From IMG/VR virus record IMGVR_UViG_3300024054_000362, positions 62,001-126,000 of that record: 64,000 bases of DNA, one strand, 5' to 3'. The notes below the pieces were generated by a model that was not told the origin of the DNA, ran no database searches, and saw nothing but the letters and a program-made list of their open reading frames with translations. How positions within the stretch are numbered: position 1 is the first letter of the stretch; every line of letters begins with the position of its first letter. Positions 1 through 64,000 of the stretch are shown here, piece after piece. A program made the position numbers and the translations under genes.

Positions 1-6
1 CGCAGT

Positions 7-168
7 TCAGCGTCGACGACGACGGTGGCCGACGGGCTTGTGGAAGCCCATCGCGATCATGATCCCGGCCGACAGAACCAGGCCTGCAACACCGAGCATG
101 ACTGCAGGTCCACGTGACGGCGGCGTCGACGGGGCCGACGTCGGCGGCGCCGCCTGTGCCAACATCAT
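7..168 (-). CDS. small membrane protein, C-terminal TM + poly-Arg
   Basis: MMLAQ...VMLGVAGLVLSAGIMIAMG..HRRRRR; start moved to ATG 168 just downstream of the previous stop. Confidence 0.55.
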   Translation of the reverse strand: MMLAQAAPPTSAPSTPPSRGPAVMLGVAGLVLSAGIMIAMGFHKPVGHRRRRR

Positions 169-200
169 ATACCGCGAAGGCGACGTCCACTGTGCAGCGA

Positions 201-1037
201 TCACGCAGCCCTCCGACGACGACGCATCAACCAGTAACCGCCACCGCCGACAGCCGCCACCGCTCCGACGATCGCGAACCACATCACTGGATTGTTTACA
301 CGGAAGAAGTTGTCACGCTCCTCGCCCGGACGTGCGGACGTTGTTGCTGGAAATTGCGATCCTGGAAACTGCGATCCTGGAACCTTCGGCGGTACGAACG
401 GCGGCGAGCTGGATGGCGGAACCGTCGTCGGTCCCACGTCAACACGCGGCGGTTCGACGGTCGTTGGTACGGGCTCCGTCGATGTCGAGGCCGGCGGCGT
501 CACCGACGTTGCTCCCCCCGGCGCAGGCTCGCCGACGGCAACCGCGAACGTCGCGATGTCGACTTGCTGCACGCCTTGTGGCGGGGCATCGGTCTCGGCG
601 ACCGACTGGTGGGTCACAGCTTGGCCGAAGTACCCACCGAAGCCCGATCGCGGCGTCGCCATCGCAGCTGCCGGCGTGAGTGCAGTGATGAAACCGGCCG
701 CTGTCGGCGTCATCGGCGTCAACGTACGCGGTGGTACTGGAAGCGGTGGCGGCCGTAGCACGTCGAACGTCACCGCGATGCGCCACTTCCCACGACGCGC
801 GTCGAACGCTGTGATCGTCCCGGCCGGATACAGACAGCCGACGGACGTCGCGATCATCCACGGCGCCGGGCAGAGCGGCGGTTGCGTGGGTTGTGGGTTG
901 GTCGTCAACGCAGGCGCGAACTGTCCCGAACGCAGGCAGCCGCGCGACGTCAACACGGAACCCGGCGGACACGCTTGTGGCGTCACCGTTGGTGTCGTCG
1001 GTGTCATTCCGGGTGCGGTGGGCGATGCCGAGAACAT
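201..1037 (-). CDS. Pro/Thr-rich membrane-anchored virion protein, paralog family A
   Basis: GTITAFDARRGKWRIAV motif, GFGGYFGQ, C-terminal WFAIVGAVAAVGGGGYWLMRRRRR. Confidence 0.7.
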   Translation of the reverse strand: MFSASPTAPGMTPTTPTVTPQACPPGSVLTSRGCLRSGQFAPALTTNPQPTQPPLCPAPWMIATSVGCLYPAGTITAFDARRGKWRIAVTFDVLRPPPLPVPPRTLTPMTPTAAGFITALTPAAAMATPRSGFGGYFGQAVTHQSVAETDAPPQGVQQVDIATFAVAVGEPAPGGATSVTPPASTSTEPVPTTVEPPRVDVGPTTVPPSSSPPFVPPKVPGSQFPGSQFPATTSARPGEERDNFFRVNNPVMWFAIVGAVAAVGGGGYWLMRRRRRAA

Positions 1038-1039
1038 GT

Positions 1040-2119
1040 TCAGGCCGCCTTCGCTGCGGGGACAGTTCTGCGACGACGGATATACCAGTAACCGCCACCC
1101 ACAGCGGCCACACCGCCGATCGTAGCGACCCAGAACAACGGCTTCTTGTAGAACGGCGTCGTGCCGGTCAGCTTCTCCAGCTCGGCCTCAGTAACCTGTC
1201 GAGCAGGCGCTGCGGGTGCGGTCGTCGACGGTGCCGTCTCGGTGAACGTCGCGCTCGCAGCTTGTCCGAGGCCACAGTCCCCGAAGATGCACTGACCGCC
1301 TCCGAACGTGGTGTCACGCATGATGCCAAAGCCAAGACCGGCCGTCTTGGGAGGTGTCGTAGTCGTCGGTGTCGGCGTTGTGACCGGAACCTTTGGGACG
1401 GCGACGCGATACTTGCCGAGCTTCTTGCTGAATGCGTAGACCGTGCCGGCCTTGACCGGGCTGGCCTTGACCGGGCTGGCCTTGAGCACCGTACCTGTCG
1501 TCAAGCTTTTCAGAACGTCCGGCGAGACGTGCGCCGTGATCTTGCGGCCACCGCTTGTCGTTGTCCCTGGTGCACCGGGCGTTCCCGCTTGCGGCGTTGT
1601 GCCAGCGGGGAAGATGACACGTAACGCTTTTTCGATGATCGCTGCTTGTCCGCCGACAGCGTTGTAGATCGTGTCGCGCATCTTCAAGGCCGCATCTGCG
1701 GCTTGATCACCTCTACCTTCACTGATTTCATTGCCGACTCCACGAATTAGCGCAGTAACATCTGTGAAGTGGCGGAACAAATCATATAGATTGAAGAAGC
1801 CTTTCGTCCAGCTCTCGATCTGAGCATTAGCGTCCTTCAACGTCGTAACGATCTCGGTGATGGCCGACTTGACGTCCGGCTGCTTGTCGAGCAACGACAA
1901 CTTGCTGACGAATTCAGCCGTTGCAATGAACTCGTTGAAGATCGCCGCCATCGTGATGTCGTTGATCACGCCGGTTGCTTGATCCTGTGGAATCTTTTTT
2001 CGGCTTATCAAATAAGTCTGGAGCGACTTGATCGCAGGCGAAGACATCTCTGCCCCGAGACCATTCATCGGGCTCAGGAAACCGGCCGGGCTCGCACCGA
2101 GAAGTTGAGTCGTCAGCAT
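1040..2119 (-). CDS. membrane-anchored protein, family A, with peptidoglycan-binding-like N-region
   Basis: ATG 2119 after GGAG RBS; AIKSLQTYL..ATGVINDITMAAI; GTVYAFSKKLGKYRVAV; EKLTGTTPFYKKPLFW-TM-RRRR. Confidence 0.75.
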   Translation of the reverse strand: MLTTQLLGASPAGFLSPMNGLGAEMSSPAIKSLQTYLISRKKIPQDQATGVINDITMAAIFNEFIATAEFVSKLSLLDKQPDVKSAITEIVTTLKDANAQIESWTKGFFNLYDLFRHFTDVTALIRGVGNEISEGRGDQAADAALKMRDTIYNAVGGQAAIIEKALRVIFPAGTTPQAGTPGAPGTTTSGGRKITAHVSPDVLKSLTTGTVLKASPVKASPVKAGTVYAFSKKLGKYRVAVPKVPVTTPTPTTTTPPKTAGLGFGIMRDTTFGGGQCIFGDCGLGQAASATFTETAPSTTAPAAPARQVTEAELEKLTGTTPFYKKPLFWVATIGGVAAVGGGYWYIRRRRTVPAAKAA

Positions 2120-2180
2120 CCGCGTGCTCCTTGGTCGATCGCGCGAGCGATCTAACCCCTTCAAGCTACGCGGTGGGGAG

Positions 2181-4160
2181 CTACCTTGTCAAACGTCGTC
2201 GCCGTCGGTACAGCACGTAACCGCCCGCTCCTGCTGCGATTACGCTAGTCCCCACCACGACCCAGAACAACGGTTGCTTGGTGATCGGCAACGTGCCCGT
2301 CGCCTTCTGGAATTCGGTCAGTGCCACGAGCGACGTGCTCGATGGTAACGTCGCCGCAGTTTGCTGGACGACTTCAAAGGGTGCGCTTTGCTCAAAAGCG
2401 CCGAGCCTTGTATGAACTCGTTTCGCGATTCGAAAACGCTGGATCTTCGGATCGAATGCGGCAATCGACCCCCTCGGATAGATCGGCGTCGTAGCAAGCG
2501 GGACAACTGGTGGCGTCAACGGCAGGAGCACCTGGCCGCCAACGGGCGTCTTCCCCGGACAACCCGTCACGTCGTTGGCAGCAGTCGCCATCGTGATCAT
2601 GTTCGCGGAGATGTTCGCGAGGATCGACGCACGCAGCTGTAGGAGGTGATTCGGAATTCCCGTAACTGGTGTCGACGAACCCGCGCCGGGCGACAGCGGC
2701 GCCGGCTTGGGGAAGTCCATCGCGAGGAACTTCAAGATCGCATACACCAGCTCGGCGACGTCGAGCGCCGCGCAAGCCGCGCGACCCTGTGCCGCTGCCG
2801 ATACGACGGCGGCTGACGTCGCCGGTGTTGCGACGAGACCGGTTCCAGCAGCCGCGATCGCGACGACGACATCGTTGTTGATCAGTGCGCAGCCGAACTC
2901 CTTGATGGTGGAGTAGATCTCCCCGATGTTGTCTTCGATCCAATTCCACGCGTCCGACGCAGCGTCGATGACCGTTCGCGCAGCAGCTGCAACAGCATCG
3001 GCAACGTAGTCCCACGGGTACCGCGATTCGTCTGGATCGGGGACGCGCTTGATCACGAGCAGCTCGGTCTGATCGTTCCAGAACGCGCCCATACGCGAGC
3101 CGTCGTTGCCCTTGAAAACGAGGAACGCAATCGCGCCACGCCGAACACTCAGGTCGAGCGAATCACCTTCGTTTTTGTGTTTCTCCCACTCAGCGAGATC
3201 GCGTGCCGCGAGATTCGCGCGCGGAGCCTTACCGGAGTACGACCGTGACGCGCCCCAGTCCGCCGACACGATCTCCTTACCCTTGGGCCACTCACGGTGG
3301 TCGCGTACTGCCTCACGCGCCATGATCCCTGGCGAAGGTGGTGGCAGCACGGGCTGGCAACCGGCTGGCGACGGACACGTCGTCAGCTGCGCCGTCATCA
3401 ACGGATACTTGATCGTTCGATCGACCTTCTTACACCACTGCCCCGAACGAAGTCGCTCCCAGTGGCCCGGCACGCCGGGCGACGCCGCCCAAATGAAGTT
3501 TCCGTCCGCGCTACACGTTCCGACTTCTGGTGCTGCATTGGTCGCACAACCGCCGAGGCCAATTTCACCGTTTCCACCAAGCCCATAGAGCGGACCGTCG
3601 ATCTTGGGGTCGTAGAAACGGGGCGGACGCCAATCCGACGCGAGAACCGCCTCAGCAGATCCCAACCCTGACGACGGCGCAGGCGGCGGGATGACGGCAA
3701 GCAGTGTTGCGATCGGAGCTGCTGCAACGCTCAACGCGCTCTTCACGGCCTTCATCGCGTTGTCGATGCTGCTCGCAACACCGCCACCGCCTGGAATCAA
3801 CCGAATGATGCCGAGCAGCGCGCTGTAGACCGTATCGATGATCCACGGCGAGAGGACGACGTTGATCACTTCCTCGCCGTACGGGATGACGCTGATCGGT
3901 TTTTTGATCAGTCCAACGACGTCGACAGCAGCGCCGACGACAGGATGGATCTGCGTCCCTACGAACTTTCCCGTATGCGCGATCGCGATGATCGTGCTCA
4001 ACGTCATCGTCCCGTCGTAGCGCGCAGGATCGCATTCGAGCTTCCCACGCTCGAATGCAAAACGGCGGAGCTGCTCCTGCAGCGCCTTTACGCCCGCCGT
4101 GACACCCGTCGGAATCGCGGCGGCGTCACCGAGCAAGTCACCTTGGTTGTAGTGGAGCAC
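2181..4160 (-). CDS. large membrane-anchored virion protein, family A
   Basis: 659 aa; GVKALQEQL..YDGTM; GSIAAFDPKIQRFRIA; QKATGTLPITKQPLFW-TM-RRRRR; several GLG motifs. Confidence 0.75.
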   Translation of the reverse strand: MLHYNQGDLLGDAAAIPTGVTAGVKALQEQLRRFAFERGKLECDPARYDGTMTLSTIIAIAHTGKFVGTQIHPVVGAAVDVVGLIKKPISVIPYGEEVINVVLSPWIIDTVYSALLGIIRLIPGGGGVASSIDNAMKAVKSALSVAAAPIATLLAVIPPPAPSSGLGSAEAVLASDWRPPRFYDPKIDGPLYGLGGNGEIGLGGCATNAAPEVGTCSADGNFIWAASPGVPGHWERLRSGQWCKKVDRTIKYPLMTAQLTTCPSPAGCQPVLPPPSPGIMAREAVRDHREWPKGKEIVSADWGASRSYSGKAPRANLAARDLAEWEKHKNEGDSLDLSVRRGAIAFLVFKGNDGSRMGAFWNDQTELLVIKRVPDPDESRYPWDYVADAVAAAARTVIDAASDAWNWIEDNIGEIYSTIKEFGCALINNDVVVAIAAAGTGLVATPATSAAVVSAAAQGRAACAALDVAELVYAILKFLAMDFPKPAPLSPGAGSSTPVTGIPNHLLQLRASILANISANMITMATAANDVTGCPGKTPVGGQVLLPLTPPVVPLATTPIYPRGSIAAFDPKIQRFRIAKRVHTRLGAFEQSAPFEVVQQTAATLPSSTSLVALTEFQKATGTLPITKQPLFWVVVGTSVIAAGAGGYVLYRRRRRLTR

Positions 4161-4168
4161 GCACGTAC

Positions 4169-4957
4169 CTAGTAGTACGCCGCCTTCGCCACGACAGGTG
4201 CACGACGACGCATGAGCAGCGCCGCGCCGCCACCAAGGATGATCACGCCGCCCGCGATCGCGACCCAGAAGAGCGGCTTCTTGAAGATCGGCTGCGTGCC
4301 CGTCTTCTCTTCGAAGTTACCCTCCGTGATCGTTGTGGCGCTTGCTGAAGGCGTTGCCGCGGATGGAATTTCAGAAATGGTTGGGGATGCACCTAAACCG
4401 AAAAAATCGCGCAAACCGGTTTGCGGCGGCAACGTCGTACCAACGGGAATGCCAACACGCCACAACCCCGTCTTGGCACTGAACGCTTGAACTGATCCGA
4501 CCGGCAGGTTGGTGTATGTCTGCGGTGTGCCAGTACTCGATGGCGTCGTCGGAAACTGCGTCGACGGCGGAAACTGCTGTGTTGATGTCGTCGGGAATGG
4601 CTGGCTCGGTGGGAACTGCTGGTCCGCGCCTGCCGGCTGGAACGTGTTCGATGTCTGGAACGCCGCGAACCGTGGATCCGTCGAAGACGACGATGTCGTC
4701 TGGAACGACGGTCCGAAAGCCGCCTGCGCGAGATGTGCGTTCGCCGTTGTGGTCGGCGTGTGCTGCTCTGCGGGTCGACCGCCACAGATCCCTTGCGCGG
4801 CGGACGTCACGAAGGCACCCATCGCCTGCGGCGTCGAGCGTGGCGCATGAACGCCCTCGACAGCAGGTCCGATCTCGCAAGCGAGATTCTGCAGATCGGC
4901 CACAGTCGAGTCCTCGACTGGGCGCGCATCACGACCGTTCAGCTGCGCGTAAAGCAT
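4169..4957 (-). CDS. membrane-anchored protein, family A
   Basis: GSVQAFSAKTGLWRVGIP; EEKTGTQPIFKKPLFW-TM-RRR; QQFP repeats. Confidence 0.75.
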   Translation of the reverse strand: MLYAQLNGRDARPVEDSTVADLQNLACEIGPAVEGVHAPRSTPQAMGAFVTSAAQGICGGRPAEQHTPTTTANAHLAQAAFGPSFQTTSSSSTDPRFAAFQTSNTFQPAGADQQFPPSQPFPTTSTQQFPPSTQFPTTPSSTGTPQTYTNLPVGSVQAFSAKTGLWRVGIPVGTTLPPQTGLRDFFGLGASPTISEIPSAATPSASATTITEGNFEEKTGTQPIFKKPLFWVAIAGGVIILGGGAALLMRRRAPVVAKAAYY

Positions 4958-5096
4958 GTTGGCTCCAAGTCGATCGCGCGCGCGATCTTGACACTTTCAA
5001 GCTACTCGCCGGGTACGCACGTTGTCAAATGCCCGATCGCAGCAGCGATCGCCGCGAAGCTACCCAGAAACCCTGAGGTCATGTTAGGTTGAACGT

Positions 5097-5942
5097 ATGA
5101 CCGAAGCGGTACTCGGGCGCGCTTTCACCGTCGGTGCTCAGGCCGGCCGCGCGCTCGCGCGACGACATCGCGTCCGCAGCTCCCTCGGTGCAACCGACGG
5201 GTTGACTACGACTTCCAGTGAAAAGATCGCCATCGCTGCCATCATCGCAGGCGGTGTCGCCGTGCTTGGTGGTGCAATCGCGTATGGAATTGCCGCGCGC
5301 CGTCGTACGGCTACACTGCGAGACACGCTCGGTCGCGTCCAGACACGCGTCAGCAAGGGCGGCATGACGCTCACCCACCACTACGATCCAGAGATGCCGA
5401 TCCAGCAACGCGTCGGCATTCTCCAGGATCTCGTGTGGAAGGGCGTCACCAACCCACAGATGCGCGAACTTGCGCTCGCGATCACGGGCTACGGAACACG
5501 TGACGTCACCGTCGGCAAGCGGCGATTCCGTGTGAAGGGTGCGGGTTGTCCCGCGCGCGACGGACTTTGCGAGTCCGAGGCGGTCTACAACTGGACCAAG
5601 AACAACATCCGCTACACCGGCGACGTCGCGCCCGTGAAGATGCCAGGAGGTGACGTTGAAGGCGTCGACCTCTTCCAGGCACCGCACCGCACCGTCGAAT
5701 TCGGTGGCGAAGACTGCGATGGCCACACGGTCGTCACGACGACGCTTCTCTCACTCAACGGCATCCCTGCAAAGTTTCGCATCACCGCGCCGACGAAATC
5801 TAGTGACTGGGCACACATCTTCGGGCTCGCGGGCCTCCCGAAGACCAATCCGAAGCGTTGGGTGCCCTTGGATACAACCCTTCCAGGAAACATGTTTGGA
5901 CGAGAAGTACCCTCGGCCAAGCACATGGATTTTGTTGCTTGA
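5097..5942 (+). CDS. transglutaminase-like cysteine enzyme with N-terminal TM (putative maturation protease)
   Basis: VYNWTKNNIRY, GGEDCDGH (Cys), WAHIF (His), WVPLDTT (Asp): transglutaminase-core triad order; hydrophobic segment IAIAAIIAGGVAVLGGAIAYGIA. Confidence 0.8.
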   Translation: MTEAVLGRAFTVGAQAGRALARRHRVRSSLGATDGLTTTSSEKIAIAAIIAGGVAVLGGAIAYGIAARRRTATLRDTLGRVQTRVSKGGMTLTHHYDPEMPIQQRVGILQDLVWKGVTNPQMRELALAITGYGTRDVTVGKRRFRVKGAGCPARDGLCESEAVYNWTKNNIRYTGDVAPVKMPGGDVEGVDLFQAPHRTVEFGGEDCDGHTVVTTTLLSLNGIPAKFRITAPTKSSDWAHIFGLAGLPKTNPKRWVPLDTTLPGNMFGREVPSAKHMDFVA

Positions 5943-5952
5943 GTAGCAAGAG

Positions 5953-6486
5953 TCACGACTTGAAACGTTGTGTGCCGCGAAGGTAGCGCACGGCAGCTTC
6001 AAGAAGTTCAACGTCATCCTTGAAGCTACCGATGCCGACGTTGCATTGATGGCATAGAAGTCCACGGACCTCATTGGTCTTGTGGTCGTGATCGACTGCG
6101 ATCCATTTCACGCGACTGTTTTTAATTCGCGTCTCGATCTGTCGACAGATCGCGCAACGTCCATCGTGAGCGACGTACAACTGATCGTAGTCGGTTTGCG
6201 TGATGCCATAGTTGCGCATGTACTTGTACGCACGCTGGTTGATCTTTTCGCGTTCGTGAACAAGTCCACCACGCTTTCGATATTGCTTTCGGTATTTCGA
6301 AACCTTTTCTCGATGTCCAGGCTTTGCCCACTTTCGCTTCGCGATCGCCTTCACCTTCTTCGGGTTCTTCCTGTACCAATCGCGGAAGTACGCCTTGCAG
6401 CATTCCTTGCACCAGCGTTTCCGGCCGCGTGGATAGAACTCGCCGGGTAGGTTGCACTTCGTGCAGATTTTGGAGATGTCACTCAC
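5953..6486 (-). CDS. endonuclease VII-like (HNH) homing endonuclease
   Basis: CTKC..CKEC, YGIT, CAIC, VDHDHKTNEVRGLLCHQCNVGIG; AT-richer than its neighbours. Confidence 0.85.
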   Translation of the reverse strand: MSDISKICTKCNLPGEFYPRGRKRWCKECCKAYFRDWYRKNPKKVKAIAKRKWAKPGHREKVSKYRKQYRKRGGLVHEREKINQRAYKYMRNYGITQTDYDQLYVAHDGRCAICRQIETRIKNSRVKWIAVDHDHKTNEVRGLLCHQCNVGIGSFKDDVELLEAAVRYLRGTQRFKS

Positions 6487-6574
6487 GTCTGATTGGTTGT
6501 AACATGCACGCTGATTGGTCGCAATAACCTCGACGCTATGGTGATCGTACCCGCGACCGTGATACGTTCATCAC

Positions 6575-6799
6575 GTGAGCTGCTCCATCGGCTACGAGGT
6601 CTCGTTCGAAGTTCGCTCGCTGAAGACAACGCGCAACGTGGTCTTCACGAAGAAGCAAGCTGCACGCGACTTCAAGAAGAAATGGCCAGGCGCGACGATC
6701 CGCGCTGTGGAAATCTGCGACGACACCGGCAAGATCACGCGTCGAGGCAAGCGTACCTTCACCGGACGTCGCAAGCATCGGGTGCGTCGTCGACGGTGA
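6575..6799 (+). CDS. small basic protein
   Basis: 74 aa ending RRKHRVRRRR; GC3-biased codons. Confidence 0.5.
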   Translation: MSCSIGYEVSFEVRSLKTTRNVVFTKKQAARDFKKKWPGATIRAVEICDDTGKITRRGKRTFTGRRKHRVRRRR

Positions 6800-6802
6800 A
6801 TC

Positions 6803-7141
6803 GTGCCGATTCACTACTTTCAAGACGACAACGGCTACCTCGTCTACAAGAACACCAAGACGGGTGCGTTCGTTCACGTCTGGGATGGCGATCTCGCGAA
6901 CGCCGTCGACATCTGCGAGGACTGGTACGAGAACCAGCGGAGCCCGTGTCATCGCCTGATCAACAACGACTTCTCGTTTCGAAATTTGCGCGGCGTCCTG
7001 CGTGAGCTGAACCGTGCCGTCGAACTCGCCGACGCAACTAGCGCTGAGATCGACGGCGATGACTACCTCGACTTGCTCACGACCGTAGAAGATCTCGAAG
7101 GCATCATCGATCGCATCATCGCGATCGCAGATCAACGCTAG
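6803..7141 (+). CDS. hypothetical acidic protein
   Basis: 112-aa ORF with coding-like codon usage. Confidence 0.55.
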   Translation: MPIHYFQDDNGYLVYKNTKTGAFVHVWDGDLANAVDICEDWYENQRSPCHRLINNDFSFRNLRGVLRELNRAVELADATSAEIDGDDYLDLLTTVEDLEGIIDRIIAIADQR

Positions 7142-7824
7142 TCGTTGACCTGCTGACCACGTCCGCAAATCGGACGACCAGCAGAATCCTTATATGCGAG
7201 CGCGGCCTCGACAGCGCGGTTCTGACCCGTCGCAACGCTGTTGACGAGCCCGTTGTTGAGGCCGCCACGACGGACGCCGTCGCGGTGGATGACGCTCCAG
7301 AAGTGTTTGCCGCCGATGACCGGATCGATCACACCACGTTGCCGAAAGTCTTCCATCTCCTCCGGCGTGAACGACGTGACGCGAAGCGTACAGGCACCGA
7401 GCCTCGCTTCGAGACGCGGTCCACGCCACGCGGCGCCGATACGCTTGCGACCCGGCGGACCCTTCTCACGCCAGTCGAGCGCAATCGGCCCACCCAACGA
7501 TCGACGACGCGTCCGCGCTCGCGCGAAGCCACCCCTCCTGGCGTGTGCGGGCGTGCGCGGAGAGCCTTCAAGGAACTTCTTCGTGAGGAAGACGGTCCCC
7601 GTCATGAACATCGCCGTCAGGATCAGCGGTGGCAGCACTCGCCCGATGATGTCCGTCGTCGGAGGGAGCACTACGTCGTGCTCGATCTTGATCTTGAAAT
7701 CGGACGCGATGGTCGCAAGCTTCTCAGCTGCCGTCGTTAGCTTGTCGACGGCGGTCGCGACCTCGGGTGGAACGGTGATGGTTTGGTTGAACTGACCCAG
7801 TTCGCTGTGTGTTGCAGCCAGCAT
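7138..7824 (-). CDS. membrane protein with LG motifs
   Basis: GGAGG RBS; HSELGQ, TM segment, RRRRSLGG. Confidence 0.65.
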   Translation of the reverse strand: MLAATHSELGQFNQTITVPPEVATAVDKLTTAAEKLATIASDFKIKIEHDVVLPPTTDIIGRVLPPLILTAMFMTGTVFLTKKFLEGSPRTPAHARRGGFARARTRRRSLGGPIALDWREKGPPGRKRIGAAWRGPRLEARLGACTLRVTSFTPEEMEDFRQRGVIDPVIGGKHFWSVIHRDGVRRGGLNNGLVNSVATGQNRAVEAALAYKDSAGRPICGRGQQVND

Positions 7825-7839
7825 AACTTCCTCCGAGGG

Positions 7840-8397
7840 TTAGCAACCGCGAACGACACGAACGACGCGCGCCTTCTTTACACCGCCGCGAACCAGATCC
7901 GCTGCATCGGTCTTGTTGGCCGCTTCGACACAGAGGCTCGTCGGCGTCGGGAACTTCGGGTAGCGCACCGTCACGCGGTAACGCGCACCGAGCGCACGAC
8001 CACGCAGTTTCTTGTACTCGACGGTCGACTGATCAAGTTCGATTACGTCGCCTGTGGCTGGATCAACAAAGTAGACGGGCTCCCGCTCCCGCGTCGGCCG
8101 TTTGTACGGTCCACGCTTCGCGCCCGCCAACGCCTCTGACGAACGTCGAAAGATTGTCAGTGCGGCGATGCCAGCCCCGATCGCCGCGATGCCTGCGACG
8201 ACAACAGCAGGAACGAGAACCTTGCGAGCTGCATCCTCGGCGTTACAGCGAACTGTCGAGACTAGCTCGTCGGCGATGCCTTTGGCCGTCGCTTCGTCGA
8301 TGGGTTGAATCGGACCGACTGAAATACTCGTCAGCTTCTGCACGAGCGCGTTCGGGTCACTCGACGGGCAGGCACCCAAACACGAGACGGCGAGCAT
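7840..8397 (-). CDS. membrane protein with basic C-terminal domain
   Basis: SCLGA, TM VLVPAVVVAGIAAIGAGIAALTIF, RALGA. Confidence 0.65.
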   Translation of the reverse strand: MLAVSCLGACPSSDPNALVQKLTSISVGPIQPIDEATAKGIADELVSTVRCNAEDAARKVLVPAVVVAGIAAIGAGIAALTIFRRSSEALAGAKRGPYKRPTREREPVYFVDPATGDVIELDQSTVEYKKLRGRALGARYRVTVRYPKFPTPTSLCVEAANKTDAADLVRGGVKKARVVRVVRGC

Positions 8398-8624
8398 TAG
8401 GTATCTCCCGACGGCTTTCGTTTGGTGACGTGTGCGAGTACTTCGCTTGGCATGAAGCGAACACGATTTCCGATTCGGAAATGCGGCAGTTCATGAAGGC
8501 GTCGACGAATCGTCGCCGAACTCACTTTCAAGAAGCTCGCTAGTTCCCGCGGCGTCAGCGGCCGTTCGATCGTCTGAGGGATCACGACGTCCCCCAGCGC
8601 GCGTTGACGTCGACGCTTCGCCAT
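8397..8624 (-). CDS. excisionase-like helix-turn-helix protein
   Basis: LTPRELASFLKVSSATIRR..LPHFRIGNRVRF; N-terminal MAKRRRQRALGD. Confidence 0.75.
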   Translation of the reverse strand: MAKRRRQRALGDVVIPQTIERPLTPRELASFLKVSSATIRRRLHELPHFRIGNRVRFMPSEVLAHVTKRKPSGDT

Positions 8625-8741
8625 CTCTTCAGCACAACGTACGTGGAGTCGCGGACGCGATCAAGTCACCAACGTGATCAGGGATGCTCAGTGATGATCA
8701 GGGATCAACAGGCTAACTCAGCGAAATCGCAGTCCTTTATA

Positions 8742-8770
8742 TTGCAGTCGCGCGAGCGATCGACTACGGT
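8742..8770 (+). promoter_or_regulatory. putative sigma70-like promoter overlapping a palindromic operator
   Basis: TTGCAG-17 nt-TACGGT; AGTCGC-GCGA-GCGATC lies in the spacer. Confidence 0.4.
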
Positions 8771-8776
8771 ATTCGC

Positions 8777-9640
8777 ATGATGGTCCCGTGGACGCGCAGT
8801 GAGCACGTCTCGATGCATTGGCGCCCCGACGCCATTACGTCGACGAGCGTGATCCAGCCGATGTGGATCCGTCAGCTCTCGCCCGTGGACATGGCAACGC
8901 ACACCGTCGATCCGTTCGTTACGTCCGTTCGCGGTCGTGGTCCGGCGGTATCGCCGTATCCATCGTCCGAGGACGTCGCGTACGCCGCGGGCAAGCTCGC
9001 ACAGCTGTTCGCCCGCGGCCAGACCGGTGTCGTATGTGCCGGCACGGAGAAGATTCGCGTCGACGCGAACACGCCGCCGAGCGGCGGTATCGTCGGCATC
9101 ATCATCCAGGCCGCACAGCAGCTCATGCGCGGTGGCCCGGTGAAGATCCAGATCGGCTCGCGCGCCGTCATGGTCTGCAACAGCGGACCCAATGGTGAAC
9201 CGGCCATCACACCGACGAACGGCGCGGCACCGGCCATCACACCAGCGAACGGTGCAGCTTCGCCCGCACAGCCTACCTCGATGACAGTCGGCCCGACGAG
9301 TGGCCTCGGCCAGATGCAGGAAGTGCTACCGAAGGTCCCACCACCCGGGCATGTCCCTCAACAACCGTTCCTCGACTACGCATTCACGTACCGGAAGCTC
9401 AACTACGACGACAACGTTTGGGGTCGTCGGAACTTCCAGGCGTCAATCGCGAGTCGCTTTGCACCAAACGCGATCGCGGCGACGAACGCCGTTGCATCGA
9501 TTCCGGTGCGCGACGCTCAACGCCAGGTCGATCCGGCGCTCGCGTCGCGCGCACCGATGGTGATGCGGCGATGGCCACACCCCGAAGCGGTGTGGCCGCA
9601 CCAGGCGCACATGGTCCACACCCGCCGAGGGGGTCGCTGA
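8777..9640 (+). CDS. hypothetical virion protein
   Basis: first gene of the capsid operon; PAITP repeats, SGLGQ. Confidence 0.6.
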   Translation: MMVPWTRSEHVSMHWRPDAITSTSVIQPMWIRQLSPVDMATHTVDPFVTSVRGRGPAVSPYPSSEDVAYAAGKLAQLFARGQTGVVCAGTEKIRVDANTPPSGGIVGIIIQAAQQLMRGGPVKIQIGSRAVMVCNSGPNGEPAITPTNGAAPAITPANGAASPAQPTSMTVGPTSGLGQMQEVLPKVPPPGHVPQQPFLDYAFTYRKLNYDDNVWGRRNFQASIASRFAPNAIAATNAVASIPVRDAQRQVDPALASRAPMVMRRWPHPEAVWPHQAHMVHTRRGGR

Positions 9641-9888
9641 TGCCCAGCGTCTTCACCATCGACGGCGCTCCTGTGGCGCCGCCCAAGAAGTCCAAGTCCA
9701 AGCGAGTGTCCAAAGCGCTCGGTGACGCCCCCGTCGTCGGCTTCTGCAAGACCGTCAAGAACCCGCGAACCGGATGCGAGATGCAGCTCTGCTACGTCGG
9801 CGTCGGTTCACGGACCAAGAACGGCAAGAAGAGTCGAACCGGCTGGGAATTCCAAGAAGGGTCTTCGCGCTGCCCGACGCGGCGCTGA
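9640..9888 (+). CDS. small basic Cys-containing protein
   Basis: start overlaps the upstream stop (TGATG); KKSKSKRVSKALGD. Confidence 0.6.
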   Translation: MPSVFTIDGAPVAPPKKSKSKRVSKALGDAPVVGFCKTVKNPRTGCEMQLCYVGVGSRTKNGKKSRTGWEFQEGSSRCPTRR

Positions 9889-9918
9889 GCACAACCGACA
9901 AGAGAGGTCGAAAGCATC

Positions 9919-10680
9919 ATGAAGAACAACGGCAATCTGGGTGACACCGACGGCTTCTCCGACGTCGGCGAGGTCGACATGTTCGGCCTCGATGAATTCG
10001 GACAACCTGCGGGCGGCGACTCCATGTGGGGTGCCGTCATCGGTGGTGGTGTCGGAACCGGCGTCGCGATGATCGCGCGCAAGATGACGAATAATCCGAC
10101 GAAGTCCATCCACAAGTTCTCCGAGCTGCTCGGCCTCGCGGCCGGCGGTATCGCAGGCGGCGTGATGATGGCGTTCCCGAGCACGCGTCGCATGGGCTGG
10201 GCTGCAGCCGCGACCGCGCTCGTGACGAACGGCCTACGTCAGCTGGAGAACTCGCTCGACAAGCAGGCGCAGCAGGCGGCGGCGAGCCCGACGGGTACGG
10301 CGCCGACGCCGACGCCGGCCGCGTTCGGTCGCGGCTTCGGCATCCCGACGATCGAGCCAGGCTACGTCGTCCCGGCCAACCTCCCAGCGATGGCGAACAA
10401 CGGCTTCGGTGCTGTGACGATCGATCCGGCCTTCCCGGTTCCGGGCTCGATCCACGGTGGCGGCATGGGCGGTGTCGTGATCGACCCGACCGCGGTGATC
10501 CAGCCGGGGCAGGGCTTCGGTCGCCCGGTCGAGCTGGTCGGTCCGCCGACGCTCGTCGGTGCCGGCGACTACGGTATGAGCGACAACGCGGGCGCGAACC
10601 AGACCAAGATCCTGGGCGGCCCGAGCCTGTCAGCCATGGGCGCGCACTTCGGCGCGACCCTGTTCGGCGGCAACAACTAG
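9919..10680 (+). CDS. Gly-rich membrane-associated internal virion protein
   Basis: strong codon bias, hydrophobic helices, repeated GFG-xx-I[ED]P; directly upstream of the putative MCP. Confidence 0.65.
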   Translation: MKNNGNLGDTDGFSDVGEVDMFGLDEFGQPAGGDSMWGAVIGGGVGTGVAMIARKMTNNPTKSIHKFSELLGLAAGGIAGGVMMAFPSTRRMGWAAAATALVTNGLRQLENSLDKQAQQAAASPTGTAPTPTPAAFGRGFGIPTIEPGYVVPANLPAMANNGFGAVTIDPAFPVPGSIHGGGMGGVVIDPTAVIQPGQGFGRPVELVGPPTLVGAGDYGMSDNAGANQTKILGGPSLSAMGAHFGATLFGGNN

Positions 10681-10694
10681 CGACCAACGCTGTT

Positions 10695-10803
10695 CAAGCG
10701 ATCCAGTCGCAACAACGACTGGGTCGTTTGGGCGATCGCTGGTCGGCGATCACGACGCCCGAAGCATGTTGCTTCGGGGTCATCAGGCGGCGTTGAGCCG
10801 CTC
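10695..10803 (+). promoter_or_regulatory. structured intergenic/leader RNA upstream of the putative MCP
   Basis: hairpins CAAGCGATCCAGTCG/CGACTGGGTCGTTTG, GATCGCT/GGCGATC, CCCGAAGCA/TGCTTCGGG, GCGGC/GCCGC. Confidence 0.45.
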
Positions 10804-10830
10804 CTCCCTCGACAACAAGGATACAAGACC

Positions 10831-11580
10831 ATGGCCGGAGCAGTTGGCGTAGCGCCATCAACCACCACCCTCACGCTGCCCGACGGCAGCACCATCGCCC
10901 TCGCGGACTGGATCGACGACAAGCTGTACGGCTCGGTCCAGTTCCAGAACGGGCTCACCACGCCGCTGGAGGCCTACTCGTCGGGCCGCAGCCAGCCGAT
11001 CCCCGGCGGCCAGCGCGTGCAGACGCGCGTCGACACCAACATCCCGCGCAACGGCGACTCCGGTCTGCCCAAGGACTGGGAGATGCTCGTCTATGGATGG
11101 GGCATCGAGGTCGTGCGCGTGATGCGCGCGCCGGACACCGCACCGGATCGCCCGACGCTGAAGGACGACTTCTCGACGGTGATCCCGGGCGCGGGCGCCC
11201 CGATCGCGCCGTTCGCGCTGTCGGATCCGCCGATGCTCGTGACGCTGTTCCAGATGGATCGTGTGACGTTCTTCCAGTACGAGTACAACGCCAAGTTCTA
11301 CACGCAGGGCGTCCTCCAGGACTACCCGCAGGGACACGGCTACAACGTGTTCTCGACGAACACGGCGTTCGAGCTGGCGCAGAACGGCGTGCCGTCGCCG
11401 CGCGACCGCGTCGCGCTCGTGCTCCCCGTGCACGAGCGCGAGAACCTCGGCTACAAAGGCATCTTTCAGCCCGAGGCACCGGTGCGCATCGCGCAAGCTG
11501 CATCGGATGGTGCTACGGCACTGAACTTCGCGGACGTCAAGCTCTACAAATACGGTCTAATCAAAAGAACCGTGGTGTGA
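10831..11580 (+). CDS. putative major capsid protein (single jelly-roll-like)
   Basis: very strong GC3 codon bias, beta-rich, no TM, KLYGS..TRVDTNIPRNGDSGLPKDWEMLVYGWGI motif, followed by a strong terminator; fold inferred, not searched. Confidence 0.5.
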   Translation: MAGAVGVAPSTTTLTLPDGSTIALADWIDDKLYGSVQFQNGLTTPLEAYSSGRSQPIPGGQRVQTRVDTNIPRNGDSGLPKDWEMLVYGWGIEVVRVMRAPDTAPDRPTLKDDFSTVIPGAGAPIAPFALSDPPMLVTLFQMDRVTFFQYEYNAKFYTQGVLQDYPQGHGYNVFSTNTAFELAQNGVPSPRDRVALVLPVHERENLGYKGIFQPEAPVRIAQAASDGATALNFADVKLYKYGLIKRTVV

Positions 11581-11607
11581 GCAACTACGCGTTATTTAAC
11601 GCGTAAT

Positions 11608-11640
11608 ACGGCTACCAAGGGAAACCTTGGTAGCCGTTTT
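11608..11640 (+). terminator. intrinsic terminator
   Basis: ACGGCTACCAAGG-GAAA-CCTTGGTAGCCGT followed by a T run. Confidence 0.8.
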
Positions 11641-11738
11641 GGTTATGTAGTCAAATTTTCACGTCGATCAGTCGCGTACATGAAGAAGTTAGCGTGAAAG
11701 ATTGACAGCTAACGTGAAAACGTGACAAAACTTTCTCG

Positions 11739-13364
11739 ATGACAAGTTTGTCCACGCGTTTTTGGGCACTTACCGAGCAAGTTGATGGATGTTGTGTGTG
11801 GCGTGGCGGACAGTCAAACGGCCATGCGCGGTTTCATCTTCTCGCCGACGAGCGTGCTGTCTTCGAAGGTCGACGCGACATCTCTGCGCAACTTGTCGCA
11901 TGGTATCTGACCCACAACACCACCGAGCGCTTCGTCGATCGCACGTGTGGCAACACGCTCTGCGTCGAGCCAACACATCTTGAAGTGCGAACGATCGCCT
12001 CACGCTTCTGGCGAAACGTCGATCGTAGTGACGCGAACGGTTGTTGGCCGTGGAGAGGCGGCAAACACACCTTCGGATACGGCTCGACGAGTCACGGCTC
12101 GGCACATCGTATGGCCTACGAGCTTACTTACGGCGCAATCCCCGAAGGTGCCGTCGTGCGGCATACCTGCCATCAGCCGACGTGCTGTCGTCCCGATCAT
12201 CTCAAACTCGGTACGCAACGCGACAACGTCCACGACGCCATAGAAGCCGGACGAATGAACTACGCACGCGGTGAACGGATCCCACTCGCGAAATTCACCG
12301 ATGCACAAGCGGCAGCCATTTGTGAAGTCTTCACGGCGATGCGTAAAAACGCTGCTGAACCCAAACGTGAATCCATAGACAAGCTCGCACGCGCGTTGAA
12401 CGTCAATGCACGTACGGTCTGGCGGGTCGTCACCAACCGTGCATATCAAGATGTCGCCGTCGACGGTTCAACCGCGGGTGTTCTTCAGGCACTGCGTAGG
12501 CAAGGCTTCCCATGGCAAACAGTTCTCGACGTCGAAGAAGATCCTATCGCGCGTGTGCGCAATGCCAAGCTTGTCGTCGAGCACGACATCGTTACCAGCG
12601 TTGGAAGCGGCGGTCAGGCAACCTGTCTTCAGGCGCATCCACACCGATTCGCGGCGCGGCACCGCGGGCAACTATCTCTGATTGAAGCGTTCAACGATGA
12701 TGCCACGCTGACGCGCGCCATTCAGTACCAACAACGTCGCGGCGATCCCACTACACCAGCTAGCGTCGTACGCGCGCTTCAAGCGTTGGTGCGTTCACCG
12801 CGCAACTTCCCGCCTGCACTCGCGCGTTGGATCGTCGATGAATATGCACCAGAACATGGAACTGTTCTCGATCCGTGTTCTGGTTACGGTGGTCGCTTGC
12901 TTGGTGCAATAGCAAGCACGAAGAACGTGTGTTACATCGGACGTGACATCAACCCCGACTCCGTCCGCGGCAACCAACAGCTAGCGCAACAGTTGAAGGT
13001 CGACGAACGCGTCACGCAAACGCTCGCGTCCGTCCTCGACGACGATTGGCCCTCGGCGGATTTGATTTTCACGAGCCCGCCGTACTTCAACATCGAGGAC
13101 TACAGCAACGAGCCTGGTACGGAAACGTACGAGAGCTGGCGCGACGGCTTTTTGACGACGCTGATTGCACGCGCGCTCGCGGCTGCACCGCGACTTGTGC
13201 TCAACGTGGCTGCCGTAGGCGAACATGATCTTCCAACTGACGCTGTGCGGATTGCTGAGGTGCTAGGCGGTCGCATTGAGCGGATGTTGACATGGCCGCT
13301 ACGAAGTTTCGGTCGTGGTCCGCGCCGCGAGGAGAAGATCCTTGTCTTTCGATGTACCTTGTGA
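11739..13364 (+). CDS. HNH endonuclease - HTH - DNA amino-methyltransferase fusion
   Basis: CWPWRG..AHRMAY..VRHTCHQPTCCRPDHL (HNH) plus a degenerate upstream copy; LDPCSGYGG (SAM motif I) and FTSPPY (motif IV). Confidence 0.8.
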   Translation: MTSLSTRFWALTEQVDGCCVWRGGQSNGHARFHLLADERAVFEGRRDISAQLVAWYLTHNTTERFVDRTCGNTLCVEPTHLEVRTIASRFWRNVDRSDANGCWPWRGGKHTFGYGSTSHGSAHRMAYELTYGAIPEGAVVRHTCHQPTCCRPDHLKLGTQRDNVHDAIEAGRMNYARGERIPLAKFTDAQAAAICEVFTAMRKNAAEPKRESIDKLARALNVNARTVWRVVTNRAYQDVAVDGSTAGVLQALRRQGFPWQTVLDVEEDPIARVRNAKLVVEHDIVTSVGSGGQATCLQAHPHRFAARHRGQLSLIEAFNDDATLTRAIQYQQRRGDPTTPASVVRALQALVRSPRNFPPALARWIVDEYAPEHGTVLDPCSGYGGRLLGAIASTKNVCYIGRDINPDSVRGNQQLAQQLKVDERVTQTLASVLDDDWPSADLIFTSPPYFNIEDYSNEPGTETYESWRDGFLTTLIARALAAAPRLVLNVAAVGEHDLPTDAVRIAEVLGGRIERMLTWPLRSFGRGPRREEKILVFRCTL

Positions 13365-13783
13365 CCATGTCCTGGCGCCAAACCATCGACGCTTTGAAGC
13401 GCGACGCCTTCACGAACACGATCGAAGATCCGACACCGACGCCCGAAGCGCGCGCCGTCATCGAAGACGCTCTCCGCGCGCCCACAGCCGACGCCCAGAT
13501 GGCCCAAATCCGAACCGCAGCCCGTCAAGGTCTCGACGTCGGATTTGGTGTAGGCGCGACGTGCTCCGCACACGGCTGGAAGATCTCACTGAGCCGGATG
13601 CGACGCCCTAGCGGCTACATCTGGCATCTCGTTGCGTCACGGCGCACGTTCGTGAACGTCGCGCAGGATCTAAAAAAGCTCGGCCAGATCGTCGCACACC
13701 TTGGCGGACCGCGCGATGCGCTCGTGATCCCCGAAGATCCGACGCAGGTACATCATTGGCGTTGGCCGGAGATCGCCAGCTGA
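13361..13783 (+). CDS. hypothetical protein
   Basis: GTG overlaps the upstream TGA. Confidence 0.5.
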   Translation: MTMSWRQTIDALKRDAFTNTIEDPTPTPEARAVIEDALRAPTADAQMAQIRTAARQGLDVGFGVGATCSAHGWKISLSRMRRPSGYIWHLVASRRTFVNVAQDLKKLGQIVAHLGGPRDALVIPEDPTQVHHWRWPEIAS

Positions 13784-13811
13784 CACCGCGCACCTGTGTT
13801 ACGTTGAGCCT

Positions 13812-14021
13812 ATGACCACCCAGCGCCCAACTTCCACCAAGGCGCTCAACGCCTTCCTCGTCGCTCGCGGCCTGACGTTGACCGTCGCACTCTCACAGGT
13901 CGGCGGCGATGTCGCCCTCCTCAACGAGGAGACTATCAGCGACGACATGATCGGCAAGATCGCACGTCGCTACGGCCTGACGTTCGAGCAACTGCGTGAC
14001 GGCGCCGCAGCGCACGCGTAA
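13812..14021 (+). CDS. small XRE-like DNA-binding protein
   Basis: 69 aa, helical, ..KIARRYGLTFEQL. Confidence 0.4.
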   Translation: MTTQRPTSTKALNAFLVARGLTLTVALSQVGGDVALLNEETISDDMIGKIARRYGLTFEQLRDGAAAHA

Positions 14022-14607
14022 GCGTAGCGTCCATATACACAGATCACTCACAGATCACCGTGATCTTCTTCTTGGTACGGATGATCTTCGCCAGCATTTC
14101 GAAAAACGCTGCGATGTCTTCACCGTCCGCACTCGAAAATTCACAAATCACGCGCGCTGCCAGAAGCTGTCTCGGCAGAGGCTTGGTAGGTACGCGACTC
14201 TCCGGTGGCTCGATGTCGTCAACGATCGTCTTCTCGACCTCGTCTATCGCCGACCGCGCCGCATGGCGCTGACCAACATCATGGCCACACGGTGTAACTA
14301 ACGTCGTTCCAATCGGGCACGTGTTGCATGCGTCGCCGCGACAGAACGGACACGTCGGACCTGGGCACGTGAGCGGCGAGATGTCTCTAGGTTACCCGAG
14401 TTGTCGATCGCTGGAGCGATCCAGTCGCGCACGGCATCTTGCTCTCGACTTGGCGGTCGTGTTACGGCTGACACCGCGATCGATGAGTTAGGGGTTGGTC
14501 TGCACCGTACGTAACGCCTCGATTTGATTTGGGAAAATCTCCGTTGTCAGACAGCTCCTGTAGCGTTGATCGCGTTCAACCGACCGTTTCAGAAGGAGCA
14601 CGAGAGC

Positions 14608-16917
14608 ATGGGGAAGAAGATCGACGCCGTTTCGTTCGAGATCGACAAGGGCCTCTACCTGATCGAGCAGACGATCAGTCCGGGACAATCAACCAAGGCT
14701 GCCGAAACGCCGACCAATCACATCGCCGTCATCGACTGCTCGGGCAGCATGACCAGCGATCTGCCGCGCATCCGCGAACAGCTCAAGAAGAAGCTGCCGA
14801 AACTGCTCAAGGACGGCGACACGCTCTCGATGATCTGGTTCTCGGGCAAGGGCGAGACTGGCGCTCTGTTCGAGGCCGAACCTGTCGCGACGCTCGCCGA
14901 TCTCAACGACGTCAACAAGGCCGTCGACCGCTGGCTGCGCCCGATTGGCCTGACCGGCTTCAAGGAGCCGCTCGTCGAGGTCGAGAAGCTCGTCGGCCGC
15001 GTCGCCAAGAAGAACAAGAACCCGTTCTCGCTCTTCTTCATGAGCGACGGCTGCGACAACCAGTGGCCGCGCGCCGACATCCTGAAGGTCGTCGAGAAGA
15101 CGGCCGGCGTTCTGGCTTCGTCAACGTTCGTCGAGTACGGCTACTACGCCGACCGACCGCTGCTCGCCGCGATGGCCGAGAAGGCCGGCGGAACGCACAT
15201 TCACGCCGATGCCTTCGACAAGTACGAGGTCACGTTCGAGGCTTCGATGCAGAAGCGGCCGATGGCGGGCAAGCGCGTCGAGGTCGCTGTCGGCGGCGAC
15301 CCGATCGGCGGCTTCGCGTGGACGATCACGTGCGACGACGATCTCGTCACCTATGACGCGTCGACCGGCAAAACGTCCGTCCCCGAATTCACCGAAGCTA
15401 TCTACTACTTGTCGCCGACCGCCGTCGGCAACACAGGACTCCTGGCAGACCGCGCCGAGAGGGAGGCATCCGGCAAGGCGCGTTGCGCGATCAGCCCCGC
15501 GCACGCGGCGATGTCACTCTTCGCCGTTCGCATGAAGCCGGACATCGTCTACCCGATCCTGAAGGCACTCGGCGACGTCGCATTCATCGATCAATTCAGC
15601 GTGTGCTTCGGCAAGCAGAAGTACTCCGAATTCATGGACGCCGCGAAACTCGCCGCCGTCGACGAGACCAAGCGCTACACGAAGGGCCGCGACCCCAAGA
15701 AAGTCCCAACCGACGATGCGTTCACGGTGCTCGATCTACTCCGCGTGCTTTCTGAAGACGATAACACGCGGTTGCTCCTCGATCACCCCGACTTCAAGTA
15801 CTCGCGGATCAGCCGCGGACGCGTCGACGCCGACGAAAACCTGACCGCCGACGAACAGCTCGCCGTCGAGGTCATCCGTCAACAGATGGCCGGCGAGAAG
15901 TCCGCCAAGCGTCTCAAGGAGCTACAGTCTGAACTGGACGGCGTTCTCGCAGCCAAGCGCGACGCACTCAAGTTCGTGGCCGACGAAGCGCCGGACGGCT
16001 ATGCGATCTCAGGCCTCGTGTTCAACGAGAACAGCCCGAACATCAGCGTGCGCGTCAGGAAGACCGGCAAGGTCGATCTGTCGTCGCGTCCGGATCACGC
16101 CAAGTACAAGATCCCGACGAGCTTCCAGACGCACATCTGGCGCAACTACGCGATCGTGAGCCACGGCCTCGTGAACGTCGACAAGCTACCGGTTCGAATG
16201 TCGAAGACGGTGTGGGACACGCTTCACAAGGCGGGTGTTGCGATGTCCGATGACGGACACGGAACCGTCGTCATCGATGTGAAGCCGCTGCCGATCATCA
16301 ACCGCAAGATGGTCAAGGCGGTCTCCGCGAAAGACATCATCGAGCTGGAATATGAGCTGACGCGGGCTCGCGCCGCGCAGAAGGTCTACAAGGCCTACCA
16401 GGGCGAGCTGTTCCCGGACGCGAAGACCAAGAGCTTTGCCGATCTCTACGGTGAAGACGGCGCGACGTGGCTCAAGGACAACGGCTTCACGTACAACGGC
16501 TTCGCGCCGAAGATGGTCCAGGCCGAGAGCAAGGACTTCATCGTCGGCAAGGAGCTGGAGGTGAAGCTCAAGGGCTACTCGACGCTGCCGTCGCTCAAGG
16601 ACGCCAAGGCGAAGATGGGCGGCAAGATGAACGGCCCGACTGCGCTCATGGCGAAGGTGATCAACGAGGTCGACGACTTCCTCAAGAAGAACCCGAAGAA
16701 CCTCCACGAGAAGTGGCTCACGGGACAGACGCAGGCGCAGATCGCGAAGACCCGTGGCCTCATCTACCAGACGGCGCAGATCAAGTTCGGGATCATCGTG
16801 GGCCAGGTCTGGTTCAATGAATGGTCGAGCCTCGACGAAAACACCATGACGGTGAAGATCGACGGGCAGGAGATCGTCGGCGTCTGCGAGATGCGCGAGA
16901 TTGAGATCAGGATCTAG
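14608..16917 (+). CDS. large vWA-domain protein
   Basis: AGGAG RBS; MIDAS motif IDCSGSM, T, FMSDG; strong codon bias. Confidence 0.8.
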   Translation: MGKKIDAVSFEIDKGLYLIEQTISPGQSTKAAETPTNHIAVIDCSGSMTSDLPRIREQLKKKLPKLLKDGDTLSMIWFSGKGETGALFEAEPVATLADLNDVNKAVDRWLRPIGLTGFKEPLVEVEKLVGRVAKKNKNPFSLFFMSDGCDNQWPRADILKVVEKTAGVLASSTFVEYGYYADRPLLAAMAEKAGGTHIHADAFDKYEVTFEASMQKRPMAGKRVEVAVGGDPIGGFAWTITCDDDLVTYDASTGKTSVPEFTEAIYYLSPTAVGNTGLLADRAEREASGKARCAISPAHAAMSLFAVRMKPDIVYPILKALGDVAFIDQFSVCFGKQKYSEFMDAAKLAAVDETKRYTKGRDPKKVPTDDAFTVLDLLRVLSEDDNTRLLLDHPDFKYSRISRGRVDADENLTADEQLAVEVIRQQMAGEKSAKRLKELQSELDGVLAAKRDALKFVADEAPDGYAISGLVFNENSPNISVRVRKTGKVDLSSRPDHAKYKIPTSFQTHIWRNYAIVSHGLVNVDKLPVRMSKTVWDTLHKAGVAMSDDGHGTVVIDVKPLPIINRKMVKAVSAKDIIELEYELTRARAAQKVYKAYQGELFPDAKTKSFADLYGEDGATWLKDNGFTYNGFAPKMVQAESKDFIVGKELEVKLKGYSTLPSLKDAKAKMGGKMNGPTALMAKVINEVDDFLKKNPKNLHEKWLTGQTQAQIAKTRGLIYQTAQIKFGIIVGQVWFNEWSSLDENTMTVKIDGQEIVGVCEMREIEIRI

Positions 16918-17825
16918 GACATCGCCTTCCAGCCGTCGTAGCTGTGCACAGACTGCCCCAGGAAGCTCGCGTTCGCGGTCACGCGAAACTGGTTTGAGAT
17001 CAGCGAGTGCTGTGCTTCCATTGTGGCCTTGCTCATGCCGAAGTACGTCACGTATGCGGGCGTGACACTGATGGTCTCCGAGCCTGCATAGAGCCCGAAG
17101 TTCTTGCCCTGCTGGCTCGCGTAGTCGTACCAAGGCTGGAACAGCGAGATTTGACCGGGGCCGTCGGTGCCGTTGTCGGCGGCGTGGTTGCGGTAGGAGC
17201 CGACAGCAACGAAGTCACACACGTCCATCAGATGCTCGCCGTCCTGCGCGCTCTTGCCGTTGTACGAGATGCTCGGGCGCGTGCCGGTGTTGTCCTTCAA
17301 ATAGAACGCCGCGAAGCAGCCGACTTCGAGGTTCGTCATCTGCTTCGTCGCCTTGATCAGATCGCACAGACCCGGCAGGTTCGTCGCGGGCGGGTACGTG
17401 ACTTCGTCGCTCCAGTACTCGACATCGTAGATGACGCCGTCGAAGCAACCTGAGATGTCCTGCGACTGTGCGTTGAACGCCATGATCGCGTTCAGGATGT
17501 TTTTGGTCACCCACGACTGGTTGGTGCCCCAGTCCGGCGAGCCGCACAGCGCGTAGACCTTGATGCCTGAACGCTTCGCGCGGTCTACGAACTGGCGCAT
17601 ACGGTCACGCTTTGTGTTCGTCCAGTTGCTACCGCCGAGGTAGAGCCAGATGTCGAGGAAGATGACGTTGCAGCCGACGGTGCCGCAGAAGTTGAGCAGG
17701 TTCTGCTGATCGGTATCGGTGTCGAGCGGATCTTGTGCTGCGTTCGATGTCACCCACGTGAACATTGCGCGGTTGATGTTGCTGTTGGGCGGGACAGGAC
17801 GATTGGTCAGCGGGGTCACAGCCAT
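16914..17825 (-). CDS. glycoside hydrolase-like TIM-barrel protein
   Basis: GAGGAG RBS before MAVTP; AKRSGIKVYALCG, FDGVIYDVEYW, YAGSET. Confidence 0.55.
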   Translation of the reverse strand: MAVTPLTNRPVPPNSNINRAMFTWVTSNAAQDPLDTDTDQQNLLNFCGTVGCNVIFLDIWLYLGGSNWTNTKRDRMRQFVDRAKRSGIKVYALCGSPDWGTNQSWVTKNILNAIMAFNAQSQDISGCFDGVIYDVEYWSDEVTYPPATNLPGLCDLIKATKQMTNLEVGCFAAFYLKDNTGTRPSISYNGKSAQDGEHLMDVCDFVAVGSYRNHAADNGTDGPGQISLFQPWYDYASQQGKNFGLYAGSETISVTPAYVTYFGMSKATMEAQHSLISNQFRVTANASFLGQSVHSYDGWKAMS

Positions 17826-17844
17826 AGTGGTTTCTCCTCTTGAG

Positions 17845-18603
17845 TTAGAACTGCATGTACTCGAAACCGGCGACCGCTGTCGAGGCCGTTGCTGCGACAG
17901 GTCGTTCGACGAGCCATACAAAGTCAGGGCCCGGAACAGCAAGAGGGATCTTAAGTTCGTTCTTGAACGAGTTTGCTGCCGCGTGGACGATCGTCGGGCC
18001 GATCTGCAGCTGCGGTAAGTTCGTCGCCAACGGATTTCCCGACCGGTTCAGGTTGGTCTGTCCTGCGACAACCGTCGCCCCCGCGACGATGCCGAGCAGA
18101 TAGCACGTCACGCCTGCAGGAACGTAGTGGTGCGCCCAAAACGTTTGGTTGTCGCTTGCAGCGATCGATCCCCAGATCGCGCCTGTGCCGTTGTTCGCGG
18201 TCCACAGCTGGATCGTGCCGACGTTACCGCCCGCCGAGCCGACTGTGTCGACGACGATCGACTCGATGAATGCAATGTCGGTCGCGACCGTCGCGACCGC
18301 CGTCAAACCGTTGAGTGCAACGACCTCACTCTTGAGCACGAAGTTCGTGTCGAGATAATTGATCGTGACGGTGCGGGCACCCGTACCGGCCGCTGTGTCG
18401 TTCGCGTTCGTCGAATTGACGCTGCGCTGCGCGTTCGCACCCTGTGGCGCGTACGTCGTCGCGCGGATCACCTTGCCGGTGGTTGCGCTCGTCGCGGTGT
18501 AGCCTTGCACACGTCCTGTGACGGCAACACCGTTACCGACCTGCCCCATGGCCAAGGACCAGGAGCCGTCGAGGATCGTGAGAGCGGTATCGAAGAGGGC
18601 CAT
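17845..18603 (-). CDS. beta-rich spike/fibre-like virion protein
   Basis: shares ANAQRS..ANDTAAGTGAR..NQT.WA.HYV with the C-half of 18607-19965. Confidence 0.6.
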   Translation of the reverse strand: MALFDTALTILDGSWSLAMGQVGNGVAVTGRVQGYTATSATTGKVIRATTYAPQGANAQRSVNSTNANDTAAGTGARTVTINYLDTNFVLKSEVVALNGLTAVATVATDIAFIESIVVDTVGSAGGNVGTIQLWTANNGTGAIWGSIAASDNQTFWAHHYVPAGVTCYLLGIVAGATVVAGQTNLNRSGNPLATNLPQLQIGPTIVHAAANSFKNELKIPLAVPGPDFVWLVERPVAATASTAVAGFEYMQF

Positions 18604-18606
18604 AGA

Positions 18607-19965
18607 TTACTGATCGTAGTAGTCGAAGCTCGCACGGGTGGTGATGCTCGGTGTGCCTTCAGGCGCGCCGTAGAGGAGTAGACGTGCCGGACCTGTCACG
18701 ATCAGCGGAACGGTGCGAGGCCGTGATGCTTGAATTCCGCCCCTACCGCCGACGCGGATGAAGTCGCTGATCTGAATGTCTGGGGCCGTACCACCAAGCG
18801 ACTTACTGCGCAATGTCACGATCGTACCGTTGGACGCGTTGCTGTTGTGGCCCGAGATGATCGAGACGCTACATTGTTTACCCGTCGCGACATAGTGCTG
18901 CGCCCACAGTGTTTGGTTGTCACCTGCGTTGACTGTCGCGAGCGTACCGCCACCGCCTGCCGTCGCGTTGAACAGCGTCAAGATACCCGCGTTCTGACCG
19001 CCCGAGCCGACGGAGATGACCTTGATCGACTCGATGTAGCAGATGTTCGTTGCGACGGTGTTGACCGCCGCGACGCCGTTGAGCGTGACATCTTCCGTGA
19101 ACGGACCTGTGAACGTCGCGGTGTAGTACGTGATCCGAACCTGGCGTGCACCGGTACCGGCGGCTGTATCATTTGCATTCGCCGACGAAATCGAACGTTG
19201 CGCGTTCGCGGCAGGCTCGTTGTACGTCGATGCACGGATCGGCACGTTGGTCGTCGCCGCGGTTGTGACCGTACCGAACTGTGTGCCTTTGATGTTCGTT
19301 GAATCGAGTGTTGTGAGCGTCGAGTTTTCAACCGCCGACGCACGAAGCTGACACGACGCCGTGCCTGATGTGAACGCCGACACACGCACGCGAACGTGCG
19401 AAGCGCCGCTCGACGCGAAGAACGATCGTGCCGTTGCCGTGTTCGCGGCACTAAATACCAAACTCGATGCTGTCAGATCTGTCGTCGGATCGAAAAAGAA
19501 CGTCGAGACCCACGTCGTACCGCCATCAAACGAAAGCTCGGCGACGAGCGTGCCGATCAACGTACCGGCCGAGAGTTGCATGCCCGCGCCTGCGAGACCC
19601 GCAAGCGCGACTTGCACCGCAACGTTGAGCGCGTTCAGGTTACCGGTCGACGTGACATCCGTGGCGCCCGTCGTACCGATGATCAACTTGCCGGTGGCGT
19701 CGGTCAGTAGCGTACGCGCGTTTGCGCCGTCGGAGCCCGCGACAAGTACTGGGTTGCCCGCGACCGCCGCGCCGCTCGCTGCCGCACCGACCGCCAACTG
19801 ACGCCCTGACGCGTCGAGGAGAATAAACCGCGCGTTCGTGCCGTCGGAACCTGCTGCGAGAAGCCCGCGTGTACCGACCGGAATCGCGACACCGTTGGCG
19901 ACAGCCAGCTCGACCCCGTTGGAGTCGTAGAGCATGACGTCGGGTGTCTGATCGGTAACCGGCAT
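18607..19965 (-). CDS. spike/fibre-like virion protein
   Basis: AGSDGxNAR repeats, Ala/Thr/Gly-rich beta domains. Confidence 0.6.
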   Translation of the reverse strand: MPVTDQTPDVMLYDSNGVELAVANGVAIPVGTRGLLAAGSDGTNARFILLDASGRQLAVGAAASGAAVAGNPVLVAGSDGANARTLLTDATGKLIIGTTGATDVTSTGNLNALNVAVQVALAGLAGAGMQLSAGTLIGTLVAELSFDGGTTWVSTFFFDPTTDLTASSLVFSAANTATARSFFASSGASHVRVRVSAFTSGTASCQLRASAVENSTLTTLDSTNIKGTQFGTVTTAATTNVPIRASTYNEPAANAQRSISSANANDTAAGTGARQVRITYYTATFTGPFTEDVTLNGVAAVNTVATNICYIESIKVISVGSGGQNAGILTLFNATAGGGGTLATVNAGDNQTLWAQHYVATGKQCSVSIISGHNSNASNGTIVTLRSKSLGGTAPDIQISDFIRVGGRGGIQASRPRTVPLIVTGPARLLLYGAPEGTPSITTRASFDYYDQ

Positions 19966-20006
19966 CGGTCGGGTCCGACGCTATCCCATCGCAGTCGCTG
20001 GTGCGA

Positions 20007-20561
20007 CTACGGCGTCAGCTCGGTGGCGAGCATCGTTGCTGTTCCCACAGCCGTGATCGCCGTAATGATGCCGGTATAGACCGGGAACGGGATTTCCCAC
20101 TCGCTCTGGTTCGCAAGACGCGCCGTGAAGCTTGCTGTCGTCGCTGCGGCGCCGAGCTTGACGTATGCCTGCTGGGCGCCGTTGTTCCACAGAATCGCAC
20201 CTAGGCGGTTCGCGTTCGATGCGAGGACCGTTGCGACGACGGTCGAGAGCGCGACGCTCGTGACTGTCGATGTGGCAGGTTGCGCGATTGTCGTGGTGAT
20301 AGAACCTGCGACACGAACGACGAGACCGAAGGCGCCCGCGCCCGGTGCGGCGTTCACGACCTCGGCGGTGTCGACGCCGTCCGTGACCAGAATCGGCCAC
20401 GCACTCGCGACAGCAGCTGCAGTGCCCTGATTCGCCGTAACCGTGCCGCTCACAGGCTGCGTGGTCGTGCCTGTCGGGTCGATGCGTAGCGGGTTGGCAG
20501 CGGTGCCGGTCTCGACGTCCGCGGAGTTGTACAAAACCGTGTAGGCGTTCGTTAACGACAT
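20007..20561 (-). CDS. spike/penton-like small beta-sandwich protein
   Basis: LASNANRLGAILWNN..YVKLG..IPFPVYTG..TELT; paralog of 21866-22270. Confidence 0.55.
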   Translation of the reverse strand: MSLTNAYTVLYNSADVETGTAANPLRIDPTGTTTQPVSGTVTANQGTAAAVASAWPILVTDGVDTAEVVNAAPGAGAFGLVVRVAGSITTTIAQPATSTVTSVALSTVVATVLASNANRLGAILWNNGAQQAYVKLGAAATTASFTARLANQSEWEIPFPVYTGIITAITAVGTATMLATELTP

Positions 20562-20648
20562 CCGTCTATGCTCCTCGTCGATCGCAGGAGCGATCGCCCC
20601 CCAAGTCTACCTCGATCGACCCGTCTTCGTGCGTGTTACCGTGCCGCC

Positions 20649-21569
20649 GTGAAGACGATCATCCGTATTAGCCCTCACGCCCTCGACACACCCGAGCGAA
20701 TTGTCGCGGAAAAGCTGCCCCCACTGGCGGTACGAATGCTTGCCGAAGCGTACTCGACGCGTCGTGCCGAGCTAGGAGACGACGCCCTTCTCGTGCTCGA
20801 CCAAGGTAAAGACGGCAAGCCTGTCTACTTGACAATCGGCTCGAAGCCGCCCGAGCTAACCATCGGCGGTCGGCGCGTTCACGCCGTCTTTGCCCCACCT
20901 GAAAGCCAAGAACCGCTTGCAACGTTCTTCGATCGAGAGGACGCCAAGAAGTGGGCACTCGCGAAGTGGCCCGTCGATCCAACGCATCCAGTGTCCGACG
21001 AATTCAAGATCGGCGAGATCGATGCAACAGACAAACCCGTCGTTCGCGTCGCCGTCACCGCGCTGATGATCCACGAGGGCAAAGTCCTCATGGGCAAGCT
21101 CAAGAAGAGTGGCTTCTGTGTACTCCCAGAAGGCACGCTCGAAGTCGGCGAGTCGGTCGAGAGCGCCGTACAGCGCGCCGTGAAGGTCACGACCGGGCTC
21201 GACGTTGGGCGCATCTCAGTCTCGAAGTTTGCGCCCTACGTCTCGACGTTCGTCGAGAAGGCGGGTCAGCACTTCTTGACGCTCGTGATGTCCACCGAGT
21301 ACGTCGGTGGCGATCCACAGGCGCTCGATGCGATGTGGGAGAGCTGCGGTTGGTTCGACGCCGAACAGCCGCCCGAACCACGCAGCGTGATCGTTCAACA
21401 GATCATCGCGCTTGCGAAGTACAACACCGCGTCGCCCGTGCCGCCGGCACCGCCCGTGACGTTGCCCGAAAATCCGCCGAGTCTCGTCGCAGCTGCGGCG
21501 AAGGCCCGAGAGAAGGCGAAGACGAAGAAGGTGAAGAAGCCCGCGCGACGTCAGCGTCGTTCGGCTTAA
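20649..21569 (+). CDS. Nudix-fold protein with a degenerate Nudix box
   Basis: VRVAVTALMIHEGKVLMG..LPEGTLEVGESVESAVQRAVKVTTGL. Confidence 0.7.
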   Translation: MKTIIRISPHALDTPERIVAEKLPPLAVRMLAEAYSTRRAELGDDALLVLDQGKDGKPVYLTIGSKPPELTIGGRRVHAVFAPPESQEPLATFFDREDAKKWALAKWPVDPTHPVSDEFKIGEIDATDKPVVRVAVTALMIHEGKVLMGKLKKSGFCVLPEGTLEVGESVESAVQRAVKVTTGLDVGRISVSKFAPYVSTFVEKAGQHFLTLVMSTEYVGGDPQALDAMWESCGWFDAEQPPEPRSVIVQQIIALAKYNTASPVPPAPPVTLPENPPSLVAAAAKAREKAKTKKVKKPARRQRRSA

Positions 21570-21856
21570 CCGTTCGCTTTGGCGGCGTCCGCGGCGAGCT
21601 TCGCTGCACGCTCCTCGGCGAGCTTCGCAGTTGCTTCCTCGTGTTCCTTCTGCACGATGGCAGCATCCATGTCGCAGATCTTCTGCAGCGCGAGATTTGC
21701 GGCAGGATCCTTGCCTTCACCGTCCATCGATGCCGTTACGATGACGAGCGATGCGCCACCTCCGGCATCCTGGATCGTGAGCTTGGCCTTCGAATCGGTG
21801 ACGGCCTTGTCAACCTGCGCACGGGTGAGCTTGCGGATGAGAGCTTGAACGGGCAT
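21566..21856 (-). CDS. hypothetical protein
   Basis: 96-aa ORF with coding-like bias. Confidence 0.5.
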   Translation of the reverse strand: MPVQALIRKLTRAQVDKAVTDSKAKLTIQDAGGGASLVIVTASMDGEGKDPAANLALQKICDMDAAIVQKEHEEATAKLAEERAAKLAADAAKANG

Positions 21857-21865
21857 GGCTTCATC

Positions 21866-22270
21866 CTACGTCAACTCGGTGACCGTCGCGAAGCCACCAA
21901 CGCCGGGCCCCCAAACGCCTTCGATGACGCCCGTGTACGCGGGAAACGGCAGCTCGAAGTAGCTGTGCGGCCCCAGGCGTACCGAGTAACTAACGCTGCT
22001 CACACCGCCGCCGAGCTTGATGTACATGAAGCGGTTCGCCGAGTCGTTGTTGATCGTCGCGCCGAGCCGCGCGGGATTGGCTGCCAGATAGACTGCCGGG
22101 ACAGCCGACGCTGGGATCGTCGTCGTCACGCCGATAGACGGCTGCGTGATCGTGACGATGATCGGAATCCCGCCGCCCTTGAGCAGGACAACCATCGCCC
22201 AGTCGTCGGGCGCTGCAGGCGCGTCCTGACGAATCGTCGGTGACGTGACTAGCGCCCGCGCCGGGTCCAT
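21866..22270 (-). CDS. small beta-sandwich virion protein
   Basis: LAANPARLGATINND..YIKLG..ELPFPAYTG..TELT. Confidence 0.6.
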   Translation of the reverse strand: MDPARALVTSPTIRQDAPAAPDDWAMVVLLKGGGIPIIVTITQPSIGVTTTIPASAVPAVYLAANPARLGATINNDSANRFMYIKLGGGVSSVSYSVRLGPHSYFELPFPAYTGVIEGVWGPGVGGFATVTELT

Positions 22271-22300
22271 GTCCTCAGCCTATCACGCGCACCCAAACGC

Positions 22301-23164
22301 TCAGCGCGAAGCATAGTTGTCGACGCCGCTGATCGAGACGACCACGGGGCCCGTCGGGTTCAGCGTAGGCGACATGTTGCCCTTGGCATACAAGACTTGC
22401 TTTGCATTCATCCGAATCAGTTGATGTTGACCAGCTGGAACGGTCAGCGTGTCTCCGGCGGGCACCGTTGACAAGCCGGCGGCAATCACGTTCTGTGGGA
22501 TATTCAGCTCGTTCGCCGAAAACGAAAACGATGCGAGCGCTCCCGGCGGAGCGACCACGCGAACGATGACTTCGTGAGAGACGCCGCCTGCTGTAGCGAT
22601 GCGAATCGCAGGTGTGTTTGCGTCAGCGAGCCACGGCAACCGATACGTTCGCATCGTTGATTGTCCGAAAGGACGCTCTGAGTGGCTCACGAGTGCACCG
22701 ATCCCCGATTCGAGACGGCCGATCGCCGCCAGCATGTTGCTGTCGTCGAAGATCGGCGGCTCCGGCGATATAGGCTCCGCGCGAACCACTTGCGCTTGAC
22801 CGTTACCGGTGTTGATCAAGTACACTTGCGGCGATGGCGCCGACATGAACCGTGGCTCGGACGCGCCAAGCGCCGTTTTTGTCGAATCGTCCTTACGGAG
22901 AAGTAGGTATACGATCACGCCAGTCAAGCCGATGAAGGCGATCGCACCCAGACCGATCGCGAGCGGTACCCATGGAGAAAGGCGATCCGTCGACGTCGGT
23001 GAAGAGCCCGTAAGAGTTGGCGTAGACGATGATGGTTCTGACGGTTCTGGGGCATCACGATGGACGATTACAGCCGTAGTCGGCGCTCGCACGGAAGGAC
23101 CGCGTGCGAACCGTCGTACCATCCCACGGCCAGCAAGAAACACGCCTGTAGGGTATCCGGCCAC
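22301..23164 (-). CDS. single-TM protein with C-terminal beta domain
   Basis: TM WVPLAIGLGAIAFIGLTGVIVYLLL, TALGA, RPFGQ. Confidence 0.6.
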   Translation of the reverse strand: MAGYPTGVFLAGRGMVRRFARGPSVRAPTTAVIVHRDAPEPSEPSSSTPTLTGSSPTSTDRLSPWVPLAIGLGAIAFIGLTGVIVYLLLRKDDSTKTALGASEPRFMSAPSPQVYLINTGNGQAQVVRAEPISPEPPIFDDSNMLAAIGRLESGIGALVSHSERPFGQSTMRTYRLPWLADANTPAIRIATAGGVSHEVIVRVVAPPGALASFSFSANELNIPQNVIAAGLSTVPAGDTLTVPAGQHQLIRMNAKQVLYAKGNMSPTLNPTGPVVVSISGVDNYASR

Positions 23165-23205
23165 GCGCGCCCAATCAACCCCAGTAAGTCGCTGAAGATG
23201 AACGC

Positions 23206-23688
23206 GTGATCACGATGGTCGACAAACGGGTCGGCAGGGCGCTTGTCGCCGCTGTCTACGCGACCGATCGGCACATCTCGATCATGGAAGTCGCGCTGAA
23301 GGCATCACGACAAGGTCTTTCACCCGTCGACGTTGACACACCGAACGGTGTCGATGCGTTGATCGCAATCGCCGTCGCACTGATGGCCACACCGATCCTG
23401 TACCGACCGGTGATCGATCGACCGCGAGGTCTCTGGGCTAGCGCGGTCGACTGGGCACTCAAGATCGTCTCGTCCAAATTTGAAACGCCGGCTCAAGTTG
23501 CGGCTGCACACTGGCGCGCCGAGGTCGACCGTAAGCGCGAGATCAACCGTCGTATAGAGATGCTGAGACGTGCCGCGACCGTTTGCGGTACGGGCTTCGC
23601 CCAGAAGGCCACCGTAGACGCTCAAGCTCATCCAGAAGTTGCTCCGCTTCATGAGGTTCAAGATCAGCTCGGTAACGCGTCAGGATGA
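23206..23688 (+). CDS. hypothetical protein; 3' end overlaps the LAGLIDADG gene
   Basis: RQGLSPVDVDTPNGVDALIAIA, similar to 52866-53205. Confidence 0.5.
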   Translation: MITMVDKRVGRALVAAVYATDRHISIMEVALKASRQGLSPVDVDTPNGVDALIAIAVALMATPILYRPVIDRPRGLWASAVDWALKIVSSKFETPAQVAAAHWRAEVDRKREINRRIEMLRRAATVCGTGFAQKATVDAQAHPEVAPLHEVQDQLGNASG

Positions 23689-24532
23689 GATCGACTTCTG
23701 CGGCCTTTTCGATCACGTATGGCCGAACGTCTTGTAGAAATTTGAAAACGGCCTCGCGCGCGATCAGACGATACATGATTGATGAACGTTCTCGCCCTGT
23801 ACGGGCGACGTACTGAAAGCATCCACCATAGACCTGCCAGATGCGTTTGACGCCGTCTGCAAAGGTTTGATCGAACGCAACACGTACGTGCCACGTACGA
23901 CCGATTTTCTGGACGTCGATGTTACCGTCGCCGTCGAAGTACCCCGCGAAATAGTTCAAGTCCGTTTCATTTGGTTGACGTACGTACTCGAACGTTCGCA
24001 ACTTGTTTCGCGGTCCGACAACGAACGCACCATCGCGCTTCGCTTGTTGATAGTGACAACCACACAAGCCGCGACAAACGGCCACGAAACGACAGCCTTC
24101 GTGACTGCACGAGCCGCGACGTTTCTTCGTCAACGGGACATCAGTTTTCTTGAGACGACGTCTCTTCGCGCGCGCAAGATCTCGCATCAACGCTCGGCCC
24201 ACTGTGCGCGGTAACCGCGATGCGAAACGATCCAAAACCATCTGTGCTTGATCACGCTTCTCACCGAGGAAAGGCAAAACGTCGTTGAGGAAACATGCAA
24301 CGACAGCGTAGCGACGCATTTGCCAGCACGTCTTGTTGCCACTACGACGTAATGTTCCACCGTAGATCTGTTGAATACGTTCGAGGACGATCGGCTTTAC
24401 TTGCTGGAAGGCGACAGTCGCCTGCCAGAACTGCTCGTGATTCGTCGCGACACGAATACAACCTTCGGCGTCGAAGTAGCCCGCAAGATATGCACGGAAG
24501 CTAGACGACGGGGCAGGCAAACCGCGTGTCAT
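23543..24532 (-). CDS. free-standing two-domain LAGLIDADG homing endonuclease
   Basis: AYLAGYFDAEGCI and NYFAGYFDGDGNI; LPFLGEKRDQA and VRPYVIEKAAE; central CSHEGC..GLCGCHY. Confidence 0.9.
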   Translation of the reverse strand: MTRGLPAPSSSFRAYLAGYFDAEGCIRVATNHEQFWQATVAFQQVKPIVLERIQQIYGGTLRRSGNKTCWQMRRYAVVACFLNDVLPFLGEKRDQAQMVLDRFASRLPRTVGRALMRDLARAKRRRLKKTDVPLTKKRRGSCSHEGCRFVAVCRGLCGCHYQQAKRDGAFVVGPRNKLRTFEYVRQPNETDLNYFAGYFDGDGNIDVQKIGRTWHVRVAFDQTFADGVKRIWQVYGGCFQYVARTGRERSSIMYRLIAREAVFKFLQDVRPYVIEKAAEVDLILTRYRADLEPHEAEQLLDELERLRWPSGRSPYRKRSRHVSASLYDG

Positions 24533-24670
24533 AAGGAGATCTTAGCAACGACATGTTGCGATCCGCAAGGGAACTTTGCTCGACAGACGCACGTCGGTCT
24601 TCGCTTGCGTTAAGTTCGATCACAACAGCGATCAACATCGATCGCGCCCGTGACTAGCGAGGAGGACAAC

Positions 24671-25536
24671 GTGGGCCGATTGCCACTACAATTTGCCGGA
24701 AAGGACATCACCTTTCGGATTCCGTACAACATCGCTGCTGAATTGGACGTTGGTCCAAATCTCAACGGTGTTGTCTTCCCCGAAGCGTCCAACTACTGAA
24801 CGCCGCCCAAGGTAACTTGGGACGAAAAACCACGTGAACTGCTGGAACCCCCTAAAGCTCGAACGCCACAGCGTGGCCGGCAACGGCGAGCGCGACGGCT
24901 TGAAAAGCGTCGAGATGTACAATGGGCAATCAGCAGCCAAGCGACTCGGCGACGAGTCGAAGGTTCAACGACTAGGGCATGGAGTCTCAGCGGCGCAGGT
25001 CGGTGAGATGGTAGAGCCCCACGAGTGCGTGGCAACCGGTCACACCGGTTGAAGATATAGTCTGAGCTACCGGGAAACCGGTAGGAGCCGCATAAACAGC
25101 GGCTCGCTAACACACCTGCTTCCTCCACAACGTCGACAAACCGTTCGAGATCCACCGCGTCAAGATCGAGCTGACGGCCAAGGGCACCCCAGAAGGCTTC
25201 AGCACGCCGACTGTATTGGAGCCCCAACCGACGACGATGCAGCGTCGCGTGCGGCTCAACATCCTCGACTTCTCGAAGAACGAGAAGCTGACGAAGTCGT
25301 CGACGCTCGTCGGGCTTCTTCTTGCGCGCAACACGGGTGCGTGGGATCTCGAAGAGCCCTACACGATCGTCCGCAGCGAGGGCTTCCAAGTCGGCGTCGA
25401 CACGCTCGACTTTCCCGCCGTCGTCATCCTCGACGAGAACATCGAACCCGAGCGCGTGCTCGTCGAGTTCGTTCGCGTCGAGGTAAATCTTCAGGGCTAT
25501 CTCGACATCGTCGGTCCACCCAGCGAGGTCCGCTAA
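24671..25536 (+). CDS. intron-split beta-rich virion protein (exons 24671-24789 and 25119-25536; 178 aa)
   Basis: GGAGG RBS + GTG; joined exons read ..VVFPEASFLHNVDKPFEIHRVKIEL.. in frame to the stop at 25536. Confidence 0.75.
24790..25118 (+). ncRNA. group I self-splicing intron without ORF
   Basis: P AACTGCTGGAA (24837), Q AATCAGCAG (24928), R GTTCAACGACTA (24963), S AAGATATAGTCT (25052); P3 CCACGT/GCGTGG, P7 GACTA/TAGTC, P8, P9 with GAAA loop; terminal G 25118. Confidence 0.92.
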
Positions 25537-25557
25537 CGCTCACGCGTTCGGTGAACC

Positions 25558-25860
25558 ATGCAGAATACGACCTTCGAGACCTTCAACGTTCAACCCGTCG
25601 GTTCCAACACGCCGACAACGCTGGCCAAGGCCGCGACGCATCCGTTGCGCGTCCTTGTCAACAACGTCGGTCCGGTCACGATCTTCGTCAGCCTCAACAC
25701 GACAGATCTACAGCCGACGCCGTCGATGCAGACCTATCGCGTGTTCCCGGGTCAACAGCACGCGCTCGTGCTCGCACCCAAACAAGGCCTCCACGCCGTT
25801 GGTGTCGCTGCCGGCGGTCTCATGTCGGTCACCGCTTCCGAAGCGTTGCCGGTCGGCTGA
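25558..25860 (+). CDS. small beta-sandwich virion protein
   Basis: RVLVNNVGPVTIFVS.., 100 aa. Confidence 0.55.
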   Translation: MQNTTFETFNVQPVGSNTPTTLAKAATHPLRVLVNNVGPVTIFVSLNTTDLQPTPSMQTYRVFPGQQHALVLAPKQGLHAVGVAAGGLMSVTASEALPVG

Positions 25861-25870
25861 AAGGACAGTC

Positions 25871-26218
25871 ATGAAGGATCAAGAGACCTGGGACGATCGC
25901 TACAATCTGATCAACCACCCGTACCTGCACTACGGCACCTTCACGACGACGGTGTCCATTACGGCTGGTGAAGAAAGCGCTGCGGCCGTCATCCTCGCGA
26001 ACGGCGCCATCACGATCACGCTGCCGCTCGCCGTCGACAACAAAGGCCGCGCGTTCTACATCAAAAACATCGGCGTTGGCGCAGTCACCGTGGCACCATC
26101 GGGCGGAGACCTGATCGATGGCGGGGCCGGCGGATCGCTGCCCGATCAGTACGACGTTATGTTGGTCGTGTCCGACGGCACAACCAACTGGTGGATCCTG
26201 TCGTTCAGCGATCTGTAG
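25871..26218 (+). CDS. fibre/baseplate-type small beta domain protein
   Basis: AITITLPLA..GRAFYIKNIG..VTVAPSGGDLIDG..SDGTTNWWI. Confidence 0.6.
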   Translation: MKDQETWDDRYNLINHPYLHYGTFTTTVSITAGEESAAAVILANGAITITLPLAVDNKGRAFYIKNIGVGAVTVAPSGGDLIDGGAGGSLPDQYDVMLVVSDGTTNWWILSFSDL

Positions 26219-26352
26219 CGTTCCGTCGTCGGAAACTTACCGTCGGGTTGACAGCGCGTCGGGTAACTTATTGAATTTTCAGCGTATTACAGGCCCGGAA
26301 ACCTACCGTTTGCAGGGCTTCGTACAGCATGCCAACATACTCTTGACAAGTT

Positions 26353-26787
26353 ATGAAGCAGATCAAGAAGATGATGATGATGGTTCTGATGCTCACGCTC
26401 GCCGGGTGCGGTTGCAGAGACAACCACGGCGACGATGATGACGCCGACATCGACGCGCCTGCGGTCGTCATCGACGCGCCCCCCGACGGGCCCAAGTCGT
26501 ACGCGCCGTGTGAAGGCTGCTGCGATCCGATCAACCAGACCGGCTGTGCGACGGGACAGGCTTGTTACCATCACGCAACCGGGCCCGATGCCGGACGGAC
26601 GTACTGCGATACGATGGGTACTGCGCCTTACGGCGGAAACTGTTTTGTTGATACTGACTGCTCAGCAGGCACAGGGTGCTTCAACGGCAAGTGCATCAAG
26701 TTCTGCACCGTCGCCGCCGAGTGCGCACCGATCCACAACAATTGTTTCCCAGCACAAGACCCGTTCATCTACGGCGTCTGTAGTTAG
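26353..26787 (+). CDS. Cys-rich lipoprotein, myxobacterial type
   Basis: lipobox LAG-C, DIDAP/IDAPPDG linker, CDPINQTGC.. Cys repeats. Confidence 0.75.
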   Translation: MKQIKKMMMMVLMLTLAGCGCRDNHGDDDDADIDAPAVVIDAPPDGPKSYAPCEGCCDPINQTGCATGQACYHHATGPDAGRTYCDTMGTAPYGGNCFVDTDCSAGTGCFNGKCIKFCTVAAECAPIHNNCFPAQDPFIYGVCS

Positions 26788-26790
26788 TGG

Positions 26791-27777
26791 TTAGTCGAAC
26801 GCGTCGATGCTGATCGAGACACCTGCGATGACGATCGCCGACGTCTTGACGAGCATGAAACTGACGCCGGGGTTACAAAGTTGAAAAACGGCGCTCTCCC
26901 CTGCAGGAACAGTCGTCGCTGCAAGCATCTCGACCTCTTCGTTCGTGTGCGACGCGAATACGGGACCTGAAACTTCCACGACCTGATGAAAGGTCCCGGA
27001 TACCGCGAGGTCGAAATCCGAACCGCCGATGTTGCGCACGCTGACCGAGATGTTTCGTCGGCCAGCAATCGGAACGACCATGGTTCCTTGAGGCACGTTG
27101 AGCGGGTAGGTGTACGCACGGTGGAACGGCGCACGTCGTCCCGTCGGAAGCGCCCCGAGACTGCTCATGTAAAGCAACAAGCGTAACTCAGGGTTCGTCC
27201 ACGTATCCGGCAGTGCAACCGTTCCTGAATTCATCGCGGTGCCGTATGGCAAGCTCGCGCCTGTTGTCAGCTGCAGGTACGTGTCGCTGTACCAGTGCGC
27301 GGGATCCGCGCGCACGATGAACGGCCCCGGTACGACGCCAATCAACGGCGATTCCTTGTTGAGAACGAACTCCGTCTCCAGGATGCCGCCGCGATTCACG
27401 AAGCCCGACTCGAACGGCACGTTGCCGCCGGGGGGCGGCACCTGTGGCAACGGCGGCGGAACGAACAAAGGCGACGGCGGAACGTTCGGCAAACTGGGCG
27501 GCGTCTGCGGCAACGAGTTGAAGTGCAAGATGCAACGGTCGATGTCGCTACGCGGCGAGATCGCGATGGCGTAGACGCTCGGGATCAACGGCGCCATGAA
27601 CCGTCCCTCGATGGGGATCGATCCGTTGGCGTTGGTCTTGACCGGCGGATACTGAATCGAGCCGTTGTCGGCGTCCTGTTTTTGTCCGCGGTTTCCCCAG
27701 TTCGTCAGGATCAGCTCGTAGATGTTGTCACCGAGCTTGATCGCGTCTGCGAACGTTCGCGGGTTGATCTGGGCCAT
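26791..27777 (-). CDS. hypothetical virion protein
   Basis: 328 aa, Pro-rich linker, beta-rich C-terminus. Confidence 0.55.
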   Translation of the reverse strand: MAQINPRTFADAIKLGDNIYELILTNWGNRGQKQDADNGSIQYPPVKTNANGSIPIEGRFMAPLIPSVYAIAISPRSDIDRCILHFNSLPQTPPSLPNVPPSPLFVPPPLPQVPPPGGNVPFESGFVNRGGILETEFVLNKESPLIGVVPGPFIVRADPAHWYSDTYLQLTTGASLPYGTAMNSGTVALPDTWTNPELRLLLYMSSLGALPTGRRAPFHRAYTYPLNVPQGTMVVPIAGRRNISVSVRNIGGSDFDLAVSGTFHQVVEVSGPVFASHTNEEVEMLAATTVPAGESAVFQLCNPGVSFMLVKTSAIVIAGVSISIDAFD

Positions 27778-28049
27778 AGCGCCTCGGTCCCAATGTACGA
27801 GGCCTCGAAGAGAGGGTCAAACGGTCGCTGCTGGGATCCCTCATGTTCCTGCGGCGATCGCTTGCGCGATCGCTCCTGGGATCGTGCTAGGATGGCCGCA
27901 TGCTCGGTCGTCGTGCTCCCAAGGCAGCTGGCAACAACTGTTGTGTTCGGCAGGTCCCCACTCGTCCTGCAGTCACACCGCGTCCAGTGCCACAACCGAC
28001 ACAGCGCCCGATCCAACGCCCCCTCGTGAAGCGATAAGAGGAGATCAAG

Positions 28050-28370
28050 ATGCTCGGAGACATGTTCGGCAACCTCGGTGCTCGTCGACGCAAGCGCAGC
28101 CGCAAGAGCCGCAGGGGCCGCGGTGGATGTGCTGTCAAGACGATCACGATCAAGACGCGTCGGGGCAAAGTCGTCCGGTTCCGCGGCAAGAGCGGCGCCG
28201 GCTGCGGTCCGCGTCCGAAGCCGCGTACCGGCCACCTCGCCCCGTACAAACGCGCTATGGCAAGCGCCGCACGCTCCTGCAAAGGCCTCAAGAAGCGCCA
28301 GTTCGAGAGCTGCGTCGCGAGCGCAATGCGCAGTGGTGGCGGCAAGCGCCGTCGCCGTCGCCGCAAGTAG
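28050..28370 (+). CDS. protamine-like basic core protein
   Basis: GAGGAG RBS; MLGDMFGNLGA followed by a very Arg/Lys-rich body. Confidence 0.7.
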   Translation: MLGDMFGNLGARRRKRSRKSRRGRGGCAVKTITIKTRRGKVVRFRGKSGAGCGPRPKPRTGHLAPYKRAMASAARSCKGLKKRQFESCVASAMRSGGGKRRRRRRK

Positions 28371-28378
28371 GTCACGCC

Positions 28379-28600
28379 GTGGACTTCTTGCAGATGGTCA
28401 TCGAACGATGGGGCTTTCCAGCCTTCTTCGTCGTGTGGCTCATGCGAGACGTCATGCGTGAACAGCGGGCGCAGCGAGCACAGATCACCAAGTTGGTCGT
28501 CGTCAACACGGTGATTCTGAAAACGCTGGACATCCCGGAGGCAGAAAAGGCGGCGCTTCTCGCCGAGGACGAGGGCAAGGACGGGGGCAGAAAGGACTAG
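28379..28600 (+). CDS. small holin-like membrane protein
   Basis: IERWGFPAFFVVWLM TM, charged C-terminus. Confidence 0.45.
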   Translation: MDFLQMVIERWGFPAFFVVWLMRDVMREQRAQRAQITKLVVVNTVILKTLDIPEAEKAALLAEDEGKDGGRKD

Positions 28601-28603
28601 CCC

Positions 28604-28840
28604 ATGGAGTCATTTCTCGTTTCGATCATCGTGTTCATCGTCGCCGGGATCGCGCTCGGCATTTGGAAACACGCGACGCGGAAGCGATTCAAAATCGAGG
28701 TCGCACACCTTGATGAACAGATCGCCGAGGTCGCTGAAGTCGCCCAACGACGACACAAGAAGCGCTTCGGCCGTGCCAGCACCGACCTCAACGCCTCGTT
28801 CACAATCACCGCTAACGGCGGTGCACACCGAAAGGTGTGA
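28604..28840 (+). CDS. small membrane protein
   Basis: N-terminal TM. Confidence 0.55.
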   Translation: MESFLVSIIVFIVAGIALGIWKHATRKRFKIEVAHLDEQIAEVAEVAQRRHKKRFGRASTDLNASFTITANGGAHRKV

Positions 28841-28892
28841 AAACATCGTGAGGGCCGCCCACACCCAACGTGAATCACCGAGTAGTACCCAA

Positions 28893-29189
28893 GTGAATCA
28901 CCACGAAGTCCCCATTGCAGCCTCCGTCCTTGTCGCGCTCGCGTGGCTGCCTGTGCTGCTCCGGTTCTTCCGGTCGTGGCGCATTCGGAACAACCCGATC
29001 AGCTTCGCAATCTGCATGCTGGTGCTCTTCGCACTGTACATGCCGGTCTTCGCGATCGCGTCGTTCGACTTCCAGTTGTGGCCGCTCGCGACGATCCTCA
29101 CGCTCAACACCATGGTGTGCATCACGTTCTACGTGACGTTTCGCCTGTCCGACCGGAAGTTCCACGACGCTCGAAAACACGGCGGCTGA
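28893..29189 (+). CDS. three-TM membrane protein
   Basis: three hydrophobic segments. Confidence 0.55.
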   Translation: MNHHEVPIAASVLVALAWLPVLLRFFRSWRIRNNPISFAICMLVLFALYMPVFAIASFDFQLWPLATILTLNTMVCITFYVTFRLSDRKFHDARKHGG

Positions 29190-29205
29190 CGCCAAGGAGA
29201 TACTG

Positions 29206-29634
29206 ATGCTCGCCCTGCAACACGAAAATGCACAAATGATGTTCGGTCAGGCGACTGCCCCGAGCGTCACGCAACAAGTCACCCAGTCGATCGCAGACCG
29301 CATCGCGGCAATTCGCGCGAAGATGGTCAAGGTTGGCATCCCGGCCGCCGTCGGCACTGGCGTTGTGGCAACGTTCGTGTCCGCGGGCGCTTTCGGACTC
29401 GCACGCACCGAGCGCGTCTGGACGCCGAGCCTCTTCCTCGGCGGTGTCGCCGTCGCAGCAGGCCTCATTGCAACAGCGCTGGCTGCCAAGGTCGCCAAGG
29501 ACACAGCAACTGCGCAGGCGACCGCGGCGGCGACAGCACCTACTGCAGCGCCTGCAACTGCACCGGTCGTCGATGCCTCAGCAGTCGCGACGGGCAACGG
29601 CTTCGGCTTCGGCTTCGGCTTCGGCGGCTACTAG
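29206..29634 (+). CDS. two-TM membrane protein with (GF)4 tail
   Basis: AGGAG RBS; MMFGQ; C-terminus GNGFGFGFGFGGY (GGCTTC x4, 29599-29622). Confidence 0.7.
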   Translation: MLALQHENAQMMFGQATAPSVTQQVTQSIADRIAAIRAKMVKVGIPAAVGTGVVATFVSAGAFGLARTERVWTPSLFLGGVAVAAGLIATALAAKVAKDTATAQATAAATAPTAAPATAPVVDASAVATGNGFGFGFGFGGY

Positions 29635-29686
29635 ACGACGTGCTAGCTTCCTCCTGTCGCCACTTCGTGACGACATGGGTAGAAAC

Positions 29687-30019
29687 CTAGAGCGATGTGT
29701 GGTGGTGCGTGTAGATGCCCGGCGGTAGCCCCACTGGACAGTTGATCGCGTGCTCGGTCCACGTCACCTGGCCGTTCGAGAGGCGCGTCAGGAAGCGCAT
29801 GCGGCAGATGAACGGCCGCGACTGCGAGACCGGTTGCGGCGGTCCCGGCGGCATGAACGCCGGCTGCGGCGGCCGTGCGTTCTGGGGCAGGCCGCCTTGC
29901 TGCTGGAGCTTGACCATTGCGTCGGCGAAGGCACTCTGCAGGTTGTTGTGGGCCGACGGATCGATGGCGACCGAACCGAGAACTTGTCCGTTGGCGCTGC
30001 GCAGGTTGGCGTACATCAT
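29687..30019 (-). CDS. hypothetical Pro/Gln-rich protein
   Basis: GGAG RBS, 110 aa. Confidence 0.55.
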   Translation of the reverse strand: MMYANLRSANGQVLGSVAIDPSAHNNLQSAFADAMVKLQQQGGLPQNARPPQPAFMPPGPPQPVSQSRPFICRMRFLTRLSNGQVTWTEHAINCPVGLPPGIYTHHHTSL

Positions 30020-30034
30020 GTGCGTGTTTCTCCC

Positions 30035-30364
30035 TTAATGATTGGTTGCGGCCTCGCGCGCAGCGATACCGAGCAGTCGCGCGATTTCAGAATCTGGAGC
30101 CCCGCCTTCGAGACGAGCAACACCCGTTGGGCGTCGCAATACAAACGTGACCGGAACGTTGTACACGCCCAGTCGCGTCGCGATCTCAGCACAGCGGGGG
30201 TCGTTGGCGTCGTACATGAAGATGGGGACGTGTTGGAGTGCAGGGACTTGCTGACGGTAATGCTGCACGGCGCGAATGAAGCGGGGTTTGTACTCAAGAC
30301 ACGCTTCACAGCCTGGAATCGTAAAAACCAAGATCACGACACGCGCTTCGACGAGATTTGTCAC
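30035..30364 (-). CDS. thioredoxin-like protein
   Basis: FTIPGCEAC (CxxC), LGVYNVPVTFV (cis-Pro); GTG overlaps the upstream TGA. Confidence 0.75.
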   Translation of the reverse strand: MTNLVEARVVILVFTIPGCEACLEYKPRFIRAVQHYRQQVPALQHVPIFMYDANDPRCAEIATRLGVYNVPVTFVLRRPTGVARLEGGAPDSEIARLLGIAAREAATNH

Positions 30365-30486
30365 GGAACGTGTCTCCAGCTTTGGCCATTCACAGCACTT
30401 CGACAGGTCCACGCCGAGACATTGAACTTACGCGCAAGCGCAGCCCAGGACAACCCGCAGTCTCTCGCCTGACGCAGTTCAACCAT
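30361..30486 (-). pseudogene. remnant C-terminal HTH of an HNH homing endonuclease
   Basis: GLSWAALARKFNVS..AVNGQSWRHV, a typical HNH-associated tail with no nuclease domain. Confidence 0.55.
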
Positions 30487-30487
30487 T

Positions 30488-30598
30488 TTAGAACGCGCCA
30501 CGGCTATGTCCCCTACAGGCTTCGCAACCTGGGATCGTGAACAGCGCCACGACGACGTTCGGTCCATGCGGCATGCGTTTTTGCCTTGCAGCCATCAT
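30488..30598 (-). pseudogene. truncated original 5' end of the thioredoxin-like gene
   Basis: NVVVALFTIPGCEAC then an early stop; duplicates the start of 30035-30364. Confidence 0.6.
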
Positions 30599-30733
30599 CC
30601 TACTCTGGAACGGACGTTTGATCGAGGTTTCAGCGCACTTCGGAGGGCGATCGCGCGAGCGATCTTTGACCGGTCCGGTAGGTGCGTGATACACGTTTGA
30701 GGGACGTAGGCGCACGATCCGACACGGAGATCC

Positions 30734-31396
30734 ATGAGTCTCACCCAAGATACGGACTTCAAGTGCGTCGACAAAGCGGGCAACCCGCTGAACTTCTGCT
30801 TCGGGATCGGTGCAGCAAACCACACGCTGCTTCAGAAGTTGCAACAAGCAGTCAACCGGCTCGCGAACCTCGGTGGATTCCCCGCGTTGACCGTCGACGG
30901 TTTTATCGGACCTGATACGGTGGCTGCCGTTCGAAAGGTGCTCTTCATCGGCCCCGTAGGCAGCCTTCCTTGGACCAAGGAGACAATCTCCAACAACGCG
31001 TCTGAAGTCATCGACGGGTTGAACAGTATCGCCGCCGATCTTCAAACCAGGGGCGACGTACTAGCGCCCGAGGGTACGCCCGTCGAGCCGACCATCCAGA
31101 CGATGGCGACGTCGACCGGTATTCCTCAAGAAAGCGCAGCTGACATCATCGCCGCCGCACTCGGACCGGCACCGAGTAACCAAAAAACCTTCAAGCTCCT
31201 GCCGTGGATCTTGGGTGGCTTGGCGGTCGTCGCCGCTGTCGGCGTCGGCGGCTACTTCTACCACCGCCACAAGGCGCGTCAGCAACTCGGATGGGGCGAC
31301 GACGATGATTTCGGAGACGATGATCTCGGAAACGATGATCTCGGCGACGACGATCTCGGCGACAACGACTTCGACGGCGGTAGCGAGGAGCTATAG
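30734..31396 (+). CDS. peptidoglycan-binding-like membrane protein, family B
   Basis: LQQAVNR..LTVDGFIGPDT; TM; acidic DDDLG repeat tail. Confidence 0.7.
   Translation: MSLTQDTDFKCVDKAGNPLNFCFGIGAANHTLLQKLQQAVNRLANLGGFPALTVDGFIGPDTVAAVRKVLFIGPVGSLPWTKETISNNASEVIDGLNSIAADLQTRGDVLAPEGTPVEPTIQTMATSTGIPQESAADIIAAALGPAPSNQKTFKLLPWILGGLAVVAAVGVGGYFYHRHKARQQLGWGDDDDFGDDDLGNDDLGDDDLGDNDFDGGSEEL
31301..31375 (+). repeat. 5 x 15-nt coding tandem repeat (DDD[LF]G)
   Basis: GACGATGATYTCGGM-like units. Confidence 0.85.
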
Positions 31397-31398
31397 CC

Positions 31399-32037
31399 GT
31401 GAGTCTTCTCCCCGAGCAGTTCCCACTTCCCGACAGTCTTGTCCCTGGAACAGACTTCAAGTGCGCCGATCGTGCCGGGACGCCGCTGAACTTCTGTTTC
31501 GGAATCGGCGCCGGCAACCACGCGACCCTTCAACTCCTACAGCAGGCCATCAACCAGTTCTCGGTTCTGAAGGGCTTCGCACAGCTCACCGTCGACGGTT
31601 TTGTTGGTACCAACACCGTCAACGCCGTACAAGCCATCCTCCCGATCGATCCGCCATGGACCAAGGAGCAAGTCACGGAACGTGCAACGGGCCTGTTGAT
31701 ACAGATCGACAACGCTGCAAGGCAGCTAGAACAACAAGGACACACGCTCGCATCAATCGGCGAGCCCGTCCCTCCAGCACAGAGCGTGGCGTCGACCGGG
31801 GTTCCGTCGTCGACCGGCAGTGAAATCGTCGCTGCGACGACAGCACCGACAACCGCAGCAGGCATCGCTGCCGTTGTCCCAAAGTCGAAGTTGCTACCGT
31901 GGATCCTCGGCGGTCTCGCTGTTGTCGCCGCGGTCGGCGTCGGCGGTTTCTTCTATCATCGAAACAGACTCCTGAAACAGGCGGGATGGGGTGACTACGA
32001 CGACGCTGACGACCTCGGCGCCGACGAGGAGGACTGA
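31399..32037 (+). CDS. peptidoglycan-binding-like membrane protein, family B
   Basis: close paralog of 30734 (TDFKC..PLNFCFGIGA.NH, LTVDGF.G, LLPWILGGLAVVAAVGVGG). Confidence 0.75.
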   Translation: MSLLPEQFPLPDSLVPGTDFKCADRAGTPLNFCFGIGAGNHATLQLLQQAINQFSVLKGFAQLTVDGFVGTNTVNAVQAILPIDPPWTKEQVTERATGLLIQIDNAARQLEQQGHTLASIGEPVPPAQSVASTGVPSSTGSEIVAATTAPTTAAGIAAVVPKSKLLPWILGGLAVVAAVGVGGFFYHRNRLLKQAGWGDYDDADDLGADEED

Positions 32038-32040
32038 TCC

Positions 32041-32775
32041 ATGTGGGGTGCTGCGCTCACACAAAACGTCGACTTCAACTGCAACAAGGACATCTGCTTT
32101 GGAATCGGTCCCGTCCACGACAAGTACAAGCTGTTTCAGCAAACGCTGAACCGCTTCGCACCGCTCGGGAAGGGTTTCAAGCCGCTCGATGTCGACGGAT
32201 TCATCGGAGATCTAACCGTCGCTGCCGCAAACGCGGCTGCTGAAGTTGCAACACTACCGTCACCAGGTCTCACGCACGAAGCCGTCGCAGCCAGCGTCGA
32301 CGACTTCACGTCGCAGCTGTCGAGTATCATCGACATGCTTGTCACGGCAGGCGTGATCGCGCCGATCAACGATGCCGAACGCGCCAAGATCGCGGCCACC
32401 GATACCGACCTCACCAAGCCACCGCCGGCTGCTGCAACCGCCATCGTCGGCACATCGACGCCGTCGCCTGAGATCGACGGTGTGATCCAACAGACCGTTG
32501 CCGCGTGTCGTGCCAGTCGTTCGAGTCCTGCGTGTACCCGCGCCAAGACGATGTGCAAGAGCATCCGCGGGACGCCCCAGGCTTCGCTCGCCGAAGTCAA
32601 AGAAATCTGCGACTCGACTTCGACACCGCTCTGGGTGTTCCTGCTCGCAGGAGGCCTCGGCGTAGGCGCCATCATCGGAATCGGCGTCCTCCACGCCCGT
32701 CGACGTCGCGCCGCCGAAGCCGTGGCACTCGGGAACGATGCACGTCCGGCCCGTCGGTATAAGCGCGTTCGTTGA
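32041..32775 (+). CDS. peptidoglycan-binding-like membrane protein, family B
   Basis: DFNC..CFGIG, LDVDGFIGDLT, TM, RRRR. Confidence 0.7.
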   Translation: MWGAALTQNVDFNCNKDICFGIGPVHDKYKLFQQTLNRFAPLGKGFKPLDVDGFIGDLTVAAANAAAEVATLPSPGLTHEAVAASVDDFTSQLSSIIDMLVTAGVIAPINDAERAKIAATDTDLTKPPPAAATAIVGTSTPSPEIDGVIQQTVAACRASRSSPACTRAKTMCKSIRGTPQASLAEVKEICDSTSTPLWVFLLAGGLGVGAIIGIGVLHARRRRAAEAVALGNDARPARRYKRVR

Positions 32776-32827
32776 GCGATCGCTTGCGCGATCAAGTTTG
32801 TGGTAGGCTCTGCTAGAGGCACCCCAC

Positions 32828-33772
32828 ATGCTCGCAACCTATGTCAACGGTTACGCGTACGGCTTCGGACAGGCGCCAACGTCGTTCGTGCAGTACTTCG
32901 CCCAGATGAGCAAAAAACGGCAACTGGGTGCAGGATTTCAAGGACTAGGGCAACCGGCGAACGACTTTATCGCCTTCAACAACGGCCAGTCGTCACCTGC
33001 ATCCTTTGTCGGTGACCCTGCAGGGTTCGGTCTCGGCAATGTGGTCTTCTGCAACAAGGAAGCAGGGACCAACCGTCCGCAGTGCATCTTGAATCAGACC
33101 GGTGATGGAGCGCGTGCACCCATTCGTGCAATGCAGCTAGCAGCTGATCGGATCATCACACTCATCAATCAAGGCCTTCGTAACCAACTCGCAGGCGACC
33201 AACTGTGTGCACAGTTCCCGCGCGCAGATGGTTCCGGTACGTTCGAGAACTGTGCTCCGATCGGTCAGATTCAAGACAATCCAATCGCGAGCGGCGGTGG
33301 CGGCGGAATCGACGGCATTGTTGGCGACACCACACGAGGTGTCGTCGGCCTAGCACTGACATTTGCCGGAGCCCTCAAACAAGTTCCTCTGGATGCCCGA
33401 GGGCGGAACGTGATGATCGCGATCATCGAACCGCTCAACAACGGCATTCAGGCCGAAATGTCTGGCGATATTGCGGCCTACCTGAACGATGTCGCCGACA
33501 ATTTTCCAGCGCTTGTTGAAGCATTCAAGGCACGCGGCGGTACGTCGATTCAGACGGTGATCGATCCCGCCACGATCGAAGCGCTTCCATTCGTGCTTCC
33601 GGCCGCTGTCGCCGGCACGTCGAACAAGAAGGCGATCATCGCTGCGACGGCCGCAATGATCGGCCTGACCTCGGTCGCAGCGTACGCTGCCGGCGTGAAG
33701 AAGCCGATGGCGCTCTACGCCGACAAGCCCGCGCTCGGTCGCGGTCGTCGCCGTCGCTCGCGGAGGTACTAG
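32828..33772 (+). CDS. membrane protein with PG-binding-like motif
   Basis: IDGIVGDTT; YGFGQ, KKRQLGAGFQGLGQ, PALGRGRRRR. Confidence 0.65.
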   Translation: MLATYVNGYAYGFGQAPTSFVQYFAQMSKKRQLGAGFQGLGQPANDFIAFNNGQSSPASFVGDPAGFGLGNVVFCNKEAGTNRPQCILNQTGDGARAPIRAMQLAADRIITLINQGLRNQLAGDQLCAQFPRADGSGTFENCAPIGQIQDNPIASGGGGGIDGIVGDTTRGVVGLALTFAGALKQVPLDARGRNVMIAIIEPLNNGIQAEMSGDIAAYLNDVADNFPALVEAFKARGGTSIQTVIDPATIEALPFVLPAAVAGTSNKKAIIAATAAMIGLTSVAAYAAGVKKPMALYADKPALGRGRRRRSRRY

Positions 33773-33810
33773 CCCGTGCTCGCCTCCTCGACAAACTGGA
33801 GAGGTCGTCT

Positions 33811-34269
33811 ATGCTCTCCGTGACGCAATCCCAACGCGTCGAGGATAGAAACGGCGAGAGCGCCAACGAACTGATCGCGGCGTGGGGGCGGAGCGGCTAT
33901 CGCTACGGCTTCCCCGACTTCTACGCAGCGCAGTTCCCGGTCCGTCCGATGTACTACGACCAAAGCTGCATCTACAACGGTGTGATCGGTCGGCACTACC
34001 CGGACGCGCAGACCGGCCGCTACCACTACATGTTCGATCAGAACATGTACCTGCAGCCCGGCAACTACGATCCCAACCCGTTCCCGACGCGGGGGTTTGG
34101 TCAGACCGAACCAGCGTCGACACCGCCGGTAACACAGGCCGCCGTTCAGACCCCGTCATCAGGTACAGCCCGCGCAGGTCGCGTCGCAATCGGTGTAGGG
34201 ATCACGGCAGTTCTGATCGGCGCCGGCATCTTCATCAGCTCGCGATCGCGGCGTTCTTCCCATCGCTAG
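33811..34269 (+). CDS. Tyr-rich membrane protein
   Basis: RGFGQ, C-terminal TM + basic tail. Confidence 0.65.
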   Translation: MLSVTQSQRVEDRNGESANELIAAWGRSGYRYGFPDFYAAQFPVRPMYYDQSCIYNGVIGRHYPDAQTGRYHYMFDQNMYLQPGNYDPNPFPTRGFGQTEPASTPPVTQAAVQTPSSGTARAGRVAIGVGITAVLIGAGIFISSRSRRSSHR

Positions 34270-34302
34270 CAAGTAGGGCAAAGCGCGAGTATAATCACAC
34301 TC

Positions 34303-34533
34303 GTGAACAAGCCCAAACGCCCCAAGTCCCGTGCGCGACCCAGTCGCAGCGGCGATCGAATCTCCCATCTGCACGTCGTGATCGACGAGGAACTGCAAGA
34401 AGGCCTCGAAGCGCACGCCGTCAAGCTTGACCCTCGCGCAAAGGTTGTCGGTCGCCGGCTGAACCTCTCCGCGGCGGCGCGAGACGCCATGCGGAAGGGC
34501 CTGGGGCTCCGCACTGCTGCGCGCGCAGCCTGA
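34303..34533 (+). CDS. ribbon-helix-helix-like DNA-binding protein
   Basis: LHVVIDEELQEGLE..NLSAAARDAMRKGL. Confidence 0.55.
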   Translation: MNKPKRPKSRARPSRSGDRISHLHVVIDEELQEGLEAHAVKLDPRAKVVGRRLNLSAAARDAMRKGLGLRTAARAA

Positions 34534-34569
34534 CGATCGCTCCAGCGATCGGTGTGGTATCGTCGCGGT

Positions 34570-35067
34570 ATGCGCCGACTCGGCCGATCTCGGATTCCCA
34601 ACGGCTATGCGCGTCGTCACGGCTGTACGGCCAAGGATGTCGATCCTGCGCAGCTCAAGATCGGAATGGAAGTCGAGATGGAGCACACGAGCGACCCAAA
34701 AATCGCTCGTGAAATCGCCCTCGATCACATCTGCGAAAACAAGGGACGTCCCTACTACATCCCGGCAGGTGTTCGACACGAACAGCTGCTTCTCAAACGT
34801 CGTGGTGGATTCGGTGCCGTCGGAGGGACGAGTTGTTCGACGAGCCCACGATGGGTCCGTGGCGGTATCGGACTTTTGTTGGGCGGCGTCCTCGGCGGCA
34901 TGATCGGCGGCGGCATCGCCATGGTGATGGTCAACTCGGCCAGCATCACCGAGCCGCTACAGTCGGCGATTCGGCTGAAGACCGCAACTATGCTCCCGAT
35001 CTTCGGAGCCCTCGTTGGTGGCGCGGGCGTCGGCATCTTCGCCGCCGCCAAGCCGGAGTGCACGTGA
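34570..35067 (+). CDS. DUF5661-like domain fused to a Gly-rich membrane hairpin
   Basis: QLKIGMEVEMEHTSDPKIAREIALDH..YY; C-terminal ..KPECT. Confidence 0.65.
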   Translation: MRRLGRSRIPNGYARRHGCTAKDVDPAQLKIGMEVEMEHTSDPKIAREIALDHICENKGRPYYIPAGVRHEQLLLKRRGGFGAVGGTSCSTSPRWVRGGIGLLLGGVLGGMIGGGIAMVMVNSASITEPLQSAIRLKTATMLPIFGALVGGAGVGIFAAAKPECT

Positions 35068-35324
35068 GACGCCGACACCGTCAGTTAGGCGCGGAATGTG
35101 CCACCAGCTCACGCCTGTCGCGTGGCGTCGTCGGCGGCATCATGGGCGGCGTCGCAGGCGGCGTAATCGGCCTCCTTGTCGGCGCTGTCGTCGGTTTCAA
35201 AAAGATCAACGATGCATCGTCGCAGACGGCACCGTTCAAGGCCTCGATTGGAGCTGCCGCCGGGGTCACCGCTCTCGGCATTCTTGTCGGCGCGACGGCG
35301 AGCGCCATCCAACCGGAGTGCTGA
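35064..35324 (+). CDS. Gly-rich two-TM hairpin protein
   Basis: RRRHRQLGAEC...IQPEC. Confidence 0.65.
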   Translation: MRRRHRQLGAECATSSRLSRGVVGGIMGGVAGGVIGLLVGAVVGFKKINDASSQTAPFKASIGAAAGVTALGILVGATASAIQPEC

Positions 35325-35557
35325 TGGCACGCGACATCCTTGTGAAGCGCAGCTGTAAGGGAAGCTCGCGTGCTGCACGCGCAGTCGAAGGTGCAGCCCT
35401 CGGCGCGATCGTCGGTCTGTTTGCAGGCGGTTTGATCGGCGGCCTTGTATTTGCGGGCGGGTCTTCGAAGAAGACCGCGATCCTTGTCGGACTGGGCGTG
35501 ATGGGCGCCGCCACGGCCGGCGAGAGCGTGCTTACGGCTCTGCCGCCCGAATGCTAG
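35324..35557 (+). CDS. Gly-rich two-TM hairpin protein
   Basis: RSC...LPPEC. Confidence 0.65.
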   Translation: MARDILVKRSCKGSSRAARAVEGAALGAIVGLFAGGLIGGLVFAGGSSKKTAILVGLGVMGAATAGESVLTALPPEC

Positions 35558-35615
35558 CGAGGTAGCGCTCGCGGTCTCTTGCGTCGTGCTTCATGTTAGT
35601 GGTGCTGCGTGGACG

Positions 35616-36822
35616 TTACTTGACCCCCTTATTGCAGCCCTTCCCCTTGCGACAGAAGAAGTACGTGCCGTCGTAGTAGACATGCGCGATCAGGTTCTTC
35701 GCCGGTCGCCGTGCAGGCTTGCGTCGAACCTTGCAACAGCTCGTCGGAAGCAGTCGGTTCGGCGGGTTCTTGACCCAGTGGTTGCGGTCCAACAACGCGA
35801 TCGCGTAACGCGTCGCCGGCTGATCCACAGCACGGTAGATGTGGAAGCTCATCGGGACCTGCGCTCCTTCTGAACGACGTCGTACGCCGCCTCGGCCTGT
35901 GCGTACGTCGTGACGATGCCCTCGCGAGCTTGGGTCGCGATGATGGTCGGGACCATCAACCTTCGACGAAGAACCGGATCGGCCAAGATCGCCCGGATAT
36001 CGACTCGTCTCAGCATGGCCAACCCTCCGTTTCGAGATGGTGCGCCCACGCGCCTGCCTCGTAGTCTTCGAGCTGATCGGCGAACCACTGTCGCTGCCGC
36101 TCGTCGCCGTTGTGGGCGGAACGCCAAGACTCCATCCGCTCGTTGTAGTTGCGATAGCCGTCATGGAAGGCGGTCGACGGAAAGCCGCCTGTGATGTGCT
36201 CGAACTTCCCGATCAGGAAGTCGTAGGCGAGCTGCTCGACGTACGGGTTCAGCGACTCGCCGAACGGCAGCAGCGCGAAGCAATGATCGCAGTGAAACGT
36301 CCGCGCGGTTTTGAAATCGCGCCGCATGTGGCACTTGTACCCGTTGGCGTCCTGCCAGTGACGTCCGGGCGGATGCTCGCAGCGTTTCTGGAGAGCCTTG
36401 AGCTTCCGCAGGGCCTTCGCTCGACGTTCATCTTCGGTCATGGGCTAGTCCTTCCCCATCACGTCGACGTGGAAGCGGCCAGCACTGTACGCTGCCTTGA
36501 GCGCTCGCGCGTGGCCGTTGCGGTACTGCGTCGCGAGCAGCGCCACCAGCTCGTTCCGTGACCGCGGCTTGTTGCCGATCATGGCATCGGTGACGCCGAT
36601 CTTCGCCGCCATGTTGAGCTGCTCGCACCATTCGTGCGGCGAACAGTTGACGAGATCGACGCGCTTGAAGGTGATGCTCTTCGGTTCATTCGACGAGATC
36701 TCATCGATGGTGAACGGCCCGCCAGACGTGTACTGCAAGAGGCCGAGACCGTCGATCGAGACCTGGCAGGAGTTGCGGCCCTGACCTGCGTGGATTCGCG
36801 CTGCGAGCTTGGGAGACTTCAT
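35616..36822 (-). other. leftward operon of four small hypothetical genes (35616-35852, 35849-36016, 36010-36441, 36445-36822)
   Basis: abutting or overlapping ORFs with coding-like bias. Confidence 0.55.
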
Positions 36823-36871
36823 CGGGGTGTTTCCTTCCGTTCGTTCGCTGGTTCGCTTGACAGACGTATGA

Positions 36872-37241
36872 ATAGGGCCGGCTATTCGACAAAGCAAGAG
36901 CTAGTTGATAAGAAAGCAAAACCACGAGTGAAAGTCAGGCTGATCTGTCGATAGTCCCGGCGATCTGCCGACAGATCCGGCGATCGACGTGCTGTCGTTT
37001 GAGGGCGGATCCAGGCTTGGATCGCTGCAGATCCGCCCCTGATTCACGGGCTATTGACGTAAATTCACATAGTTACGCGAGTCCGCAAGCTCCCGCGCGA
37101 GGTCTCTCGCGCGCAGAAAGGATACAGGCTTCCCTGAGCTTAAAGACCTGATGAAGAAGCTGGTTTTTGGAGCCTCCAAAACCCCTTGAAATTACGCATA
37201 TTTAGCAAATAGCTCTTGCTTTGCGAATAAACCGGCCGTAT
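36872..37241. promoter_or_regulatory. AT-richer divergent control region flanked by an inverted ~32-bp motif
   Basis: TAGCTCTTGCTTTGTCGAATAGCCGGCCCTAT on minus (36872-36903) vs TAGCTCTTGCTTTGCGAATAAACCGGCCGTAT on plus (37210-37241). Confidence 0.7.
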
Positions 37242-37257
37242 CAACCGTCCTACAGAC

Positions 37258-39381
37258 ATGGCAACGAACAAACACCCCGGAAAGTGCGCGACCTGCCAGA
37301 CTCCCGTTCCTGCCGGTCAGGGCGAGCTGCGCATGGGCAACAAGGGCTGGATGGTGCTGTGCGCTGCGCACGGCTCGGTGTCTGCTGCTCAGGCAGTCGT
37401 CGCACTGGTCATCCGGGTGTGGCTGGCTGCCGGCCGCGTGTTCTGTGCGCCGGTTGCCCGGCTGAACGGCACCTTCGAGAAGTACGTCGCCATCACCCGC
37501 GAGGCGGGCTTCGGCTACAGCAAGGCGGACAACGCGCAGGTCGGCACGGTGGCTCAGGCGCTCGCGTTGGTGAACAACCTCCGTGCAGGAGGGTTCACGC
37601 CGGACGTCTCACCCGAGCTGTTGGTGCAGCTCCAGGCACGTGAAGCACAGGCCCGTCAAGAGGTCACCGATGCACAGGGTCGTGCTGTCGAAGTCAACGC
37701 GCGCCTCGCCGAGCGTGGCCTCGGACTGATGGCGTTCCAGAACATCGGCATCGAGTGGCTTGCGCCGCGCCAGAAGGCCCTACTCGGCGACGACATGGGC
37801 CTCGGCAAGACTGTTCAGGCACTCGCGGCGTCGCCCGTTGGTGCACCGATTGTCGTGGTGTGCCCTGCCGTCGCCAAGGGTGTGTGGCTCCGCGAGGTCT
37901 CGCGCTTCCGTCCTGATATCACGCCGGTCGTGCTGTCCGGTCGCAACTCGTTCCGCTGGGCGCAGCCAGGCGAGATGATCATCGTCAACTACGACATTCT
38001 CCCGGGCGAGCCGGCCACGGAGAAGGGCTACGCCGCCACGCTGTCGGCCGATCTCGCGAACGCGCCCGAGGGCACGGTGCTGATCGGCGACGAGGCCCAC
38101 ATGCTCAAGGAAAGCGACGCCAACCGCACGAGCCAGTTTCGCGCGCTGCGCCAGGCCGCGCTCGCTTCGAACGGTCGCGTGTGGCTGCTGACGGCGACGC
38201 CGATTCTGAATCGGCCGACGGAGCTGTGGGCGCTTCTGCAGGCGATGGACGCCGGTCGCGAAGTCTACGGCAGCTACGACAAGTTCAAGCGCCTGTGGAA
38301 CGCACAGCAGGGCCGTTACGGCACCGTGTGGGGCGATGCACAGCCCGAGGTCGCGTCGCTGCTCAAGAAAATCATGCTCCGCCGCATGAAGCGCGACGTG
38401 CTCACGCAGCTGCCGCCGAAGACGGTCCGCGACGTCGAAGTGAACGGCCTGTCCGATTCCGTTCGCCGTCTCTGTGACCAGGCGCTCGCCCAGCTGGAGG
38501 CCGACGGCGTCTCCATCGAGGAAGCGCTCCGCATCGCCTCCGAAACGGAGAACATCACGCGTCCGAGCATCCAGATCTGGTCCAAGGCGCGCGCCGCCCT
38601 CGCTACGGTCAAGCTCGGCGCCGCCCTCGACATGATCGAGGCCTTCGAGGACGCCGAGGAGCCCGTCGTCGTGTTCAGCGCGCACCGCGCGTCGGTGGAC
38701 ACGCTTGGCAAGCGTCCCGGTTGGGCGGCGATCACTGGTGACACGCCGGGCACGGAGCGTGAAGCGATCGCGGCACGCTTCCAGGCCGGTGAGCTGGCCG
38801 GTGTGGCTGCGACGATCAAGGCTGGCGGTGTTGCCATCACGCTGACTCGCGCCTCCAACGCGATCTTCATCGATGAGGAAGTCACCCCGGCACTCAACAA
38901 CCAGGCACAGGATCGCGTCTACCGCATCGGCCAGTCGCGCGGCGTGGTCATCACCCGCCTGGTTGCGACGCACGCACTCGATCGCCACACGGCGATGCTG
39001 CTCGATCGCAAGAGCGAGATCATCGCCAGCAGCGTGGACGCTGCCGTCGTCGGCGGCGATGAAGTCGTGTCGAGCGTCCCGACGGTCGACGTCGCCGCGA
39101 TCACCGCCGGCGCTGAGAAGGCGATCGCAGCCGAGATCGCCGTGCTCGAAGCCGAGCAGGCTGTCCCGGCGCCTGTCGCCCCGGCACTGTCGCCGACGGA
39201 CGCACGCATCGCCGTCATCAACCACGACCTGCGCGAGCTGAACATCGGCCGCACGATGCTCGCCGGCAATCGGGCGGCCTGCGAAGTGCTCGACGCACGC
39301 ATCGCCGAGTTGATGGCCGAGTACACCAAGCTCGCGTACGACGACATCGAGATCGTCGTCCCCGCCGAGTGCCCGTTTTGA
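37258..39381 (+). CDS. SNF2-family helicase/ATPase
   Basis: DDMGLGKT, DEAH, LTATPILN, QAQDRVYRIGQ. Confidence 0.92.
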   Translation: MATNKHPGKCATCQTPVPAGQGELRMGNKGWMVLCAAHGSVSAAQAVVALVIRVWLAAGRVFCAPVARLNGTFEKYVAITREAGFGYSKADNAQVGTVAQALALVNNLRAGGFTPDVSPELLVQLQAREAQARQEVTDAQGRAVEVNARLAERGLGLMAFQNIGIEWLAPRQKALLGDDMGLGKTVQALAASPVGAPIVVVCPAVAKGVWLREVSRFRPDITPVVLSGRNSFRWAQPGEMIIVNYDILPGEPATEKGYAATLSADLANAPEGTVLIGDEAHMLKESDANRTSQFRALRQAALASNGRVWLLTATPILNRPTELWALLQAMDAGREVYGSYDKFKRLWNAQQGRYGTVWGDAQPEVASLLKKIMLRRMKRDVLTQLPPKTVRDVEVNGLSDSVRRLCDQALAQLEADGVSIEEALRIASETENITRPSIQIWSKARAALATVKLGAALDMIEAFEDAEEPVVVFSAHRASVDTLGKRPGWAAITGDTPGTEREAIAARFQAGELAGVAATIKAGGVAITLTRASNAIFIDEEVTPALNNQAQDRVYRIGQSRGVVITRLVATHALDRHTAMLLDRKSEIIASSVDAAVVGGDEVVSSVPTVDVAAITAGAEKAIAAEIAVLEAEQAVPAPVAPALSPTDARIAVINHDLRELNIGRTMLAGNRAACEVLDARIAELMAEYTKLAYDDIEIVVPAECPF

Positions 39382-39589
39382 TCATGGACCGTTTCATCAT
39401 CGTACAGCGCACCGGTTTCTGTACGTACTTCCTGTACGCGTGGGACGGCGGTGAAGACCGATGGCTCGCGCACATCGACCTCGCGCAACAGTTCACCGCG
39501 AAGCAGGCGCGAAAGATCGTCAAGCAGATCAACGCGCGGTACCCCCTCGCACCGATCCCTGTCCACGTCCAACGCCTCTAGGAGCCACC

Positions 39590-39964
39590 ATGCAGATTCA
39601 GAATCCTGACCTCGGCATGCCCGAAGGCCTCAGCGATAAGGGCCAGAAGGCTCACGCGATCATCGTCGAGTACCTCGTCGCCAACGGCCTCACCAGGACC
39701 GAGGTGCAAGCGTTCTACGCGCCCGCGGAGTGGTGCGAACGCGGTGAGGAGTACGGCCGCGACTCGCTGCTGGTCGTCATGTACGACGGCTGTGCTGCGC
39801 TGAAGACGGCCTTCTCGTTGGACTACTGCTACGAGGTTGTCGCGTCGAGGCGCGGCTATCCCGAGTGCTACGAGCACCACACGGCCATGCAGGCGAAGTT
39901 GGAAGAAGCTGGCCTGCGCGTCGAGGAATGCACCCGATGGTATGCCGCGATCTACGCGAACTAA
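39590..39964 (+). CDS. hypothetical phage protein
   Basis: AGGAG RBS; FYAPAEW.ERGEEYG. Confidence 0.6.
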   Translation: MQIQNPDLGMPEGLSDKGQKAHAIIVEYLVANGLTRTEVQAFYAPAEWCERGEEYGRDSLLVVMYDGCAALKTAFSLDYCYEVVASRRGYPECYEHHTAMQAKLEEAGLRVEECTRWYAAIYAN

Positions 39965-40040
39965 CATCGCGCAAGTTACTCTTGACTTGTTCGAATAACC
40001 AACGACACTGAAGCGTCTCACCGGCGAAGGCAGACACCCC

Positions 40041-41924
40041 ATGAGCAAGTTTACCCCCGGCACCTACCGCCTGACCGTCGAGGTCGTGAACCCTACGCCC
40101 GATCGTCGCGTCAAGGACGATTGGCGCAAGCGCCCGACGGTCCCCAACGGGAAAATTTTCCGCGTGATCAGCATGTACTCGGGCATGGAGAACCCCGAGA
40201 CGGGTGAGGCGATCAGAATTGCCAAGCTCGTTCCCGTCGGAGATCGTTTCTGGATCCTACACGACGTCACGATCGACGGGCGCTACGAGCACAAGGAGCT
40301 GTGGACCGCGCCCGACGGTGCATGGCGCCTTGCCATGTGTCTCAATAACGACGCCAGCGACGATCGCGAAGAGGGTCTTGCAGACGTCGCGCTCGGGATC
40401 TTAAAGGGTACAAAAAAGCTCGTCGGGAACGAGAGCGGCATGAAGCTCGTCAAGGAGCACAAGAAGGTCACCGAGGCCTACTTGAAGCAGGTCGCGTTCA
40501 TCTACGCCGGCCGCATTCGCATCCGCGACAAGTGGTACCGCCCGATCGCGTACGTGACCAACTGCGGTCGACACGACATGCGCAACGATCACAACAAGCC
40601 TGTGTACCGTTGCCGGGACAACATGGGCTACGCCAACCGCGCGTGGCATTACGCCGGACCCGACGAAATCGTCTCCGAGAGCGCCACCTACCCCGACCCC
40701 GATCATCCCAGCATCAAGCGCGAGGTCATCTTCCGCGCCTGCGGCGACCGCCCCCACTGGCTGGACGTGCCGATCACCGAACAGGCCGCCGTCGACGAGT
40801 ACCTCGCGGCAGGACAGTTCCTTGAAGAGCGCAGCCACTCGATCATGTACCGCAACGAAGATGTGTCATCCGACGAGGAGACGCCGATCAATCGAAAGCG
40901 GATCCTCGCGCTCGGCGAGCGCGTCTCGCGCGAGCGCAAGGCCATCAAGAACGGCGACCTGACGCCGATGAACGCGCGCCTCAACGCTGAGCTGGAGCTA
41001 GCGCAGGTGCTCGACGAGGACGATCGTCCGATCGTGCAAGTGCTGCGCACCGACAAGGCGCCCAAGAAGAAGTCCGAAGCTCCGCTCGAAGAACATCTCG
41101 GTCCCGACACGCTCGCCTCCGTCCAGAAGAAGATCGTAGGTCTTCGTGAAGATTTGTACCTAGCCCGAGAGATCGACGACGAGGACGAGCGTGAGCTTGC
41201 CGAAGAACAAATCGAGCGCGAGTTGGAAGATCTGCGCGTGCGAGAACTTGCCGTGTTGCGCGAAGCGATTCTGAAACAGGCGAACGGCGATCTGATCGAT
41301 CTCACCTGGGACGCAGTCATGAAGACCCGCCCCCTCGACGGGGAGGAGGCTCGCATCCCTGCTGGCAGTATCAAGGTCCCGCGCGCGCCGTTCCTACACT
41401 GGGCGTTCGCTCGCATGAAGATGTTCGAGTCGCAACTCCCACCATGGAAATGCGTCTGCCCCTCAGGCATGAAGATGGCGATGGACGATCCGTTCCACAC
41501 CGACTGGGTCGTCGGTGGCGGTCTCGATCCACAGAACCGCGAACTACTCTACTACCCGGGTCCTGTTTGCGAAGCGTCGCTCAAACTCGCCCACGAGCTA
41601 CAGGACAAGTTCGATGCGCCTAGCGACGTGCACGTCCTCGTCGACGGTGCACCTGTCGGCGGCGCCATCCACCATGGCCGTAAGAAGAAACCGTGTCCCG
41701 ACGGTGCGATCGTCGTGCTCCCCAACCTGCATCCTGACTACGTCGAGACCATCGAGAACGCGGCGGCGGTCATCACCGAAGAAGGCGGCATGACGGCACA
41801 CCTCGCCCAGGTTGGTCGTGAGCGCGCTCTACCGATCGTCCGCATCGCGAACGCACGTACGCGCTTTCAGGAAGGCGACATGGTGGTGGTCAACACGGCG
41901 AACCGGACGGTAATGGGCGTATGA
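40041..41924 (+). CDS. multidomain protein with C-terminal PEP-utilising mobile (phospho-His) domain
   Basis: AAAVITEEGGMTAHLAQVGRERALPIV..EGDMVVVN. Confidence 0.7.
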   Translation: MSKFTPGTYRLTVEVVNPTPDRRVKDDWRKRPTVPNGKIFRVISMYSGMENPETGEAIRIAKLVPVGDRFWILHDVTIDGRYEHKELWTAPDGAWRLAMCLNNDASDDREEGLADVALGILKGTKKLVGNESGMKLVKEHKKVTEAYLKQVAFIYAGRIRIRDKWYRPIAYVTNCGRHDMRNDHNKPVYRCRDNMGYANRAWHYAGPDEIVSESATYPDPDHPSIKREVIFRACGDRPHWLDVPITEQAAVDEYLAAGQFLEERSHSIMYRNEDVSSDEETPINRKRILALGERVSRERKAIKNGDLTPMNARLNAELELAQVLDEDDRPIVQVLRTDKAPKKKSEAPLEEHLGPDTLASVQKKIVGLREDLYLAREIDDEDERELAEEQIERELEDLRVRELAVLREAILKQANGDLIDLTWDAVMKTRPLDGEEARIPAGSIKVPRAPFLHWAFARMKMFESQLPPWKCVCPSGMKMAMDDPFHTDWVVGGGLDPQNRELLYYPGPVCEASLKLAHELQDKFDAPSDVHVLVDGAPVGGAIHHGRKKKPCPDGAIVVLPNLHPDYVETIENAAAVITEEGGMTAHLAQVGRERALPIVRIANARTRFQEGDMVVVNTANRTVMGV

Positions 41925-43433
41925 ATCAGTTCTACGAGACGATCGCGAAGCTTTGTGAGCCCAAGACCCGTGCGCTGATTGCCTGCCAGATCCCATGCGG
42001 CGACGGTTGGATGGATCGAACGTACGAGGTCGTTCGGTCGCGCGACGGTCAGTGGATGGTCGACTTCGGCGCTGGCCCGCTCGAACCTCGACGGAGCTGG
42101 GAAGACATCCTGAACTGGCTCTGTCGCCTGTCGCCGCGCGACGTCGAGATGATGGAGGAGGAGCGCAGTGTTTTCGAGAAATCTGTACGAAGACGTTCCC
42201 GTGAACGAGGTCGAGCGCTTCTTATGGCGTGAGAAGCACGTACGCGGCTTCTTGACAAACATCCAACGCGAGCTGATTGATTCGGCACTCACGCGTGACG
42301 ATGTCGAACAGGCCAAAAAATTTCTGCGTGACTGGAAGGTTCTACGTGATGACGCTCGATGAGATGAAGACGCTGTACGTGAAGACGATGGGACCATCGT
42401 CGTTCGAGATCGAAGGCGACGGCCCGTTCACGGTGCGTGTCTACGACGGCATGGACCACTGTTGGTGCGATGTACTTGTCGGCGTCGATTTAGCGTTCGC
42501 GTTGCAGCGTTGGTGCAAGGAAACCAAGAACGGCACCGAGAAGACCTGCTTCGACGACATCGACTACTACCGGATCTTCCCGGCGAACACGCGCATGCTC
42601 AACCCTTGGGCCCGGGACGACTGATCGTGAAGATCTTGAAGGGCCGCGTCGACTGGCGGGAAGACGATCACACGGAACGCCCCGACGTTCTGCTCCTGGT
42701 TGATGCTGTTCCCGCACGCGAGGACATGCGTTTCGATCAACGAAACTACGCACTCAACAACGGCTGCCACCGTAGCGTCTTCTACGCCGAGGACGACGGC
42801 TTCTGTCGAGCGTTCTCGACAAGCATGGGAGTGTTCGAAGAGGAACCTCGCTCGGTAGTCGGCCGTACGACTTGGCGACCGATCACGATGCACGATGGCT
42901 CACGTCGGTGGGCATCTACTTCGACCGTCGCACCGTCCGGTTTTCGTCTCAACGATCTAGGTTTCGGCCCGTGCATGCCGATTCGCTATACGACCTGCGA
43001 ACATCGCTACCGACAAGGACACGCGCTGACGGGCTGGGTGCTCGTCTCGAAGCTTCGCGCGAATGCACATCTGATCGACGTCGGAGAAGGCTATAGCTGG
43101 CGACCCGGCCTCGCTTCAGCTGCTGGCGTCGTCTTCCCCGGAGGTAGTCGGTTCTCGTTGGCGTGCTGTGCCGCTGGGAACGAGTACAGCAGCACCGGGT
43201 ATCGAAGCGAAAAGCGAATCGTCACCGATCGTTTCCCTGACGGCGTTCTCGTCGAAGACGCCCGCAACGCCATCCAAGCTTCGCTTGCTGCAGGACACGC
43301 GAACGTCGCGAAGGAAATCGCCGACCGCTACGTCCGTTACTTGGGGGCGAACGCAACTGGTGTCCTACTGACCTTGCTGAGCTACGAGCCGGCTGTCAAG
43401 CTGCCAGACGGCACGTTTTGGGTCCGCCCATAG
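41921..43433 (+). other. cluster of hypothetical genes (41921-42232, 42349-42624, 42627-43433)
   Basis: co-oriented abutting ORFs. Confidence 0.5.
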
Positions 43434-43592
43434 GGGCCCCTCAAGAGCTTTCTCGTCGAAGATCGCCTCACCGCCAACAGGTCGATCGCTGATGCGATAA
43501 AGCTCTTGACAAGTCGCGCGAGCGATCGCAGACTCGTCGCTGACACGATCGAGCTACGGCCCGCGGGGCCAAACTAGGGAGCCACGAAGAAC

Positions 43593-44687
43593 ATGCCACT
43601 GTCGTTCGAGAAGACCGAGCAAGCACTGCTCGCTTGCGTCAAGACCCAGATCACGCCCGTCGTCGTCGGACCGCCCGGAATCGGCAAGACGGCGATCGTC
43701 CGCGCCGTCGGCGTCAAGGCCAAGCTGCCGGTGCACGAGCTGTTGGCATCGAACTGCGACGCCGTCGACATCGCCGGTTTCCCGTTCGTCGATGCCAAGA
43801 CCGCAACGCTGAAGCGCGCACTGCTGCCGGAGATCGAAGCCTGTGTCAAGGCGCCCGGCATCCTGTTCCTGGACGAACTGACGGCTGTCCCGCCGAGCGT
43901 ACAGGGGCCGCTGATGCGGCTGCTCCTCGAACGATACGCAGGTGGGACTCGTCTGCACCCCGAGAGTTGCGTCGTCGGCGCCGCCAACCGTCCCGAAGAG
44001 TGTCCCGGCGGCATCGAATTGTCGGCAGCCAGCATCAACCGCGTGATCAAGATGGTCGATTTCATGCCGACCCTCGACGAGATCCGTGGCTACTTCGAGC
44101 GTGTCGGCGATGCTGGTACGCGTCTCCACGAGGAGATGGTCGATTTCGCAGCCACGCTCGCGGTCAACGCAGACCTTCTCGACATGTCGCCACCACGCGC
44201 GTCGATCGATGCCGGTGCGCCGTTCGCGTCGCCGCGCGCGTGGGATCGAGGACTCACGGTGTACGCCAGCTACTGCGACGCGGCCAAGGTTGGATTCAAC
44301 CTCGGTCAGAACGAGGATGACGTCGGCTTCGCGCTGCTCTCCGGCGCTGTGGGGGAGACCAAGGCGGTCGCGTTCTTCGCGATCCGCAAGATGCGCAAGC
44401 ATCTACCGAGCATCGACGACATCCTCAACGATCCTGTGAAGGCCAAGGTCCCAGAGAAGAAGGACCAGCAGATCGCAGCCGTTGGGCTCATCGCGCGCGT
44501 CGCCGAGAAGGATCTCTGGGCGTCATGGATCTACGTCGAGCGCCTCCTGCCCGAGATCAGTGCCGCGTGCGCGCGTGTCCTCATGACCAAGAACGACCCC
44601 GGCAAGTCGAAGTGGCTCATGCAAGGCAAGAACGCGCAGGTCAACGGCCTCGCTGCGATTCATCGTAGCATGAACACCAAGCCGTAA
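43593..44687 (+). CDS. MoxR-like AAA+ ATPase
   Basis: GPPGIGKT, LFLDEL, GAANRP, SPRAW. Confidence 0.88.
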   Translation: MPLSFEKTEQALLACVKTQITPVVVGPPGIGKTAIVRAVGVKAKLPVHELLASNCDAVDIAGFPFVDAKTATLKRALLPEIEACVKAPGILFLDELTAVPPSVQGPLMRLLLERYAGGTRLHPESCVVGAANRPEECPGGIELSAASINRVIKMVDFMPTLDEIRGYFERVGDAGTRLHEEMVDFAATLAVNADLLDMSPPRASIDAGAPFASPRAWDRGLTVYASYCDAAKVGFNLGQNEDDVGFALLSGAVGETKAVAFFAIRKMRKHLPSIDDILNDPVKAKVPEKKDQQIAAVGLIARVAEKDLWASWIYVERLLPEISAACARVLMTKNDPGKSKWLMQGKNAQVNGLAAIHRSMNTKP

Positions 44688-44710
44688 CTCAGCTCGTAGG
44701 AGCGCCGTCC

Positions 44711-46024
44711 ATGTCCAATCGCAACAAGAGCCCCCATCAGGTCAACACGTCGACGGAAAAGCCGCTGCGGCCTCGCGTGGTTGATCCGGCTGTTGCGGCG
44801 GCACTGATTTCACGGTGCAAGGCCAACGCACTGTATTTGGGATGGAAACAGACGCCGTTTTTCCTGCCCGCGGTAGGACGCGTCGAGTTCCGTCCCACAA
44901 CAGAAATCCCGACCGCGGCTGTTGATTTGCGTGGACGGATCTACGTCAACGTCGATTTCGCTGCCAAGCTGAAGGACGCTGAGCTGCAGTTCGTGATCGC
45001 ACACGAGCTGATGCACCTCCTGTTGCTCCACCACGATCGTCGTGGACACCGCGATCGACTGAAGTGGAACATCGCCACCGACCTGATCATCAACCGTACG
45101 CTCAAGGACGTTGCTGACGCTGTCGGCGCGGGCGCGTTCGAGATGCCCAAGGTGGGACTGATCGCCGACGAGAGCCAGGCTGGCTTGACTGCAGAACAGC
45201 TCTACGCCGACATCCCAGATCCGCCGGCCGAGATGCGCGCAGCCTTTGAGGCTGGGACAATCCCCGTCGGCCAAGGGTGTGGTGTCGACGACGGCACCGA
45301 TCCCAACGGCAACCCGGATCCCGATGATCCGGACGGTCAAGAAGCCAAGACGCCCGACCAGCTCAAGCGTGATTGGCAGGAGTGTGCGGTCCAGTGTCAG
45401 ATGCAAGGCCGTCAAGCTGGTGATGTCGCAGGCAACATGCTCGCCGACATTCTCGACGTTCCCGATCCTCTCGTGCGCTGGTCCGAGGTTCTGCGTGGTG
45501 CGCTTCTCCGTGCCATCGCCGAAGCCGGCCGCGACGATGTGTCGTGGCGACGCCGCTCGCGACGTAGCACGGTGGAGTTCATCCTACCTGGCGGCGTCAA
45601 CTACCGCTGCAAGGCAGCCGTCGTGATCGATGCGTCCGGATCGGTCGACGATGAAGCTCTTGCACGCTGTACCGCCGAGACCACGGCCATCGTCAACCAC
45701 TGTGGCGTCGCAGTCTTTCTCGTCGTTCACGATCACGCCGTACAGTCTGCTACCTGGATCCGTCCTGGCGTCAAGTCCAAGGTCCATCAGGACATCAAGA
45801 AGGAAATGAAAGGCCGTGGCGGTACCAGCTTCGACGAGGCGTATGATCGTGTTCAAGAAGAAGGCGAAAAGTTCAACGTCATGGTCCACCTGACTGATGC
45901 AGAAATCGGCGGTGTGTGGCCTCCACGTCCATCGTCGGTACGGCGCCTCGTCGTCGCACTGGTGGGTTCGGCTTGCAAAGACAACTGTCCGCCGGATGCA
46001 CGCGTCATCGAAGTCGAAATCTGA
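44711..46024 (+). CDS. HEXXH metallopeptidase-like + vWA protein (DUF2201-like)
   Basis: IPTAAVD, HELMH, WNIATDLIIN, IDASGS, GRGGTSF, HLTD. Confidence 0.85.
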   Translation: MSNRNKSPHQVNTSTEKPLRPRVVDPAVAAALISRCKANALYLGWKQTPFFLPAVGRVEFRPTTEIPTAAVDLRGRIYVNVDFAAKLKDAELQFVIAHELMHLLLLHHDRRGHRDRLKWNIATDLIINRTLKDVADAVGAGAFEMPKVGLIADESQAGLTAEQLYADIPDPPAEMRAAFEAGTIPVGQGCGVDDGTDPNGNPDPDDPDGQEAKTPDQLKRDWQECAVQCQMQGRQAGDVAGNMLADILDVPDPLVRWSEVLRGALLRAIAEAGRDDVSWRRRSRRSTVEFILPGGVNYRCKAAVVIDASGSVDDEALARCTAETTAIVNHCGVAVFLVVHDHAVQSATWIRPGVKSKVHQDIKKEMKGRGGTSFDEAYDRVQEEGEKFNVMVHLTDAEIGGVWPPRPSSVRRLVVALVGSACKDNCPPDARVIEVEI

Positions 46025-46089
46025 AGCTGGCACGTCGCAGCGTCGGTGCTTACTGATCACCGACGAGGGTTGAAATCTAGGGAGAAATC

Positions 46090-46893
46090 ATGAGCAAGAG
46101 CAAGAAGAGCGAGAGCGGTGTGTTCCACTTCAGGCCAGGGTGGATGATCGTCGACTGTTCGTCGGCGAGCGGCGGCATCCAGTACGATCGGGAGCTTCTC
46201 AAAGAGAAGTCGATCAACGAAGGCAACGGCATGCAGGCCGATCACAAGACCCGCAAGACCGTCGACAACGTCGAATTCTGCGCGGCGGTCGATGCTGTCG
46301 TGAAAAAGGTCGATTACGTGCTGCGTAAGCACTGCGCGCGCACCGAGATGGGCTGGTTTGCCGACGACCGTGCCCTCCAGAGGGTCAAGGCTGAAGTCGC
46401 CGAGATCGAGGCCGAAGCCGAGGAGCTGAACACGGCGGGTGCGCGCCGCGCCAAGAGCGCACGCCGCGCCAAGATCCGCGTCGTGCCGCTCCGACTCGAT
46501 CTCGCGAAGCCGGAAGCCGTGCAGGAGATCGCGCACACGATCCGCTCGATTCTGATCGAGCTGCGCGACACGCTCCGCGCCGGTGACCTGGCGAACCTTC
46601 ACAAGCTCAAGATCCGCTCGAAAAACCTCCACCAGCTGGCCGTCGGTTTTCAGTCGGACGCCATCCGCTTTGCGCTCGATCGCGTACCGCTCGCGGCAAA
46701 CGAGATCCGCGAGGAGATGAAGAACGCCAAGCGCGGTGCGCAGAACGACGGCAAGAGCAAGGAGAGGGTCGAGAGGGACGTCAACGCCGCCGCCAGGCGG
46801 GCAGGCGCCAAGGTCGACATCCAGGCGATCGAGGCGGCGATCATGCACTTCACCGACGACTCCGTCGACGCCGATCTCGACGAGGCTGCGTAG
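46090..46893 (+). CDS. helical protein following the AAA-vWA pair (possibly DUF3150-like)
   Basis: GGGAG RBS, position after the AAA/vWA genes. Confidence 0.5.
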   Translation: MSKSKKSESGVFHFRPGWMIVDCSSASGGIQYDRELLKEKSINEGNGMQADHKTRKTVDNVEFCAAVDAVVKKVDYVLRKHCARTEMGWFADDRALQRVKAEVAEIEAEAEELNTAGARRAKSARRAKIRVVPLRLDLAKPEAVQEIAHTIRSILIELRDTLRAGDLANLHKLKIRSKNLHQLAVGFQSDAIRFALDRVPLAANEIREEMKNAKRGAQNDGKSKERVERDVNAAARRAGAKVDIQAIEAAIMHFTDDSVDADLDEAA

Positions 46894-49800
46894 ATGCAGC
46901 GTGCGGTCTGGAAGTGGGTGCTGGAGCCAGCGCTCAACGAGATCTCGATGCCGCGCGGCGCGCGGATTCTCACCGTTCAGCTTCAAGGCGACAAACCGGT
47001 CGTCTGGGCGCTCGTCGATCCAAACGCACCGTGTGAGGTTCGTAAGCTACGTGCGGTCGCGACGGGCATCGAGTGGTCGTGCGACGCGTTCCACTACATC
47101 GGCACGTTCCAGTTCAATCATGCGGTCCCGCTCGTGTTCCACGTATTCGAAGAACTGCGCGATTCGAATGAGATCTCCTGATGTCAGACGAAAAGCCCGA
47201 CAACCAGTGGTTGCTCGACGCCATCGAGCGCGCCAAGAAGAGCGCCCTCCCGGTCTTCCTGCGAACTCTCGTCGAAGATCCCGACGACGAGGTAGCTATC
47301 GAAGCGCTCTGTGACGCCATCGAGGTGAGCCTCTTGGCCATCACGGGCGACGTCACTGAAGAGAAGTTGCGCAACGCGCTTCGCGCGGTCGCTGAATCAC
47401 TCGCCGCGAACATCGGCTGCCAGTGGCAGAAGCTCGTCGACGCACTTCTCGGGACCATGGAGTGGCTTCCGCCGGACAAGTCGACGCACGTCATCGGCGG
47501 TCGGTAGAGAGGAACGAACATGTACAACCGAGACATCGAATTCATGACCCTGGATGAGATCAACACAGAGATCGCCGCTTTCAAGAAGTTGCCGATCGGA
47601 CAGCGGTCGGTACGCGATGCCGATCGCCTGCGAGATTTGGAATTTGCACAACGCCGCATCCGCGGTCTGCCCGGTCGGCGCTTCGGCTGTCGCTAACGCC
47701 GTGAACGCCTTCGCATTCTGTCGTCGATGTGGTGACGTCGACGTCGTACACGTCAACGGTGCTGGACGTGTCGTCGAGCACAACCATGTCTGCCGCACGT
47801 CGACAGCACCCGCCACCAAGTACACCAGTCGCCGGGTCTACTTCCGCGCCCGCAACGGACTGATCCGATGCGTGCCCGTGTCCCTGTAGGAACTTCATGA
47901 AGCACGAACAGCTGCTCGCGATCCTCGCCGACATCAAAATCTTCGATCGGCTCTTCATCGCGACGCCCTCGGACCGAGGGGGATGGCATCTTCAGGTCAC
48001 GTATCCTGAGGCCGACGTCGAAACTGGTCAGATCGAGCCACAGTACTCGCGCAAGTGGTTCATCGAGCCCGACGCGACCGAGAGCGACGTCGTCGCCACG
48101 GCCTACGCCGCCACACGGCGCAGCTATAAGCACGTGGTGCAGGAGCATTTTACGTACAAGGGCCATCGCGTCTTCTCGCCGCACTTCACGGTCGATCAAC
48201 GTTTGCGCATGTGCGAAGAGAGTGACGGCGTCAAACGCACGCAACAAATCGTCGAAGGCAAGGCAAGGCGTTCTATCGCGCAGAGCATCACCGAAGTGAT
48301 TCTCGGATCGTTCGAGTTCGTGCTGAGGATGGGGAAGTTCGACGACGCCGACGTTCTACTCACGCAGCTCAACATCGCGACCTTGCCGCCCGAGGCGTTG
48401 TTGAGTGCGTTGTCGATCACGTTTCACGCCAAGGACAAGCTCAAGAACCGCGAAACGTTCTTGGTGCAGGTCGAAGCGCGGCTCCGCGCCGATCTCGGTG
48501 ACGTGCGCACGGAAGACCTGCTCAAGCATCGTCGATGACCGCTGAGCGACCGCTGTCGAAGACGCAAGTTCGCATGCTGCGTCTCGTTCGCGAAGGTGAA
48601 CCGTACGATCGCGGCGCCTACGGCATGTCCGGTCACGCTGGCGTCGAGAGTACGCTGCACTCGTTGGAGCGTCGCGGACTTCTAGCGACGCTCGATCGCG
48701 AGGTCGTCATCACCGCTGCGGGACGCGTCGCGTTGATGGAGATCTCCGACGAGGACTGACGGTTGCTAGGTTACTCTTGACTTGCTAGGCTCGGGTGCAG
48801 TACTTGGAGGGTGCCGTGGGCATGCATTTCGAAATGCCGACCATTGAACTGTCGCCCGAGAACGTGGCGAAGAACGCGCACGAGATCGCGGCAGCGCGTG
48901 TCACGCTGAAGGCGATGTTGAAGGCTTTGGACGGCTACGAAAACGCCAACCTGGCGATCTGCGATCACGAAGGCAGTATCGAGGTCTGGAAGGGCGCAAA
49001 CTACGGCGGATACAGCCCCGAGCGCTACCTTCGTTGCCCGAAGTGCAGACACGATCGGAGGGCCTGATGGTCGAGCCGAAGTACCCGAAGTGGATCGTCA
49101 TCTACAACATCCACACGCCGGGCAGTGATTGGCTCGGGAAGAGCGTCGAGTTTTTCGACGATGCGGTTCCCGCTCGCGCACGCAGTCACGAAACCAGCGG
49201 CTCGTGTCGTCCGTTCTACCCTCCGTACGACCGGCAGTATCTCGCCGCCACACAAGGCTACAAGCCGGCCGTGTCTTGGGAGGACTACATCAAGGAGTGC
49301 AATGACGCTACGTAGCCGCAAGAGGGCGGCCAAGGCGCTCCTTCTGATCGTCCTGAAGGAATTCAAGGTGACGTTCACCGACGTCCAACTGCTCAACGGC
49401 ATGCGTCGCCTCGCGGCGCAGGCACAACGTCAAGGGCTCACGCCAGATGACCTGGTTACACGCAACGGCTACGACGCCTTCATCGTGATCGCGCGCGCGA
49501 TCGCCCACCAGCAGGCACGAAACGGTGATGTGGGCGCCGAGTGGGCGCTCGTGATCGCGCTTGCCGAGCCCAAGACCAAACGCCCGAAGAAACAGGAATT
49601 GCTCGCTGTATGACGTTCGAACGACTCAACCGCATCGGCCACGACGGCGGACCGTTGTGGACCATGCGCCTCAACAAGAACGGTTACGGTGAGCGAGGAC
49701 GCAACCGCGCGCTCGTTTTCGAACCAACGCAATCGCGAAACCCGTCACGAGGTGCCGAGTTGTACTTCTGGATGGAAGAAGACCGTCCACGTTTGTATTG

Positions 49801-52800
49801 GCGCGTCGATTACGACAGGGAGATGGCACGACCACCGGCCACGACAACTCCAGAGTTTGTCGTTGACCGCGTCGAGGTCAACAACTCACGGCGCGTTCTC
49901 GGATCAGCGTCCCCTTACGAGTACATCTGTGTGCGCGCTCTCGCCACTAGCGAACTGCTCGGTGAGAGTGCGACGTCCGCCGTGTACAGCATCTTCTGGC
50001 AGAACTTCGTCGAAAATGACGGCGGTCTGCACTACTTGCACCGGTTCGCGGATCGCGAGACCGCCAACTACTACGCGCGTCAACGGCTGCTTCGTTACAT
50101 CGGACACGACGGCCCGCAAGCCCACTACGTAGCGCGCTCTCTCGTCGAGGATTCGATGACGCATGACCACGCGCTCGCCGAACGATTCTCGATGCGACTC
50201 GTACGTGATCGAAACCTGGTCGCAGCCATCGAAGCGATTGGGATGACGAACGACGACAAAGACACGCAGCATACCAACGTCCGTCGTATCGTCGAGCTGA
50301 ACGCGAGCCGCATGGATCACGTCATCACGCGTGTCGTCGATACGACGCGTGACAAACAAGCGCTGCTCGGGCTCCGTGCCTGTCAGCGCATCGAAGCCGA
50401 CGCAACGTTCTTCGCCGCGTGCGACGCGTACGTGCTCGCCCATCCCGACGGCAAAGGCCTCAGCAAGATGTTGAGACCGCACTGCCCGACGCCCAAAACG
50501 CACTGGCCGCCGGATTCGTCGCGGTACGACACCGATGAGACCGAAGCGGACCTCGACGATCCCTCCGACGACGAGGAGTCACAAGATGCCGCCTGAGAAC
50601 CATCACACGCGCGAACCCCATCAGCCAACCTACGCGATCCTCGTCGACGGTACGTACTACTGCAGCCACTGCAGCGCGAATCATCATCAACGCTCCGCCA
50701 TCCCCTACGAGATCAAGCTCACGCGAACAGGACCCGGTGCTGTCGAGTTCAAGCTGACGATCGACGGCAGCGCCTACGGCACCATGCCGTTCGACAACCT
50801 GGTGAAAGCTGCGACGCGCATCGATCCTGATCATGCCGTCGGTCCCGAGAAGCAGATCCGCGAGCTTCGTGAAGAGGTCGCGAAGGCTCGTGCTGCGATG
50901 TACGACCAGCAAGCGCGCGCCGATCAAGCTGAACAACGCGTTCACGCCCTCGAAGCTGAGCTGAAGCAAAAGAACGATGCGACCGACTGACACCACGCCG
51001 ATTCAGGATCCGCGCAACGCCGTCGGTCTCATGATCGACGTCGCCGAGCTTACGATCCCAACCGACGACAGCATCCCGGACGTGACGAACAGCGTGTTCA
51101 TCACAGCGCGCGACCTCGGGCGCGAGTTTTCCAGAGCATCGCGCCGCGTGTTCAACGGCTACCGACGACAGGACGGCGCGGATCTCTATGAACGCACACA
51201 ACGCGTCTACCGCGACGAACTACGAGACCACAGCAAATTGATGATTCGTCCAGGTTCGGCCGCCGAACGAACGTCGACCATCACACATCTCTTCGAGCGC
51301 GCGCTCGGCATCGCCGAGCTGGTCATGCGCAATTTCGACGGCTGGAAGGCCTACACGCACGAACAGGTCCCCCCACGCAGTCCGTATAGCGGCGTCCGCG
51401 CGACTACTCCTGCCCTTTGGGCCAAGACCTGGCACGACTTCGTCAGCACAGCCCTTCGTGCCGGCGTCGACGGCACCAAGATCGAACTGATCGAATGCAA
51501 CTGGCGCTTTCGCGATCTGACCGACCGCAAACATCGTGGCCTCAACCGTCGCGCTGCCTTCGAAGCTGCTTGGCTCGTCGGCAACTACAAGTTCGCCAAG
51601 CAACTGCTCGAATGAAAGGACGAACATGACTGTCTCTGTTGCCCTCTCCGAAGCCCTCCGCGCCGAGATCCGAACCGCCCTCGAAGCCGACGGCAAGCCG
51701 TTCTCGATCGCCGTCGCACGGCGCGTCTACGACATCGCGATCGCGGCCCGAGATCTGCTCGTGACTGCTTCCGGCAACAGCGTTGGAAGCGCGATCGAAG
51801 CCGTCGAGGACGCACAAGGCCCGCTCGACAACATCAGCGGACCGTCAGCGACGCCTGCACCATCCATCGTCGCCGAGACCTACGGCGCTCGCATGATCCG
51901 TGAGCTGCTTGCCGCACTTCCAATGCTGCGTGGTGAGACTCAGTCGCCGCCAGGCGAAGACCCCAAGGCGCTCGTTCACGCACTCGCAGAAGCTCGTCGG
52001 CATGGCATGAACGACATCGGTGACGAGCTGGAGCGGAAGCTGTTCGGCCGCGTCCTCACGGTGCCCAAAATGATCTCGGACGCACCTCCCGACGACTTCC
52101 CCAAAGACAGTTTCGAACAAGGCTTCGTCGACGGTCAGGACGGCCTACCGCCGGACGTCGACACGTCCGAGTACAAGGCTGGGTATCAGGAGGGCGTGCA
52201 CGCGCGGTACATCACGCCGTTTCGATTCGAGCCGCCGCGTTGCTCGATGTGCGCAGCCGAACGCAGTGATCGCAAGGCGTCCGACTGCGAACTTCGCAAG
52301 GCCAAAGCTCTCAAGCTCACAAGCGGCGAGTGCATCCGTGTCGTTGCGGGCGGTCCGTTCGAACGATGGGGACAGAAGGCGAAAACGCTTCAACGCGAGT
52401 TTCGTGTCTGCTCGATCGGCGGCGCCGGGAAGGCTGCTTCGATTCAGATCTCGACGCCGGACATTCCCGATCCAGACATGCCCGGCGAGCGAACGACACG
52501 CAAGATCCTCGTCGGCGACGTCAACAAGATGTGCCGCTTCGGCTGGCCGCAGGTCTCCTACGAGTCGGATCTGGAGCCGTACAAGAAGAACGTCAAAGAA
52601 ATCCATGGACGTCGGCGGTCACGTTCTCGGCGCAAGAGGAGCCGCTAGTCATGGCGCGCAAGAAAGCGGCACGTGAAGCATCCGGGCAACAGCAGAAGCA
52701 GGTGGCACGCGCTGCGGAGCAGCGCATGTTCAACGTCTGCAACACCTTCAACGAGATCCAATCCGGCCCCAACCCGCTCACGCAGGCCGAGATCGAGAAG

Positions 52801-52863
52801 CTGATCGCGAAGCGTCCTGACGTCTACGGCGTCTTGCGCGCCTGTTCACGAAGGAGAAGCTAG
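46894..52863 (+). other. array of co-oriented hypothetical early genes (e.g. 46894-47181, 47181-47507, 47897-48538, 48535-48759, 49610-50596, 50977-51615, 51626-52648)
   Basis: abutting plus-strand ORFs with no recognisable motifs. Confidence 0.55.
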
Positions 52864-53214
52864 CCATGGCGCACAAGAGCACGCTATCCGTAACGGGCAG
52901 GGCCATCGCGAACTACGTCCGCGACGATCGTGCGACAGGCGAAACGGCAAGGGCTTGAGCCCATAGACATCGATGCCGCGAACGGCGATCCCAAACGCCT
53001 GTTCGACGGTCAGAAGGGTGTCGAGGCGTTGGAGGCGATCGCTGCAGTGATCTTGCGGCCCGATCCAAACGATTCTATCGACGGCGTTCTAGGTCCGCGC
53101 GAAACGACCATCCGCGTAGCACTTTCCGACGAGTGGCGTCATGTCGTCCAGGCCGCCGCTCGCATCCTCGCTAGGGCAGTAGATGCTAGGTTCGGCGGCC
53201 TGTAAACTTGCGTC

Positions 53215-53877
53215 ATGGGCAAGAAATTCTGGAAAGGCGGCGGCAACGTCACCGAGTCGTGGCGTTCGTCGCTGGAGAAGATCGCCGACTGGGTGCCCGT
53301 CGACTTCTTGCTCGGCTGGATCGATGTCGAGTCGAACGGCATCCCGACCATCATCGAGCTTGGCGCTGACCCGCGCGGCGAGCGTGGCCTCTTCCAGGTT
53401 CACCCCGACGAGCGTGAATATTTGGGCCTGACGCAGGAACAGTTCGAGGCACTGACGAAAGACATCGGTCTTGCGCTACGTACGGGCGTGAAGCACGCCA
53501 AGATGTTCGCGTACCAGGCCAAGCGTGCGCTCAACAACGTCGGTCAGGAGTGGCACGGGCGCGACTTCTGGAAGCTCGTGAAGCTCTATCACGGCGCGTT
53601 CGGCATGCCGAACACTGCCGTCAACGCGTTCAAGCGTTCCAAAGGACGCGGTCCTGACACGTGGGACGAGTTGATGGCGTTCGCCCTCGATGAGGCCAAG
53701 AACGGTCGCGCACTCGATCCCGCCAACCCACAGCTCTCGACGACACTTCGCAACCTCACCAAAAGCACCTTCGAAAACGCGCAAGACACGGGTGAGCGTT
53801 CCGAGCTGCCGATTATCGCGCGCAGCACGGTGTCGTCGGTCGCCCCAGTGTTGCGACAGGGCGGCCTCTTGCTCTAA
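53215..53877 (+). CDS. lytic transglycosylase (SLT/lysozyme-like)
   Basis: GWIDVESNG (catalytic Glu), GERGLFQV, LYHG. Confidence 0.7.
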   Translation: MGKKFWKGGGNVTESWRSSLEKIADWVPVDFLLGWIDVESNGIPTIIELGADPRGERGLFQVHPDEREYLGLTQEQFEALTKDIGLALRTGVKHAKMFAYQAKRALNNVGQEWHGRDFWKLVKLYHGAFGMPNTAVNAFKRSKGRGPDTWDELMAFALDEAKNGRALDPANPQLSTTLRNLTKSTFENAQDTGERSELPIIARSTVSSVAPVLRQGGLLL

Positions 53878-54191
53878 TGGCGCTGTACGGTCCCTACGGC
53901 GCGATGGTGGCGCTTCTCAAAAAGACCTACTCGGTGGAGGAGTACTTGACCCGCGAGAAAGAGCTTGGCGTCTGGACGTACCCGCACTTCGTGCGATACC
54001 TGCGCGCGTTGATCCCACATCTCACGCCCGAGCCGCATCACACCGTGAAGCAGCTCCTCACAGCACTCGACAGCGGCACGCTCAACAACCCGACGCCGAC
54101 AGCCCTGCGATCGCTACAAACTGTCCCGCCGAACAAAAACAGCCCCGGCCAGGCTGCGCGCGTAATCGCGAACGCGATTTGCGACATCTGA
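53877..54191 (+). CDS. hypothetical protein
   Basis: start overlaps the upstream stop (TAATG). Confidence 0.5.
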   Translation: MALYGPYGAMVALLKKTYSVEEYLTREKELGVWTYPHFVRYLRALIPHLTPEPHHTVKQLLTALDSGTLNNPTPTALRSLQTVPPNKNSPGQAARVIANAICDI

Positions 54192-54347
54192 GCTTGCTGC
54201 GCCCGACCACGTGCTCTCGTTCAGCATGGTCCCGAACGACATGCTCTTCATCGACAACACGGCGATCGCGCACGATCGCGACGCCTATATCGATGATCCG
54301 ACCGCGCCGCGTCTCATGTTGAGGCTCTGGCTATCCGAGAGGCAGCC

Positions 54348-54779
54348 ATGACCGACACGAACGACGATCCCCCGAGCGAGATCCTTCCAGGCCAGCTTTA
54401 CATGGGTAGACACCAGCAGCCCGGCACGTTGACTGCGTTCGACGTCGTCATCGGCGTGTCGAAACAGAAGCCGGTCTACGTCATCGATCATCCACATGCG
54501 ATCGTCATCCACGTCCCACTTCAAGACGAAGGACCGCCAACGCCAGAAGAGCGTGTTGCCGCCCGCGCGGCGGCCCAACTTGTCAACCAACACATCGACG
54601 CCGGCAAGAAGGTCTACGTGAGCTGTTCGATGGGCCAGAATCGATCCGGCTGGGTCGTCGGTTTGGCGCTCCGCGCTCGCGGCTACTCTGGCGTAGCGGC
54701 GGTCTTGTTGATGCGTGAACGGCGAAGCTACGCAGTGCTCAACAACGAGTTCTTCGAGCGCGACGTGAAGCGAGACTGA
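54348..54779 (+). CDS. dual-specificity phosphatase-like protein
   Basis: SEILPGQLYMG, PLQD, VYVSCSMGQNRS (Cx5R). Confidence 0.85.
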   Translation: MTDTNDDPPSEILPGQLYMGRHQQPGTLTAFDVVIGVSKQKPVYVIDHPHAIVIHVPLQDEGPPTPEERVAARAAAQLVNQHIDAGKKVYVSCSMGQNRSGWVVGLALRARGYSGVAAVLLMRERRSYAVLNNEFFERDVKRD

Positions 54780-55005
54780 TCATGGAGACGCACATCTCGT
54801 TCTGCGACCGCGTGACCGGCGTCGTTCTCTACGGCGTGAACGGTTCCTTCGATCATCTTCCGCGACAACATGAGCACGTGCTCGTCGAGCACGTTCGCTA
54901 CACCGTCGATCGCGTTGAATGGTGGTTCGACTTCACGAACGATCGTGTTGTAGTCAAGGTTCTCATCGGCAAGCTCATGGACGAACCCGAACGAAAGGAG
55001 CGCAC

Positions 55006-55248
55006 GTGAAGAAGACCATCAAGAAGCTGACCCTCAAGACCGAGACCATCAAGCAACTCAACGACGTCCAGCTCGGACAGGTCGCTGGAGGTATGACCGG
55101 TAGTATCTGTGTTGGGTGCTCGGGAACCGTGTGCCCAAGCGGCGGCCAGAACCCGTGCCCGCAGAGCGTGACGCTGTGTTCCGGCCTCAACTGCACCGCC
55201 AACACATGCGTCACGGCGTGTGGGAGTTGTCAGGGGTGCAACGGGTGA
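55006..55248 (+). CDS. Cys-rich double-glycine RiPP (lanthipeptide-like) precursor
   Basis: AAGGAG RBS; leader KKLTLKTETIKQL..QLGQVAGG; core with 10 Cys and many Ser/Thr. Confidence 0.75.
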   Translation: MKKTIKKLTLKTETIKQLNDVQLGQVAGGMTGSICVGCSGTVCPSGGQNPCPQSVTLCSGLNCTANTCVTACGSCQGCNG

Positions 55249-55423
55249 GAACAGGCGTTCCCGTCGGGATCGTGATCGTCTCCCGTCGGGACGGTGATCG
55301 TCTCCGTCGGGATCACCGTCCCGGCCGGAATCAGAATCGCCGGGATGACCTCGAACCATGTCGAGTGCGCCGCGCAGCGGCCGGTCTGAGCCGCACAGTC
55401 GCGACAGAAACGCCATGGCTCGG

Positions 55424-55741
55424 TTACGAGTTGCACGACCGAACCTCTGCAACTCGCTTGGTGCCGAGCGGATGCTCGCCGAGCGGCGTGCCCGATTCCC
55501 ACAACCGGTGATAGCTCTTGGGGGTGACCGGTGGCGGTTCGATCGTCACGCCACGCGTTGCGTAGTCCGCAACCGCCGCGTCGCGGATGTCGAACATGTC
55601 GCCGAGCGCGGCGACAGCATCGAGTGCTGTCTCGTCGGGGAGGACTTGCGTGGCGAGATCTTCTTCGAGAGCTTGCGCAACCCACACAGGGACGTGTTCG
55701 CCGCTCGATTCGCGTTTCACGAGCACACGGAGTTTAGTCAT
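55424..55741 (-). CDS. HicB-like protein
   Basis: LRVLVKRE..WVAQALEEDLATQ..ALDAVAAL. Confidence 0.45.
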   Translation of the reverse strand: MTKLRVLVKRESSGEHVPVWVAQALEEDLATQVLPDETALDAVAALGDMFDIRDAAVADYATRGVTIEPPPVTPKSYHRLWESGTPLGEHPLGTKRVAEVRSCNS

Positions 55742-56037
55742 CCCGAGAGCTTAACGGGAAACTTCTCCGCAAGGCGCGCGACGCACGCCGCGTCAAGATC
55801 GACGACGTTCTGTCCAAACCGCGCGGCGCAAATGACGAGATCGGCGAGATACTTCCCGATCTCGTCGGTGCGAAGCGCGTGTCGTTCGTGCTCCGCGTCG
55901 TTCAACGCCGAAGCGACCTTGCCGAGCGCCTTGGTTATGTGAAGAAGTGCGTGCTCAGGATCCGAGAGATGGCACGGGTTGTCCTTTTGGCTGCCCCACC
56001 GGTCGTTCACTTCGCACTGCAGCTCCTTGAGATCCAT
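55738..56037 (-). CDS. MazG-like helical protein
   Basis: MDLKELQ..HALLHITKALGKVA..YLADLVI. Confidence 0.55.
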   Translation of the reverse strand: MDLKELQCEVNDRWGSQKDNPCHLSDPEHALLHITKALGKVASALNDAEHERHALRTDEIGKYLADLVICAARFGQNVVDLDAACVARLAEKFPVKLSG

Positions 56038-56080
56038 GTTCGTGCCTCACGGATTTGATGCTCGAACGGCGCTGCACGCT

Positions 56081-56365
56081 TCAGGTTGTAAGTCGTCCCC
56101 AGTCGTCGAGCTGCACGAATTCGTGGAACGTACATGGTGGGAACGGACAGACATACGACGGCGACACCGTGCCGTCATCGGCGACCGTGTGGTTGTGACC
56201 GACCATCGAGACTTTCTTGCAGATCGGGCAGGCACACTCCGCCCAGAAACGCTGCGTCGGCGTCTTCAGGTGATATGCCTTCCACATCTCGGCGATGCGG
56301 CGATACGTACCCGGCACCGTCGGGAGATCGTGATCATTCGCGACGCGTCGGAACAGGAACATCAC
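56081..56365 (-). CDS. small Zn-binding protein
   Basis: CPIC..H..VSPSYVCPFPPCTFH. Confidence 0.5.
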   Translation of the reverse strand: MMFLFRRVANDHDLPTVPGTYRRIAEMWKAYHLKTPTQRFWAECACPICKKVSMVGHNHTVADDGTVSPSYVCPFPPCTFHEFVQLDDWGRLTT

Positions 56366-56407
56366 TTCGCCTGATCGTCGGGATCGACCGGCAAGCCGGG
56401 CAGTTTC

Positions 56408-57061
56408 TCACGACACTTGGGACAGACCATCGTGAGCGTCGACTTGCCGAGCCGACCTCCGGCGCCGATCCAGCCGTAATGAATTTTCAGAAAGCGCATC
56501 ACGAACGCGCGCGGATCTGAGACGTGCCTGCCGAATGCGAAGTCCCCGCTCTTGATCAGTTGCTCCTTGGCGTACTGAACGTCGACCTTGACGCGTGCCC
56601 TGCACTCGCACTGAACGGTGACCACGGCCACACACTGTACCGCGTGACGGGCGTAGCGCGACGCGATCAACGAGCCAGACGATTCCTTCGACGGCGACAC
56701 CGAGGATGCCCCACAAGAGACCGTGATCGAGATCGATGCAGCCGGCCCACGGGTTCGCGCAATTCTGATTCGAGTAGTCCCACGAGCACGATCCGAAGAC
56801 GCGACGGTTGATCTGACAACCGGCGAATTCAACGCCCGTCAACAACGCTGAGTAGATCGGCACGCGCACGATCCATGGCAGCTTGTCGAGGTACGGCCGC
56901 GTCGCCATGATGGTCATGCCGCCGAAGGCGTACACAGGAAGAAACGGGATTTGGACGCCGTCGAAGACCGTCGAAAAGCGCGGTCCGAAGAAGACATTCT
57001 CTAGTGTCCAGCCGCCAACGCCGAACAGCGTTCCCTGGAGCGCAAGTTCGGCGGCGTCCAT
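56408..57061 (-). CDS. CmpB/DUF1113-like membrane protein
   Basis: GWTLE, PFLPVYAFG, TGVEF, WDYS, AGCI; 3' end uncertain. Confidence 0.6.
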   Translation of the reverse strand: MDAAELALQGTLFGVGGWTLENVFFGPRFSTVFDGVQIPFLPVYAFGGMTIMATRPYLDKLPWIVRVPIYSALLTGVEFAGCQINRRVFGSCSWDYSNQNCANPWAGCIDLDHGLLWGILGVAVEGIVWLVDRVALRPSRGTVCGRGHRSVRVQGTRQGRRSVRQGATDQERGLRIRQARLRSARVRDALSENSLRLDRRRRSARQVDAHDGLSQVS

Positions 57062-57414
57062 CAGTGCACCGTCTCCTCGACGAACATGCTCTTGCCCGTC
57101 TTCACATCGCAGTGCGCGCAGCCCCACGCTGGGATGTCTTCACAGCCTGGCGTCGCCGTGATCACGGTGTCGATCGTGTATTCGTGTTCGAGACGCGTGA
57201 AACTGCAGCGGCCGGTCAGGATGCGCACGATGTCCCAGGCCATGAAGACGGCGCCTTCGGGTGTCGGATCACATCCGATCTGAACGCCGCACGAGAGGCC
57301 GATAATCTTGGCAACCCACAAGTTGTCATCGCCGATCGACTTCTCGACGACGATCGTGAACGGCTGCTTGATGTCGATCAGGCCCTTGTCGATACGGCGG
57401 CGCACGTCATCCAT
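57061..57414 (-). CDS. HicB-like protein
   Basis: FTIVVEK..WVAKI..TPEGAVFMAWD. Confidence 0.4.
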   Translation of the reverse strand: MDDVRRRIDKGLIDIKQPFTIVVEKSIGDDNLWVAKIIGLSCGVQIGCDPTPEGAVFMAWDIVRILTGRCSFTRLEHEYTIDTVITATPGCEDIPAWGCAHCDVKTGKSMFVEETVH

Positions 57415-57673
57415 CCTAGAACGTCTTGTGCGTGTGTTCTACGGGTCCCATCGAACAGCGCCGCTCCCAACGATCAGTCCCGTCGACGGGCTCGTGCACC
57501 ATGTCTGTGAAACGACCGCAGTTGTAACAGATGTCCGAGTGAACCTGGCCGCAGTTGCACTCGAACACGAACGCCTCGTAGCAGCCGCACCTCGTACAAG
57601 GCTTGTCGGAGATGTAGATCGGCGTGTTGCCGTTTTTCGTGACGATGTTGGTCGGCGTCTTCACGCGACGACT

Positions 57674-58519
57674 TTACCGACGTCGGCGGCGGCGTGACAG
57701 ATCCTTCGGCGCAGGGCACGTCAGCCGGTAGCGCACGCAGCCATCGCGTCCCGCCGTCGCCATCCAGTCGGGCACCTCATCCTCGTCGACGGCGCGCATA
57801 TCAGAGACGCACGACGCGCGACCCTTCTTGACCTGCTTCTGCCAGAAACCCTGTGACATCGCCGAGCGTTCGACGTCGCTGTGCAGTGGTTCCTTGAACG
57901 TCTTGCACGCGAACTGTGCAGCCTGCTCGTAGAGCTTGGTACCGACGCCGCAACGTTTCATCTCAGCAGCGACACGAATGTCGGAAACATAGGGGACGCC
58001 TTCGCCGTAGACAACGATCGCCTGCCCAACGCTCTCGCCGTTGACGATTGCGGCGATCGCCGCGCCGCGAATGCCGCTGCCTTTCGGTGGTTGGCGCGTT
58101 TCGAATTTGACCACTGGACACGAATCGGCGAGCTGTCGGCGACGTTTCATGGTGAACCTCCGTAGCGTTCTTCCGAGCGCAGCCACAAAACCCGTAGCAT
58201 TCGGATCGATCAACCCTGTTACATCGATCGCACGCACCGTCGACATTCCACGACGCTGTGCCTCGGCGACGCGATGACCACCATCAATCAGCTTGCCGTC
58301 GGCGATGACAACGGGCGGTAGGTTCAACGGGTCGTACGAGCGCGTCTGAGCGGCGGGATACCCCGAGACGTCGATGCGCGCGATGTCGATCTCGCGAAGC
58401 GGGACCGTTCGCGCCTCGAACCCACGCTGGGTGGCTCTTGGGTTGACGCCGGTCGCGTGCAGGCCGAACAACTCCTCGCGCATGTCACGCGGAAGATCTC
58501 CGATGCGCATCCGCTTCAT
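57674..58519 (-). CDS. ParB-like N-domain + GNAT acetyltransferase
   Basis: PPVVIADGKLIDGGHRV; VAAEMKRCGVGTKLY..GFW; internal GGAGG-ATG at 58150. Confidence 0.7.
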   Translation of the reverse strand: MKRMRIGDLPRDMREELFGLHATGVNPRATQRGFEARTVPLREIDIARIDVSGYPAAQTRSYDPLNLPPVVIADGKLIDGGHRVAEAQRRGMSTVRAIDVTGLIDPNATGFVAALGRTLRRFTMKRRRQLADSCPVVKFETRQPPKGSGIRGAAIAAIVNGESVGQAIVVYGEGVPYVSDIRVAAEMKRCGVGTKLYEQAAQFACKTFKEPLHSDVERSAMSQGFWQKQVKKGRASCVSDMRAVDEDEVPDWMATAGRDGCVRYRLTCPAPKDLSRRRRRR

Positions 58520-58824
58520 GGCGTTCCTCTCCGACGTTTCGCGCGCCTGCGTCGCGCGAGTGCCGCCGGTCGTTGGAGCAGCGTCGGGTCGGCCATGAAG
58601 CTGTGGGCCCACGCCTGACGGTAGTTGCAGACGGGGCACTTCCAGCCTTCGGACGTCGCGACAAGTTGACCGTTGTCTTCGTCGTGCTGCTCAGCGTACG
58701 CGCTGTGCGCGGCGTTACCGCGGTCGCGCCCACACGTGAATGGGTGGAACGCGCCGGATCGTTGGTACGCGTTCAACGCGTCGACCTGCTCCGGCGTCCA
58801 TGGTTGGTAGATCTCGTCGGTCAC
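58516..58824 (-). CDS. hypothetical Zn-ribbon phage protein
   Basis: HPFTC..GWKCPVCNYRQAWAH. Confidence 0.55.
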   Translation of the reverse strand: MTDEIYQPWTPEQVDALNAYQRSGAFHPFTCGRDRGNAAHSAYAEQHDEDNGQLVATSEGWKCPVCNYRQAWAHSFMADPTLLQRPAALARRRRAKRRRGTP

Positions 58825-59072
58825 TTCCTTCGACGCCTTCGGCGGCGAGCGCGATTCGCGAGCCCTCGACGTACGCGATCCGCGACGATCTGTTTCGCAG
58901 TCGTGTGAGCTTTGCTGCACGGCCCCGGTTCAGAACCAGTCATTCTCCATCCCGTGCGGTCATCGGTGATCACGAACTCACACGATCGGCCCGTCTTACG
59001 CGTGAACACGTGATGGTTGTCGATGGTTTCGTCGACGTACGTATCCAGATCACTCGTCCATTTGCGCGCCAT
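58821..59072 (-). CDS. small protein with poly-Arg tail
   Basis: ..RGLANRARRRRRRK. Confidence 0.5.
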   Translation of the reverse strand: MARKWTSDLDTYVDETIDNHHVFTRKTGRSCEFVITDDRTGWRMTGSEPGPCSKAHTTAKQIVADRVRRGLANRARRRRRRRK

Positions 59073-59086
59073 TCAACTAATCTACC

Positions 59087-59581
59087 TCACTTCTTGCGCC
59101 TTCGACGGCGGGATAGGTCCGTCGAGCTGCAACTGATCAGCTGGTACATCCCACAGCCACCGCGTCCCATGCGCGGGCCGTCCGTGTCTTGCGTCGAGGC
59201 CTTCTGCGACGCACCGACCATGCACCGTGCGCGGCCCTTCTTGACCTGCTTCTCCCAGAAGCCCTGCGAATCGGTCGTTCGAAGCACGTCGCTCGTAAGC
59301 TTCATGCCGTTGGCGCATCCCCATTTGGCCGCCGCCTCGTACAGTTTGGTCCCCAGGCCACAACGCCGAAACTTTGCGTCCTCGATCGCGATCGATTCGA
59401 CCTCTAGCGCGCTCCCCGACGTCTTCGTCTGAAGCAGTCCGATTTGGCGTACCCCTACAGTCATCTCGAAGTCGACCGCCAGCACGCCGCCCGTGATCGA
59501 ACGGTGCTCGTACTCGTGGATCTTGAAACGCGGACAGCTCGCCGCGTCCGTCAACTGTCGTCGACGCTGTCGTTTCGCCAT
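59087..59581 (-). CDS. GNAT acetyltransferase, paralog of the 57674 C-half
   Basis: FRRCGLGTKLYEAA..SD..SQGFWEKQVKKGRA. Confidence 0.75.
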   Translation of the reverse strand: MAKRQRRRQLTDAASCPRFKIHEYEHRSITGGVLAVDFEMTVGVRQIGLLQTKTSGSALEVESIAIEDAKFRRCGLGTKLYEAAAKWGCANGMKLTSDVLRTTDSQGFWEKQVKKGRARCMVGASQKASTQDTDGPRMGRGGCGMYQLISCSSTDLSRRRRRKK

Positions 59582-60240
59582 CCGACAAGCCTATCGCGGC
59601 TCGTCGAAACCATCGAGGGCTTCGTCCTCGGGCGGGACCTCGTCTTCCATCAACGATTCGGCACGCTTGAACAGCTCGTTGTGTTCGACGTTGAAGACGA
59701 TGCCTTCACGCTTCGCGACGCGCACGAGGGTCAGCATGTTGTTGAGAGCGGTCAACGCCTGATCCAGCCGTTGCCGATGGACCATTTTCGGACGCTCCGT
59801 CATCCGACAAGCCTATCGCACCCGCGCGCCGTCTCGCGGGTGCTGCTTTGCGCCGGACGGCCAGCCTCAGGGCCCACGTAAGCCTCAAGGAGGACAGTTT
59901 ACCGCGTCAGCTCGCGTTCTGACGTGTTTCCAGTTCGTGCTTCGCGAGGTCGACGATCGCCTGCAACACCTTCGGTTCGGCAAGCTGGATCACGCGGCGT
60001 ACGATGTCGAAATCGTGTTCGCCGATCGCGGCTGCTGACGGCGGCGCGATCGGACCTGTCGTCGTGCGACGGACGGCGTCGGCGATCACGTCGCTGAGGC
60101 GCGAGTCCGAGAACCGCGCCTCGATGTCGACGCCCTTCCCGTGAATCGACACCGTCAAGAGCTGGATCGGCGTCTTCACGTTTCGCTTGCGAGGCATCGT
60201 CGCAAGCTAGTAATCGGCCACGCCCTCCGCAAGCCAACAG

Positions 60241-60663
60241 CTATCGCGCCTTCGGCGGCGTCACCCTCTGGCGACCTGTTCGCCGGCTTGAGGTCGCGGG
60301 GGGTGATGACCCTGCGCCCGGCTTAGCCTTCGACCTAAATTTAGCCGGCGGACTCAATCGAGCTGGTTTTTGTCCGCGTCGTGCCTTCGGCAGGCTCGCC
60401 GCGAGCGGCCGGACCCGTAGGTTCGACGGGTGCCAGTTCCATGGGTCCCCGTCGATCACGACGACGGCCTCGCCGCGAGTAACCCACCGGCCGAGCTGCT
60501 CGCTCGCGACGAATCGGTGGATCGACACGTATCCGCGGCGATCCGCGATCGCGCGCTCCGGCGCCGTCGGCGCCGCGAGGAAGGTCGGCGAGGTCCCGTT
60601 GAGCACGACCTCGCGGCCTCGAAAGAAGGCGCCTGAGCTTGGTTGTGGTCCACGTTGGCCCAT
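60241..60663 (-). CDS. degenerate HNH endonuclease
   Basis: GYVSIHRFVA..LGR..VVVIDGDPWNWHPSNL (the HH residues are replaced). Confidence 0.55.
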   Translation of the reverse strand: MGQRGPQPSSGAFFRGREVVLNGTSPTFLAAPTAPERAIADRRGYVSIHRFVASEQLGRWVTRGEAVVVIDGDPWNWHPSNLRVRPLAASLPKARRGQKPARLSPPAKFRSKAKPGAGSSPPATSSRRTGRQRVTPPKAR

Positions 60664-60798
60664 GGCTCGACGTTGCCGGAATCCTTAGGAGTCGGACAAG
60701 CGACTCAACGAGGATAACGTATAAATGCTTGAAATTATTAAGGAAACACCAAATCTGGGATCTGTTGACATAAGTAGCAGTTATGTTACTCCTGGACA

Positions 60799-61689
60799 GT
60801 GTCCGATCAGGCCCTTGCGCGACCCGTTGGTGACTTCCAGTTCGAGCAGGCCGCCCGCGCCCTGATCGCCGCGAAGCGCTCTGAGAACACCCGCGCTGCC
60901 TACCTGCGGGACCTCGATCGTTGGCTCGACTTCTGTCACGTGATCGACGCGAATCCGGGCTCGCCGCCCCTCGACGCGACGACGGCCTTTCGCGACCACC
61001 TACAAGCGAGCCTGTCCAACGAGAGCGCTCGCCGAGCAATCGCTGCGATGTCGTCGATCTATCGCGCGCTTCTCGCCGCCCGCGCGGTGCGCGTCAATCC
61101 CTTTCACCCGGCCGTCCTCAGCTGGCCCCCAGCGAACGCGCTGCCCAAGACGCAGCTCGTCGGTGACACCCACGCCTGCGCCATGATCGCGAACGCGGAA
61201 GCCGACGCCGATCCACTTCGTGGGGCGCGCGACGCCGCGATCCTACAGCTGCTCTACGACACGGGGCTCCGCCGCGCGTCAGTCGCGCGCATCCTGCGGG
61301 CGACCTATCGAAACGGCGTTCTGCGGGCGATCGTGAAGGGCGCCAAGGAGGTCGAGATCGCACTGCCGGCATCCAGCGTAGCTGCCGTCGACCGGTGGTT
61401 GAGGAACGCGTCGGGGCCGTTCCTGTTTCCTGGGCCGCGCGGAGCGATCAACGTCGCCACGATCAACAAGATCGTGAAGCAGCGCGCGAAAGCCGTCGGT
61501 GCGGGTCACGTTCATCCCCACTGCTTCCGTGCTGCATTCGTGACCGCCGGCTATGACGCAGGGCTGCCGGAACACGAGATCCAGGCGTCGGTACATCACA
61601 GCGATCCCAAGACGACGCGTCGCTACGATCGCCATGCTCGCGGCGGTGCAGTACCTGCGGCAGTAGCGGCGTTCCGAGGACAGAAGTGA
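60799..61689 (+). CDS. tyrosine recombinase/integrase
   Basis: SENTRAAY, RDAAIL..TGLRR, VKG, HPHCFR, HSDPKTTRRY (R-K-H-R-H-Y). Confidence 0.92.
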   Translation: MSDQALARPVGDFQFEQAARALIAAKRSENTRAAYLRDLDRWLDFCHVIDANPGSPPLDATTAFRDHLQASLSNESARRAIAAMSSIYRALLAARAVRVNPFHPAVLSWPPANALPKTQLVGDTHACAMIANAEADADPLRGARDAAILQLLYDTGLRRASVARILRATYRNGVLRAIVKGAKEVEIALPASSVAAVDRWLRNASGPFLFPGPRGAINVATINKIVKQRAKAVGAGHVHPHCFRAAFVTAGYDAGLPEHEIQASVHHSDPKTTRRYDRHARGGAVPAAVAAFRGQK

Positions 61690-62441
61690 TCGACGACGAC
61701 AAGCAGATGGTCGTCGTTGGTCGTGCGGATCTCGAATTTGAAGACACGTCCGACGAGGTGCTGCTTCAACAAGATCGACGGGCCTACGCGGCGCGCGTGC
61801 AGGCGCGCATCGACCTACGGCGTCATGAATTGCTCGACGCACACGGAGTCCCGAACGAGTTGTTTGCGACGTTGGTACTTCTGAGAGACCCTGTCCGTTG
61901 CCAGGAGGTCTTGGACCTCTTGAGTCGCGTAGACATCGACGGCATCGAGCAGGCGCTCACGCGAATCTGGGACGAGGAACACGGTCTGGCGTTACGTCTC
62001 TGTGCACAGTGTCAAGGAGTGCTTCATCCAAACGATCTACGGTTCCCTGCGACGGGGCGGTTCAGTGGATCGATCTGTGATTCATGTGAACAGCGGCGCC
62101 TCGCCGCGCCAAGCAGGCCGCCGCGAGGCGGCATCAGATCGGCGCTTGTGCGTGCGCGCCGAGCGCATCTTCCGGCGACGCTTACCGAGAAAGAATGGGC
62201 ACGCACGGTCGAGTTTTTTGGTGATCGTTGTGCGCTTTGTGGTGGTGCTTGGTCCCTCGTCGAGCATGCGGTGCCTATCGATTTGGGGGGCGGCACGACG
62301 GTAGGAAACTGTTTGCCGGCATGTGTCGGCTGCAACGTTCGCAAGGGCAAACGAGTTCTCGATGCCCTCAGCACACATGAATTTTCGTCGGAACGGCTTC
62401 GCAACGCACGTGAATGGCTTCTCAGGAGTGAACATGGTTGA
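61686..62441 (+). CDS. HNH endonuclease
   Basis: LTEKEW..CALC..EHAVPIDLGG..NCLPACVGCNVRKG. Confidence 0.8.
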   Translation: MIDDDKQMVVVGRADLEFEDTSDEVLLQQDRRAYAARVQARIDLRRHELLDAHGVPNELFATLVLLRDPVRCQEVLDLLSRVDIDGIEQALTRIWDEEHGLALRLCAQCQGVLHPNDLRFPATGRFSGSICDSCEQRRLAAPSRPPRGGIRSALVRARRAHLPATLTEKEWARTVEFFGDRCALCGGAWSLVEHAVPIDLGGGTTVGNCLPACVGCNVRKGKRVLDALSTHEFSSERLRNAREWLLRSEHG

Positions 62442-63859
62442 TGACGATGATCGGATCGCGGCCAAGGAGGCTCTTCGAAGGGCTCAGCTCGAAGCCGCAA
62501 GAAACCTGGAGCCGGACTGCGCCTACGGGGCCGTCGGCGCCGGGCGGTATCGTGCGGACAACGAGCGTAGGCGGGCGACCGCCGGCATTGACCCAGCAGC
62601 GACCCCGCAGGCCGGCGACTTTATCGCTGTGTACCCCAACGAGCAGATGTACTTGTTCGAGGACGAGCGCGGGCGTCGCGCGCTTCGGATGAAGGAGTAG
62701 TCGATGAACACACCCACGAAGCAGCGTCGTCGCCACGAGATCTACGAAGCCACCAAGCCGTGCAAGAACCACAAAGGCTGTGCTTTGTACGGTGAGTGTG
62801 CCGATCCACCGTGTGAGATCACCGTCGTCGACATGATCGAGTACGTCCCCAAGGAGAACTGGGAGGATTTCGAGAAGCAACGCCTTGCGAACTACGTCAG
62901 GCAGACGGGCCGCTTTGCCAATGGAAGGAGCCGACCAATATGAACGTCGCCGACACTAAGAAGTGGCTTCTCGTCGCCGGGCGCGCTTACGTGCGAGCGA
63001 TGGAAGCCAAGTCGTGTTCTCTCGCCACCACGAACCTTCGGCTCGGTCAGCAAGCCGAGCAGCGTGCTCGTGAAGGTCTACGTGAACATCTTCCTCGTAA
63101 GCTGGAGCCCCGGTTTTATTCGTCAGTGCAGCGCGAGTTGAGCAAGCTTGATGCACAACTCCCCAACGCGGAGATGAACGCGCACCTGCACCGCCTCGAA
63201 CGGTGCGGCATCACGCAGATGCAACACGAACAGCGTACCGCGAAGGAACGTCAGGCTGTCGACGACAATCGGGCGCGTGATCGTCACGATCGCAAGCGCC
63301 CCAAGGTCAGGAAGTGATGAACAAACGCGACAAGGAGCGCCTGAAGGCGGCCTACGAGATGGAAGGCGACGCTACGATTGGTGCGGGCGCCGGTTTCGAC
63401 AAGTACACCAAGGAGGTCGCGATGCGTATCCGTTGGCGCGGCACCAAGTTTGATCCGCGGTGCGGTTCACAGGGCGTCGACGGCGACGGTCACTGTATGC
63501 GTTGCGGCCTGCGTGTTCACGAAGACGCCGATGAGAACTGTCCTCCAGGTTTCCTGCCGGCGCCGCCGACAGAAGCCAAGACCGAGGCCGCGCCCGTCGA
63601 ACGCATCGTCGCAGCCGCGATCAATTTCGATGACATCACCATGTCCATGCCGCCGCCTGCGCGGCACCACACGATCTTGTGGAAACTGGTCGAGCTGAAC
63701 CTACCCGAAGGCTTCATGGACATTCGCAACCAGGGCTTCGTGACAAGCACGGGCCGCTTCGTCGATCGCTACGAAGCGTGCAAGATCGCGCGTGCTGCAC
63801 GGCAGCTGGTTCGAGAGCCGACGCCGAAGGACGTGTTGACCTCGGAGGACGTCTGGTGA
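62434..63859 (+). other. hypothetical genes (62434-62700, 62704-62943, 62940-63317, 63314-63859)
   Basis: abutting ORFs; the last has a phage-type RHH..QGFVTSTGRFVDR..LTSEDVW motif. Confidence 0.55.
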
Positions 63860-64000
63860 GTCGCTTCGAAGACCGAAATCACGCCATTTCCGGTTTGCGT
63901 AACGCGAACGGCTCAGCCTTACGCGAGATGTACGACGCAGGACGTTCCCTCGACGAGATGCGTGAGTATCTGCGCCATCACATTGATCTGGCCTGGCTAC

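What the first reader, a model, noticed from the sequence alone, without database searches (positions are those of the whole stretch)
201..4957. Four tandem paralogs share a C-terminal module and a tripartite anchor but have unrelated N-termini
Seen: all four have G[ST][IV]xAF-x5/6-[WYF]R[IV]. Three continue with E..[LF][EQ]..TG..P..K.PLFW; the fourth has PVMW. All end in a Gly-rich TM and poly-Arg. This motif-TM-basic layout resembles protein-sorting tails (PEP-CTERM/GlyGly-CTERM style). Inference: an exchangeable display platform for variable ectodomains on the viral membrane.
Basis: partly seen in the sequence, partly recalled or inferred. Interest (0 to 1): 0.6.

Follow-up and report, generated by a model that had tools for sequence, protein, structure and literature searches.

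The report
Viral tail-anchored membrane protein gene family
Four neighbouring genes of an uncultured 221-kb bacterial virus encode proteins that share a previously undescribed C-terminal membrane-anchoring module; it defines a family known so far only from related uncultured viruses and probably holds cell-wall-facing domains on a membrane.

Summary
Genes at 201-1037, 1040-2164, 2181-4160 and 4169-4957 (minus strand) end in the same module. It has a beta-hairpin (YPxG[ST]IxAF..K..[WYF]R[IV]A), a GLG..xEV strand, a short helix (E.EF.KKTG), [KN]P.[FM]W, a Gly-rich TM helix and RRR(R). Leave-one-out HMMs recover each paralog at E 6e-10 to 1e-22.

A profile search finds 230 cluster representatives, and the module is C-terminal in 146 of 154 scored. 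No Pfam, PHROG or NCBIfam family covers it, and no solved or predicted fold matches it.

"Unrelated N-termini" is only partly right. The P0002 and P0003 N-domains are homologous (hhalign 97%) and weakly PG_binding_1-like. P0001 is a shortened mosaic.

The cassette sits beside a membrane-anchored transglutaminase-like gene. That arrangement recurs in four related contigs with DNA and, by gene order, in two more. No relative of the largest paralog was found in 185,579 prokaryote genomes.

It is not a PEP-CTERM, GlyGly-CTERM or LPXTG sorting signal. There are no signal peptides, no matching motif and no sorting enzyme.

My best reading is that these are tail-anchored membrane proteins, probably of a virion membrane or entry apparatus. 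The function is inferred, not shown.

The parts
4169..4957 (-). P0004 (262 aa), first gene of the cassette. It has a conserved Cys-containing N-terminal region, a P/T/Q-rich linker and the shared C-terminal module.
   Evidence: ORF and translation. Orthologs at 37-76% identity conserve the whole N-terminus, so the full ORF is real.
4172..4507 (-). Shared module of P0004 (residues ~151-262): hairpin, third strand, short helix, KKPLFW, Gly-rich TM helix and RRR tail.
   Evidence: Alignments A1 and A4. The AF2 model has mean pLDDT 79.7 with strands 18-22, 27-33 and 56-62 and helices 74-81 and 90-112 of the 124-residue query.
2181..4160 (-). P0003 (659 aa, GTG start), the largest and best conserved paralog. 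It has an N-terminal helical domain, five internal hydrophobic or Ala/Gly-rich segments, an alpha/beta domain at ~290-370 and the shared module.
3936..4112 (-). N-terminal helical domain of P0003 (residues ~17-75). It is weakly PG_binding_1-like and homologous to the P0002 N-domain.
   Evidence: hhalign 97.3%. Pfam PG_binding_1 hits 8 of 25 aligned members, best E 0.0013. A PDB profile hit falls on the PG-binding region of 4nso_A at E 0.02. VIA-align gives Z 4.8 to the SltB3 chain 5anz_A, residues 359-420.
2184..2480 (-). Shared module of P0003 (residues ~561-659).
   Evidence: In the full-length model the hairpin 566-581, strand 595-602 and helix 614-621 have pLDDT 75-80.
1040..2164 (-). P0002 (374 aa from TTG; probable true start ATG at 2119, giving 359 aa). 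It has the N-terminal helical domain, a helical middle region, a P/T linker and the shared module with a CxFGDCGLG insert.
1865..2044 (-). N-terminal helical domain of P0002 (residues ~41-100 in TTG numbering), homologous to that of P0003.
   Evidence: hhalign E 2e-11. An HMM of the domain scores P0002 at 1e-17.
1043..1456 (-). Shared module of P0002 (residues ~237-374).
201..1037 (-). P0001 (278 aa), last gene of the cassette. It is a shortened mosaic with a P0001-type CPPG..GC motif, a P0004-type hairpin, a long P/T/V-rich linker and a P0001-type tail (ERDNFFRVNNPVMW, TM helix, RRRRRAA).
   Evidence: Orthologs are 414-484 aa.
204..830 (-). Shared module of P0001 (residues ~70-278), with a ~110-residue low-complexity insert between the hairpin and the tail.
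   Evidence: Leave-one-out E 2e-12.
4958..5096 (.). A 139-bp divergent intergenic region between the cassette and the transglutaminase-like gene. It is the presumed promoter region for both.
   Evidence: Gene layout. The sigma-70 consensus scan found nothing here, so the promoters are not identified.
5097..5942 (+). Transglutaminase-like (papain-fold Cys enzyme) protein of 281 aa with one TM helix (residues 44-69) that ends in RRR. It is transcribed divergently and is co-conserved with the cassette.
   Evidence: PF01841 E 8.7e-5, 23.2 bits against a cut-off of 23. Orthologs are 78-84% identical next to the cassette in L001, L012 and L013. An interrupted ortholog is present in L023. TM segment.

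Best explanation
The four genes form a conserved operon-like cassette of paralogous, C-terminally anchored (tail-anchored) membrane proteins. They belong to an uncultured clade of ~100-220-kb bacterial viruses.

Shown:
- Each protein ends in the same ~100-residue module. It consists of a three-stranded beta element, a short helix, a [KN]P.[FM]W junction, a Gly-zipper-like TM helix (GGV...GGG.Y) and an Arg cluster.
- The module is always C-terminal.
- It is joined to many different N-terminal regions and is swapped or homogenised between paralogs.
- It is genetically linked to a membrane-anchored transglutaminase-like enzyme.

Inferred:
- The Arg cluster stays on the cytoplasmic, DNA-proximal or capsid-proximal face.
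- The rest of each protein lies on the opposite face. That part comprises Cys-pair-containing regions, P/T-rich linkers and, in P0002 and P0003, a weakly PG_binding_1-like domain.
- The juxtamembrane module and the glycine-rich helix act as a common anchoring and assembly unit. They bring the paralogs, and possibly the transglutaminase-like enzyme whose TM helix has the same pattern, into one membrane complex.

Most likely role (inferred): these are components of the virus's own membrane or entry apparatus. They would engage and cross the host cell wall at infection, as the membrane-associated DNA-delivery proteins of PRD1 are reported to do (recalled, not tested here). P0003, with five extra hydrophobic segments, would be the membrane-remodelling member.
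For: - Module reality: leave-one-out E 6e-10 to 1e-22.
- Family size: 230 representatives at E<=1e-3 and 79 at <=1e-10 among 1.84 billion proteins.
- Position: the module lies within 25 aa of the C-terminus in 146 of 154 scored members.
- Fold: the AF2 model of the module has mean pLDDT 79.7 with a hairpin, a third strand, a helix and a TM helix.
- Conserved residues: 108-sequence consensus yPaGsItAfdpK.G.wRiAvP...GlG...Ev...TGt.PfYKkPlFW.AigGGVvvvGGGgY.l.RRR.
- No signal peptide: the maximum hydropathy in the first 40 residues is 0.29-1.14, against a TM threshold of 1.5.
- Ectodomain hints: PG_binding_1 or PG_binding_3 weak hits in 8 and 2 of 25 N-domains; a PDB profile hit on a PG-binding region; VIA-align Z 4.8 to chain 5anz_A residues 359-420 of SltB3; conserved Cys pairs visible in the sequences.
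- Exchange: identity matrix of 16 modules from 4 genomes.
- Synteny with the TGase-like gene in L001, L012, L013/L014 and L023 and on two further contigs.
- Viral context: the record is an IMG/VR virus that CheckV rates 100% complete. No tailed-phage structural family appeared among ~165 proteins scanned or in six-frame searches. A HerA/FtsK-type ATPase is present. 55 of 230 genes carry a TM-like segment. A 249-aa conserved protein ~6 kb away, with high GC at third codon positions, has PM2-P2 and PRD1-P3 capsid families as its nearest named neighbours by language-model features, at 0.76-0.77, which is a lead only.
Against: - Nothing shows that these proteins are in virions or that the virion has a membrane. 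The capsid lead is below the tool's reliability mark, and Pfam P2_N and P2_C find nothing.
- An N-out topology for 150-600-residue domains without a signal peptide is hard to achieve through the Sec/YidC export route. That is general knowledge and was not tested here.
- The PG_binding_1 similarity is below Pfam's threshold. It does not extend significantly to P0001 orthologs or to the genome's own PG_binding_1 protein (E 0.3-1.2).
- Module-to-module binding could not be evaluated. The complex prediction returned no verdict.
- The host is unknown.
Confidence: 0.45

Rival explanations
1. The proteins are not virion components. They would be made during infection and inserted into the host cytoplasmic membrane. 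There they would manipulate the envelope through superinfection exclusion, cell-wall remodelling, lysis timing, or anchoring of a replication or assembly site. The shared module would serve only as a common membrane anchor.
For: - The anatomy is the same as in the best explanation.
- The genome encodes several other C-tail-anchored proteins, including a C39 peptidase. This suggests a general strategy of tail-anchoring proteins to a membrane.
- The genome also has GH25 and two M23 cell-wall hydrolases.
- No direct evidence of a virion membrane was found.
Against: - The cassette lies in a block conserved across the clade. That block also holds small TM proteins and the best capsid candidate, both with high GC at third codon positions. 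This is more typical of a morphogenesis module.
- Exclusion or lysis genes are usually single and variable. They are not normally a four-gene set kept in order across genomes whose orthologs are only 37-56% identical.
Confidence: 0.3
2. The C-terminal motif, TM helix and basic tail form a cleavable sorting signal in the manner of PEP-CTERM, GlyGly-CTERM or LPXTG. A dedicated enzyme would recognise it, remove the anchor and attach the ectodomain to the cell wall, a lipid or another protein. That enzyme could come from the host, or could be the viral transglutaminase-like or C39 cysteine enzyme.
For: - The tripartite layout is like that of known sorting signals.
- NCBIfam LPXTG_anchor scores 18.1 bits on the P0001 tail (cut-off 15.9). 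LAVTG, GVDTG and PVV-CTERM give weak hits.
- A membrane-anchored papain-fold Cys enzyme is always adjacent.
- A tail-anchored C39 peptidase is also encoded.
Against: - The HMM hits cover only the TM and basic part of the models (profile positions 11-34 of 34), not the signature motif.
- No PEP-CTERM or GlyGly-CTERM model hit was returned.
- There is no N-terminal signal peptide in any paralog.
- The genome has no sortase, exosortase or rhomboid.
- Conservation continues well upstream as a folded domain, unlike short sorting tags.
- If the positive-inside rule holds for both proteins, the catalytic domain of the TGase-like enzyme lies on the Arg side of the membrane, away from the motif. This is inferred.
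Confidence: 0.1
3. The similarity is a compositional artefact of Gly-, Pro- and Arg-rich translation in a 61% GC genome, not homology.
For: The linkers are low-complexity, with P+T+S+A at 34-48%. The genome is GC-rich.
Against: - Position-specific motifs are conserved across 108 diverse sequences.
- The leave-one-out E-values are strong.
- The structure prediction is confident.
- Orthologs are syntenic in at least five other contigs.
Confidence: 0.01

Closest known systems
C-terminal protein-sorting signals (LPXTG/sortase, PEP-CTERM/exosortase, GlyGly-CTERM/rhombosortase)
   Same: A short signature motif comes immediately before a moderately hydrophobic, Gly-rich TM helix, and an Arg/Lys cluster follows at the extreme C-terminus. 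The TM and basic part of P0001 even passes the LPXTG_anchor score cut-off.
   Different: - There are no signal peptides.
- The signature here ([KN]P.[FM]W) is different.
- The conserved region extends ~60-100 residues upstream as a folded beta/alpha element.
- The virus encodes no sorting enzyme of those families.
- Cleavage is not indicated.
Membrane-associated DNA-delivery proteins of internal-membrane phages such as PRD1 (for example the transglycosylase P7). This is recalled from the literature and was not tested here.
   Same: A cell-wall-directed N-terminal domain is held on a viral membrane by a TM segment. Several small membrane proteins are encoded together in the structural region.
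   Different: No sequence or fold similarity was detected. PRD1 proteins do not share a common C-terminal module. The presence of a virion membrane is unproven here.
Bacterial tail-anchored membrane proteins (ElaB/YqjD type; my own knowledge)
   Same: They have a single C-terminal TM helix ending in a few basic residues and no signal peptide.
   Different: Those are ribosome- or stress-associated cytoplasmic proteins. They lack a juxtamembrane beta module, paired cysteines and PG-binding-like domains. No homology was detected.
PG_binding_1 (PF01471) domains of cell-wall enzymes
   Same: The N-domain of P0002 and P0003 has the pattern V-K-x-LQ-x-x-L ... DG-x-x-x-x-x-T. It gives weak Pfam, PDB-sequence and structural matches.
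   Different: All hits are below curated thresholds. The third helix region diverges and continues into a longer helical domain.
Phage tape-measure or internal ejection proteins
   Same: P0003 has long helices and several Ala/Gly-rich hydrophobic segments. It gives weak hits to phrog_305 (E 0.0018) and to a tape-measure chain, 9ndy_F (E 0.025).
   Different: The hits are marginal. No tail genes were found in the genome. P0003 also carries the family's C-terminal anchor.

Membership tests
PEP-CTERM / exosortase system | C-terminal PEP motif, TM helix and Arg cluster recognised by the PEP-CTERM model | tested here: not met
   The NCBIfam scan at E<=10 returned no PEP-CTERM model for any of six family members. 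The motif here is [KN]P.[FM]W.
PEP-CTERM / exosortase system | N-terminal Sec signal peptide on the substrate | tested here: not met
   There is no hydrophobic stretch in the first 40 residues of P0001-P0004. The maximum 19-residue hydropathy is 0.29-1.14.
PEP-CTERM / exosortase system | Cognate exosortase (PF09721) encoded with the substrates | tested here: not met
   A six-frame search of the 221-kb genome gave no match at E<=1. The host genome is unknown, so a host enzyme cannot be excluded.
GlyGly-CTERM / rhombosortase | GlyGly motif tail and a rhomboid-family protease | tested here: not met
   No GlyGly-CTERM model hit was returned. No rhomboid (PF01694) is present in the genome.
LPXTG / sortase | LPXTG-type motif before the TM helix and basic tail | tested here: not met
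   TIGR01167 scores 18.1 bits on P0001 (cut-off 15.9), but only over profile positions 11-34, which are the TM and basic part. The motif positions are unmatched, and the other paralogs give no hit.
LPXTG / sortase | Sortase (PF04203) present | tested here: not met
   No match in the genome.
Tail-anchored membrane proteins (operational class) | A TM helix (the only one in P0001, P0002 and P0004) within ~30-40 residues of the C-terminus, and no signal peptide | tested here: met
   P0003 has five additional internal hydrophobic segments.
PG_binding_1 (PF01471), N-domain of P0002 and P0003 | A match to the Pfam model above its gathering score | tested here: inconclusive
   8 of 25 aligned N-domains hit PF01471 with best E 0.0013, and 2 hit PG_binding_3 with best E 5.9e-4. 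All are sub-threshold. There was no hit for full-length P0002 or P0003.
Transglutaminase-like superfamily (PF01841), the neighbouring gene | A match to Transglut_core at or above its gathering score | tested here: met
   23.2 bits against a cut-off of 23, E 8.7e-5. Precomputed weak PF01841 hits exist on the orthologs. Catalytic activity was not tested.
Internal-membrane, double-jelly-roll (Varidnaviria-type) virus | FtsK/HerA-type packaging ATPase | tested here: inconclusive
   A 573-aa protein matches DUF87/HerA (4.8e-12) and phrog_2666, which is annotated 'terminase large subunit' (1.4e-17). A packaging role is not shown.
Internal-membrane, double-jelly-roll (Varidnaviria-type) virus | Double jelly-roll major capsid protein | tested here: inconclusive
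   Pfam Capsid_NCLDV, P2_N and P2_C give no hit. The only lead is a language-model-feature score of 0.76-0.77 for window 10831-11580.
Tailed phages (Caudoviricetes) | HK97-fold capsid, large terminase, portal and tail proteins | tested here: not met
   No PF05065 or PF03237 match in six frames. No head, portal or tail family appeared among ~165 proteins scanned with Pfam and PHROGs. Very divergent versions cannot be excluded.

The most novel reading that the evidence does not exclude
The cassette would encode the membrane-anchored cell-wall-penetration and assembly complex of a so far undescribed lineage of very large (~200 kb) non-tailed, internal-membrane bacterial viruses. These viruses would have a HerA/FtsK-type packaging ATPase and a small double-jelly-roll-like capsid protein.

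The shared module would dock a changeable set of ectodomains into the virion membrane. Viral Cys enzymes would process or cross-link them. Candidates are the adjacent transglutaminase-like protein and a tail-anchored C39 peptidase. The C39 peptidase might act on the shared N-terminal ML..Q..G...G[FL]G leader.
Probability: 0.25. Interest if true: 0.85.

Novelty: new variant of a known kind. Interest (0 to 1): 0.55.

Why it matters
- The module defines a sizeable protein family with no entry in Pfam, PHROGs or NCBIfam and no structural relative. There are at least 230 clusters at 50% identity. Its members came from viral and metagenomic contigs, and the P0003 profile found no relative in 185,579 prokaryote genomes.
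- The family gives a sequence marker for a clade of large uncultured viruses. These viruses lack every tailed-phage hallmark that I could search for.
- The family is a clear case of modular evolution. One membrane-anchoring unit is recombined with many ectodomains and homogenised between paralogs.
- If the proteins are virion-membrane components, they would be the first handle on how such a virus crosses the cell wall. The module could then serve as a natural tag for anchoring proteins to that membrane.

Tried and rejected
- Pfam and PHROGs on the four proteins gave only chance-level hits: Trp_oprn_chp at E 0.01 on the TM region, and phrog_305 at 0.0018.
- blastn of the first 8 kb of the window and tblastn of P0002 against 50,697 phage records gave no match.
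- The ESM Atlas feature search with P0003 gave no usable hit.
- Fold searches with the full P0003 model (mean pLDDT 54) gave nothing significant. Foldseek against PDB gave a best E of 0.14, and against BFVD a best E of 0.023 with TM below 0.1. VIA-align wide returned only long-helix matches at Z<=5.7.
- Fold searches with the module model also gave nothing. Foldseek against PDB gave a best E of 1.5. VIA-align wide gave a best Z of 3.7. The Atlas gave a best TM of 0.45, to an FtsH extracellular-domain cluster.
- Complex prediction with the P0002 module and the P0004 module returned 'no answer', score 0.00. This is evidence neither for nor against binding.
- With the P0003 alignment, the search for related loci found no relative in genome contigs and two viral contigs.
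- I tried to infer the host from the viral CRISPR repeat. There were five single matches in unrelated MAGs and none lay in an array, so the result is uninformative.
- The N-domain HMM does not significantly match P0001 orthologs or the protein at genome 130753-131649 (E 0.3-3.4). I therefore dropped the idea that all paralogs share that domain.
- Searches of the papers library for a description of this virus clade or of accession MT836346 found nothing relevant.
I made no further attempt and did not use read laying.
- No alternative genetic code was needed or used.
Full report
**The sequence**

The window is bases 62,001-126,000 of a single 221,422-bp contig with 61% GC. IMG/VR classes it as a linear virus record, and CheckV rates it 100% complete.

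At its left end, four ORFs lie head to tail on the minus strand:
- P0004: 4169-4957, 262 aa.
- P0003: 2181-4160, 659 aa, GTG start.
- P0002: 1040-2164, 374 aa from TTG. Orthologs begin MLTTQ, so the true start is probably ATG 2119.
- P0001: 201-1037, 278 aa.

The gaps between them are 8, 16-61 and 2 nt, so the arrangement looks like an operon. A transglutaminase-like gene (5097-5942) is transcribed divergently across a 139-bp spacer.

**Checking the observation**

All four proteins contain G[ST][IV]xAF-x5/6-[WYF]R[IV]. Three continue to TG..P..K.PLFW, and P0001 has NPVMW instead. All four end in a Gly-rich hydrophobic helix followed by RRR(R).

HMMs built from any three modules recover the fourth at E 2e-12, 1e-22, 6e-10 and 4.5e-18. 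The background was about 2,700 six-frame ORFs of the genome. The best unrelated ORFs score 3e-4 to 0.03. The shared module is therefore real.

The genome also holds at least two further proteins with the P0001-type tail ([KR].FF.V.NP.[MF]W, then a TM helix and a basic cluster). They lie at genome 8693-9208 and 130753-131649.

**The N-termini are not all unrelated**

- A BLAST graph of N-terminal parts links P0002 and P0003 through intermediates.
- Profile-profile comparison of their first 160 residues gives probability 97.3%, E 2e-11, over 117 columns.
- P0004's N-terminus shows no such similarity. It is nevertheless conserved in its own orthologs, including two cysteines.
- P0001 is short here. 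Its orthologs are 414-484 aa.
- P0001's hairpin is 52-60% identical to P0004-type hairpins in other genomes but only 25-29% to P0001-type hairpins. Its tail is P0001-type (49-63%). It is therefore a mosaic.
- In locus L001 the P0002-type and P0004-type proteins carry modules that are 82-88% identical. Orthologous comparisons across genomes give only 40-60%. This points to recent gene conversion.
- P0002, P0003, P0004 and three other C-terminally anchored ORFs of the genome start with ML..Q/Y...G. In most of them a G[FL]G follows 15-45 residues later.

**The family**

A profile of the four modules was searched against 1.84 billion cluster representatives.
- It found 230 proteins at E<=1e-3, 79 at <=1e-10 and 5 at <=1e-30.
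- The module ends within 25 residues of the C-terminus in 146 of the 154 scored.
- The 134 N-terminal parts of at least 40 aa fall into 40 similarity groups.
- The consensus of 108 modules is yPaGsItAfdpK.G.wRiAvP..g..GlG..a...Ev....P.G...V.e.ef.kkTGt.PfYKkPlFW.AigGGVvvvGGGgY.l.RRR.
- The two Gly clusters in the TM helix are 7-8 residues apart. This would put them on one face of the helix, as in glycine-zipper packing motifs (my inference).
- No Pfam, PHROG or NCBIfam family describes the module.

**Structure**

With the 108-sequence alignment, AlphaFold2 gives a model of mean pLDDT 79.7. The hairpin and the strand-helix region preceding the TM helix score 92-95. The elements, in the numbering of the 124-residue query, are:
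- strands 18-22 and 27-33 (the hairpin);
- a third strand at 56-62;
- a short helix at 74-81;
- the TM helix at 90-112.

The same elements appear with pLDDT 75-80 in the full-length P0003 model. That model also shows a confident alpha/beta domain at ~290-370 and an N-terminal helical domain.

No search gave a significant match. Foldseek against PDB gave a best E of 1.5. VIA-align against 48,161 chains gave a best Z of 3.7. The ESM Atlas gave a best TM of 0.45, to an FtsH extracellular-domain cluster. BFVD gave nothing with the P0003 model.

**The N-domain of P0002 and P0003**

This domain has the pattern VKxLQxxL ... DG.....T..A.
- Scanned one by one, 8 of 25 aligned members hit Pfam PG_binding_1 (best E 0.0013) and 2 hit PG_binding_3 (best E 5.9e-4).
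- A profile search of PDB sequences puts a PG-binding region of an effector (4nso_A) first, at E 0.02.
- VIA-align matches residues 17-156 of the P0003 model to residues 359-420 of chain 5anz_A, the lytic transglycosylase SltB3. The match has Z 4.8, 61 aligned residues and 21% identity.

Each of these signals is weak, although they agree. The domain HMM does not reach P0001 orthologs or the genome's own PG_binding_1 protein. I therefore call the domain PG_binding_1-like and regard family membership as unresolved.

**Topology**

- None of the four has a hydrophobic N-terminal stretch.
- The TM helix is flanked by KK on one side and by 3-5 Arg on the other.
- By the positive-inside rule (general knowledge), the Arg tail should stay on the cytoplasmic side and the body should be outside.
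- This fits the PG-binding-like domain, the P/T-rich linkers and the conserved Cys pairs (CPPG..GC, C.FGDCGLG, AC.IGP/G.CG).
- It is hard to reconcile with the lack of a signal peptide.
- The conflict is unresolved and is the main weakness of any functional reading.

**Context**

The order TGase-like(-) | P0004-like | P0003-like | P0002-like | P0001-like | two small genes | DSPc phosphatase | a ~616-830-aa coiled-coil protein recurs widely. It is seen in:
- L001 (IMG/VR, 95 kb);
- L012 (JGI 3300032342);
- L013 (ENA, 125 kb) and L014 (JGI 3300019487);
- by gene lengths, two further contigs.

A further relative lies on a 196-kb IMG/VR contig.

In the more distant locus L023, four consecutive genes of other lengths (320, 215, 354 and 170 aa) all carry the module. 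In L022 two do.

The TGase-like protein is 78-84% identical between genomes whose cassette proteins are only 37-56% identical. In L023 it is interrupted by a ~320-residue insertion directly before the CDGH motif. I take that Cys to be the catalytic one, and the insertion looks intein-like (inference).

The TM helix of the TGase-like protein (…AGGVAVLGGAIAYGIAARRR) resembles the module's helix.

No relative of P0003 was found in 185,579 prokaryote genomes.

**The virus**

The genome encodes:
- a family-A DNA polymerase fused to a UDG domain and carrying an intein;
- ribonucleotide reductase, with an insertion in the small subunit that I read as an intein;
- ThyX, a primase, several helicases and two integrases;
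- GH25 and two M23 wall hydrolases;
- a C39 peptidase;
- a type I-C CRISPR-Cas system.

Pfam and PHROG scans of about 165 proteins found no capsid, portal, terminase or tail family of tailed phages. Six-frame searches found none either.

A 573-aa HerA/FtsK-type ATPase is present. By the hydropathy threshold, 55 of 230 genes have a TM-like segment.

Window 10831-11580 encodes a 249-aa protein. It has the same length in all related loci and 88% GC at third codon positions. By language-model features, its nearest Pfam-bearing neighbours carry the PM2 P2 and PRD1 P3 capsid families. The score is only 0.76-0.77, which the tool calls a lead. The Pfam models themselves find nothing.

A non-tailed, membrane-containing virion is therefore plausible but not shown.

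**Comparison with sorting signals**

The layout of motif, TM helix and basic tail is the same.
- LPXTG_anchor passes its cut-off on P0001, but only over the TM and basic positions.
- LAVTG, GVDTG and PVV-CTERM give weak hits of the same kind.
- No PEP-CTERM or GlyGly-CTERM model hits.
- There are no signal peptides.
- The genome has no sortase, exosortase or rhomboid.
- The conserved region is a ~100-residue folded module, not a ~30-residue tag.

The family works like an anchor but is not a member of those systems.

**Verdict**

The module is a real, conserved and previously undescribed C-terminal membrane-anchoring unit. It belongs to a viral multigene family and is exchanged among paralogs.

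My preferred mechanism has three parts:
- tail-anchoring of cell-wall-facing domains in a viral membrane or entry complex;
- assembly through the juxtamembrane module and the glycine-rich helix;
- a functional link to the adjacent Cys enzyme.

All three parts are inferred, with confidence about 0.45. The main rival, at about 0.3, is that the proteins act in the host membrane during infection.

The complex prediction gave no verdict.

Noticed in passing
Genome 61-1296 (L002:61-1296), genome 217805-219958 (L011:12805-14958) and L002:2740-5900: The virus carries a type I-C CRISPR-Cas system. It has Cas8c/Csd1, Cas5d and a Cas3 HD-domain protein at the two ends of the contig. A long array of at least 34 degenerate ~36-nt repeats ending in GGATAGAAAC is also present.
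   Followed up: partly
Whole genome; L009:13878-15599 (-); window 10831-11580 (+): No tailed-phage capsid, terminase, portal or tail family was found in a 221-kb virus rated complete. A HerA/FtsK-type ATPase is present. A conserved 249-aa protein with high GC at third codon positions has PM2-P2 and PRD1-P3 capsid families as its nearest named feature neighbours, at 0.76-0.77, a lead only.
   Followed up: partly
Genome 166508-167122 (-), which is L008:6508-7122: A C39 (double-glycine leader) peptidase domain protein of 204 aa is itself C-tail-anchored and ends in RRRRAA, like P0001. Several neighbouring genes are also C-tail-anchored.
   Followed up: partly
Window 4957, 4160 and 2119 (N-termini); genome 6272-6655 (-), 8693-9208 (+) and 130753-131649 (+): At least six C-terminally anchored proteins share an N-terminal ML..Q/Y..G start, and most have a G[FL]G 15-45 residues later. 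This could be a leader or processing signal.
   Followed up: partly
Window 5226-5303 (TGase-like residues 44-69): The TM helix of the transglutaminase-like protein (AGGVAVLGGAIAYGIAARRR) has the same Gly pattern and Arg cluster as the module's helix. The module HMM scores it only weakly, at E 0.0035 in a small database.
   Followed up: partly
L023:5268-6929 (-): The ortholog of the transglutaminase-like gene is 553 aa. Its flanks are 81-85% identical to the window's protein. A ~320-residue insertion sits directly before the CDGH motif, which I take to hold the catalytic Cys. It is probably an intein. A 587-aa gene occupies the same place on the contig of P0010.
   Followed up: partly
L009:9080-12835 (-), L010:216-2198 (-) and L010:6391-8667 (-): Inteins or homing endonucleases interrupt the UDG-PolA fusion (LAGLIDADG plus an intein splicing domain) and a PD-(D/E)XK nuclease. 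The ribonucleotide reductase small subunit also has an insertion, inferred from its split Pfam match. Many free-standing HNH and Endonuclease VII genes occur across the genome.
   Followed up: no
Window 14524-16917 (+): A 797-aa protein matches phrog_2426 at E 4.6e-166. It is ~33% identical to 'vWA-containing' proteins of Dickeya, Klebsiella, Escherichia, Salmonella, Aeromonas and Shewanella phages. This is one of the few strong links to cultured phages.
   Followed up: partly
Window 30734-31396 (+): This protein has a sequence segment that looks like PG_binding_1, a TM helix and a highly acidic D/G-repeat C-terminal tail. It scores weakly with the tail HMM, at E 0.009. The scan found one PG_binding_1 protein but does not say which one.
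   Followed up: no
Window 40041-41924 (+) and 43593-46024 (+): One protein has a PEP-utilising-enzyme mobile domain. Nearby is a MoxR-like AAA ATPase paired with a DUF2201 metallopeptidase/VWA protein.
   Followed up: no
Window 9919-10680 (+): A 253-aa membrane protein with 86% GC at third codon positions is conserved in L001 (3636-4340) next to the capsid candidate. It is probably another abundant structural membrane protein.
   Followed up: no

What the first reader, a model, noticed from the sequence alone, without database searches (positions are those of the whole stretch)
2137..43527. Recurrent 16-bp palindrome GATCGC-N4-GCGATC upstream of operons
Seen: perfect copies at 2137, 4972, 5035, 14406, 20580, 27856, 30649, 32778 and 34535, and near copies at 8746, 43484 and 43512. 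These sit in short intergenic gaps, sometimes inside a -35/-10 spacer (TTGCAG 8742, TTGACA 43506). One in-CDS copy at 49487 (I-A-R-A-I) shows that chance hits occur. Inference: operator of a dimeric regulator coordinating mostly late genes. Candidate binders are 8397 (HTH), 13812 and 34303 (RHH-like).
Basis: partly seen in the sequence, partly recalled or inferred. Interest (0 to 1): 0.65.

Follow-up and report, generated by a model that had tools for sequence, protein, structure and literature searches.

The report
Promoter-bound palindromic operator of a huge phage
A 16-base palindrome (GATCGC-N4-GCGATC) sits on about forty promoters of a 221-kb virus from lake water and is almost certainly the docking site of one DNA-binding protein, most likely a repressor, that switches a large set of genes (many for membrane-anchored proteins) together.

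Summary
The window has 10 perfect copies of GATCGC-N4-GCGATC against 0.02 expected. The whole 221,422-bp IMG/VR virus record has 36. Only the N4 spacing is enriched, and perfect copies are 26-32 times denser in non-coding than in coding DNA. A relative that shares about 72% nucleotide identity over the quarter of the genome that aligns (G002) has 44 copies. They lie upstream of the same orthologous genes (19/25 against 8/132, p 2e-13), with invariant half-sites and a free N4.

The commonest layout puts the palindrome 4-5 nt upstream of an extended -10 (TGnTAnnnT), and the start codon follows 6-7 nt later, so the mRNA is leaderless. In other cases it sits at about +12 behind consensus TTGACA-N18-TAGCTT promoters, inside a -35/-10 spacer, or further upstream.

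I read it as the operator of a dimeric or tetrameric regulator, most likely a repressor. "Mostly late genes" is not supported: no head, tail or lysis gene was recognised among the targets, which are enriched for proteins ending in a membrane helix plus a poly-Arg tail.

The binder is not identified. The window's HTH_17 gene (8397) carries a conserved weakened copy on its own promoter. The RHH-like gene (34303) has a conserved palindrome-free promoter. No DNA-binding fold was found for 13812.

This is a new member of a known kind (P1, phiC31, RK2 style multi-operator control).

The parts
2137..2152 (.). Perfect palindrome at about +5..+20 of a consensus promoter on the - strand. The layout is -35 TTGACA 2187-2192, 18 nt, -10 TAGCTT 2163-2168, palindrome, SD AAGGAG 2127-2132, then ATG of gene 1040-2119 (359 aa, C-terminal TM helix plus poly-Arg tail).
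   Evidence: The same geometry (centre +11.5) is found at the G002 orthologue (site 143238).
4972..4987 (.). Perfect palindrome centred about +12.5 behind - strand promoter TTGACA 5023-5028 / TAGCTT 4999-5004. It is followed by SD GGAG and the ATG of gene 4169-4957 (262 aa, C-terminal anchor). That gene heads an operon with 2181-4160 (659 aa).
5035..5050 (.). Perfect palindrome in the same divergent control region, 63 bp from 4972. It lies upstream of the - strand -35 and about 55 nt upstream of the leaderless + strand promoter TGnTAGGTT 5085-5090 / ATG 5097 (transglutaminase-like gene 5097-5942).
   Evidence: G002 keeps two sites here (140496, 140560).
6543..6558 (.). Degenerate copy (2 mismatches) directly upstream of gTGaTACGTT, then 6 nt, then GTG of gene 6575-6799. 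This is the class B layout.
8647..8662 (.). Weakened copy (on the - strand GATCGC-GTCC-GCGACT) 5 nt upstream of -10 TACGTT 8636-8641 of the HTH_17 gene. The same GCGACT variant half-site is present in G002.
8397..8624 (-). Candidate binder 1: a 75-aa HTH_17 (excisionase/MerR-like HTH) protein, 69% identical in G002.
   Evidence: Pfam PF12728 E 9.5e-9, above the cut-off; orthologue and promoter alignment
8746..8761 (.). Near copy AGTCGC-GCGA-GCGATC filling the spacer of TTGCAG 8742-8747 / TACGGT 8765-8770. ATG 8777 follows 6 nt later (leaderless gene 8777-9640).
14406..14421 (.). Perfect palindrome upstream of a CTCTCGACTTG -35-type element. The gene is 14608-16917 (769 aa, vWA-type in Vi1-like phages) and has a long leader. 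This site is not conserved in G002.
20580..20595 (.). Perfect palindrome between divergent genes. It lies just downstream of - strand -10 TAGACT 20604-20609 (about +2..+17), before SD GAGGAG and the ATG of gene 20007-20561. It is also about 60 nt upstream of the leaderless NUDIX promoter TGtTACCGT 20637-20642 / GTG 20649.
   Evidence: It is perfect in G002 and degenerate (GATCGC-N5-GCGGTC) in the distant relative G006.
27856..27871 (.). Perfect palindrome with an overlapping 1-mismatch copy (27868-27883) and a 2-mismatch copy (27823-27838). It is followed by TGcTAGGAT 27888-27893, 6 nt, and ATG 27900 (a small conserved leaderless ORF). Divergent gene 26791-27777 lies on the other side.
   Evidence: G002 site 119156 has the same layout.
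30649..30664 (.). Perfect palindrome lying 1 nt upstream of a -35-like TTGACC 30666-30671 (-10 region 30690-30695). The gene is 30734-31396 and has an SD.
   Evidence: G002 keeps two sites upstream of the orthologue.
32778..32793 (.). Perfect palindrome 2 nt after the stop of the upstream gene and 10 nt before TGgTAGGCT 32804-32809. The gene is 32828-33772 (314 aa, C-terminal TM plus poly-Arg).
34303..34533 (+). Candidate binder 2: a 76-aa RHH-like protein. It has its own palindrome-free leaderless promoter (AAAGCGCGAGTATAAT, 7 nt, GTG) that is conserved in three lineages.
   Evidence: No Pfam hit. Profile against PDB gives the RHH repressor ArtA at E 0.14 across the whole domain. AF2 pLDDT 67, two helices after an extended stretch. 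Promoter alignments.
34535..34550 (.). Perfect palindrome 1 nt after the RHH-like gene's stop, 7 nt before TGgTATCGT 34558-34563, then 6 nt to ATG 34570 (leaderless DUF5661 membrane protein). It is the best footprint in the set: the half-sites are identical in three lineages while N4 reads TCCA, GCAC and GCCC.
43484..43527 (.). Pair of near copies bracketing the -35 of a CTCTTGACA-type promoter. GATCGC-TGAT-GCGATA (43484-43499) lies upstream. AGTCGC-GCGA-GCGATC (43512-43527) fills the 17-bp spacer between TTGACA 43506-43511 and CAGACT 43529-43534. The gene is 43593-44687 (MoxR-type AAA), followed by a DUF2201/VWA gene.
   Evidence: The GCGATA variant is also present in G002.
49487..49502 (.). 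Perfect copy inside CDS 49302-49613 (reads I-A-R-A-I), 107 nt upstream of gene 49610-50596. Its status is uncertain.
13812..14021 (+). No DNA-binding family was detected; it is 48% identical in G002 and its promoter is not conserved.

Best explanation
GATCGC-N4-GCGATC (usually cGATCGC-N4-GCGATCg) is the DNA operator of one sequence-specific, two-fold symmetric DNA-binding protein.

It is placed on the core of roughly 40-50 host-RNA-polymerase promoters of this 221-kb virus. Most often it covers -32 to -17, directly abutting an extended -10 (TGnTAnnnT) that fires leaderless mRNAs. In other cases it covers about +5 to +20 behind consensus TTGACA/TAGCTT promoters, or fills or flanks a -35/-10 spacer.

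Inferred, not shown: a protein bound at these places keeps RNA polymerase off or stuck, so the site works mainly as a repressor operator. It would hold one regulon silent until the protein is removed, diluted or out-titrated. That regulon is rich in small proteins with a C-terminal membrane anchor and a poly-Arg tail.

The binder is probably encoded by the virus. The two best candidates are the RHH-like protein at 34303-34533 (constitutive-looking, conserved promoter) and the HTH_17 protein at 8397-8624 (own promoter carries a conserved weakened copy, as in negative autoregulation).

Shown: the motif, its statistics, its geometry and its conservation. Inferred: protein binding, the sign of regulation and the identity of the binder.
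For: 1. Specificity. The window has 10 copies against 0.02 expected and the genome has 36. Only N4 is enriched. Perfect copies are 26-32x denser in IG than in CDS.
2. Footprint. G002 has 44 copies and G008 has 11. A site upstream of a G000 gene predicts a site upstream of the G002 orthologue (19/25 against 8/132, odds ratio 49, p 2e-13), although those proteins are only 31-86% identical. At the RHH/DUF5661 junction three lineages keep all 12 half-site bases while N4 and the flanks differ.
3. Geometry. TAnnnT peaks 4-5 nt after the palindrome (13 of 72 orientations in G000 and 14 of 88 in G002, against about 0.4 per offset further away). ATG or GTG follows 6-7 nt later.
4. DNA level rather than RNA. 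In about 12 divergent regions (for example G000 131963 and 174350) the site lies upstream of both predicted start points and would not be transcribed.
5. Repression rather than activation.
   a. Sites centred at +11.5/+12.5 behind 6/6 TTGACA promoters are conserved in G002. One site fills a 17-bp spacer.
   b. Offsets to the -10 vary (4-5, 7-10, 14-16 nt), which changes the helical face.
   c. The same protein class (C-terminal TM plus poly-Arg; 10/36 against 18/333, p 8e-5) lies behind both the +12 and the -24.5 geometries, so one sign of control is expected, and only repression fits both.
   d. The distant relative G006 has 13 TGnTAnnnT leaderless promoters and no palindrome, and G000 has such promoters without it. 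The promoter type therefore works alone.
6. Binder candidates.
Against: - No binding or expression data exist. Only DNA runs from lake water hold this sequence.
- The dominant layout (inverted repeat near -24 plus a -10 and no -35) is also that of P1 Lpa-activated late promoters (PMC10695390), so activation or dual control is a serious rival.
- The -10 hexamers are far from TATAAT.
- Gene calls, start points and the 'leaderless' reading are my own predictions.
- Eight or nine G000 copies fall in called CDS. Several are probably miscalls, but not all.
- Four candidate regulators cannot be told apart. The RHH assignment is weak (no Pfam hit, pLDDT 67, Foldseek empty).
- A host-encoded binder is not excluded, because the host is unknown.
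Confidence: 0.55

Rival explanations
1. Activator site of a late or middle promoter class, as in phage P1. There the Lpa protein binds a 9-bp inverted repeat that replaces the -35 of 11 late promoters. The palindrome at -24.5 would recruit RNA polymerase to -35-less promoters. The +12 copies would then make the same protein a dual regulator that shuts off consensus (early) promoters, like phi29 p4.
For: - The commonest position is fixed at 4-5 nt from the -10, with no -35-like hexamer upstream (best matches 2-3 of 6).
- The -10 hexamers are weak.
- P1 precedent (PMC10695390).
- Two collagen-like/tail-fibre-like paralogues are among the targets.
- A paper in hand notes that late genes of well-studied phages are under positive control.
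Against: - Offsets of 7-16 nt are also common and change the helical face.
- Most class B promoters carry the TGn extension, which makes a -35 dispensable.
- The same promoter type occurs without any palindrome in G006 and in G000 itself.
- Copies at +12 with no -10 downstream cannot activate.
- The same protein class lies behind both geometries, which argues against opposite signs of control.
- No recognised morphogenesis or lysis gene is among the targets.
Confidence: 0.22
2. Binding site of a host transcription factor that the virus has recruited to time or condition its genes. The sign of control could be either.
For: - No viral binder could be pinned down.
- Half-sites are identical in three viral lineages that presumably share a host.
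- G006, which lacks the motif, may infect another host.
Against: - The weakened copy on a viral HTH gene's own promoter, conserved in G002, looks like viral autoregulation.
- A genome-collection scan for palindrome plus GTGGTA returned only single scattered hits across phyla. No genome had several.
- I know of no host regulator with this site; that rests on my own recall and was not tested.
Confidence: 0.1
3. RNA hairpin rather than DNA operator. The 6-bp stem with a 4-nt loop would act as a terminator or 3'-end stabiliser for the upstream gene, and as a 5' stem-loop for the class A transcripts.
For: - The RNA folds at -9.8 to -11.1 kcal/mol.
- Several copies start 1-11 nt after a stop codon.
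- Class A copies would lie at the 5' end of the mRNA.
Against: - No U tract follows the copies, and the terminator scan of window 26000-36000, which holds four of them, flags none.
- About 12 copies lie between divergent start points and would not be transcribed.
- The stem sequence is invariant instead of co-varying, and near copies carry uncompensated changes.
- Rfam finds nothing there.
Confidence: 0.05
4. Methylation-related or selfish repeat with no promoter-specific role. Examples would be a HIP1-like or REP-like element, or a paired-GATC target of the viral Dam-type methylase or of a SeqA-like protein.
For: - Each site holds two GATC 12 bp apart.
- A D12-class methylase is conserved in G000, G002 and G008 and was not found in the motif-free G006.
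- GCGATCGC occurs 80 times in G000.
Against: - GATC alone is not enriched in non-coding DNA (15% against 12%), whereas the full site is.
- The strict N4 spacing and the CGC extension go beyond GATC.
- The register with the -10 is fixed, and the sites are conserved gene by gene.
- HIP1 is abundant inside genes (PMC5861425 abstract).
Confidence: 0.05

Closest known systems
Phage P1 control circuits: C1 repressor operators scattered over the genome, and Lpa-dependent late promoters with a 9-bp inverted repeat
   Same: - A large phage genome with dozens of transcription units is governed through one short repeated site.
- P1 late promoters combine a -10 with an inverted repeat in place of the -35 (PMC10695390). 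That the repeat is centred near -22 is my recollection.
- P1 also encodes a Dam-type methylase and a tyrosine recombinase (recollection), and so does this virus.
   Different: - The sequence is different and no Lpa or C1 relative was identified.
- Here one palindrome occupies activator-like (-24.5), repressor-like (+12, spacer) and distal positions.
- C1 operators are asymmetric (recollection).
- The promoters here give leaderless mRNAs.
Streptomyces phage phiC31 conserved inverted repeats bound by repressor c, and mycobacteriophage L5 stoperators
   Same: [quoted passage not shown]
   Different: - L5 sites are asymmetric, are bound by a monomer and block elongation. Here the site is a strict palindrome at promoter cores.
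- Lysogeny is unproven here. There are two tyrosine recombinases but no further evidence.
- No relative of the phiC31 or L5 repressor was sought or seen.
Global plasmid repressors: RK2 KorA/KorB and the RHH regulator ArtA of pSK41
   Same: - One small palindrome-binding protein controls many promoters of a large replicon, from positions overlapping or at a distance from the promoter (own knowledge).
- ArtA is the only solved structure that the RHH-like candidate's profile touches.
   Different: - The ParB-like proteins of G000 are not conserved in G002, so a KorB-type binder is unlikely.
- The ArtA match is weak (E 0.14).
lac O1-type roadblock operators
   Same: A symmetric operator centred about +11 or +12 downstream of a consensus promoter (window 2137 and 4972). 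That lac O1 is centred at +11 is my recollection.
   Different: Only a minority of copies have this position, and no LacI-family protein was found.

Membership tests
Dispersed multi-copy phage/plasmid operator (P1 C1, phiC31 CIR, RK2 KorA/B type) | One short conserved sequence present in many copies across the replicon | tested here: met
   36 perfect copies in G000, 44 in G002 and 11 in the G008 fragment; the reversed-pattern control gives 0.
Dispersed multi-copy phage/plasmid operator (P1 C1, phiC31 CIR, RK2 KorA/B type) | Copies concentrated at promoters or intergenic DNA and overlapping RNA-polymerase contact regions | tested here: met
   IG/CDS density ratio is 26-32. The modal centre is -24.5; other copies sit at +11.5/+12.5 or in a spacer. 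Promoters are predicted, not mapped.
Dispersed multi-copy phage/plasmid operator (P1 C1, phiC31 CIR, RK2 KorA/B type) | A replicon-encoded protein binds the site and changes transcription | not testable with these tools
Dispersed multi-copy phage/plasmid operator (P1 C1, phiC31 CIR, RK2 KorA/B type) | Temperate or plasmid lifestyle that needs genome-wide silencing | tested here: inconclusive
   Two tyrosine recombinases are conserved in G000 and G002. No prophage copy was found in the genome collection.
P1 Lpa-type late promoter | -10 hexamer without a -35, with an inverted repeat at one fixed upstream position | tested here: inconclusive
   The modal offset is 4-5 nt with no -35. However, offsets of 7-16 nt and positions at +12 and at -44 to -79 also occur.
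P1 Lpa-type late promoter | Downstream genes are morphogenesis, packaging or lysis genes | tested here: inconclusive
   No such family was found among about 30 targets. There are weak tail-fibre-like repeats in two paralogues. The structural module was not found anywhere in the record.
Intrinsic (rho-independent) terminator | G+C-rich hairpin followed by a U tract at the 3' end of a transcription unit | tested here: not met
   No T run follows the copies. The scan of window 26000-36000 (four copies) flags none. About 12 copies lie between divergent genes.
MerR-type promoter | Dyad inside an over-long (19-20 bp) spacer between recognisable -35 and -10 hexamers | tested here: not met
   Class B sites have no -35 (2-3 of 6 matches). 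The one clear spacer site has a 17-bp spacer.
HIP1 / REP-like genomic palindromes | Hyper-abundant short palindrome spread through genes and spacers, not tied to promoter elements | tested here: not met
   The 16-mer is intergenic and in register with the -10. GCGATCGC occurs 80 times, but that is a different word. HIP1 description.
HTH_17 (PF12728) for protein 8397-8624 | Score above the Pfam gathering threshold | tested here: met
   35.8 bits against a cut-off of 27, E 9.5e-9; re-found in six-frame search.
Ribbon-helix-helix for protein 34303-34533 | Strand-helix-helix domain recognisable by profile or fold | tested here: inconclusive
   No Pfam hit. The profile against PDB aligns the whole domain to ArtA at E 0.14. 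The AF2 monomer has pLDDT 67 with helices at 29-42 and 57-67 after an extended stretch. Foldseek gave no match.

The most novel reading that the evidence does not exclude
The operators, the conserved Dam-type methylase and a constitutively made small repressor may together form a replication-coupled timer. Each operator carries two GATC on the same face, and there are 36-44 near-perfect copies per genome. Genome replication, through hemimethylation or simple titration of the repressor by new copies, would then release the whole regulon at once. That regulon consists of leaderless genes for tail-anchored membrane proteins. The virus also carries type I-C CRISPR-Cas genes and shows no recognisable capsid or terminase genes.
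Probability: 0.12. Interest if true: 0.75.

Novelty: new member of a known kind. Interest (0 to 1): 0.5.

Why it matters
Regulation in huge uncultured phages is almost unknown, because their genes are mostly orphans. Here a single 16-bp word marks out a conserved regulon of about 40 promoters. It gives base-level promoter predictions (extended -10, leaderless starts) and links dozens of orphan genes into one co-controlled set, many of them proteins with a C-terminal anchor plus a poly-Arg tail. It also offers a short list of four small proteins that can be tested directly by gel shift or DAP-seq. The leaderless promoter style is a clue to the unknown host.

Tried and rejected
- **Close relatives among cultured phages.** Megablast of 10 kb found none. 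Protein searches gave only hits below 35% identity.
- **Host identification.**
  - No WhiB and no region-4 sigma factor.
  - No prophage relative in 185,579 species genomes.
  - The pattern scan of genomes returned scattered single hits, none similar to the virus.
- **Expression data.** Only DNA runs from lake water hold the stretch and no RNA run does.
- **Locating late genes.**
  - PHROG/Pfam scans of about 60 proteins and six-frame searches for Terminase_6N, Terminase_6C and HK97 capsid all came back empty.
  - The 624-aa protein is VWA/TROVE-like.
  - The 359-aa protein is a C-terminally anchored membrane protein, not a capsid protein.
- **ParB/KorB-type binder.** Rejected, because both ParB-like genes of G000 lack a G002 counterpart.
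- **RHH candidate.** phmmer against PDB was empty, Foldseek was empty, and only four word-search homologues exist, all close kin. Only G002 turned up in IMG/VR.
- **Co-variation test in G006** (no palindrome; HTH_17 only 36% identical; no RHH or GerE found). No replacement motif emerged, so the test does not discriminate between candidates.
- **G008.** It covers only the part of G002 that lacks all candidate genes except the second HTH_17.
- **Literature search for the motif.** It returned only cyanobacterial HIP1 papers.
- **The big representative-protein search** was not run.

Full report
**Where the window lies.** The window is bases 62,001-126,000 of a 221,422-bp IMG/VR virus record (G000). 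CheckV rates it complete, it has 61% G+C, and it is held only by lake-water DNA runs. No cultured phage is close. I called genes with my own codon-usage caller (369 genes, 88% coding). All "intergenic", "start codon" and "leaderless" statements rest on that caller and on sequence inspection.

- GATCGC-N4-GCGATC occurs 10 times in the window against 0.02 expected. The near copies at 8746, 43484 and 43512 are there.
- The whole record has 36 copies, and the pattern read backwards gives none.
- The cleanest control for the genome's GATCG-rich composition is the spacing series. There are 36 copies at N4 and 0-4 at every other spacing from 0 to 20. No other 6-N4-6 palindrome exceeds six copies.
- Perfect copies are 26 times denser in non-coding than in coding DNA. 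One-mismatch copies are 2.9 times denser, and copies with two or more mismatches show no excess.
- The half-site alone is only mildly intergenic.
- The base 5' of each half is C in about 70% of cases. The site can thus also be read as two CGATCG palindromes 12 bp apart.

**Relatives.**
- A scan of IMG/VR for the palindrome followed by GTGGTA brought in G002 (195,792 bp, 90% complete), G008 (a 64.8-kb fragment close to G002) and G005 (a near-identical piece of G000).
- G002 aligns to only 27% of G000, at about 72% identity. It nevertheless carries 44 perfect copies with the same spacing specificity and a 32-fold intergenic excess.
- Among 157 reciprocal-best gene pairs, 19 of 25 G000 genes with a perfect copy within 150 nt upstream have one upstream of the G002 orthologue. 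The figure is 8 of 132 for the rest (odds ratio 49, p 2e-13). Those proteins are only 31-86% identical.
- At the junction after the RHH-like gene, three lineages (G000, G002 and a Logan contig, L162) keep all twelve half-site bases, the -10 TATCGT and the distance to the ATG. N4 reads TCCA, GCAC and GCCC in the three.
- A more distant relative, G006, has no perfect copy. At the one orthologous region I aligned it has a decayed version, GATCGC-N5-GCGGTC.

**Anatomy.**
- *Class B (commonest).* This covers about 22 of 36 G000 sites and about 19 of 44 G002 sites. A TAnnnT hexamer begins 4-5 nt after the palindrome, less often 7-16 nt after it, and is usually preceded by TG (gTGgTAnnnT). ATG or GTG then follows after 6-7 nt. 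Taking the start point as the seventh base after the hexamer, the mRNA is leaderless. The palindrome then covers -32 to -17 (centre -24.5), with no -35-like hexamer upstream.
  - Window examples are 34535, 32778, 27856, the near copies 8746 and 8647, and the degenerate 6543.
- *Class A.* The palindrome follows a consensus promoter (TTGACA, 18 nt, TAGCTT) by about 11 nt. Its centre is at +11.5/+12.5 and it precedes a Shine-Dalgarno sequence.
  - Window examples are 2137 and 4972. Site 20580 is similar, behind TAGACT.
  - The 2137 geometry is the same at the G002 orthologue.
- *Other placements.*
  - 43512 fills the 17-bp spacer of TTGACA/CAGACT, with a second near copy (43484) just upstream of the -35. 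The GCGATA variant of that copy is shared with G002.
  - 30649 lies 1 nt upstream of a -35.
  - 5035 and 14406 lie 50-60 nt upstream of a promoter.
  - Several regions hold two copies 19-64 bp apart.

**DNA site or RNA hairpin?** As RNA the element would fold at about -10 kcal/mol. Four points argue for a sequence read on duplex DNA by a two-fold symmetric protein:
- No T run follows the copies, and the terminator scan of window 26000-36000, which holds four of them, flags none.
- About a dozen copies lie between divergent predicted start points and would not be transcribed.
- The stem never co-varies. It is simply invariant, and near copies carry uncompensated changes.
- Rfam has nothing at these places.

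**Repressor or activator?** The layout at -24.5 is the layout of P1 late promoters, where Lpa binds a 9-bp inverted repeat (PMC10695390). The position near -22 is my recollection. I still favour repression, for five reasons:
1. Copies at +12 behind perfect -35 hexamers, conserved in G002, and a copy inside a 17-bp spacer, can only hinder polymerase.
2. The distance to the -10 varies by half-turns of the helix (4-5, 7-10 and 14-16 nt).
3. Nearly all class B promoters carry the TGn extension. In known systems this removes the need for a -35.
4. The same promoter type works without any palindrome in G006 (13 examples with no shared upstream motif), and also in G000 itself.
5. The target genes form one class that lies behind both geometries. 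Twenty-eight G000 proteins end in a Gly/Ala-rich membrane helix followed by a poly-Arg tail, often after a [FY]-x-x-x-P-[LIM]-[FMW]-W motif. They are enriched among the first genes after a palindrome (10/36 against 18/333, p 8e-5; also p 0.004 in G002). Class A operons (2137, 4972) and class B genes (32778, G000 8664, 174350, 175798) encode them alike. One sign of control is the simplest reading, and only repression fits both positions.

This argument is inference. I put repression at a little over one half, and activation or dual control at about one fifth.

**Which genes are controlled?** "Mostly late" is not supported.
- Pfam and PHROG scans of the first genes after the window's sites gave NUDIX, a transglutaminase-like domain, a MoxR-type AAA ATPase, DUF5661 and otherwise nothing.
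- Outside the window the targets include two collagen-like/tail-fibre-like paralogues, an HNH-like protein and many orphans.
- The long operons without palindromes hold replication and nucleotide-metabolism genes: RNR, helicases, primase, thymidylate synthase, SNF2 helicase. Many are headed by a second motif, CTCTTGAC(A/T)(A/T)GTC.
- I could not find a terminase, portal or HK97 capsid gene anywhere. The temporal class of the regulon therefore cannot be named.

**Who binds?** A binder of a site shared by G000 and G002 should be conserved in both.
- A Pfam scan of all 134 conserved proteins of up to 330 aa found only three with DNA-binding domains: two HTH_17 proteins and one GerE/LuxR protein. 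It also found a D12 (Dam-type) methylase and a tyrosine recombinase (located).
- *HTH_17 protein of the window (8397-8624).* Its promoter has the class B layout with a weakened copy, GATCGC-N4-GCGACT, identical in G002. That is the classical design of negative autoregulation. The family also contains excisionases, and the virus has two recombinases.
- *RHH-like protein (34303-34533).*
  - It has no Pfam hit. Its profile aligns end to end with the RHH repressor ArtA at E 0.14.
  - The AF2 monomer (pLDDT 67) shows two helices after an extended segment.
  - The putative strand (H-L-H-x-V-x-D) and the start of helix 2 (N-x-S-x-A-A-R-D) are invariant in five homologues of 51-87% identity.
  - Its promoter (AAAGCGCGAGTATAAT, 7 nt, GTG) is conserved in three lineages and has no palindrome.
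  - It is confined to this viral group and was not found in G006.
- *GerE gene.* It sits 26 nt behind a palindrome in G002, but it lies inside an operon in G000.
- *Protein 13812.* It shows no DNA-binding signature.
- *ParB-like proteins.* Both are absent from G002.
- I cannot choose between the RHH-like and the HTH_17 protein. A host factor is also possible.

**Known or new?** Dispersed operators that tie many promoters of a large phage or plasmid to one regulator are well known. Examples are P1 C1 and Lpa, phiC31 and L5 with 18-30 sites (PMC4557955), and RK2 KorA/KorB. This is a new instance in an uncharacterised lineage. It is notable for four things: the near-perfection and number of its copies, its register with extended -10 leaderless promoters, the coherent membrane-protein regulon, and the paired GATC in each site together with a conserved Dam-type methylase.

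Noticed in passing
G000:115-6250 (outside the window; locus L023): The virus carries type I-C CRISPR-Cas parts. There is a Cas8c/Csd1 gene cut by the record's start (Pfam E 1.4e-26) and a Cas7 gene (E 2.5e-53). About 30 copies of a 36-nt repeat follow (GTCGCGATCGACAACGATCACGACGCGGATAGAAAC, I-C-like ending), mostly with spacers of 29-41 nt but with several larger gaps and degenerate repeats. The repeat's signature word GATAGAAAC does not occur in G002.
   Followed up: partly
window 24763-25084 (+): Group I catalytic intron (Rfam RF00028, 71.8 bits, full-length model, E 3e-16). The interrupted gene was not worked out.
   Followed up: no
G000 genome-wide; in the window e.g. 1040-2119(-), 2181-4160(-), 4169-4957(-), 32828-33772(+), 31399-32775(+): About 28 proteins (7.6% of the proteome) end in a Gly/Ala-rich TM helix followed by RRRR-type tails, often after a conserved motif such as KFFDVKNP.MW or P(L)FWVA..GG. 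The C-terminal module resembles a sorting signal (GlyGly-CTERM/PEP-CTERM style). No sortase-like gene was sought.
   Followed up: partly
window 26340, 39979, 43503, 48774; also G000 40720, 50701/50711, 150558/150594: A second promoter-associated word, CTCTTGAC(A/T)(A/T)GTC (a -35 TTGAC embedded in a small palindrome), lies at the heads of long operons in both G000 and G002. It is probably a separate promoter class.
   Followed up: partly
window 60799-61689 (+) and G000 151581-152516 (+): Two tyrosine recombinases (Phage_integrase family) are conserved in G000 and G002. They hint at lysogeny, a plasmid-prophage state or dimer resolution.
   Followed up: no
G000 180948-181838 (-): A D12-class (Dam-type) N6-adenine methyltransferase is conserved in G000, G002 and G008 and was not found in the palindrome-free G006. 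Further methylase genes lie at window 11796-13364 (HNH plus N6_N4_Mtase) and at G000 21798-23117 (ParB-like plus methylase).
   Followed up: partly
whole record G000 and G002: No terminase (Terminase_6N/6C), HK97 capsid or portal was recognised by six-frame Pfam searches or by PHROG scans of the large proteins. Either the virion genes are very divergent or the record is not a typical tailed phage.
   Followed up: partly
G000 29465-31326 (+): Two paralogous proteins share the N-terminus MGTILKN.VSFTGL. The longer one has a GPTGPTGATG collagen-like run. Both are expressed from palindrome-bearing leaderless promoters.
   Followed up: no
window 34276-34295 and the same place in G002 and L162: The block AAAGCGCGAGTAT(A/G)AT upstream of the RHH-like gene is conserved in three lineages. 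The part upstream of the -10 may be another control element.
   Followed up: no
G000 28645-33957 and 56295-59678: There are thirteen tRNA genes in two clusters, including five tRNA-Leu in a row. The last one ends 7 nt before a perfect palindrome (G000 59685). G002 has only two tRNA genes.
   Followed up: no
window 8660-8745 and G002 138140-138230: Between the divergent HTH_17 promoter and the 8777 promoter, the blocks GATTTCGCTGAGTTAGCCTG and TGATCACGTTGG are conserved between G000 and G002. They may be sites for a further factor.
   Followed up: no

What the first reader, a model, noticed from the sequence alone, without database searches (positions are those of the whole stretch)
24790..25118. 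Hidden group I intron in a virion gene with an apparent non-canonical C.A 5' splice pair
Seen: a complete P/Q/R/S core and P2, P3, P6-P9 stems; the unspliced frame stops at 24797. With omega-G at 25118 the frame is restored if exon 1 ends GCG-TC (C24789). Exon GCGUC pairs with the guide AACGC (24799-24803), placing C opposite A where group I introns normally have U.G. The spliced product is a 178-aa beta-rich protein missed by the ORF track. Group I introns in putative tailless-virus structural genes would be unusual.
Basis: partly seen in the sequence, partly recalled or inferred. Interest (0 to 1): 0.75.

Follow-up and report, generated by a model that had tools for sequence, protein, structure and literature searches.

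The report
Self-splicing intron with unusual splice pair
A conserved 178-residue gene of a 221-kb lake virus is interrupted by a real group I self-splicing intron whose cut site follows a C facing an A instead of the near-universal U facing G, and a free-standing homing endonuclease gene sits next door.

Summary
Window 24790-25118 is a 329-nt ORF-less group I intron (Rfam RF00028, 71.8 bits against a cut-off of 50). Over 100 intronless homologs, mostly 178 aa, read ...VFPEAS|FLHNVDKPF..., so exon 1 must end at C24789 and the intron at G25118, the only G that restores the frame. The base before the cut is codon position 2 of a conserved Ser/Thr, so it must be C. In all five independent variants at this site it faces an invariant A in the guide sequence (GCGUC|C against G-A-ACGC). 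A sister intron in other flanks has U.G at the homologous position, which looks like an isosteric U.G to C.A exchange. The ribozyme is under selection: 6 compensatory pairs, 0 broken of 92. So is the gene (dN/dS 0.06-0.15). Intron-bearing alleles are polyphyletic (AU p=1e-11), and the introns are 90-92% identical while exon fourfold sites differ at 49-57%, so the intron moves. A divergently transcribed free-standing LAGLIDADG endonuclease lies upstream of every intron-bearing allele with known flanks, and of some intronless ones. Splicing itself is untested, since no RNA run was listed. "Virion gene" and "tailless virus" are not established; the protein has only a generic jelly-roll fold.

The parts
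24659..24665 (+). Shine-Dalgarno GAGGAGG of the interrupted gene
   Evidence: Read directly from the sequence; it lies 5 nt upstream of GTG 24671.
24671..24789 (+). Exon 1 (GTG start; 39 codons plus the first two bases, TC, of Ser40)
   Evidence: Homologs start MGRLPLQF and read ...VVFPEAS. DNA homology to intronless L001 runs to 24787. The spliced translation is intact.
24785..24803 (+). P1 hairpin. Exon GCGUC (24785-89) and intron CA (24790-91) pair with the guide UG-A-ACGC (24797-24803). The splice-site pair is C24789 opposite A24799. The loop is ACUAC.
   Evidence: It is the MFE structure in all five variants. The covariance model puts C and A in its U.G column in L004/L005. These bases are invariant in five variants while the loop varies.
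24790..25118 (+). Group I intron, 329 nt, with no real ORF, ending in omega-G25118
   Evidence: Rfam 71.8 bits. It is a clean insertion relative to L001. The terminal G followed by C is conserved in the window, L004, L086, L092 and L043.
24806..24821 (+). P2: a 6-bp stem CCCAAG/CUUGGG with a GUAA (GNRA) loop
   Evidence: The sister intron L093 has CUGAG-GUAA-CUCAG, i.e. compensatory changes.
24970..24974 (+). P7 5' strand GACUA (R element); it pairs with UAGUC at 25058-25062
   Evidence: It matches the Rfam consensus at high posterior probability, and RNAalifold predicts pairs at columns 192-196/280-284.
24975..25023 (+). Insertion between P7 and P3' (P7.1/P7.2-like hairpin), the mark of subgroup IA
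   Evidence: It is a 49-nt insert at that place in the Rfam alignment. It folds as a hairpin, and its length varies among variants.
25067..25105 (+). P9 (CUACCGG-GAAA-CCGGUAG) and P9.1 (GAGCCGC-AUAAACA-GCGGCUC)
   Evidence: Compensatory double changes among variants: one pair in P9 and three in P9.1. L043 shows further compensatory changes in P9.
25119..25536 (+). Exon 2 (the third base, C, of Ser40, then FLHNVDKPF... to TAA 25534-36)
   Evidence: 93% identical to P0001 over 141 aa. DNA homology to L001 resumes at 25118.
23543..24532 (-). Free-standing double-motif LAGLIDADG homing endonuclease gene (329 aa), transcribed divergently; its start is 257 nt from the intron insertion site
   Evidence: Pfam LAGLIDADG_3 (E 3e-10) and LAGLIDADG_1 (E 8e-7), both above cut-off. 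Two motifs, GYFDAEG and GYFDGDG, are present. It is distantly related to I-CreI, I-CvuI and I-MsoI. The region is absent from the close relative L001.
24834..25052 (+). Spurious 72-aa ORF inside the intron; it is called as a gene in public data
   Evidence: It was used as a probe to find other intron copies.

Best explanation
Window 24790-25118 is a functional, ORF-less group I intron of subgroup IA type. It is inserted in phase 2 of the Ser40 codon (TC|C) of a conserved 178-aa jelly-roll-like protein gene of a 221-kb lake-water virus. Splicing joins C24789 to C25119 and restores ...PEAS-FLHN.... The 5' splice site is set by a short P1 in which exon GCGUC pairs with the guide sequence. The base before the cut cannot be U, because it is the second position of a Ser/Thr codon that the protein needs. 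It is C, and its partner in the guide is A24799 rather than G. I infer that these form an A(+).C wobble of the same shape as U.G, so the usual recognition of the splice-site wobble still works. G24798 first pairs with the intron's C24790 (P1 extension) and could then pair with exon-2 C25119 as a one-pair P10. The intron spreads horizontally among diverged alleles of the gene. The likely driver is the divergently transcribed free-standing LAGLIDADG endonuclease just upstream, by collaborative (trans) homing. Shown here: the intron, the insertion point, the C and the A, their conservation, selection on the RNA fold and on the protein, polyphyly of intron-bearing alleles, and co-occurrence with the endonuclease. 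Inferred: that splicing occurs, the geometry and protonation of the C.A pair, and the endonuclease's target. The overall confidence of 0.72 breaks down as: real intron at these splice sites about 0.93; C.A as the splice-site pair about 0.75; endonuclease-driven homing about 0.45.
For: Intron: Rfam 71.8 bits in the window, and 79.3, 65.4 and 63.6 bits in L004/5, L092 and L093. Junction: 110 homologs, most of them 178 aa, reading VFPEASFLHNVDKPF; G25118 is the only usable G; the intron is a clean insertion relative to L001. C opposite A: the covariance model places C and A in its conserved U.G column in L004/L005. The C.A register is the MFE in all five variants, at -4.7 against -2.9 kcal/mol for the C-G-plus-bulge register in the window. 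GCGUC|C and G-A-ACGC are invariant in five variants, while the P1 loop and neighbouring codons vary, and the only changes in the 11 nt before the cut are synonymous (GAA>GAG, CCC>CCT). Sister intron L093 (82% identical, different flanks) has the same hairpin with U.G at that pair, and L094 has a clean U.G. Function: 6 compensatory pairs and 0 broken of 92; dN/dS of 0.125 between two intron-bearing alleles with dS 1.16. Mobility: the AU test rejects one clade of intron-bearing alleles (p 1e-11, at least 3 changes). Introns are 90-92% identical while fourfold sites in the exons differ at 49-57%. Endonuclease: an intact double LAGLIDADG lies upstream of 4 of 4 intron-bearing lineages with known flanks, against 4 of 23 intronless ones (Fisher 0.004). 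Collaborative homing is an established pathway (PMC3984707).
Against: There is no RNA evidence: no RNA run was listed, and the DNA contigs show no variants. P1 shows no covariation within the same-site variants, because exon and guide are invariant. The U.G to C.A exchange therefore rests on one sister intron whose own splice sites are predicted, not verified. A C-G pair with A24800 bulged is possible in every variant. The endonucleases next to the introns are far more diverged than the introns (45-49% identical for L004's against the others, 75-77% among the window, L086 and L091). So the intron and the endonuclease do not travel as one block, and the link between them is only an association among related sequences. 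The minor-groove amino group of G that the ribozyme core contacts in a U.G pair (PMC9943679) is missing in A.C, so docking may be weaker or may need a cofactor.
Confidence: 0.72

Rival explanations
1. The splice sites are the same, but the splice-site pair is a Watson-Crick C24789-G24798 with A24800 bulged (U24788 pairing with A24799). That would match the natural C.G exceptions reported in fungal mitochondrial introns rather than a C.A wobble.
For: The register is possible in all five variants, because G-A-A is invariant. It appears among the suboptimal folds at -2.9 kcal/mol. [quoted passage not shown]
Against: It is 1.8 kcal/mol less stable than the C.A register in the window and is not the MFE in any variant. 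It gives up the C24790-G24798 and A24791-U24797 extension. In the sister intron L093 the position homologous to A24799, not to G24798, is the G that pairs with the U before the cut.
Confidence: 0.17
2. The intron uses a canonical U: the 5' splice site follows U24777, paired with G24819 in a helix UUGUCUU/GGGACGA. The mRNA would be 12 nt shorter and the protein would lack PEAS.
For: The helix can form, with G.U pairs, in the window, L004, L086 and L091. U24777 is in the right phase for G25118.
Against: It would delete four conserved residues, including the nearly invariant P37. The 11 nt concerned change only synonymously among variants, so they are coding. DNA homology to intronless L001 continues to 24787. 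The helix destroys P2 and is less stable in context (-8.5 against -14.6 kcal/mol), and such a 7-mer match occurs in 25% of shuffles.
Confidence: 0.03
3. The intron no longer splices, or splices too poorly, and the interrupted gene is a decaying pseudogene in this virus.
For: The defining U.G pair is missing, P10 is at most one pair, and there is no RNA evidence.
Against: Both exons are intact and under purifying selection in three diverged intron-bearing lineages (dN/dS 0.06-0.15). The ribozyme helices keep pairing through six double changes with none broken. The same intron persists in at least five lineages.
Confidence: 0.04
4. The cut sites are shifted by one: exon 1 ends at C24790 (paired with G24798) and the intron ends at C25119. 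This gives the same mRNA.
For: C24790 and C25119 are the same letter, so the product sequence cannot tell the two apart.
Against: The intron would end in C instead of the G that group I chemistry needs. A G immediately before that C is conserved in all five variants with a 3' end, while the bases before it vary.
Confidence: 0.01

Closest known systems
Phage group I introns of subgroup IA (T4 td, nrdB and sunY; introns in structural genes of Twort-like, crAss-like and other phages)
   Same: [quoted passage not shown] It has the P3-P9 core, an insert between P7 and P3', a GNRA-capped P2, a terminal G, and a patchy distribution among close relatives.
   Different: The base before the cut is C opposite A rather than U opposite G, and the intron carries no endonuclease ORF. 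The subgroup assignment rests on my reading of the Rfam alignment and on general knowledge, not on a subgroup-specific model.
Aspergillus nidulans mitochondrial group I introns with C.G at the 5' splice site (Hur and Waring 1995, Nucleic Acids Res 23:4466; reference seen, paper not held)
   Same: Natural introns in which U.G is replaced because the exon base is fixed by the protein. The paper's title asks whether 'selection is post-translational', which is the same logic as here, where the C is position 2 of a Ser/Thr codon.
   Different: Those have a Watson-Crick C.G. Here the guide carries A, giving C.A, and a sister intron shows U.G at the homologous pair. The paper's content beyond its title is from memory.
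Engineered C.A splice-site pairs in the Tetrahymena ribozyme (Doudna, Cormack and Szostak 1989, PNAS 86:7402; reference seen, paper not held)
   Same: From memory: a C.A mismatch, which can adopt wobble geometry, can stand in for U.G in choosing the 5' splice site. This is the mechanism proposed here.
   Different: That is a laboratory mutant of a nuclear rRNA intron. This would be a natural, conserved case in a viral protein-coding gene.
Collaborative (trans) homing: cyanophage S-PM2 psbA intron with free-standing F-CphI, and T4 mobE with the I-TevIII intron (PMC3984707, PMC6083498, PMC2790892)
   Same: [quoted passage not shown] Endonuclease homologs also occur next to intronless alleles.
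   Different: The endonuclease is a LAGLIDADG enzyme, not an Endo VII-like or HNH one, and it lies upstream on the opposite strand. Its target is unknown. The introns are much more alike than the endonucleases beside them.

Membership tests
Group I intron (Rfam RF00028) | Covariance-model score at or above the curated gathering score | tested here: met
   71.8 bits against 50 in the window and 68.1 in the genome scan. Relatives score 79.3, 65.4 and 63.6.
Group I intron (Rfam RF00028) | Conserved core helices P3-P9, including the P4/P7 strands (P, Q, R, S elements) | tested here: met
   The full-length model match 1-253 has a high posterior over P3, P4, P6, P7, P8 and P9. RNAalifold finds 92 pairs, 6 compensatory and 0 broken.
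Group I intron (Rfam RF00028) | Intron ends in G (omega-G) | tested here: met
   G25118 is the only G that restores the frame. A G before the exon-2 C is conserved in five variants.
Group I intron (Rfam RF00028) | U.G wobble pair at the 5' splice site in P1 | tested here: not met
   The base before the cut is C24789, opposite A24799. The Rfam consensus shows these two columns in upper case as U and G. A short review of the pair's role is in PMC9943679.
Group I intron (Rfam RF00028) | Self-splicing started by an exogenous guanosine | not testable with these tools
   No RNA run was listed; this needs an in vitro assay.
Subgroup IA group I introns | Extra helices P7.1/P7.2 between P7 and the 3' strand of P3 | tested here: met
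   A 49-nt insert lies exactly there in the Rfam alignment. It folds as a hairpin. The criterion itself is from general knowledge (Michel and Westhof 1990).
LAGLIDADG homing endonucleases | LAGLIDADG domain(s) above the curated cut-off, with the acidic residue of each motif present | tested here: met
   PF14528 at 40.6 bits (cut-off 22.5) and PF00961 at 30.3 bits (cut-off 23.1). The motifs GYFDAEG and GYFDGDG start at residues 18 and 197. It is distantly related to I-CreI, I-CvuI and I-MsoI.
LAGLIDADG homing endonucleases | Site-specific cleavage of a long DNA target | not testable with these tools
   Needs purified protein and target plasmids.
Collaborative (trans) homing pair | ORF-less intron and a free-standing endonuclease gene beside the interrupted gene | tested here: met
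   The intron has no real ORF. The endonuclease gene lies at 23543-24532 on the minus strand. The layout is the same in L004/5, L086-90 and L091.
Collaborative (trans) homing pair | The endonuclease cuts intronless alleles at the intron insertion site | not testable with these tools
   There are only hints. The intron occurs only together with the endonuclease (4 of 4 against 4 of 23, Fisher 0.004, sequences not independent). Intronless alleles that have the endonuclease mostly carry AGY instead of TCN at the junction serine.
Virion (capsid) jelly-roll proteins | Fold match to a capsid protein family that stands clearly above unrelated beta-sandwiches | tested here: inconclusive
   The AlphaFold model has pLDDT 90. 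The best Z is 7.4, shared by capsid jelly rolls, nucleoplasmin and a monooxygenase. Foldseek TM is at most 0.5.
Virion (capsid) jelly-roll proteins | Location in a recognisable virion gene module | tested here: not met
   The neighbours have no PHROG or Pfam virion family. The 328-aa neighbour gives only generic beta-sandwich matches. The record has no Terminase_6N, TerL_ATPase, Phage_portal, Phage_capsid, Phage_sheath_1 or Capsid_NCLDV hit.

The most novel reading that the evidence does not exclude
This would be a natural, conserved A(+).C wobble replacing the U.G pair that defines the 5' splice site of group I introns. It arose by an isosteric U.G to C.A exchange when a mobile intron lineage settled in a codon position that must be C. 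Because the pair needs a protonated adenine, splicing, and with it production of the 178-aa protein, could depend on pH or on a helper protein such as the neighbouring LAGLIDADG protein acting as a maturase.
Probability: 0.5. Interest if true: 0.65.

Novelty: new variant of a known kind. Interest (0 to 1): 0.56.

Why it matters
The U.G wobble before the cut is described as the one strict sequence rule for 5' splice-site choice in group I introns (PMC6155759; PMC9943679), and it is what design rules for trans-splicing and circular-RNA ribozymes rely on. A natural lineage that keeps C.A across at least five diverged copies, next to a sister intron with U.G, would show three things. The rule concerns shape rather than the identity of the bases. 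Mobile introns can colonise sites where the protein forbids a U. Gene finders and intron annotators that insist on U will miss such introns: public gene calls for this gene are 49-, 72- and 99-137-aa fragments. The locus also offers a fresh, testable LAGLIDADG example of an ORF-less intron paired with a free-standing endonuclease.

Tried and rejected
1. The Rfam model's own P1 for the window (U24772.G24802, with a 19-nt insert) is out of frame with G25118 and would remove VFPEAS. I treat it as an alignment artefact. In L004/L005 the same model chooses the C.A register.
2. A 5' splice site after U24788 needs the intron to end in U25117 and gives Cys where homologs have Ser/Thr.
3. The canonical-U alternative at U24777 is rejected (see the rivals).
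4. RNA evidence: no RNA run was listed. Laying DNA contigs from four lake runs showed no variants, joints or intron-free form.
5. Exact-string scans for the intron core found nothing in viral or genome contigs. A looser motif found 32 viral contigs with distant relatives in other genes, but the general model's P1 alignments there were too unreliable for a survey of the splice-site pair.
6. Searching the exon-1 ORF returned only the window's own cluster. Listing that cluster's members, and probing with the spurious intron ORF, did find new copies.
7. Literature: I found no paper describing a natural C.A at a group I 5' splice site. The key older papers (Hur and Waring 1995, Doudna et al. 1989, Varani and McClain 2000) are not held. 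Absence from this library does not prove novelty.
8. Function of the 178-aa protein: Pfam, PHROGs, the phage collection and the ESM Atlas gave nothing usable.
9. The serine-codon idea (AGY alleles as endonuclease-resistant) is only a trend: 3 of 4 intronless alleles that have the endonuclease, against 4 of 9 close relatives without one.

Full report
**What is there.** The window is bases 62001-126000 of a 221,422-bp IMG/VR virus record from lake-water metagenomes. Rfam's group I intron model matches 24763-25084 at 71.8 bits against a gathering score of 50. It is the only such hit in the record. The gene frame that opens at GTG 24671, after GAGGAGG at 24659-24665, stops at TGA 24797-24799. A second frame opens after TAA 25108-25110 and runs to 25536. 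Public gene calls for this locus are fragments: a 49-aa exon-1 ORF, a 72-aa ORF inside the intron, and a 99-aa tail.

**Where the splice sites are.**
- A search with exon 2 alone returned 110 homologs. Most are exactly 178 aa and read ...GVVFPEASFLHNVDKPFEIH....
- The window encodes ...VVFPEAS just before the intron and FLHNVDKPF just after it.
- G25118 is the only G between the TAA and the TTC codon. Group I introns end in G, so exon 2 starts at C25119, and exon 1 must supply two bases of the Ser codon, ending at C24789.
- The join gives an intact 178-aa protein, 94% identical to its nearest intronless relative.
- DNA homology to that relative (L001) stops at 24787 and resumes at 25118, so the intron is a clean insertion.
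- The nearby U24788 would need an intron ending in U25117 and would encode Cys.
- The one-base-shifted pair (C24790 with C25119) gives the same mRNA, because the two letters are both C. It would end the intron in C, so cDNA sequencing alone cannot settle this point.

**The splice-site pair.** Exon GCGU (24785-88) pairs with ACGC (24800-03). C24789 faces A24799. The helix continues with C24790-G24798 and A24791-U24797 around a five-base loop.
- This is the minimum-free-energy fold. It scores -4.7 kcal/mol, against -2.9 for the register in which C24789 pairs with G24798 and A24800 bulges.
- For the window, the Rfam model chose a different and impossible P1 (U24772.G24802, out of frame).
- For the related copies L004 and L005, the same model places C and A in the two columns that its consensus prints as conserved U and G.

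**Independent copies.** I found the intron at the same codon in further diverged alleles:
- L004/L005;
- L086-L090 and L091, through the exon-1 ORF cluster;
- L092, through the spurious intron ORF;
- the 3' end only in L043, whose host protein is about 44% identical.

In all five copies with a 5' end, GCGUC|C and G-A-ACGC are invariant, while the P1 loop differs (ACUAC, a longer U-rich loop in L004, ACCAC, ACUUC, AACUA). Upstream codons differ freely. The only changes in the 11 nt before the cut are synonymous, GAA>GAG and CCC>CCT, so that stretch is exon. All five fold to the same P1 with a one-by-one C.A loop, followed by a P2 capped by GUAA. The terminal G followed by C is kept in all five copies with a 3' end, while the preceding bases vary.

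**Why C.** The base is the second position of a codon that is Ser or Thr in nearly all aligned homologs (TCN, ACN or AGY). A U there would change the residue. This is the logic that Hur and Waring's 1995 title raises for two fungal introns with C.G (reference seen; the paper is not held).

**Why A.** A sister intron, L093, is 82% identical and sits in unrelated flanking sequence. It has the same hairpin, with exon CGGU|C against GGCCG. The column homologous to A24799 is a G facing a U. A more distant relative, L094, has a clean U.G in the covariance model. Within this intron lineage the pair therefore appears to have changed on both sides, from U.G to C.A. These two combinations can share wobble geometry if the adenine is protonated (general knowledge). 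Laboratory work on Tetrahymena reportedly showed that C.A can replace U.G (Doudna et al. 1989; title seen, content from memory). L093's own splice sites are predicted, not verified, and this is the weakest link.

**Is it alive?**
- Among three full-length variants, RNAalifold predicts 92 pairs. Six show changes on both sides (P5, P8, P9, and three in P9.1) and none is broken.
- dN/dS is 0.125 between the window and L004 alleles, at dS 1.16, and 0.055 against L001.
- A dead intron would have released both the ribozyme and the gene from selection.
- No RNA run was listed, so splicing itself is inferred.

**Mobility.**
- Each of the three intron-bearing alleles sits in a different well-supported clade with intronless alleles.
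- Forcing the three together costs 78 log-likelihood units (AU p 1e-11), so at least three gains or losses are needed.
- The introns are 90-92% identical, while fourfold-degenerate sites of the surrounding exons differ at 49-57%.
- In a sliding comparison the intron is the best-conserved stretch of the locus: 88-95%, against 70-82% for exons and 35-57% for intergenic DNA.
- Recent horizontal spread fits best. Strong constraint on the RNA also contributes.

**The neighbour.**
- ORF 23543-24532 on the minus strand is a 329-aa protein with two LAGLIDADG motifs, both with their acidic residues. It is distantly related to I-CreI, I-CvuI and I-MsoI.
- The region is missing from the close relative L001.
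- Homologs lie in the same place and orientation upstream of every intron-bearing allele whose flank is known (4 of 4 lineages), and upstream of 4 of 23 intronless ones. Fisher's test gives 0.004, but the sequences are related, so this is indicative only.
- The layout is that of collaborative or trans homing, as described for S-PM2 psbA with F-CphI and T4 mobE with I-TevIII (PMC3984707).
- Against a simple joint element: the endonucleases are much more diverged than the introns (L004's is 45-49% identical to the others; the window, L086 and L091 are 75-77% identical to each other).
- Intronless alleles that carry the endonuclease mostly encode the junction serine as AGT or AGC rather than TCN. 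That would fit self-protection of a target at this site, but the trend is weak.

**The host gene and the virus.**
- The AlphaFold model of the 178-aa protein is confident (pLDDT 90, pTM 0.82) and all-beta.
- Matches are jelly rolls of many kinds: capsid proteins of HHIV-2, HCIV-1, SPV1, PRD1 and giant viruses, but also nucleoplasmin and a monooxygenase. All have Z <= 7.4 and TM <= 0.5, below the level the tools advise trusting.
- No Pfam or PHROG family matches it, no homolog exists in 50,697 phage records, and the ESM Atlas gave no lead.
- The conserved 328-aa neighbour also gives only generic beta-sandwich hits.
- The record matches no Pfam terminase, portal, HK97-type capsid, sheath or NCLDV capsid model. 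It does carry phage-like replication and endonuclease genes.
- 'Virion gene' and 'tailless virus' remain open. Introns in phage structural genes are already known in any case.

**Verdict.** It breaks the family's most conserved pairing rule in a way that is conserved, explained by the coding constraint, and mirrored by U.G in a sister intron. It is a new variant of a known kind. The chemistry still needs the bench.

Noticed in passing
window 23543-24532 (-), residues about 124-170: The LAGLIDADG endonuclease carries a Cys/His-rich segment (CSHEGC...CRGLCGCHY) between its two halves, and this segment matches PHROG 'HNH endonuclease' families. It may be an inserted zinc-binding DNA-binding module.
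   Followed up: partly
window 23206-23688 (+) and 23543-24532 (-): The 160-aa ORF upstream overlaps the 3' end of the endonuclease ORF by about 146 nt. Homology to L001's 153-aa gene ends at 23476, so the endonuclease insertion seems to have replaced that gene's 3' end.
   Followed up: partly
L026, L014/L015, L011, L023 against L007, L008, L012, L025, L049: Intronless alleles with an upstream endonuclease mostly encode the junction serine as AGT or AGC, while endonuclease-free close relatives are split between TCN and AGC. This may reflect resistance to cleavage at the intron insertion site.
   Followed up: partly
window 24782-24787 with 25117-25122: Exon-1 GAAGCG can pair with UGCUUC across the 3' splice site, and RNAalifold prefers this to P1. 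It probably follows from the Glu (GAA) and Phe (TTC) codons being reverse complements, but it could bring the two splice sites together or compete with P1.
   Followed up: no
G000 contig 1, 199258-199788 (-), outside the window: A second LAGLIDADG domain pair lies inside a 768-aa open frame without stops, which looks like an intein in a host protein.
   Followed up: no
window 11739-13364 (+): A 541-aa ORF combines an HNH endonuclease domain (HNH_3) with a weak DNA methylase match. It is another mobile-element-like gene in the same window.
   Followed up: no
L061 9185-11250 (IMGVR_UViG_3300030098_003770): Five separate group I introns (75-93 bits) lie within about 2 kb of one viral contig, which is an unusually intron-dense gene.
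   Followed up: no
P0183 (1671 aa; hit of the intron-ORF probe): A 1671-aa predicted protein matches the 72-aa intron-derived peptide in nine separate stretches. It may be a read-through of many related introns or a repeat protein.
   Followed up: no
window 26353-26787 (+): A 144-aa Cys-rich ORF has a lipoprotein-like signal (...LTLAGC...). It is conserved in position next to the interrupted gene in related loci.
   Followed up: no
window 14524-16917 (+): A 797-aa protein matches phrog_2426 (E 5e-166). About 34% identical homologs occur in 491 phage records, mostly Ackermannviridae-like, some annotated as vWA-domain protein. This is a link between this otherwise unclassifiable virus and tailed phages.
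   Followed up: partly
P0066 (Gemmatimonadota MAG, 4.7-Mb contig): A homolog of the 178-aa protein sits on a 4.7-Mb bacterial contig, so relatives of this gene block may be integrated in bacterial chromosomes. This hints at the host range.
   Followed up: no
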